From Narcine bancroftii (Eukaryota), in assembly GCF_036971445.1 (NCBI RefSeq), contig NC_091480.1, forward strand, positions 60,264,001-60,328,000: a DNA stretch of 64,000 nt, in the 5' to 3' direction. Below are positions 1 to 64,000 of the stretch, in pieces; the first letter of the stretch is position 1; the number at the start of each line of letters is the position of its first letter. The translations under genes and the position numbers were made by a program. The notes below the pieces were generated by a model. That model had not been told where the DNA came from and searched no databases. It saw only the letters and a program-made list of their open reading frames with translations.

Positions 1-2159
1 GATTTTTTTTGGAAATATTATACTTTTATTTTTCTTTTGTCAACTGCGCTCCTTGTTGCAAAATTATAATCAGCTCCAGTAAAGGGGTTTAATCTCATTT
101 TCGTTCGTTATCACAGAAGCCAGGCGTAAATTCGCGGAAATAATTCTGCTTAATCGTAAAACCCATCATTTAATAACAAATGAATTTAATTAAATTTTGG
201 CGTTTTATTTCAACAGAAATGAAAGCACAACAATTCCGCTTGTTGTGAATTGTAGGATTACATTGCGTTTGGAAGATTTGATTCCAGTTTAAGAACGCGC
301 TTTAAATCGGCGCTGGTGTGGGCCCTCGTTAGTTATAAACGTTCAGTAGCACAACCGAATGATATATGCAAAGTCAAATGTGAAATAATAAAGCAGCCTT
401 CTTTCAAAGTGTTTGTTAATCGATCCACCCCTTGACAAAGGTTTTGGCATCAAGGTCAAGATTTTAAATAGACTTTGAAATAGATTTTGTTTTCGCAAAT
501 AAATGGGCCAAAATGTTGCAACGCCTGAAGTAAAAAAAAAATTTGATCTGTCAATCGCACATCTTTTTTCTGGTTTTAGATCATGTTCGAAAAACAAGAA
601 GAGTTTGAATGATGAAGAATATATTGGTGATAAGAGAGATTAAAACACGTTAAACCTCGGCAGTTCACTTGCTGCCTTGTATTTTTGTACGCTTTTTAAC
701 TGACTGATTGAACAACATATTTTGTAAATCGCTTCCCCTTTTCCTAATGCTACACTTCACACTCGCTGTCGATGGGTCTTTTTGTCTCTGTGGCCGTTTA
801 TTTTTGGCCGCATTCTGTTTCCAGGACAAAGGCAAAAAGGGGTGGCGAGGTTGAACTTTCATAACATTTATCAAGATTGCAAATTTAAATTAAAATTAAT
901 AAATAAAACCGGAGCAAACGTGAGTTATTAACAATACCGACGCTACATTAAACAACAAGGAGACCGCGTTTCCTCTTACAGAATTACACATTTTTTAAAC
1001 TCTCGGAGGCGAAATCTTATTTTGTTTAATTGGATTCATGTAAATTTCAAATGGTTTGTGTTGAATTCGATGTGAAGAAAGTAGGTAACACGATGAAGCC
1101 GAACTGACGAATTTAGTAAAATTCACGTGGGTAAAATTAGCCGGCGTAAAATATCGTGTGTGCGTTTCTCTTTCCTTATGGCGTATTTTATATGTACTTC
1201 TGTGTGTGTATGGTGCATGTGTGCGTGTGCGTGTGTGTGTGTGTGTGTAATGCTGTGTATATATAATTGATGTGTGTGTAATGCTGTGTATATATAATTG
1301 ATGTGTGTGCATTTATAGTTCTGGTATTTCTTGTGTGTGTGTGTCCATATTGTTCGTTTTGTATCATCGTGTGCGCGCGNNNNNNNNNNNNNNNNNNNNN
1401 NNNNNNNNNNNNNNNNNNNNNNNNNNNNNNNNNNNNNNNNNNNNNNNNNNNNNNNNNNNNNNNNNNNNNNNNNNNNNNNNNNNNNNNNNNNNNNNNNNNN
1501 NNNNNNNNNNNNNNNNNNNNNGTGTAAGAGNNNNNNNNNNNNNNNNNNNNNNNNNNNNNNNNNNNNNNNNNNNNNNNNNNNNNNNNNNNNNNNNNNNNNN
1601 NNNNNNNNNNNNNNNNNNNNNNNNNNNNNNNNNNNNNNNNNNNNNNNNNNNNNNNNNNNNNNNNNNNNNNNNNNNNNNNNNNNNNNNNNNNNNNNNNAGG
1701 TGTGTGTGTGTGAGTGCGTTTATCATAGTTTGTGTGTGTGTTTATCATAATGGTTGTGCGTTTATTATAGTGTGTGTTTATCATAGTGGGTGTGTAGGTG
1801 TGTGTGTGTTTAACATAGTGGCTGTGTTTGTTTATCATAGTGGAGAGGGATNNNNNNNNNNNNNNNNNNNNNNNNNNNNNNNNNNNNNNNNNNNNNNNNN
1901 NNNNNNNNNNNNNNNNNNNNNNNNNNNNNNNNNNNNNNNNNNNNNNNNNNNNNNNNNNNNNNNNNNNNNNNNNNNNNNNCATAGTTCACATTTCTTGTTA
2001 TATTCTGACCCGTTATTTATGGCGCTCATATCTTGCCGTCGTATCCAGTTGTCTTTGAAGTCAAAGAGCAATAGAGTCCTACAGCCGCGAGCAGTCCCTT
2101 CGGCCCAACTCATATAGGCCACTGAGTTAGCATTCGGGGCAATAAAAATTTTCCTGTAC

Positions 2160-2420
2160 TTTGTCTATTTCCCTCGAAACCTTACCCATCCTCCACCACT
2201 TCCTGTGGCAGCTCGTTCAACACACCAACCACCCTCTGTGTGAAGAAGGTGCCCTCAGGTCCACTTCAAATCTCTCCCTTTAAACCTTATGTCTCTAGTT
2301 CCAGGATTCACCATATCCAGACACTTCATGATTTTACAAACCTCCATAAAGTCACCTCTCATTCTCCTGTGCTGTAGGGAGAAAATTCCCAGCCAAACCA
2401 ATATCTCCTTTTATCTCAGC
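2160..2420 (-). mobile_element. CR1-type LINE 3' fragment, degenerate
   Basis: ACCACTTCCTGTGGCAGCTCGTTC...ACCACCCTCTGTGTGAAGAA...ATGATTTTACAAACCTCCATAAAGTCACCTCTCATTCT is the reverse complement of the CR1 ORF2 C-terminal region seen at 36540-36760. Confidence 0.65.
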
Positions 2421-2559
2421 CCTGCTGTCACGGTACCATCTGGGAAATCTTTTCTACCCCCTTTCCAAAAACGGTACACTCGAAATTTGCAATCAATAAA
2501 TTTGTGTAACCACAAATATATTTCCATCATGATGACAAAGGAAAATTTGACAGTTAATC

Positions 2560-3200
2560 CCAGAAAAGAGGGCAAACCAGCAGAGCAGAGAACCCAAAAG
2601 AGGGGAATCCAGCCAGCAGAGAATGAATCCATCAGAGAATGGAATCCAGCAGAGGGTGATACCAGCAGAGGGTGAGTCCAGAAGAGAGTGAATCCAGCGG
2701 AGAGTGAACCCAGCAGAGAGAGAATCCAGCAGAGAATTAATCCAACAGAGAGGGATCCCAGCAGAGGGTGATTCCAGCAGATGGTAAATCCACAAGATAA
2801 TGAATCCAGCGGAGAGTGAACCCAACAGAGAGTGAAACGAGCAGAGAGTGAATTCAGTAGAGGGTGAATCAAGCAGAGGGGATACCACCAGAGGATAACA
2901 GTAGAAGGTGAATATCATCAGAGAGGAGATACTAGCAAGTGAATATCATTAGAGAGGGGCTACCGGCAGGGAGGTAATACCAGCAGAGGTGATACCAGCA
3001 GAAGGTCATACCAGGAGAAGCTGAATATCAGAGAGGAGATACAAGCAGAATGTGAATATCATTAGAGAGGGGGTAACAGCAGGGAGGGAATACCAGCAGG
3101 TGATTACCATCAGAAAAAAGATATCAGAGAGGTGATACCAGCAGAAGGTAATTACCATCAGAGAGGAGAACACAGTAGAGAGGGCATTATCTGGCAAATG
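2560..3200. repeat. Degenerate ~16-18-bp minisatellite (GAATCCAGCAGAGAGT / GATACCAGCAGAGG)
   Basis: The CCAGCAGAG core recurs at short intervals throughout, with strong purine strand bias. Confidence 0.85.
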
Positions 3201-3639
3201 TACCACAGAGACTGGAGTAAACGTAATAAAATTCAGAATATATCGCTGAGTTTGAAAGTGCCATGCTGTAGTTCAAATCAAAATTGCGGACTTTAATCTA
3301 ATTTTAGAAGCCTCTGAGAAGAGAGTTGGTTGTGAGTCAACTTATGAGCACACAGATATGGCGGTGGACAAAACAATGGTCCAGACGTTACAAATATATT
3401 TCCCTTGAAGTAGCAGAAACTGGGCATGTATCAGGACTTGTCCATGGCCACTGAAAAAGCAAAGTATTATCTTGTTGAGAAGTGAAAGGTGGGGTAGTGT
3501 TGATGTTCAGATGGATCCATGTCTGCTTACAACTAAGACACTGACGACCACCATTCAGGGACAGCAAAGAATTATGTAGGTCAATGTTTCATTTGCCTTT
3601 GTTGCGAACGGGTTGAGTCCAAATCTAACCCACTTTCTC

Positions 3640-3850
3640 AGAAGTCTGAGGAGATCTGGCATGTCGTCGGATTTCCACAGGTATACTGACCGATTGCAGC
3701 AGCACCTGCTTTAGAAACACGACTGCCCCGGAAAGTAGACGGCTGCTGAAAGCCGCCAACCTGCCCAAGTCCATCACGGCCACCGGCCTCCTGCCCATTG
3801 ACGATGTGAAGCGATGCTGCAGAAAAGCGGCCAATGTCACAAAGGACCAA
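3640..3850 (+). mobile_element. Rex1/Babar-like LINE 3' fragment, degenerate
   Basis: Encodes ...KRCCRKAANVTKD, resembling the RCxxKAxxIIKDPxHP C-terminal motif of this clade; similar to the fragment at 52780-52950. Confidence 0.45.
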
Positions 3851-4199
3851 ACCCCGGCCAGAAACTGGACAACGAAAAGATCAATTGAAAAACCACTTTT
3901 TCTTGCTTTGTTTTCCACTAGAGGGGCCTAAGGGGCCTGTCTCTGTGCTGTAGTGTTCTGTGGTTCTATGGTACCCTTTTGTATTTGCTGTATCATATAT
4001 TTATTGATTGGAGTCGGGGTATCTAACGTACTTGTGAGGCTGCAGAAATAAAGAATTTTCTACATTGCACAAAGAATCTCAGGGTTGTATGTGATGACAT
4101 GTATGCATCTGCCAATAAATTTGACATCTGAATCACGAACTTTTCTCTCATCCACCACATTCGGTGTACTCGGTAAGGCTTGCTCTACAACAGTCGATT

Positions 4200-4680
4200 G
4201 GGTGATCGTGTCACTGAGCACCTGCCCTCTGTCTGTAGGTCTAAACAAGAACCCCCACCCTCCACCCCCTGCAGCTAAACATTGGAATTCTCGCCAACAT
4301 GTCTAAAGAGACTTCCCCAGGGTGGGACTGAACGTAAACTTGTTGAACAACGCGTCAGCTCCCTCCTGGGTACCTTCAAACCCAACGACATGAACAGCAC
4401 ATTTTACTATTTTACTATCCGGGTCTGATTTTTTCACTCCTCCTTTACTTGCTCCCGTTCCCGTCCCCCTTTCGCTCTCCCCATCTCTTCACTTCTCCAA
4501 CTTTATTCTATCCAATACTGTGACACCACCTTGGCGCCTCCCCAATCAATCCTCCTTCACCCCTTTTTTAGACTTACCATCTCCTCTTCCCACTTTTCTC
4601 TTCGTAAGTCCCGACTTCGAACATTCACTGGCCATTTCTCTGCATGGATACAGCTAGACCCGCCGAGTGCATCCAGCGTC
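4200..4680 (+). mobile_element. Penelope-like element remnant
   Basis: CTGGGTACCTTCAAACCCAACGACATGAAC (LGTFKPNDMN) resembles the LGTLQPxGMN end of the GIY-YIG domain. It is followed by a CT-rich tract and a GACCCGCCGAGT...TCCAGC terminal motif. Confidence 0.5.
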
Positions 4681-5077
4681 TCATTCTTCACTCAATCACG
4701 GAAATTTTGATCTAATTGTCCAGGGTCCTGGTCAGACAGCACCTGGAGCGATGTGGGCAGGTTTATTTGCCCCTACCCACGGAAGAATAAAAGTGGCACA
4801 GATGGAGGGCGGTAATAATTCACCAGAATGGGACTTGGGACCAATAGCTGGTAATGTAAGGACACGTCGAGAAGACGGGGTCTGAACTCTCTGGAGTTTA
4901 GAAGAACAAGAAGAAAACTTGTTTAAACGCCCGGGGGCTCGACAAGAAATATGATTTCCCCGGCTGAAATAAATTATATGGTGCCACGTGTACTGAGACA
5001 CAGCGAAAAGTTTTGTTTTACGCATTTTGCAGACAGGTAAACCCGTACATAAGTACAACACGTAATTCAATAATATA

Positions 5078-8000
5078 ACAGAGGTACAGGGTATTAGAGT
5101 GACTCTGTGACTCATTGCAGAGTGAAGAGTGTGAGGGTAACGAGAGTCACAGAGTGGGGTGTTAGATTGGGGCACAGAGTGCAGGGTGGGGTGTTAAAGG
5201 GAGTCACAGGGTAAAGGGTGCGGTTTTAGAGTGTGTCACAGAGGGCAGAGTGGGGTATTACAGTGAGTCAAAAAGTGCAGGGTTCGGTGTTACAGTGAGA
5301 CACAGAGTGCAGGATGGAGTGTTACAAGGATTCCCAGAGTGCAGGCTGCGGTGTTACAGGGAGTCACAGAACGCAGGGTGCGATTTTACAGTGAGTCACA
5401 GAATGCAGGGTGTGGTGTTACAGGGAGTCACAAAGTGCAAAGTGCGGTGTTAGAGTGAGTTAAAGAGTGCAGGGTGCGATTTTAATGTGCGTCACAGAGT
5501 ACAGGGTGGGGTGTTACAGTGAATCAAAAAGTGGAGGGTTCGGTGTTACAGCGAGACAGAGTCCAGGATGGGGTGTTACAAGAATTCCCAGAGTGCAGGG
5601 TGCAGTGTTACAGGGAGTCACAGAACGCAGGGTGCGATTTTACAGTGAGTCACAGAGTGCAGGGTGTGGTGTTACAGGGAGTCACAAAGTTCAGGGTGTG
5701 ATATTACAGTGAGTTTCAGCGTGCATGGTGCGTTGTTACAGTGAGTCGCGTAGTGTAAGGTGCAGTGATACATTGAGTCGCAGAGTGTAGGGTGCACTGT
5801 TAAAGGGCCTCACAAAGTGCAGGGTGCGGTGTTATAGTGAATCACAGAGTGCATGTTGCGGTGTAACAGTGGGCACAGAGTGCAGGCTGCGGTGTTACAG
5901 TAGGTTGCAGAGCGCAGGGTGCGATGTTACAGTGAGTCACAGAGTGTACGGGCACTGTTAAAGGGCCTCACAAAGTGCAGGGTGCGGTGTTATAGTGAAT
6001 CACAGAGTGTATGGACACTGTTAAAGGGCGTAACACAGCTCAGGGTGGAGTGTTACTGGGAGTCACAGAGTGCAGGGTAGGGTATCTCATGGAGTCATAA
6101 AGCGCAGGGTGCGGTGTTACAGAGAGTCACAGAGTGCAGGGTGGGGTATTATAGGGAGTTACTGAGGGTAGGGAGGGTGTTACAGTGGGTCACAGAGTGT
6201 TGGGTGCACTGTGCACAAAGAGCGTCACAGAATGCAGCGTGCTGTATTACAGTGGGCACAAAGTGCAGGATGGGGTGTTGCAGTGAGTCACAGAGTTCAG
6301 CGTTGGGTGTAATAGTTAGTCACAGAGTGCAGGATGGGGTGTTACAGTGAGACACAGAGTGCAGGGTGGTGTGTTAGTAGGAGTCACAGAGTGCAGGGTG
6401 GGTTGTTACAGGGAGTCACTGTGTGCAGGGTGGGGTATTACAGTGAGTCACAGAATGTAGGTTGGGGTGTTACAGAGAGTCACAGAGTGCAGCGTCTGGT
6501 TTTTCAGCGAATCACATACTACAGGGCGGGGTGTTACAGTGAGTTACATCGTGCATGGTGCGATGTTATAGTCAGTCGCGGAGTGTATGGTGCACTGGTA
6601 CAATGAGTCACAGAGTGTAGGGTGCACTGTTAATGGGCCTCACAAAGTGCAGGGTGGGTGCTACAGGGAGTAACAGAGTACATGGTGGGGTATTAAAGGG
6701 AGTCACAGAGTGCAGGGTGGGGTGTTACAGGGAGTCACAGAGTGCAGCGTGTGGTTTTTCGGCGAATCACAGACAACAGGACGGGGTGTTACAGTGAGTA
6801 ACATCGTGCATAGTGCAATGTTATAGTGAGTCGCGGAGTGTAGGGGGCACTGGTACAGTGAGTCACAGCGTGTAGGGTGCACTGTTAATGGGCCTCACAA
6901 TGTGCAGGGTGCGGTGTTCTAGCGAATCACAGAGTGCAGGGTGCGGTGTTAGTTAGTCACAGAGTGTAGGGTGGAGCATTAAATGGAGTCACAATGTGCA
7001 GGGTGGGGTATTAGAGTGAGTCACAGAGGATAGGGTGGGGTGTTTCAGTGGGTCACATAGTGCAGGGTAGGGAGTTACAGGCAGTCTCAGAGTGCATGGT
7101 GCGATGTTACAGGGAGTCATAAAATGTTCAATGGGATATTACAGGAAGTAATGGAGTGCAGGGAGTGTGTTGCTGTGTGTCGCAGAGTGCAGGGTAGGCT
7201 ATTACAGGGAGTTAGAGTGCATGTTGGGGTATTACAGGGAGTCACAGAGTGCAGGGTGTGGTTTTACAGCGAATCACAGAGTACAGGGTGGGTGCTATAG
7301 TGAGGTACAGCGCGCATGATGCGATGTTACAGTGAGTCGTGGAGTGTAGGGTAGAGTGGTACAGTGAGTCACAGAGTGCAGGGTGGTATGTTACAGTGGA
7401 TCACAGTGTGCAGTGTGGGTGCTCCCGTGAGTTACAGATGGCAGAATGGGGTATTACAGGGCCTCACAATGTGCAGTGTGGGATGTTACAGGGATTCCCA
7501 GAGTGGAGGGTGCGATGTTACAGTGAGTCACAGAGCGCAGGTTGCGAAGTTAGTGTAAATCACAGAGTGAAGGGTGGGGTGTTACAGTGGGTCACCAAAT
7601 GCAGAGTGGGCAGTTACAGTGTGTCGCAGAGTGTAGAGACCAGTGATAAAGGGCATCACAAAACGCAGGGGTGAGTGTTACAGGGAGTCACAGAGTGCTG
7701 GGGGGGGGGTTATTACAAGACGTAACAGAGTGCAGGATGGGGTGTTACAGTGAATCACAGAGTGCGGGGTGTTGTATTACAGGGAGACGCAGAGTTCATG
7801 GTTTTACACCGAATCAGAGAGTACAGGGTGTGGTGTCACCGTGAGTTACAGGGTGCATGGTGAGTCGCGGAGTGCAGGGTGCACTGACACAGTAAGTCAC
7901 AGAGTGCAGGGTGCAATGTTAAAGGGACTCACAATGTGCAGGTTGTGGTGCTTTAGTGAATCACAGAATGCAGTGTGCAGTATTACAATGGGTCACAGTG

Positions 8001-11000
8001 TGCTGGGTGAGGTATATTACAGTTAGTTTCAGAGTGCAGGGTGCGGTGTCACAGTAGGTAACAGAGTGCAGGGTGAGATGTTACAGTAAGTCATAGAGTG
8101 TAGTGAGGGACATTACAGGGAGTCACAGAATGCAGGGTGGGGTATTACAGGGAGTCACATATGGTAGGGAGGGGTGTTTCAGTGGATCAGAGTGCAGGGC
8201 GGGGATTTACAGGGAGTCACAGAGCGCAGGTTGTGTTATTACAGGGAGTCACAGAGTGCAGGGTGCAGTTTCAAAGTAGGCCACAGTGCAGAGTGGGGTG
8301 TTATAGTAGGTCACAGAGTGCAGGGTGTGGTGCTACAGTGGGTCACAGAGTGCAGGGTGGGGTGTTACAATGAGTCATCGAGTGCAGGGTGCGGTGTTAC
8401 AGGGAGTCAGAGTGAAGGCTGGGTTTTTTCTGTGAGTCATGGAGTGCAGGGTGCAGTGTTACATTGAGTCACAGAGTGCGGGGTGCGATATTAGTGTGAG
8501 TCACAGAGTAACATGTTGGTGTTACAGTGAAAAACAGAGTGCAGGGTGGGGTATTACAGATAGTCGTAGAGTGTAGGGTGCAGTGATAAAGGGCGTCACA
8601 TAGCGCAGGGTGGACTGTTACAGGGAGTCACTGAGTGTAAGGTGGTGTGTTACAGGGAGTCACAGAGTGCATGGTGGGGTATTAAAGGGAGTCACAGTGT
8701 GCAGGGTCGAGTGTTACAGTGAGTCACAAAGTGTAGGATGGGGTGCGACAGTGAGACACAGAGTGCAGGGTTGGGTGTTAGTGGGAGTCACAGAGTGCAG
8801 GGTGGGTTATTACAGGGAGTCACAGTGTGCAGGGTGGAGTATTAGAGTGAGTCACAAAATGTAGGGTGGGGTGTTACAGGGAGTCAGAGTGCAACGTGTC
8901 ATTTTTCAGCGAATCACAGAGTACAAGGTGAGGTGTTACAGTGAGTTACAGGTGCATGGTGCGATGTTATAGTGAGTCGCGGAGTGGAGGGTGCACTGGT
9001 ATAGTGAGTCACAGAGTGTAGGGCACACTGTTAATGGGCATCACAAAGATCAGGGTGCAGTGTTAGAATGGATCACAGAGTGCAGGGTGCGATGTTACAG
9101 TGAGTCACAGAGTGTAGGGTGGAGCATTACAGGGAGTCACAGTGTGCAGGGTGGGGTATTGGTGGGAGTCACAGAGGATAGGGTGGGGTGTTTCAGTGGG
9201 TCACAGAGTGCAGGGTGGGGAGTTACAGGCAGTCTCAGCGTTCAGGGTGCAGTATTACAGGGGGTCATATAGTGTACGATTGGGAATTACAGGAAGTAAT
9301 GGAGTTCAGGGTGCTGTGTTGCTACCCATCACAGAGTGTAGGGTGGGGTATTACAGGGAGTCACAGAGTGCAGGGTGTGGTTTTACAGCGAATCACAGAG
9401 AACAGGGTGTGGTGTTACAGTGAGTTACAGCGTGCAAGTTGCGATGTTACAGTGAAACGTGGAGTGGTACAATGAGTCACAGAGTGTAGGGTGCACTGTT
9501 AAAGGGCGTCACAAAGCGCAGGTTATAGGGAGTAACAGAGTGCAAGGTGGGGTATTACAGTGAGTCACAGAGTTCAGTGTGCGATGTTACAGTAGGTTAC
9601 AGAGTGTAGGGTGCTGTGATACAGTGAGTTACCGAGTGTACGGTGCACTGTTAAAGGGCCTCAAACCGTGCAGGGTGGGGTGTTACAGTGAGTCACAGAG
9701 CTCAGCGTGAGGTGTTACAGTGAGTCATAGAGTTCAGCGTTGGGTGTTACAGTACTTCACAGGGTGTAGAGAGCGGTGTGACAGTGAGTTACAGAGTACA
9801 GGGTGCGATATTAGAGTGAGTCACAGAGTGAACGGTGGGGTGTTACGGTGAGAAACAGAGTGCAGGGTACGGTGTTACAGCAGGTCACAAAGTGCGTGGT
9901 GGGATGTTACAGTGCGTCACGGAATGCAGGGTGTGGTGCTACAGAGGATCACATAATGCAGGGTGGCGTGCTACAGTGCGTCGCAGAGTGCAGGGTGCCG
10001 TTTTACAGGGCCTCACAATGTGCAGGGTGGGATGTTACAGGGATTCCCAGAGTGCAGGGTGCGTAGTTATAGTGAGTCACAGAGCGCAGGTTGCGATGTT
10101 AGAGTGAGTCACAAAGTGAATGGTGGGGTGTTACAGTGGGTCACCAAGTGCAAAGTGGGGAGTTAAAATGTGTCGCAGAGTGAAGGGTGCAGTGATAAAT
10201 GGCGTCACAAAGCGCAGGGCCGAGTGTTACAGGGAGTCACAGAGTGCTGGGTGGGGTGTTACAGGGTGTCACAGATTCCGCGGTGGGGTGTTACAGTGTG
10301 TCACATATGGTAGGGTTGGGTGTTTCATTGGGTCACAGAGGGTGTGTTATAACAGGAATTCACGGAGTGCAGGATGCGGTGTTACAGTGTGTTACAGAGT
10401 GCAGGGTGGGGTATTACAAGGTTCACAAAGTGAAGGGAGTGGGGGTAACGTTAGTCACAGAGTGTAGGGTGGTGTTTTACAGTGGGTCACAGAGTGCAGG
10501 GTTGGTGTTACCGTGAGTCACAGAGGGCAGAGTAGGGTATTAAACGGCCTCACAAAATGCAGGGTGGGATGTTAAAGGGATTCCCAGAGTATAGGGTGCG
10601 GTGTTACAGTGAGTCACAGAGCCAGGGTGCGATGTTAGTGTAAGTGACAGAGTGAAGGGAGGGGTGTTACAGTGGGTCACCAAGTGCAAAGTGGGGAGTT
10701 ACAATGTGTCGCAGAGTGAAGGATGTAGTGATAAATGGCGTCACAAAGCGGAGGGCCGAGTGTTACAGGGAGTCATAGAGTGCATGGAGGCGTATTGCAG
10801 GGAGTCACAGTGTGCAGGGTGGGGTGTTACAGTGAGTCACAGAGTGCGGGGTGGGGCATTACAGGGTGTCACAGAGTGCATGGTTGCCTATTACAAGGTG
10901 TCATAGAGCCCAGCTTGTGGTTTTACAGCGAATCACAGAGTACAGGGTGGGGTGTTACAGTTAGTCACAGAGTGCAGGATGGGGTGTTACAGTGAGACAC

Positions 11001-12663
11001 AGAGCGCAGGGTGCGGTGTTACAGTGTGTTACAAAGTGTAGGGTAGGTATTACAGGGAGTCACAAAGTGAAGGGTGTGGGGTAACATTAGTCACAGAGCG
11101 CAGGTTGCGAAGTTAGTGTAAGTTACAGAGTGAAGGGTGGGGTGTTACAGTGGGTCACCAAGGGCAAAATGGGGAGTTACAGTGTGGCGCAGAGTGTGGG
11201 GTGCAGTGATAAAGGGCGCCATAAAACGGAGGGGTGAGTGTTACAGAGTGTCACAGAGTGCACGGTGGTGTGTTACACTGACTCACAGAGTGCAGGGTGG
11301 CGTGTTACAGGAAATTACAGAGTGCATGGTGGCGTAGTACAGGAGTCACAGCGTGCAGAGTGGTGTGTTACAGTTAGTCACAGAGTGCAGGATGGGGTGT
11401 TACAGGGAGTCACAGAGTGCATGGTTGCTTATTACAGTGTCACAGAGTGCAGTGTGTGGCTTCACAGCGAATCACAGAGTACAGGGTGGGGTGTTACAGT
11501 GAGTTACAGAGTGCATGGTGAGTAGTGGAGTGTATGGTGCAATGGTACAGTGAGTCACAGAGTGTAGGGTGCACTGTTAAAGGGCCTAACAATGTGCAGG
11601 GTGCGGTGTTACAGTGGGTCACAGTATGCAGGGTGGGGTACTACAGTTAGTCACAGAGTGCAGGCTGCGGTGTTACAGTAGGTAACAGAGTGCAGGGTGT
11701 GATGTTACAGTGAGTTACAGCGTGAAGGGTGGGGTATTACAGTGAGTGACGAAGTGCAGGATGCGGTGCTACAGTAGGTCACAGAGTGCAGGATGGTGTG
11801 TTACTGTGAGTCACAGAGTGCAGAGTAGGGTATTACAGGGAGTCACTAAGCGCAGGGCGGGGTGTTACAGTTAGTACCAGAGTCCAGGGTGCAATGTTAC
11901 AGTGAGCCACAGAGGCCAGGGTGCGGTGTTACAGTGTGTCGCAATGTGTAGGGTACAGTGTTAAAGGTTGTTCACAAAGCACAGGGTGGTGTGTTACAGG
12001 GAGTCACAGAGTGCAAGGTGGTGTGTTACAGGGAGTCACAGAGTGCAGGCTGGGGTGTTACTGGGAGTCACAGAGTGCATGGTGGTGTGTTACAGGGAGT
12101 CACAGAGTGCAAGGTGGTGTGTTACAGGGAGTCACAGTGTGCAGGGTGGGGTGTTACAGTGAGTCACAGAATGTAGGGTGGGGTGTTACAGGGAGTCACA
12201 CAGTGCATTGTGGTGTATTACAGGGAGTCACAGAGTGCAGCGTGTGTTTTACAGCGATTCACAGAGTACAACGTGAGGTGTTACAGTGAGTTACAGCGTG
12301 CATGGTATAGTGAGTCATGAAGTGTACGGTGTGGTGTTATAGTGAATCACAGAGTGCAGGGTGGGGTTTTATGGTGAGTCACAGAGTGCAGGGTTAAGTA
12401 TTACAGGGAGTCAAGGAGGATAGGGTGGGATGTTACAGTGAGTACCAGAGTGCAGGGTGCAATGTTACAGTTTGTCACAGAGCATGAGTGCAGTGTTGCA
12501 GTGTGTCGCACAGTGTAGGGTGCAGTGTTACAGTGAGTCACAGAGTGTAGGGTGCACTGTTAAAGAGCATCACAAATCGCAGGGTGAATTGTTACAGCTA
12601 GTCATAGAGTGCAGGGTGGGGTCTTGCAGTGAATCAAGGAGTGCAGGGAGTGGTGTTACAGTG
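5078..12663. repeat. Large 32-bp-unit satellite, consensus ~CACAGAGTGCAGGGTGGGGTGTTACAG(T/G)GAGT
   Basis: Period 32 is directly visible (GAGTCACA at 12001 and 12033). ~7.6 kb implies roughly 235 diverged units. It accounts for all VTECRVGCYSESQSAG-type ORFs. Confidence 0.97.
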
Positions 12664-13355
12664 CCTTTGTCCATAACTGTCTATGTGCCTATGTGTGTGT
12701 GTGTGTGTGTAATTTGTGCATGCCTGTGAGTATTCTTTGGGTGTGACTATGTCTCCATTTGTGTATTTGTTTTCTCTGTGTATGTCGATATGTGTCTTGT
12801 GTTCATGATGGTTTTTGTCTCTGTGTGTGATTTCCTGTGCTTATATCCATATATTTCTGTGCACGTCGAGTGAGTGGACACTTAGGAATGTGTTATCTTC
12901 TTGCACATCTGCATTGTGTGTTTATGTATACATGCATGAAAGTTGGTCCGATTTATTTTTATGTGTATTCATCTTGTGTATCTGTGTCATGCATTTGTGT
13001 ATGCATTTGTGCACCTGGTTGTGAATCTATGGGTGTGCATGACTCCATCTNNNNNNNNNNNNNNNNNNNNNNNNNNNNNNNNNNNNNNNNNNNNNNNNNN
13101 NNNNNNNNNNNNNNNNNNNNNNNNNNNNNNNNNNNNNNNNNNNNNNNNNNNNNNNNNNNNNNNNNNNNNNNNNNNNNNNNNNNNNNNNNNNNNNNNNNNN
13201 NNNTGCAGAACCTGTTTTCAATGGAAATATATAAATGTAAAATATTTATGATTGGGTAGAGTTTATTTCAATAAATGGTTTCTGGGTTGATCCATTCTCC
13301 GGCTCAGAATTGCCAAGCACTGTCCCTGAAAGGAATCTGAGTATTGGTGTGTGTA

Positions 13356-13356
<1 letters not shown>

Positions 13357-13429
<73 letters not shown>

Positions 13430-42400: not shown

Positions 42401-43270
42401 CCAATTCATAATACTTTTGCTTTGTTTTCATTATGTTCTTCTCCACCTTGTACGTTTGTAATGTTTCATATTTTATTTTTTTGTCTATCAATTCTCTCTT
42501 TCTTTATATCATCTCTTTTTACTAGTTTCATTTTTGTACTTGTTTTCTAGCTGCTCTATTTCCCGATTGTAATCCTTTTTCATCTTAGTTACATAACTTA
42601 TTACCTATCCTCTAATGAAAGCTTTCATTGCATCCTATAGTATAAATGTATCATTAACCGATTCTGTTTATTTCAAAGCATGTTTTAATTTGACGTTCAA
42701 TAAACTCTCTAAATTCCTGTCTTTTAAGTAGCATTGGATTTAAACTCCATCTATATGTTCTTGGTGGGATGTCCTCCAGTTCTATTGATAATAACAGGGG
42801 TGAATGATCTGAAAGTAGTCTAGCTTTATACTCAGTTTTTCTAACTCTCCCATGAATATGGGCCGACAACAAAAACATATCAATCCTTGAGTATGTTCTA
42901 TGCCTACTTGAGTACTTCCTTTGGGTGCTGCCTCCTCCATATATCCATAAGTTTCATTTCCTGAATTGTTGTAACCATAAATATGGCTACCTTATTCTTT
43001 TTGCTTGTCTTTTCACCAATTTTATCCAACATTGGATCCAAATTAATGTTAAAATCCCCTCCTATCAATATATTTCCTTGCGTGTCTGCAATCTGAGGAG
43101 GTGGTTGAGATGGTGCTATTGCACTGTTCAAGAAAACAAAACTGGATGGATACATGGATAAGATGGGGGTAGGCGGATATGGGCCACACACAGGCAGGTG
43201 GGACATGTGAATGGAATATTTGGGTTGGCATGGGCATCTTAGGCCAAAGGATCTGTCTCAACACTGATTC
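39405..43270 (+). mobile_element. CR1 3' fragment split by the L1 (pieces 39405-39448 and 43093-43270)
   Basis: Removing the L1 and one TSD restores GGTGGATGTATGGAATGGGCTACCTGAGGAGGTGGTTGAGATGG...CTGGATGGATACATGG (VDVWNGLPEEVVE...LDGYM), the CR1 ORF2 end. Confidence 0.8.
39449..43092 (-). mobile_element. L1-clade LINE, 5'-truncated, frameshifted ORF2, 14-bp TSD
   Basis: Minus-strand pieces: endonuclease NILIGGDFN and SDHSPL; RT KTPGEDGF...YRPISLLNSDYKIIAKLLANRL...[40 protein letters not shown]; C-terminal CFHC...LHAIWAC. Direct repeat CTGAGGAGGTGGTT at 39435-39448 and 43093-43106. Confidence 0.93.
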
Positions 43271-43666
43271 TATGAATCTGTAAAAATGTGAGTTATGATT
43301 CACAGGACAGAAACACATTGCGGCACAGATATTATGTATTTTTTTTCTTTATTGGAAAATTAAACTACTTACAGAATTTTAAAAATAAATTAATGTTACC
43401 TCACTAATAACAGCCCTCAACAAACATTTTTAAATTATCTCATGAGTTACGATTCACAGGAGAGGGTTACACTCGCGGGTTATTTTTTTTTTGTAAAAAT
43501 AATTTACTCACTGACTTTTATAAAGTTAATGTTAACCCCTGAAGCGCTGCAATCCCGTCCTGAACTCTTAATTTGGCATAATTTACCAGTAATCAAGTTA
43601 AGATTCTCAAGTCAAAGACACATTGGGCCTGAGAAACCTTTTGCTTTATTTTCATTTGGAAAGGTT

Positions 43667-43830
43667 TGTTAGGGTAGGTCACATGCATACACTTTAAAAC
43701 AGACCTTATTTGAGTGCTCAAAAGACGTCACTAAATGGGTTACTGAAAATAAATGCTGGCTCCTACTGTCTGCAGGAGACTTGCCATATGGTTTTGTAAG
43801 CAGAGAGAATAAAACAGGCTTTGTCAGTCT

Positions 43831-43894
<64 letters not shown>

Positions 43895-44522
43895 AGAGAG
43901 TCTTGACAGTGTCAGCCAGCAGACGTTGCTGGAACTGAAACAGGACAAGCTGGCAAGCTTTTGGAAGAATGCCTGGTCAAAGCCCCTGTGGTTCATGCAT
44001 TTGGAATAAGTGAAACAAAAAGGAACTCTGTGATGATCTGAAAGAAAGAGATTATCATCTGGAGAACCCTGACTGGACAAGTTTCGTCAAGAGGACACTG
44101 AGGTGACTGATGGAAGTACATCAGTTGTGGATGTCCTGCAACAAAACATCACTATCAGAAAACCAACAGGAACCTTCCTGAGCAGTAACCGTTTACCTTT
44201 CGAGCTCCAAAGCTTGCTGAATTTTATACATGTTAAATTCTGTGCACAGTATAAGAATTGCCTGCAACCAGTGAACTTGGATGAATGAGAAGTGAGATTG
44301 GACTGTGAACCAGAGAACTTTTCTGAACTCACACATTTATTACACACACGTGCGCTTCGAATTAGAAGGGCGTTAAGTGAGGTAAAGTAAGTTAATAGTG
44401 ATAAATTAAAGTGTAATTCTGTTTTCATGTTTAAAGATCATTAAAATCAACTTTTTAAAGTAACCATCTGTCTTGGTGAATATCTATCGCTGCTGGGCTT
44501 TGGGGTCCTCTGGCTCGTAACA
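43667..44522. mobile_element. Solo-LTR-like insertion with internal (GA)n
   Basis: Begins TGTTA and ends TAACA (5-bp inverted termini) and interrupts the ~150-bp repeat. No exact TSD seen; left boundary uncertain. Confidence 0.45.
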
Positions 44523-45837
44523 CAGGTCAGAGGCACACAGGGGCTAATGTTCACATGTGGGGCATGGAGAGTCCAGTTCAGGATCAGGCATTTCAGCCCA
44601 CGTGTCTGCGTTGATCGGTTCCCCCCTTTTTGGAAACAGTTTACTCACAGAAAAGAAAAGTTACTTTCACCCCCAAACCACCCCATCCTGAACAAACATT
44701 ATAAATCAACTGATAACTAAGCGAATTAAGATTCACAGATATCGATATAGCTTTATATTTTGGAATTAAAATTAAACCGCTCACAGAATGATAAAATCAA
44801 CTTATTTCACCTCACTAATGACACCCCCGTGAGCGCGCGCGCACACATGCTTACNNNNNNNNNNNNNNNNNNNNNNNNNNNNNNNNNNNNNNNNNNNNNN
44901 NNNNNNNNNNNNNNNNNNNNNNNNNNNNNNNNNNNNNNNNNNNNNNNNNNNNNNNNNNNNNNNNNNNNNNNNNNNNNNNNNNNNNNNNNNNNNNNNNNNN
45001 NNNNNGGCACTAACACACATGTTTATTGACGCACACAGTAACACAGACACGTACACAAACACACACACGCACACATGCATACACAGAGATACACTGACAC
45101 ACAGTAACACAGGCATACACACACTAATACAAACAAACACACACAGACATACACTGATGCTAACACAAATACACAGAAACACATAGTTACACACATATAC
45201 CTTAGCACACAGTAACACAGACACACACACAATCTAACAGAAATGTCCATTGACACACACACAGTAACACACGCGCACACACACACACGCACACATAGTA
45301 ACAGACACGCATTAAACCATACAGACACAAAGACACACACACGAACACACGCGCGTGCAGACACAAACTAACACACATGCGCAAGCAACCACAGACAGAC
45401 AGAAGGGGTTGAGATCTACGGACAGACGCACATTGGGGCATAGATCTTTTTCGAAAAATAATTAATGACATTTTAAAAAAAAGACAATTTCGCCCCTCCA
45501 CGCTGAACATAAATTTCAAAGGAACTTATCCGCAAGCGTGTTGTCATTCGGGGAACAGTTCCTTATATTATTTTATTTTTTGAAAAAAAAAACTCCTCAA
45601 ATAACTTGTTTTAAAAAATCAAGTTCACTTCATTGAGTCTCTCCTCCCAAACGCACGTTTTAAATTAACTTATTGGTAAACGGGTTAAGATTCATAGAAC
45701 ACAGAAATGTATTTTTTTCTCTTTTGGAAAAATGAATTAACACAGGAATTTTTTAAAGTGAAGTTCAACCCCAACTACCCCCACCCTTGATATAAAGTTT
45801 AAATTGACTAGTAAACCGGTGAAGATTCACAGAGCGA

Positions 45838-46036
45838 AACACAGAAGTCTGCAGACGCTGTGATTGAAGTACAAACAGTCTGGAGGAACTGAGCCGGTCT
45901 CACTGCGTCCAGAGGAGGTCAAGACAAATAACCGACGTCCTTGAAGAAGGGCTCAGGTCCGATACGTCGGCATTATACCTATCTCTTATGAACGCTGCAA
46001 GACTGGCGACGTTCCTCTTCCATTTCGGTGCGTTTG
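45838..46036. mobile_element. Penelope-derived inverted-repeat remnant with degenerate hammerhead-like core
   Basis: Imperfect inverted arms (GGAGGAACT...GCGTCCAGAG...CCGACGT / ACGTCGG...TTATGAACGC...GTTCCTC) around TTGAAGAAGGGCTCAGGTCCGATAC. Confidence 0.55.
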
Positions 46037-46289
46037 TATTAAGATTCACAGTGCGCAGACGCATTGGGTCACTTTTTCTTCTGGAAAGTTAATTTCCTCA
46101 CAGATTTTTTAAAGCACCCCAGTCCGATCATGAACGCTGACTTTAAAATAGCTCATTTTATAGAAGCGAGTTAAGACTCAGTGGCAGAGCCACATTGTGG
46201 CAGAGATATTGATAAATAAGATTTCTTTTGGTAAAAAAACTGTGGAAAGAATTTTAAATCCGTGTTAATTTCACCCCTCACTTCACAGC

Positions 46290-47597
46290 GTCGCCAACTC
46301 AAATGCCTGCTTCATACTATCTTATTGGCAAAACAACTGAAGTAATCCTCCCCAGGCAGAGCCCTGAAGCAACAAGGAATATTTTTCTTAATTGCTTTTT
46401 TTCAATCATCTATAATTGATCAAGCCTTCTGTCTTTGGAAAGTTAAAGGAATCGTTTCTTTTTTTTTTCATATTTGTTTCTAGATGGTGGTTTAAAGTCT
46501 TTTGAACAATTGTCTAATAAATACAATATACCGAAGTCACATTTTTTAGATACTTTCAAATGAGACATCTTCTGAATACTTTACTGCAAAACTTTCCAAC
46601 ATCGTCCCAACCGAATTTAATTGATACTTTTTTCATTTGAACATTTCACATAAGGGTTTAATAGGCAGCAATTATAATAAGTTATTAAGATTAATAACAA
46701 GATTAAAGGGGCCTGGGAAGAGGAACCTCATTTACATCTTCCAGAGGAATTATGGGAGAAGATTTTTGGATGGGTTTAAAACTCTTCAATATGTGCTTGT
46801 CGTTCTTTGATTCAGCTTAAAGTGGTGAATCGGGCTCGTGTATCGAAAGATAAAGTGGCCCGTATTTTTTTCTAACGGTTGCCCTATTTTTGATGTAAAT
46901 CAGAAATGGTTTCCCTATCTCATATGTTTTGGTCATGTCCTATGTTGGAGAGGTTTTGGATAGATATTTATAAGACTTTATCAGCTATACTGGATATCAA
47001 TTTGCAAACTGACCAATTGACGGCTCTTTTGGAATTCTAGTTCCTGGAGTGGGACGAGTTCCCACTTCTATACATCGGACTGTAGCCTTTGTTGGCGAGA
47101 AGAACTATCTTATTTAAATGAAAAGATTCTAATCCACCTATTTTAATTCAGTGGCTTTCTCAAATTATGTCATGTTTAAGTTCATAGAAAGTTGGGAGCC
47201 GTACATTTGATACCTCTGTTAAATTTGAAGAGACTTGGCGACATTTTATAAATTATTTCCACATGGCTGAGTTGGAAGAATTATTTTCTCTTCCGGACTA
47301 TATTTTATTTCTTTTCTCTTTGTTGGTGAAGACCAGACGATAAAGTTTTATCAATAAACACTCAGGATAAGCTGCCCAATATTTTACTTTTCTTCAGATA
47401 AGATGGAGTTTTATATAATTATTATTTTTTATTTTTCCGTTTGAGGCGATGAAAGCATATTCGTTAATTGTGTTGTGACACAATATGTTCTATCACATGA
47501 TGTCATATCGTGATATTTTTGTTCCCCTTTGTGATTATGTTCTCCTATTTTCCTCGTGTATTGTTTACCTATAATATGATTAATTTTTAAAAAAAGA
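46290..47597 (+). mobile_element. Second, older L1-clade LINE 3' fragment
   Basis: Encodes pieces such as SFEQLSNKYNIPKSHF-RYFQMRHLL and LSHMFWSCPMLERFW (L1 ORF2 C-terminus); many disruptions, T-rich 3' UTR, A-rich end near 47590. Confidence 0.75.
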
Positions 47598-47899
47598 ACT
47601 GGGATGGCTTTCTCTGACATAGCCCCACATAGTTAACCGCAGCAGTTAAGCAACCCCGGGAGCGTTCAATCGGGTGGTATAAGAGGAGGAAGGAAGGGGG
47701 ACTGTAATGGGTTGGGGGGGGGGGGGGGGGGGGACGAAAGCGCGATGCAGTGACTGCAATCAAAGCGCCGAGCCATGAAAAACGGGCCAAGCCCAATCCA
47801 CAATTAAACCACCTGCCCCAAATACAGGAGGACCCAGGCAAGAAGGCAGCTGCTGCAGACCACTGACGATAGGGCTTGAACTCTCCCGATAAAGATGTA

Positions 47900-48485
47900 G
47901 ATTAAGAAGACAAGAAATAGAAGCAGGAGTCGGCCACTCGGCCCGTCGAGCCTGCTGCCCCTTTCAGTGAGATCGCAGCTGATCTGATGGTGGATTCAAC
48001 TCCACTGACCCGCCCTTTCCCCTTCAACCTTAATTCCCAGACCTGCTCAAAAATCTCTTTTGTGTCTTCAGTACATTTAATGAGGCAGTACCCGGGTAGA
48101 GAATCCCACAGATTCCCTACTCTTTGGAAGAAGCAGATTCTCCTCATCTCCGTCCTGAATTTATTCCCAGATAATCCCACAAATTCCCCACTTTCTAGGA
48201 GAAGCAGATTCTCCTCATCTCCGTCCTGAATCTACTCCCAGAGAATCCCACAGATTCCCCACTCTCTGGGAGAAGCAGATCTTCCTCATCTCCGCCCTGA
48301 ATCTTCTCCCAGAGAATCTCACAGATTCCCCACTTTCTGGGAGAAGCAGTTCCACCTCATCTCCGTCCTGAATCTACTCCCCTGAACCTTGAGGCTCCGT
48401 CCCCTCGTTCTGGTCTCACCTCCCAGTGAAAACAACCTCCTGCTTCTGTTCCTTTCATCATTTCGATATGTTCCTACAAGATCCC
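47900..48485 (-). mobile_element. CR1 3' end with internal 4x71-bp tandem duplication
   Basis: The minus strand encodes FRTEMRRICFFQRVGNLWDSLP. AATCCCACAGATTCCC-type starts at 48102, 48173, 48244 and 48315. CR1 tail GGCTCGACGGGCCGAGTGGCCGACTCCTGCTTCTATTTCT. Confidence 0.85.
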
Positions 48486-50240
48486 CCCCACCCCCCCCCC
48501 CCCCCCCGCACCCTTTTGTACATTTTAGAAATTACATTCAATTGCTCTCCGCGCAATTATCATCAGCTGTATGGATATGATTAGTTGACTTCCAAGGTAA
48601 TTCCCATGCTTGTGAACTTGCCAGAGTTTTGCATCACACTCAAACGTAACGCCATCTACACACAAAAACCCTCCCCACATACAAAATGCCGCACATGTAC
48701 ACAAAGCTCACGATTACACACAGAACTCACACCTACACTAAACATCCCAGGCACAAACCTCACGCTCGCACTAATGCACGCCAACGCACGCGTTCGCTCG
48801 CCACGTGCGGGTTTCGACCTTATTCCAGACGTTATTGGGCTTCCATTTGGGCTAATACAACTATTCCGGTGGGGAAGTTTGTCACGGGGTGGGGTAGAGA
48901 TGCTGTGTATCTCTGTGCTTCACCCCAGCAGACCCGGCACAATGAGCAAATGTAATCCCAGAAACTCAACCAGCATGGCAACAGGACTTTCGGCCCACCT
49001 TATCCAAGCCGGCCATGCGGCCTCGTCTGTCTGCTTTCGGCGCATCATTCTAAACATTTCCTATCTATGTACCTTTTGAAACGTTTTCACACACAGGTGT
49101 GCGAATCAGCATGCGTACACGCCCGAATTTACAGACGCCATTTAAGCAACTATTCACACGCACGTTCAACAGAAATAAGCGGACAAGTATTTGCACACGC
49201 ATTCACATGGGGATATTCGCACAGATCGGGCACAAACAGTTATGTACATGCGCACACCCATGTACGTTCATCACAGATTTCCACGCGCATTCACGAGCAT
49301 ATTTGTACACGTACGCATTCAGGCACACGCATTTACAGGAAATGCGCATTCCCGCACATTTACGTGTCGAAAACTACACGACTAAATTACACGCAATAAG
49401 AAATATACACTTGTGCACAGCTAAGCAGCACAAATTTATCTCATACGCATGCATTTATACAGAGCTAAAACTTTTGCGTTTACACCCAACTAAACACAAA
49501 TATAAGTTCACACCATGCATACACACAAGGAAAAGCATACGCATTCACATTCATTGATATACAACTTAAACATATCATGTTTTCGCTTTAAGTCTCTCAC
49601 ACCAGGAACACACGTGCACTAATTTTCACACACACCTAACCAGATTCCAGGCAGATTATCTGGATCCAACGGGAATGAGGGTGTATTTTTAGGTGTGGAG
49701 GAAGGAGTTTTGCTTGTGGGAAGCAGGAATGTAACCGATGGATGTGGCTTGAGTTTTGTGGAGTTTTATTGTCTGCGGATGCGTATGTCCCACGCTGGAG
49801 AGTGCACGCGTTTGTGCCATCGAATGTGTATGCGCACGTATGTTAATGAGTGTGTGTGTTAGTGTATGTATACGCGCGTCAGCGCGTGTATTCATATGTG
49901 TGTATATAAGTGTGTTTGTCTATGTGTATGTGAGTGTGTATGTGCGTTTGTGTGTTTGTCTATGTGTGTATGTGAGTGTGTGCGCGCGTGTGTGTATTTG
50001 TCTATGTGTGTGTGATTGTGTATGGGCGTGTGTGTGTTTGTCTATGTGTGAGTGTGTGTGTGTATGTGCGTGTGTTTGTCTATGTGTCTGTGTGCGTGCG
50101 TGTGTTTGTCTATGTGTGTGTGTGTGTGTTTCTGCACCTGCACATGCCTCTGTCCCAAGTGTTTCAACCCTCTCACTCCGCTCCCTTGTCCCGCCACCTC
50201 TCATGATCTCCGCCTCAAGACGAACGAACCTCTCTAGGGT

Positions 50241-50479
50241 CTAAAACAGACTCAGTGCTTGCTCACGCATGAGTAATCGCTTCTTCTTCATCCGTCGGTT
50301 CTGGAACCAAATCTTCACCTGCTGATCGGTGAGGGCGAGACGGTCGGAAAGTTCCCGCCGCCTCTGCCGCGGAATGAACTCGTTCATCATGAATTCCCCT
50401 TCCAACTCTGCAATCTGCATCTTGGAGTAAGGTTTCCGCTTCTTTCTTGTGCGAGACTGCAGGGGATACCAGGAAGTGG
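50241..50479 (-). CDS. hoxc12: Homeobox protein Hox-C12, coding exon 2 (homeodomain)
   Basis: Pyrimidine tract and AAG|CC acceptor in phase 1, then [81 protein letters not shown]. The C-terminus matches HoxC12 (REQALSFF). Spliced product ~245 aa. Confidence 0.94.
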
Positions 50480-50644
50480 CTTTCATGGAGATGGGGAAGG
50501 AGAGAGAGATGGGGGGGGGGGGTGGGGGGTGGTGGAATGAGAGAGAGAGTTAGTAGTCTTAGTCAAACAAATTCTCCAGAGGTCAATTATAAATTCCACA
50601 GTGAAAGTCATTCAAATGGCTTTACAAAAGGTGGCACAAGATCG

Positions 50645-50900
50645 CCCTCCCTGTCTCTGTAACCCCCTCTAGTCCGCTACATTCTTCCCAGTCTCTGTAA
50701 CCCATTCCAATCCCCTACACCTCTCCCTGTCTCTGTAACTACCTCCGGTCCCTACACCTCTCCCTGTATTTGTAACTCCCTCCAGTCCCCTCTCTATCTC
50801 TGTGACCCCTCCGACATCTACACTGCTCCACCCTTCTGTAGCCCGGGTTCCGTACTCTGGAACTCCCTCCCAACACGTCTCCGCCTCTCTCTCCTCTTTC
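50645..50900 (+). mobile_element. L2/CR1-group LINE fragment with ~38-bp tandem amplification, in the hoxc12 intron
   Basis: CTCTGTAA-type marker at 50655, 50693, 50731 and ~50768 (PxLCNxLQxY-like), then CTCTGGAACTCCCTCCC (LWNSLP). Confidence 0.6.
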
Positions 50901-51412
50901 AGAGTTCCACACTAACTTTCTTACTCTCCTTCTCCTGAGCTTGGGTCGCTGCCTGGTTTGCTGAAAATGACCGAGAGACATCATTCATTGTTACCAGTGA
51001 AAGGAAACGGATCAGTGTAATCTCAGGCTCCCCACTGAAACTATCACTTGCGTTTCCCCGTGTGTATACATCCGGGATGGGGGAGGATTAACGATGGACG
51101 GCAACAGCGGCGACCAGTGACCGGGTNNNNNNNNNNNNNNNNNNNNNNNNNNNNNNNNNNNNNNNNNNNNNNNNNNNNNNNNNNNNNNNNNNNNNNNNNN
51201 NNNNNNNNNNNNNNNNNNNNNNNNNNNNNNNNNNNNNNNNNNNNNNNNNNNNNNNNNNNNNNNNNNNNNAGAGCAATAAGAGAGAGGATTTGCATGGTCA
51301 GAGACTCTGTGTCTGTCTGTGTTTCTTTGTGTGTCTCTGTGTGTGTTTGAGTGTGTGTGTGTGTGCGCGCGCGCGAGCGTGAGGGTGGTGCGGCAGTAGC
51401 GTAGATACTCAC

Positions 51413-51911
51413 CAGAAGCGCCAAAAGTTTCTCCGTGGCTGAAAGGCGAAGAGTCATCGGGCTCCTGGACCGATTTCCTGGCCCGCTCTGAATCCGATCC
51501 TAAGATGGGACAGTTCTCTCGGGTGTCCGCGGCCTGCGGGAATGGATACTTGGACATTTCGACGCCGACCGACGCTGGGGAGACGGTGGCGGAAGAGGAG
51601 ACGCTGCCTTTCTGACCACCGGCGTCGTTAATAAACGTCTTGGACGAAAGCTCCGATTGGGTCACGTCGCAGGGCCGATTGCAGGAAGAATTAGAGAGAG
51701 CGGGGATTGCAGCGAGGTAACATTGCGCAGCCGGATCTCCCGGTGCCCAGGGCAAAGCGCAGACGGTGTCTCGCCGTGGGTAGGTCAGGGGCGGTAGCCG
51801 GGATAACTGCGAGCTGGGGGCACGGAAATTGGGCAGGAAGAACCTATCTCCCGTGTGAATGTTGAGCAGAGGTCCCACGAATCCAGGACGGAGGCCAGTG
51901 TGGTCTCCCAT
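51413..51911 (-). CDS. hoxc12: Homeobox protein Hox-C12, coding exon 1
   Basis: ATG at 51911 gives MGDHTGLRPGFVGPLLNIHTGDRFFLPNFRAPSSQLSRLPPLTYPRRDTVCALPW, matching HoxC12 (human [55 protein letters not shown]). Strong donor TCTG|GTGAGT, 499 nt, phase 1. Confidence 0.94.
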
Positions 51912-51984
51912 CACCGCCAACCCGCCGAAGCCGCCTCCTGTTACCTCAAAAGCACAAAATACAACACAGTTACAGTGAGGTCCG

Positions 51985-52030
51985 GCTCTGATTGGGTGCC
52001 GGCGTGTCACGTGGAAACCACCTGGGATTT
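51985..52030 (-). promoter_or_regulatory. Candidate hoxc12 proximal promoter (CACGTGAC E-box + CCAAT box)
   Basis: The minus strand reads ...TTTCCACGTGACACGCCGGCACCCAATCAG...; E-box at 52008-52013 and CCAAT at 51991-51995, 80-100 bp upstream of the ATG. Confidence 0.55.
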
Positions 52031-52265
52031 TGAGGTAGGGACGCACCGCCCTCCTCTCCCCTCGTCCCGCTCGCCTCAAGGACGGATGGGGTTTACAGAT
52101 GTGAACTTACTTTCTTTCTTTCTTTCTCTCTCTCTCTATATATCTCTCTCTCACTCATTCACACACACTTAATCTCTCTCTACCTATTCTTGTCCGCTCT
52201 TTTCCTGTTCTTTCTCTATAGCTCCATCCCCTTCTCTCTCTCTCCTCTCTCCTTCCATTCTGCCC

Positions 52266-52305
<40 letters not shown>

Positions 52306-52599
52306 TCCAGCTCTATTTTTCTGATGTTCCTTCTCATCCACTGTCTCCCTTTCTGTCGTTCTTTTTCTTCTACTATCACCTCCCTCTCGCCCTTACACAC
52401 ACTCTCTCTCTTTCTCTTTCTCTTACTCACTCACTCTCTCGAATTCTCCATCTTCTCCCAGGGCGCTGGAGGCCAGATCATTGGGTGTATTTAAAGTGGA
52501 AATGGATAAAGATGTTTATGTTCATTGGCACATACATAATTACAATACACAGATGCAATTAAAGTCTGACTTGCTGTAGCCACGCAGGGACCTAAATAC

Positions 52600-52980
52600 A
52601 CAGCACACAGCAAGATATGAGAAGAGAAAAAACTGTAATAATATAAAAGAAGGAGAAGGTGGTATTAAATAATATTAAATATTCACTTTTGGCCACAGTA
52701 CAAACAAACCAGACTGGGTCAATATCGCAGACAGGGTGGACCGGAGTAGTTCATGGTCAGGGTTAAGGTAATGCGATAAGGTTCTAGAGCCTGATCGCTG
52801 TTGGATGAAACCTATTCTGGAGCCTGGATGTGCTGGAGCTCGGGCCTCTGTGTCCTTCACCTGAAGGGAGCAGAGAGAAGACGTTGTGACCAGGGTGATG
52901 GGGGACCTTCATGATGTTTTCTGCCTTCTTGAGGCAGAGCCTCGCACAAATGTCTCCAATGGATGGGAGGTCGCTGCCGG
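52600..52980 (-). mobile_element. Rex1/Babar-like LINE 3' fragment
   Basis: The minus strand encodes CLKKAENIMKVPHHPGHNVFSLLPSG...RLQNRFHP, the typical C-terminus of this clade. Confidence 0.65.
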
Positions 52981-53439
52981 AGATTGGAAAGATGAGTAAT
53001 CGTGGACAGTGGGAAAAGACACAGAAGGGGAGCTGATCATGTGTGGATCAGCCATTTCGATGGACGGAGCAGGCTCAATGGGCCAAATGCAGGGTTCGCA
53101 CCGTACCGTCGACAATTCCTTCTCCCCACCCCGGACGCTGTTCGACCCGCTGCTCCTCCCAAAGTTTCGCTCCTGTTCCTATTTTCTTGCGCTCTCCTTC
53201 TTTAGTGTTCTCTCCCTCCCTCCTACACTCTTCCCTATCTCTCCGCTGCACCAATCTCTTTTCCACTCTCTCACTCTTTCTGTTGCTCACACTATCTCCA
53301 CTCCACTCTATCTCTCCTTCTCTCCTTCTTATCCATTTCCCTCACTCGTTTCTTTCTCATTTTCTCTGTCCAAATTATCTTCATTTCTGTGAGTCTCTCT
53401 CCCCTTCAATCCCCTCTCCCTCTTTCAGCCTTCATTGCG

Positions 53440-53472
<33 letters not shown>

Positions 53473-54214
53473 CTCCTCCTCCTCCTCGTCCTCTTCGTCG
53501 TCATCTTCCTCCTCCTCCTCCTTTCTCTGCAGGATTTCACCTTTTCTTCTCTCTTCACTTCTACCTTTCTGTTTCTGTCTTACCATCCCTATTTATCTAT
53601 CTGTATTACTCCATCGCCTCTGTTACCCTCCCCCTCTCGCCCTCAATTACTCACTTAGTTTGTCCTGTCTCTTAATATTTGTATGAGTCTCTCTTTCTAT
53701 CTCCCTCCCTCCTTTCTTTCTCTGGTGTTCTTTGACGATACAAATGTATTTCTTTATTTGTTTATTTTTATCACTCTCTTGTCTCCTTACCAATCTCTCT
53801 TTCCATCTGTGTGTCTATCCCTATCTCTCTCTCTCTCCACCTCTCTCTTTTTCTCTCAACCCCACTTTTCCCTCCCTCCCCCACCCCCCCCTCTCTCTCA
53901 CAACCCCCCCTTCTCTCTTCCTCTCTGTGCATTTGCTCCAGACTTGTCTCTCCCTCTCTCTGTTTTTATGTCTCTCACCTTCTTCCTTTCTCTCTTTCCA
54001 CTGTCTCTCCACCTGTAATCGGCGCCTGTCTGACCCCTCCCCATTCACCCAATCGTCCGGTTTCCAATTTTTCTTTCCGCCCCCTCCACCAACCAGCCCA
54101 ATTCTCCCGCCCCCTTGTTCCTTTTATTTCTCCCCCTCGCTCTCTGCTCCTCCGCAATTCCTTCTGTCTATTCTTTGGGGCTACTCTGCTCCTCAAGACC
54201 CGAGGCTCCACCAT

Positions 54215-54297
54215 GGTTGGCGTAGCGGGTAGCGCAACAACCCCGCATTCGAATCCCCCGCTGTCTGTGAGGCTTTTGTACAATCTCCCCGTGACCG
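54215..54297 (+). mobile_element. Truncated tRNA-derived SINE head
   Basis: GGTTGGCGTAGCGGGTAGCGCAAC...TTCGAATCCCCCGCTGTCTGTGAGG...CTCCCCGTG matches the SINEs at 37350-38016. Confidence 0.7.
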
Positions 54298-56298
54298 GCG
54301 CCGACGCGTCTAAATTCTTTCTATTTTATCGTTTTCCATTTTTACTTCCGTTGATATCCCACCATCGTTCTCTCTCTCTTTCTCATGTTTTCTTTATCTC
54401 TTTCTCCAGCCTCTCTCCATTCCCCTCTCCACTTTCTCTCTTCCCTTTTCGTCTATCCGTCACCTTCCTCTCCTATTCTTTTCTCGTTCTTACCGCCCTT
54501 CCTCTTTCACCCTTCTTTCCCCACCCTCTCTTTCTTCCCACTACTTTCTCGACCCTCGACCCTCACCTTCCCACGCTCCTCCCTCCATGGCCCGTCTCTC
54601 CTTTATCTCACCGTCATGTTTTTATTCCTATCCCTCTCCCGCACTTCCTCTTTCCCCCATCTCCTCCGCTTTCTTCTTGTGAACTTGGTGAAAATCTGAG
54701 ATGCTCCAATGCTATCATTATAGGGTGAAGGTTGGACAAATCGGGGAATAGAGGTCCCTAGGAAACTGACACAGAAAAAAAAACCCATAATGCCTGGGGC
54801 AGATTATCTGGGATCACGTTGAATTCGAAGTGGTGGGGGGGGGTGGGGGGGGGTGGGGGGACTTGAGGAGCAAAGTGGCCGACAGGTCCTCTAATTTCCT
54901 TGCGTTTTTCTTTCCCCTTCTCGGTTAATTAACCCCTGTAATTGTTGAAGATTAATCACCAGTTCACAAACTTGAGCCAGACGAGCTGAACATTTATTTT
55001 TGTCTCCGTCTTGTTTGCTTTTTTTCCAATCCGTTCCCTTCTCTCCACCCATTCTCCCTGCCCCCTTTCCCCCGTTCTGTCCCATCCACGCTCCGATTTT
55101 CTACCTCTCTCTCGCCTCTCCTCGCTCTTTAATCCATCCCACCCTTTCTTTCCCTTCTCTCTCTAATCCTTCCGCCCTCCTTCCTTCTCCCCCTTCCTCT
55201 CCCCTTCCTACCATTCCCCAGTATGTACCCCTCTCCATCTTCACCTTCCTCACCTATCTCTGCCCCTTCTCCCTCTCTATTCATCTCTATTGCCATCTCT
55301 CTCTCTATTACAAACACTCACAAAAACACACACACATACAACTATATACACTCACACAAACGTACACACACACTCACAGAAACACACATGCACATACTCA
55401 CACAAACACATGCACACACATAAAACCACACACTCTCTCACAAAANNNNNNNNNNNNNNNNNNNNNNNNNNNNNNNNNNNNNNNNNNNNNNNNNNNNNNN
55501 NNNNNNNNNNNNNNNNNNNNNNNNNNNNNNNNNNNNNNNNNNNNNNNNNNNNNNNNNNNNNNNNNNNNNNNNNNNNNNNNNNTAGAAATTATGGGGATTC
55601 GACTATGCTGCTATTGAATCTAGCCCTATCAAATTCGTCGTGTATTTATTCGACGTGCAGGTATGCATTATTGTTCGTTATAAACGAAAAATAGAAATGC
55701 AGAAATTCCAGCGAATTGAGCATTTCTGGAATTAATCACAATATTCCCCCCCCCCCCCAGAGAAATGGCAGCGTAGACCCGTCAACGTAATCATTTATTT
55801 GACAGAGGCATGGGGATCAACTTCCACCCATTTCAACTTGCGCTGACAACAGTGGATAAGGCTCAAAACTCCCTGACCAAAATGAAGGGAGCATGAGATG
55901 GATCAGACCCCAGAGTTGATTGGGCTGTGTCTGTGGGGAGGGAGGTAGGGAGGGTTGAAGGCCTCGCCACTGGGGGAGTACAAGCCGCCGCTTTTCACCG
56001 TTGATCACGGTTTAATCATTGATTATATTTTGCTGCCGTAACTTTACCATATATTCGCCGTTTCAACATTCTCCTGCATATTCTAATATATATACCACGC
56101 AGAATAGTCTTTATTTATCAAATATCAAAACGTCCAACAAATAAACTATAACAGCAGAAGATGCATTTTAATTCAGTCTATTTAGTCGACCTTGTGGAAT
56201 AGTTATTGATGGGTGAATACGGTGTTAAATTAATGGTGGAATGCATAAAATAGACCGTATCTGGCAAGTTTCCTGTTGTAGGGTGCACTCACTGTAGA

Positions 56299-57125
56299 CA
56301 GTGCAGGATTTACATATGAGCCGAGCGGGCAGCAACCCAGGACCTCATAATCTGGGAAAGGGGCCCGGCTTCTTGCCAAAAAAAATTAAAAGTTGCCATT
56401 AATTTTATTTCATTTGTAACAATAAAATCAGGGACGTACCAAGGCCAAAATAATGTGTCAGGAACACATTGATGGGAGTGCCGAACGCACTAGCCCTTGA
56501 ATTTACTGTCAAGGCCCAGTTGCTTAGTAACATTGCACACGTATGTATAACGATTATACAAGTTTTTCACGTGGGTTTTTCTCGCAAGGCCGGTTCTCAA
56601 CTTATGGGAATTCCAGCAATCGCTCATGCTGGTGAGAGCTCTGAGATTCGTATCTATCCTGATAGCGTGCGTTTTGAGAGCAATAGGAGTCTTACATATC
56701 ATTGCAAATCACAATAATATTTAATTTACGGTCAACGATATCCCAAGATTGGTTGTCGGATCTGAGCATTTCTTGCAAGGAAAATGATGAACAGCGACCT
56801 ACTGATTTTTAATGACATAATTGATCCGTTTGCGTCCAAAAATGTTCGAAAGAAACTGTTCTGACTTTGTATATAGTGTCATGTTGAAAAATACCTATGA
56901 GTGGTCTGTGTGAACGTCTTCATTAATTCTATACTTTTGTAAACTTATTAAAGGCAATAATTTTATAAATAATCTTTTTATCAATGCTAAAATTTCAGCA
57001 ATGATCTGCTATCATTGAGTAGATAGAGAAGAGAACGAGGTTTTGTTTTTCATGATCAGATGCTATTGTTTGGGCCTCCTAAAGTCTCCTAGCCCAGGGC
57101 CTCCAGTTGCTTTAATCCGGCACTG
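56299..57125. mobile_element. Non-autonomous DNA transposon, hAT-like
   Basis: Imperfect terminal inverted repeats CAGTGCAGGATT (56299) and AATCCGGCACTG (ends 57125), with subterminal CCCAGG/GGGCC motifs at both ends. No clean 8-bp TSD and no intact transposase. Confidence 0.55.
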
Positions 57126-57399
57126 GGTGCTCACTGTTCAATGCGTGAATGTTGAACGTGGACATTAGCAGAACAGCATCGATGTGGCAGATTTTCTGGT
57201 TTATTTAGTTCAGACTACATTCCACTATATTTCACCCCATATTGCACGTACATTTTGGTTCATTTAGTATACGTATATTGCAATAGTATCTATGAACTAG
57301 ATCAGTTGTATCCACAGAGTTTATTAAAATGTAGAATTTTAAAAAATCGATACATTGCATCTAATTCAATATATGCGTCATGTCAAAATATTTCCCTAT

Positions 57400-59190
57400 C
57401 TTTCTTTGCCTTGGCTTCGCGGACGAAGATTTATGGAGGGGTAATGTCCACGTCAGCTGCAGTCTCTTTTGTGGCTGACAAGTCCTATGCGGGACAGGCA
57501 GACACGGTTGCAGCGGTTGCAAGGGAAAATTGGTTGGTTGGGGTTGGGTGTTGGGTTTTTCCTCCTTTGTCTTTTGTCAGTGAGGTGGACTCTGCGGTCT
57601 TCTTCAAAGGAGGTTGCTCCCGCCAAACTGTAAGGCGCCAAGATTCATGGTTTGAGGCGATATCAGCCCACTGGCGGTTGTCAATGTGGCAGGCACCAAG
57701 AGATTTCTTTAGGCAGTCCTTGTACCTCTTCTTTGGTGCACCTCTGTCTCGGTGGCCAGTGGAGAGCTCGCCATATAACACGATCTTGGGAAGGCGATGG
57801 TCCTCCATTCTGGAGACGTGACCTACCCAGCGCAGTTTGATCTTCAGCAGCGTGGATTCGATGCTGTCGGCCTTTGTCATCTCGAGTACTTCGATGTTGG
57901 AGATTAAGTTGCTCCAATGAATGTTGAAGATGGAGTGGAGACAACGCTGGTGGAAGCATTCTAGGAGCAGTAGGTGATGCCAGTAGAGGACCCATTATTC
58001 AGGAGCCAAACAGGAGTGTGGGTATGACAACGGCTCTGTAATCTTTGTGAAGTTTTTCAGTTGGTTGTTTTTCCAGACTCTTTTGTGTAGTCTTCCAAAG
58101 GCGCTATTTGCCTTGGCGAGTCTGTTGTCTATCTCGTTGTCGATCCTTGCATCCGATGAAATGGTGCAGCCGAGATAGGTAAACTGTTTGACCGTTTTGA
58201 GTTTTGTGTGCCTGATGGAGATGTGTGGCGGGGGGGGGGGGGGGGGGGGCTGGTAGTCATCGTGGGGAGCTGGCTGATAGAGGACCTCAGTTTTCTTCAG
58301 GCTGACTTCCAGGCCAAACATTTCAGCAGTTTCCCGCAAAACAGGACGTCAAGCGCTGAAGAGCTGGCTCTGAATGGGCAACTAAAGCGGCATCATCTGC
58401 AAAGAGTAGTTCACGGACAAGTTGCTCTTGTGTCTTGGTGTGAGCTTGCAGGCGCCTCAGATTGAAGAGACTGCCATCCGTGCGGTACCGGATGTAAACA
58501 GCATCTTCATTGTTGAGGTCTTTCATGGCTTGTTTCAGCATCATGCTGAAAAAGATTGAAAAGAGGGTTGGTGCAAGAGCGCAGCCTTGCTTCACGCCAT
58601 TGTTTATGGAGAAGGGTTCAGAGAGCTCATTGCTGTATCTGACCCGACCTTGTTGGTTTTCATGCAGTTGGATAACCATGTTGATGAACTTTGGGGGGCA
58701 TCGGAGGCGCTCTAGTATTTGCCAAAGCCCTTTCCTACTCACGGTGTCGAAGGCTTTGGTGAGGTCAACAAAGGTGATGTAGAGTCCTTTGTTTTGTTCT
58801 CTGCACTTTTCTTGGAGCTGTCTGAGAGCAAAAACCATGTCAATTGTTCCTCTGTTTGCGTGAAAGCCACACTGTGATTCTGGGAGAACATTTTCGATGA
58901 CACTAGGTATTATTCTACTTAGGAGAATCCTAGCGAAGATTTTTCTTGCAATGGAGAGCAGCGTGATTCCCCTGTAGTTTGAGCAGTCTGATTTCTCGCC
59001 TTTGTTTTTGTACAGGGTGATGATGATGGCATCACGAAGGTCCTGAGGCAGCTTTCCTTGGTCCCAGCAGAGCTTGAAAAACTCATGCAGTTTGGCATGC
59101 TGAGTTTTGCCGCCAGCCTTCCAGACCTCTGGGGGATTCCATGCATACCTGCTGCTTTGCCACTTTTCAGTTGTTCAGTTGCCTTATATG
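57400..59190 (-). mobile_element. RTE-clade LINE, 5'-truncated, disrupted (copy 1)
   Basis: RT motifs FVDLTKAFDTVSR, GVKQGCALAPTLF, LFADD, FTYLG; C-terminal CNRC...H zinc finger. ATGTCAAAATAT occurs on both flanks (57380-57391, 59188-59199) as a probable TSD. Confidence 0.93.
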
Positions 59191-59737
59191 TCAAAATATG
59201 TCATATCAAAAATATTCCCCTATATGTAACGTTTTATGAAATGAGTAGAACTATTTTATCATCTAGGCAGTTTAAATGTATTTTGTGTATAAATTCGACA
59301 AAATGTGATCTTATATAATTGGATTTATTGTATCTAATTATTCGACAATGCATAAAATTAGATAAAAATGCGTTACCCGTATATGCAAAGCTGGTTGAAA
59401 TGTACCAACATAATTCTTGAATGGGCAACGTAAAAATGATATTTTGTAGAATATATAACCAGGACATGTAAAGTGGAATAGCCGTTGAAAAATGGAATAA
59501 ATATGATTTTACAGGAGGGAAACGCTACTACATCGTTCTCACTGATAGGCTTTCAGTGTATCCTATCGTATCAATTCTACTTCAGATTTTCCGCTTTAAA
59601 TTGTATTTGTAGTCGCCCATCTGTAAACCATTCTACCCTACCGACACGAACAGATTGTGCAAAACAGTTTTTTTGCTAAATATACAGTGATAAATATATT
59701 CGCCGTTGTATATTTTACCCTGAATTAGACTGTACGG

Positions 59738-60248
59738 TCGACCGAGGCCGGGCCGCCGTCTCCCCCTTGCTCCTGCCCGGATCGAGGCTGCCGCCGTCTA
59801 CCCTTCGCCCGGACCGGGGCCGGGGCGCCGCTGCTGCTCTCCCTGTGCCCGGACTGGGGACGCCGCCTCCCACTCCCTGTCCGGGCCGGGGCCTCCTCCT
59901 GCCTCTCTCGGACCGAGGCTGGGGCCGCCGTCTCCCCCTTGCTCCTGCCCTTTATCGGGGCCGCCGCCGTCTACCCTTCGCCCGGACCGGGGCCGGGGCC
60001 GCTGCTGCTCTCCCCTGTGCCCGGACTGGGGCCGCCGCCTCCCACTCCCTGTCCGACCGGGGCCTCCGCCTGCCTCACTCGACCGAGGCCGGGGCCGCCG
60101 TCTCCCCCTTGCTCCTGCCCGGATCGAGGCCGCCGCAGTCTACCCTTCGCCCGGACCGGGGCCGGGGCCGCTGCTGCTCTCCCTGTGCCCGGACTGGGGC
60201 CGCCGCCTCCCACTCCCTGTCCGGACCGGGGCCTCCGCCTGCCTCATG
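59738..60248 (+). repeat. GC/CpG-rich tandem repeat, 3 x ~170 bp, built of ~30-bp CCGGACCGGGGCCGCCG submonomers
   Basis: Units start TCG(G)ACCGAGGC at 59738, 59908 and 60079. Confidence 0.92.
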
Positions 60249-62023
60249 TCGAACAACTGAAAAGTGGCAAAGCAGCAGGTATGGATGGAATCCCCCCAGA
60301 AGTCTGGAAGGCTGGCGGCAAGAACTCTGCATGCCAAACTGCATGAGTTTTTCAAGCTTGTTGGGACCAAGGTAAACTGCCTCAGGATCTTCGTGATGCC
60401 ACCATCATCAACCCTGTACAAAAACAAAGGCGAGAAATCAGACTGCTCAAACTACAGGGGAATCACGTTGCTCTCCATTGCAGGCAAAATCTTCGCTAGG
60501 ATTCTACTAAATAGAATAATACCTAGTGTCGCCGAGAATATTCTCCCAGAATCACAGTGCGGCTTTCGCAAACAGAGGAACTACTGACATGGTCTTTGCC
60601 CTCAGACAGCTCCAAGAAAAGTGCAGAGAACAAAACAAAGGACTCTACATCACCTTTGTTGACCTCACCAAAGCCTTCGACACCGTGAGCAGGAAAGGGC
60701 TTTGGCAAATACTAGAGCGCATCGGATGTCCCCCAAAGTTCCTCAACATGATTATCCAACTGCACGAAAACCAACAAGGTCGGGTCAGATACAGCAATGA
60801 GCTCTCTGAACCCTTCTCCATTAACAATGGCGTGAAGCAAGGCTGTGTTCTCGCACCAACCCTCTTTTCAATCTTCTTCAGCATGATGCTGCACCAAGCC
60901 ATGAAAGACCCCAACAATGAAGACGCTGTTTACATCCGGTACCCGCACGGATGGCAGTCTCTTCAATCTGAGGCGCCTGCAAGCTCACACCAAGACACAA
61001 GAGCAACTTGTCCGTGAACTACTCTTTGCAGACCATGCCGCTTTAGTTGCCCATTCAGAGCCAGCTCTTCAGCGCTTGACGTCCTGCTTTGCGGAAACTG
61101 CCAAAATGTTTGGCCTGGAAGTCAGCCTGAAGAAAACTGAGGTCCTCCATCAGCCAGCTCCCCACCATGATTACCAGCCCCCCCACATCTCCATCGGGCA
61201 CACAAAACTCAAAACGGTCAACCAGTTTACCTATCTCGGCTGCACCATTTCATCAGATGCAAGGATCGACAATGAGATAGACAACAGACTCGCCAAGGCA
61301 AATAGCGCCTTTGGAAGACTACACAAAAGAGTCTGGAAAAACAACCAACTGAAAAACCTCACAAAGATAAGCGTATACAGAGCCGTTGTCATACCCACAC
61401 TCCTGTTCGGCTCCGAATCATGGGTCCTCTACCGGCACCACCTACGGCTCCTAGAACGCTTCCACCAGCGTTGTCTCCGCTCCATCCTCAACATCCATTG
61501 GAGTGCTTACATCCCTAACGTCGAAGTACTCGAGATGGCAGAGGTCGACAGCATCGAGTCCACGCTGCTGAAGATCCAGCTGCGCTGGATGGGTCACGTC
61601 TCCAGAATGGAGGACCATCGCCTTCCCAAGATCGTGTTATATGGCGAGCTCTCCACTGGCCACCGTGACAGAGGTGCACCAAAGAAAAGGTACAAGGACT
61701 GCCTAAAGAAATCTCTTGGTGCCTGCCACATTGACCACCGCCAGTGGGCTGATAACGCCTCAAACCGTGCATCTTGGCGCCTCACAGTTTGGTGGGCAGC
61801 AACCTCCTTTGAAGAAGACCGCAGAGCCCACCTTACTGACAAAAGGCAAAGGAGGAAAAACCCAACACCCAACCCCAACCAACCAATTTTCCCCTGCAAC
61901 CGCTGCAATCGTGTCTGCCTGTCCCGCATCGGACTTGTCAGCCACAAACGAGCCTGCAGCTGACGTGGACTTTTTACCCCCCTCCATAAATCTTCGTCCG
62001 CGAAGCCAAGCCAAAGAAAAATA
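59739..62023 (+). mobile_element. Composite insertion: GC-rich tandem leader + 5'-truncated RTE-clade LINE (copy 2), 12-bp TSD
   Basis: TSD AGACTGTACGGT at 59727-59738 and 62024-62035. The RTE part (~60249-62023) has NYRGITLLS, FVDLTKAFD, GVKQGC, LFADH, FTYLG and CNRCNRVCLSRIGLVSHKRAC, split over three frames. Confidence 0.93.
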
Positions 62024-63041
62024 AGACTGTACGGTTATGATGCATTTCACAATACGGGCGCTCAACAATATATTTGAAACGATATATTTATATCATATAC
62101 TCTACTCTGCAATTGGATATTGATTGAATCCAAGCATTTACAGGCATTTTGATGAACTATAATATGTAGGCTGCAAGATAGATTTGGTTCCAACTAAAAG
62201 TCCTGCAATGCATTAACCTTACTCCGCAGGCCATTCATTTTAAGATCGGCATATCTTAAGAGATATCCCGAAACAATTATTTTGTGTTTACGTGTGTGGT
62301 TCAGAAGGATATTTTAAAATGTATATGGCAAATATTGAAGGGTTGAAAAAAGTAACGGGATACATATTGTTAAAAACCCGATAGATTTTCACATTCGGCC
62401 GCTTCCAAATCCACGCGGAGAACGGAGAAGAACCGATTGTTAGCGCGGCGACGCCGGGTTCCACGCACAGAACGATTAATAAGAATTAAAGCTCGTGTTT
62501 CTGCGTTCAAACATTGTACCTAGAATTGTGAAATGCTCCTTCAAGAATCGCGATTGAGCACTTTTCGATTTTAAAGCAGGAAATGTGTCCACGCTCGTGT
62601 TGACTATTGGCGTTCACATGTAAACTCGGGATGGTTTCCAATTTAAACGATAAATAATTTTAAAATAGAATGTTGTCATTGATCAGGGGTCTGCGGACAT
62701 CGATTTCTTCTCTCGATAATAACTTTTTCTAACATCGTTATGTCACAAGGTTATCGGCATTCTTTGATGAAATTGCATCTTTTGTAAAAATATAAATGAG
62801 ATTTAACTTTACGTGAGCAATACATTCACGTTCTATACATATTATAAAATACGTCTCCAATATATAACGTTTATAAAAGTGAATGTGAAGTGATAGAAAA
62901 GAGCAAAAAAAAACCCGCCGAAAACACCAAACATTTCAACGAACTGGTTCGAATTTTGTTTTACCCCTCAGAATGCACTGCTGTCTACTTTACGTCCGCT
63001 TGTAGATTCTGTTCGTCATCGTATTTATAGTGTTTGTGCGC

Positions 63042-63081
<40 letters not shown>

Positions 63082-63132
63082 AGGAGGGTGTGGATTGATA
63101 TGTGTGGGTGTGTGTATGTGGGTATGGTGTGC

Positions 63133-63190
<58 letters not shown>

Positions 63191-63376
63191 CTGTCTGTCT
63201 GTCTATCAGTCTGACTGTACGGTTTTACATTGGATTGTGGAGAATAAAAAAGCGCGCCGGTGGGTAGTTAATTTTCAGAAGTGTACTATTTCGTGTCATC
63301 TGTGTCAGACCGTATATAATTTGGTATGGGTTTGAACGCATATGACGAGTTTGTGTCAATACTATGCATATACTCG

Positions 63377-63412
<36 letters not shown>

Positions 63413-64000
63413 CTGTCTATGTGTGGATTTACGTCTGTCCGTAGTAAATGGTGCATGTGTCAGCATGTCTGTTTATCTGTTTCTTTCTCTCGGAGATTGT
63501 GGGCCTGTGCGCACGTGTACGTGCGTGTGTGTGATTGCGCCCGCATGTGTGTGCGTGCTTGCGTGGATATATCTGCATCTGCTCACATGGTTATGGATCT
63601 CTTAATCTTTGCCTGAGTCTGAGCAACACTAAACACTTCTTTTCCCAAAGTCTCAGTTCCGCTGCAGGCGATTTCTGGCCTTCTTCGATCGGAACCCTGT
63701 AACTGAACCTATTCAGCTTCCTTCTCCTCTCTCTCCCCACCCCCCCCCCCCCCCCCCCCCCCACCACCACCACTCTCTCCCTGACTCGGCCTAAAAAAGC
63801 GGGCTTTTAGCAGCATCCAGAAAGAGATGTGCAGAAAACTACAAAATACTATTTTTTCAAAACGTACACAAGTAAATCTACAGATCTCCCTTTCCCCGGC
63901 AACGATCGCTACCCTCATTTATGAAGGTGCCGCTGCCTTGCATTGTTTTCGTGTACTGTTTTCACTCGCTTTTCATTCTCAGAGCCGCAAAACAGATTAT

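What the first reader, a model, noticed from the sequence alone, without database searches (positions are those of the whole stretch)
1..64000. Hox cluster that has lost compaction and repeat exclusion
Seen: 26.7 kb between the HoxC12 stop and the HoxC11 start, over 21 kb after HoxC11 with no next Hox gene, and over 12 kb before HoxC12 with none. The gaps contain at least seven TE types plus satellites. Known: gnathostome Hox clusters are normally compact and TE-poor. Inference: cluster-level regulatory constraint has relaxed while coding constraint persists, i.e. a cluster partway through disintegration.
Basis: partly seen in the sequence, partly recalled or inferred. Interest (0 to 1): 0.75.

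Follow-up and report, generated by a model that had tools for sequence, protein, structure and literature searches.

The report
Eroded HoxC cluster of electric ray
This is the HoxC12-HoxC11 piece of an electric ray's HoxC cluster, whose gene loss and invasion by repeats are already described for sharks and rays; the one fresh detail is that the DNA right around HoxC11 still seems to keep transposons out.

Summary
The measurements are right. HoxC12 and HoxC11 lie on the minus strand, 26,701 bp from stop to start, with no other homeobox in the readable sequence. Both proteins are 100% identical to RefSeq Narcine bancroftii (Caribbean electric ray) HoxC11/C12. This species' five HoxC genes (C6, C8, C9, C11, C12) are listed in a 2025 preprint, so the empty flanks most likely reflect loss of C10 and C13. 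Three corrections. (1) The C12-C11 span is only about 1.4 times the human one, and recognisable transposons account for the excess. (2) Repeat exclusion is lost in patches: a 16.7-kb stretch over HoxC11 has no recognisable transposon and keeps its CpG (o/e about 0.9), while the distal half of the gap is 59% transposon. (3) The state is old and the C11-C12 linkage is kept in 5 of 5 species checked, so 'partway through disintegration' is not shown. HoxC12 has drifted (unique homeodomain T27P, a modelled 36-nt extra exon). Already known; low interest.

The parts
51413..51911 (-). HoxC12 exon 1 (ATG at 51,911; GT donor)
   Evidence: 100% identity to RefSeq Narcine bancroftii Hox-C12a-like, XP_069761030.1
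50925..50960 (-). 36-nt in-frame middle exon used by the RefSeq HoxC12 model (12 extra residues); real use not shown
   Evidence: AG/GT borders; the three-exon join equals P0008; the two-exon join is also open (245 aa); insert motif in 0 of 123 orthologues
50241..50479 (-). HoxC12 last exon with homeobox; homeodomain position 27 is Pro
   Evidence: Pfam PF00046 E 1.6e-19; Thr in 122 of 123 other HoxC12, Met in 1, Pro in none
22891..23539 (-). HoxC11 exon 1 (ATG at 23,539)
   Evidence: 100% identity to XP_069761464.1; PF12045 E 5e-29
21511..21742 (-). HoxC11 exon 2 with homeobox
   Evidence: PF00046 E 6.7e-21; the spliced frame equals P0003, 293 aa; homeodomain 56-60 of 60 identical to five shark and ray orthologues
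19381..36039 (.). 16.7-kb stretch over HoxC11 and 12.5 kb of its 5' flank with no recognisable transposon; microsatellite-rich, CpG not depleted
   Evidence: Longest TE-free run, permutation p 9e-5 (25 elements), 0.002 (18 merged events), 0.004 (13 tool-supported elements); CpG o/e 0.89 in 11,073 strictly masked unique bases of 16,800-36,039
36040..48450 (.). Transposon block in the distal part of the C11-C12 gap
   Evidence: 8,428 of 14,201 bp of 36,040-50,240 are TE; unique DNA in 36,040-44,600 has CpG o/e 0.39-0.41
39446..43095 (-). Decayed, 5'-truncated L1-clade LINE, apparently inserted into an older CR1-like fragment
   Evidence: Human LINE-1 ORF2p E 5e-27 and 2e-25; RVT_1; 14-bp direct repeat at both ends; the CR1 name is recalled
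43394..44522 (.). Solo-LTR-like element, 1,129 bp
   Evidence: Ends TG...CA with short inverted termini; no clean target duplication; class inferred
36290..36900 (+). CR1-like LINE 3' fragment; related pieces at 2,194-2,465, 15,899-16,035 and 47,900-48,450
   Evidence: Self-similarity within the window; no Pfam hit; Atlas gives unnamed eukaryotic clusters only; family name recalled
37360..38016 (.). Two SINE-like copies in opposite orientation; a third partial copy at 54,200-54,300
   Evidence: 75.6% over 242 bp and 83% over 41 bp; a polymerase III B-box in one copy
46400..47330 (+). Second, more decayed L1-like 3' fragment
   Evidence: Weak tblastx match to the first L1, E 2e-4
57397..59176 (-). 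RT-LINE copy A (RTE-like; name recalled)
   Evidence: RVT_1 E 4e-27; 92.5% identical to copy B; 12-bp repeat near both ends
59738..62023 (+). RT-LINE copy B with a GC-rich 169-bp tandem head; young insertion
   Evidence: Exact 12-bp target duplication; RVT_1; Atlas RVT_1 clusters score 0.98; tandem head
56299..57125 (.). 827-bp non-coding element with 14-bp imperfect terminal inverted repeats (DNA-transposon-like)
   Evidence: an 8-bp repeat lies 3-4 bp outside the ends
5150..12663 (.). 32-bp satellite, about 237 diverged copies, 7.5 kb, 3' of HoxC11
   Evidence: TRF score 4,562, 69% matches
13357..15207 (.). Degenerate CA-based tandem array
   Evidence: TRF

Best explanation
The window is the posterior end of the HoxC cluster of the electric ray Narcine bancroftii, in the chromosome block homologous to the shark and ray X. 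It shows the known elasmobranch condition. Selection for a compact, repeat-free cluster was relaxed early in sharks and rays; C13 and C10 were lost in this lineage; LINEs, SINEs, an LTR, a DNA transposon and satellites filled the freed space. What remains under selection is the single genes and, by inference, their nearby cis-regulatory DNA. HoxC11 is strongly conserved and sits in a 16.7-kb TE-free, CpG-intact domain, while new insertions pile up, partly nested, in blocks further away. Shown here: gene structures, identity, spacing, TE layout, CpG pattern, protein conservation. From papers: species gene list, X homology, contrast with other clusters in other species. Inferred: that selection keeps the HoxC11 domain clear and that it is unmethylated in the germ line.
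For: 100% identity to named Narcine records on a 103,180,129-bp sequence, the length given for chr12, which carries C6, C8, C9, C11 and C12. Repeat-invaded, gene-poor HoxC in zebra shark and red stingray. HoxC11 homeodomain 56-60 of 60 identical against 53-69% in the N-terminal part; HoxC12 53-56 of 60 against 44-55%. Long batoid HoxC12 branches. Span minus TEs is 21,975 bp against 21,488 bp in human. TE-free run p 9e-5 to 0.004. Unique-DNA CpG o/e 0.85 window-wide against 0.55 in TEs, and a published vertebrate mean of 0.345 and about 0.44 for fishes and amphibians.
Against: No genome was held, so HoxA/B/D and background repeat density of this species were not measured. TE calls lack a library, so the 'TE-free' stretch may hide old elements; it is 26% tandem or low-complexity and has 980 unreadable bases in its intergenic part. 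High CpG is not special to the HoxC11 domain: unique DNA beside the young LINEs 5' of HoxC12 is as high (1.16). A 24-base core of the published HOTAIR conserved element was not found within 3 mismatches in readable sequence. No HoxD12/A11/D11 sequences were in my tree, so C-orthology rests on best hits and database names.
Confidence: 0.85

Rival explanations
1. Ongoing disintegration: cluster-level control is gone and the genes are on their way to dispersal or loss, HoxC12 first.
For: Skates lost the whole cluster and horn shark C11 is annotated as a pseudogene. Zebra shark Hoxc12 transcripts were not seen. Narcine HoxC12 has a long branch (0.53), a unique T27P and a modelled extra exon. Young LINE insertions lie 5-10 kb upstream of HoxC12.
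Against: Both frames are intact with canonical splice sites. C11 and C12 share a sequence record in 5 of 5 species where both were retrieved (Narcine, Hypanus, Mobula hypostoma, Pristis, Heptranchias). All five red stingray HoxC genes are transcribed in embryos. The state is at least about 200 My old.
Confidence: 0.25
2. Chromosomal context, not Hox-specific relaxation, drives the repeat load: the cluster sits in the ancestral X or pseudoautosomal block, where tandem repeats and GC rise whatever the genes are.
For: HoxC lies in shark pseudoautosomal regions. The authors of 10.1101/2025.06.08.657570 speculate that invasion followed sex-chromosome adoption, and stingray HoxB, fused to the same chromosome, is invaded too. 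55% of the DNA 3' of HoxC11 is tandem or low-complexity.
Against: The X identity of Narcine chr12 is not validated. Unique DNA here is only 41% GC. Context alone does not predict a TE-free run centred on HoxC11. This reading can hold together with the best explanation.
Confidence: 0.35
3. Genome-wide scaling: all four clusters of this species are equally expanded, so nothing is special about HoxC.
For: Lungfish clusters expand with genome size, including hoxc11-hoxc12; frog C13-C12 is 63.4 kb. Not testable here.
Against: In zebra shark, HoxA, B and D are not invaded while C is; in red stingray C is more repetitive than the other clusters, and A and D keep their gene sets.
Confidence: 0.07
4. 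Assembly artefact: satellites and gaps inflate the spacing or hide C10/C13.
For: 21 N runs, 5 of them 186 bp or longer; authors note fragmentary assembly of HoxC regions.
Against: N is only 1,131 of 26,701 bp in the gap. The inserted elements have intact ends with target duplications. No first-exon or flanking trace of another Hox11/12-like gene was seen (C10/C13 first exons were not used as queries).
Confidence: 0.04

Closest known systems
Narcine bancroftii HoxC genes on chr12 (10.1101/2025.02.26.637739; section 20 and passages read)
   Same: The same locus: C11a and C12a on a 103,180,129-bp chromosome, in the block homologous to the elasmobranch X; list C6, C8, C9, C11, C12.
   Different: The passages read give the gene list and synteny, not spacing, repeat layout, CpG or HoxC12 substitutions.
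Red stingray HoxC cluster (10.1101/2025.06.08.657570; section 10, passages and first part read)
   Same: Batoid HoxC with fewer genes, longer intervals and repeat load like non-Hox DNA; C11 and C12 kept, C10 and C13 not listed; described as escaped from structural constraint.
   Different: Different order of rays; keeps C3, lacks C8; fused with HoxB on X1; transcription shown; 'Narcine' has 0 occurrences in its main text.
Zebra shark HoxC cluster (PMC10620051; section 11 and passages read)
   Same: C11 and C12 in a massively repeat-invaded 180-kb cluster, fast-evolving proteins, other clusters not invaded.
   Different: Shark; pseudoautosomal location shown; Hoxc12 transcripts not detected.
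Unevenly expanded Hox clusters of lungfish, frog and caecilian (PMC7875771, PMC4470032; passages read)
   Same: Patchy expansion with repeat hotspots and locally constrained intervals; hoxc11-hoxc12 is among the expanded lungfish intervals.
   Different: There all clusters are affected to some degree and posterior gene content is mostly kept; in elasmobranchs the erosion centres on HoxC and includes gene loss.
Holocephalan HoxC (PMC12952989; passages read)
   Same: Nearest outgroup with the same genes.
   Different: Constrained cluster with ten genes including C10 and C13: the ancestral state.

Membership tests
HoxC11 / HoxC12 orthologues | Abd-B-type homeodomain plus paralogue-specific N-terminus | tested here: met
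   PF00046 and PF12045. Exon 1 alone retrieves 5 of 5 proteins named C11 and 4 of 4 named C12. None of the best 120 of 400 full-length hits is named D12.
HoxC11 / HoxC12 orthologues | Phylogenetic grouping with C rather than A or D paralogues | tested here: inconclusive
   The tree of 15 of 124 C12 proteins puts Narcine with five other rays (100/99), but no D12 outgroup was held.
Eroded elasmobranch HoxC cluster | Host is a shark or ray | tested here: met
   100% identity to Narcine bancroftii records
Eroded elasmobranch HoxC cluster | Reduced gene set | tested here: met
   Two homeoboxes in 64 kb. The five-gene list without C10 and C13 comes from a paper, not from my own scan of the chromosome.
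Eroded elasmobranch HoxC cluster | Heavy repeat invasion and longer intervals | tested here: met
   24% recognisable TE and 58% all repeats plus low-complexity window-wide; C12-C11 span 1.4 times human
Eroded elasmobranch HoxC cluster | More repetitive than HoxA and HoxD of the same genome | not testable with these tools
   No genome held
Eroded elasmobranch HoxC cluster | Location in the ancestral X block | not testable with these tools
   Reported in 10.1101/2025.02.26.637739; the chromosome length matches the records
Eroded elasmobranch HoxC cluster | Faster protein evolution | tested here: met
   C12 N-terminus 44% to Heptranchias, Callorhinchus and Latimeria, which are 67-69% to each other; long ray branches
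Canonical compact gnathostome Hox cluster | Transposons excluded between genes | tested here: not met
   8,428 bp of TE in the C11-C12 gap
DNA methylation valley (Polycomb-kept unmethylated domain) | Multi-kb region with low CpG decay over a developmental gene | tested here: met
   CpG o/e 0.89 over 16,800-36,039; concept from the abstract of PMC5806489
DNA methylation valley (Polycomb-kept unmethylated domain) | Measured hypomethylation and Polycomb/H3K27me3 binding | not testable with these tools

The most novel reading that the evidence does not exclude
In the eroded ray HoxC cluster, constraint has not vanished but shrunk from the cluster to gene-sized islands. HoxC11 keeps an unmethylated, transposon-free domain of about 17 kb close to the ancestral spacing, insertions are confined to methylated blocks between domains, and HoxC12 is caught in early decay (a homeodomain T27P seen in 0 of 123 orthologues and a newly recruited 36-nt exon). 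The electric ray would then be a natural deletion map of which Hox cis-regulatory DNA cannot be interrupted.
Probability: 0.35. Interest if true: 0.45.

Novelty: already known. Interest (0 to 1): 0.2.

Why it matters
Hox clusters are the textbook case of repeat exclusion, and elasmobranch HoxC is the known exception. This window adds the repeat layout for a fourth order of rays, whose gene list is already in a preprint. Its use is as a comparison point: if the TE-free, CpG-intact zone around HoxC11 recurs in stingray, sawfish and sharks, it marks the minimal regulatory DNA that survives when cluster-wide constraint is lifted, which bears on why Hox genes stay clustered.

Tried and rejected
Whole-genome comparison with HoxA/B/D: no genome held. 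Expression: no RNA holder listed for the HoxC12 stretch, and three same-species runs kept as contigs gave no cover on HoxC11 exon 1; neither is evidence for or against expression. RNA families: 0 Rfam matches at gathering score in the window; 14 weak matches 3' of HoxC11 are microsatellite noise and none is mir-196. tRNA/tmRNA: 0. Degraded extra homeoboxes: none. HOTAIR conserved element core: 0 matches within 3 mismatches; an 11-base partial match seen by eye near 32,183 was rejected as likely chance, since many 11-mers of the oligo could have matched. Naming TE families by tools: CR1-, Rex1- and Penelope-like pieces got no Pfam support; the Rex1-like and Penelope-like pieces did not match each other; the SINE paper gave nothing usable. 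dN/dS was not computed because no coding DNA of orthologues was available. No structure was predicted for T27P; the PDB search gave only an engrailed construct. Earlier findings of the scan: none. Literature: seven searches showed no paper on repeat layout or CpG inside the Narcine HoxC cluster. Hara 2018, King 2011 and Kuraku 2023 were not read, figures are not held, and the bioRxiv supplements (gene inventories, repeat cover per cluster) were closed and may bear on this.
Full report
What is there. Six-frame scanning finds exactly two homeoboxes, both on the minus strand. Pfam confirms them in 2 of 237 open frames scanned (158 shorter frames were not scanned), and tblastn with 12 Hox11/12 proteins finds no degraded third one. 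HoxC11 has two exons (23,539-22,891 and 21,742-21,511, GT-AG) that give exactly the 293-aa RefSeq protein of Narcine bancroftii. HoxC12 runs from 51,911 to 50,241 and gives the 257-aa RefSeq protein if a 36-nt middle exon is included. Both records lie on a 103,180,129-bp sequence, the length that 10.1101/2025.02.26.637739 gives for electric ray chr12. The gap from C12 stop to C11 start is 26,701 bp, with about 21.5 kb and 12,089 bp of Hox-free flank. 3,444 bases in 21 N runs cannot be read.

Repeats. Tandem repeats cover 56% of the readable DNA 3' of HoxC11, mostly one 32-bp satellite of about 237 copies, but only 10% of the gap and 9% of the 5' flank. Six kinds of interspersed element have sequence evidence: an L1-clade LINE with a 14-bp target duplication; two RT-LINE copies 92.5% alike, each with a 12-bp flanking repeat; a four-copy CR1-like family and a three-copy SINE family; a 1,129-bp solo-LTR-like element and an 827-bp element with terminal inverted repeats. 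The names RTE, CR1, Rex1/Babar, Penelope and MITE are recalled, and the last three kinds rest on my reading by eye only. Counting all 25 intervals (13 tool-supported, 12 by eye), TEs make up 24% of the window, 32% of the gap and 44% of the 5' flank.

How unusual is the spacing? Less than claimed. The human HOXC12-HOTAIR-HOXC11 span is 21,488 bp (PMC3541083, passages; it includes untranslated ends). The span here from C12 start to C11 stop is 30,403 bp, or 21,975 bp without the recognisable TEs. C13-C12 is 22.8 kb in a caecilian and 63.4 kb in a frog (PMC4470032, passages), so 12 kb without C13 proves little alone. C11 to C8 spans about 40 kb in both amphibians, so 21.5 kb without a next gene is a real departure. 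The published list for this species is C6, C8, C9, C11 and C12 (section read whole), which makes loss of C10 and C13 the simplest reason for both empty flanks. C13 is missing from all five batoid lists read, while C10 is kept in sawfish and devil ray; these lists rest on annotation.

Repeat exclusion is lost in patches. The 12,500 bp next to the HoxC11 start hold no recognisable TE, and the remaining 14,201 bp of the gap are 59% TE, with nesting. The TE-free run from 19,381 to 36,039 is longer than random placement gives (p 9e-5 with 25 elements, 0.002 with 18 merged events, 0.004 with the 13 tool-supported ones). After strict masking, unique DNA in 16,800-36,039 has CpG o/e 0.89, against 0.39 for unique DNA inside the TE block and 0.55 for TEs. 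Published genome means are 0.345 for vertebrates and about 0.44 for fishes and amphibians, and Narcine groups with the more depleted amniotes (10.64898/2026.09.02.747768, passages). This fits a long-unmethylated domain of the kind described for developmental genes (PMC5806489, abstract only). Against: no repeat library was available; the stretch is 26% tandem or low-complexity; unique DNA near the young LINEs is equally CpG-rich (1.16); and the HOTAIR conserved core (PMC7139118, passages and one supplement row) was not found in readable sequence.

Coding constraint. The HoxC11 homeodomain is 56-60 of 60 identical to five shark and ray orthologues, against 53-69% in the N-terminal part. For HoxC12 the figures are 53-56 of 60 and 44-55%. 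HoxC12 evolves fast in rays. Narcine differs from the consensus homeodomain at 6 positions, as do most other rays, but Pro at position 27 is unique: 122 of 123 others have Thr and one has Met. The 12 residues from the middle exon occur in 0 of 123 orthologues, and skipping that exon restores a gap-free match to other rays. Whether the exon is used, and whether either gene is expressed, could not be shown.

What is known. The red stingray HoxC cluster is described as reduced, elongated, as repetitive as non-Hox DNA and escaped from structural constraint, with all five genes transcribed (10.1101/2025.06.08.657570, section 10, first part and passages). The zebra shark cluster is massively invaded, unlike A, B and D (PMC10620051, section 11 and passages). 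PMC13097845 restates this as established (first part and passages). Chimaeras keep a constrained ten-gene cluster (PMC12952989, passages). HoxC sits in shark and ray pseudoautosomal regions (PMC12318234, passage). A river stingray draft lists a different reduced set (PMC10787021, passages). Lungfish show uneven expansion that includes hoxc11-hoxc12 (PMC7875771, passages).

Mechanism and verdict. Most likely (0.85), cluster-wide selection for compactness lapsed early in elasmobranchs, perhaps helped by the move into the sex-chromosome block (the authors' speculation). Genes were then lost piecemeal and repeats filled the space, while the surviving genes and their nearest regulatory DNA stayed under selection. 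'Partway through disintegration' is possible, since skates lost the cluster. But C11 and C12 share a sequence record in 5 of 5 species where both were retrieved, across splits of about 209-212 My, so a long-lived relaxed state fits at least as well. Novelty: already known. Interest 0.2. The local HoxC11 island and the drift of HoxC12 were not found in the seven literature searches and are worth a comparative check.

Noticed in passing
window 50,925-50,960 (-): The RefSeq HoxC12 model uses a 36-nt in-frame middle exon with good AG/GT signals; its 12 residues are in 0 of 123 orthologues. It is either a new exon or a modelling artefact.
   Followed up: partly
window 50,274-50,453 (-), homeodomain position 27: Thr to Pro in HoxC12, seen in none of 123 other HoxC12 proteins; Mobula birostris has Met there. 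The residue precedes helix 2 (recalled).
   Followed up: partly
window 57,397-62,023: Two RT-LINE copies, 92.5% alike and about 0.6 kb apart in inverted orientation; their shared part starts at the same point, each has its own flanking duplication, and one has a GC-rich 169-bp tandem head. This suggests a young non-autonomous family.
   Followed up: partly
window 5,150-12,663: The 32-bp satellite consensus holds an AP-1-type motif: 36 exact sites in the array against 4 in the rest of the window. It lies roughly where HoxC10 would be expected.
   Followed up: no
window 1-2,100 and 62,024-64,000: AT-rich unique DNA with CpG o/e 1.2-1.3 at both window ends, possibly the edges of further unmethylated domains (towards HoxC9, and at the former HoxC13 site).
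   Followed up: no
window 48,098-48,381: A 71-bp unit in 4 copies inside a CR1-like fragment: a minisatellite forming from a LINE piece.
   Followed up: no
window 23,574-23,657: An 84-bp AG/CT microsatellite sits about 35 bp upstream of the HoxC11 start codon, and HoxC11 carries a run of nine histidines.
   Followed up: no
window 2,613-3,209: 16-bp and 48/96-bp minisatellites between two CR1-like fragments.
   Followed up: no
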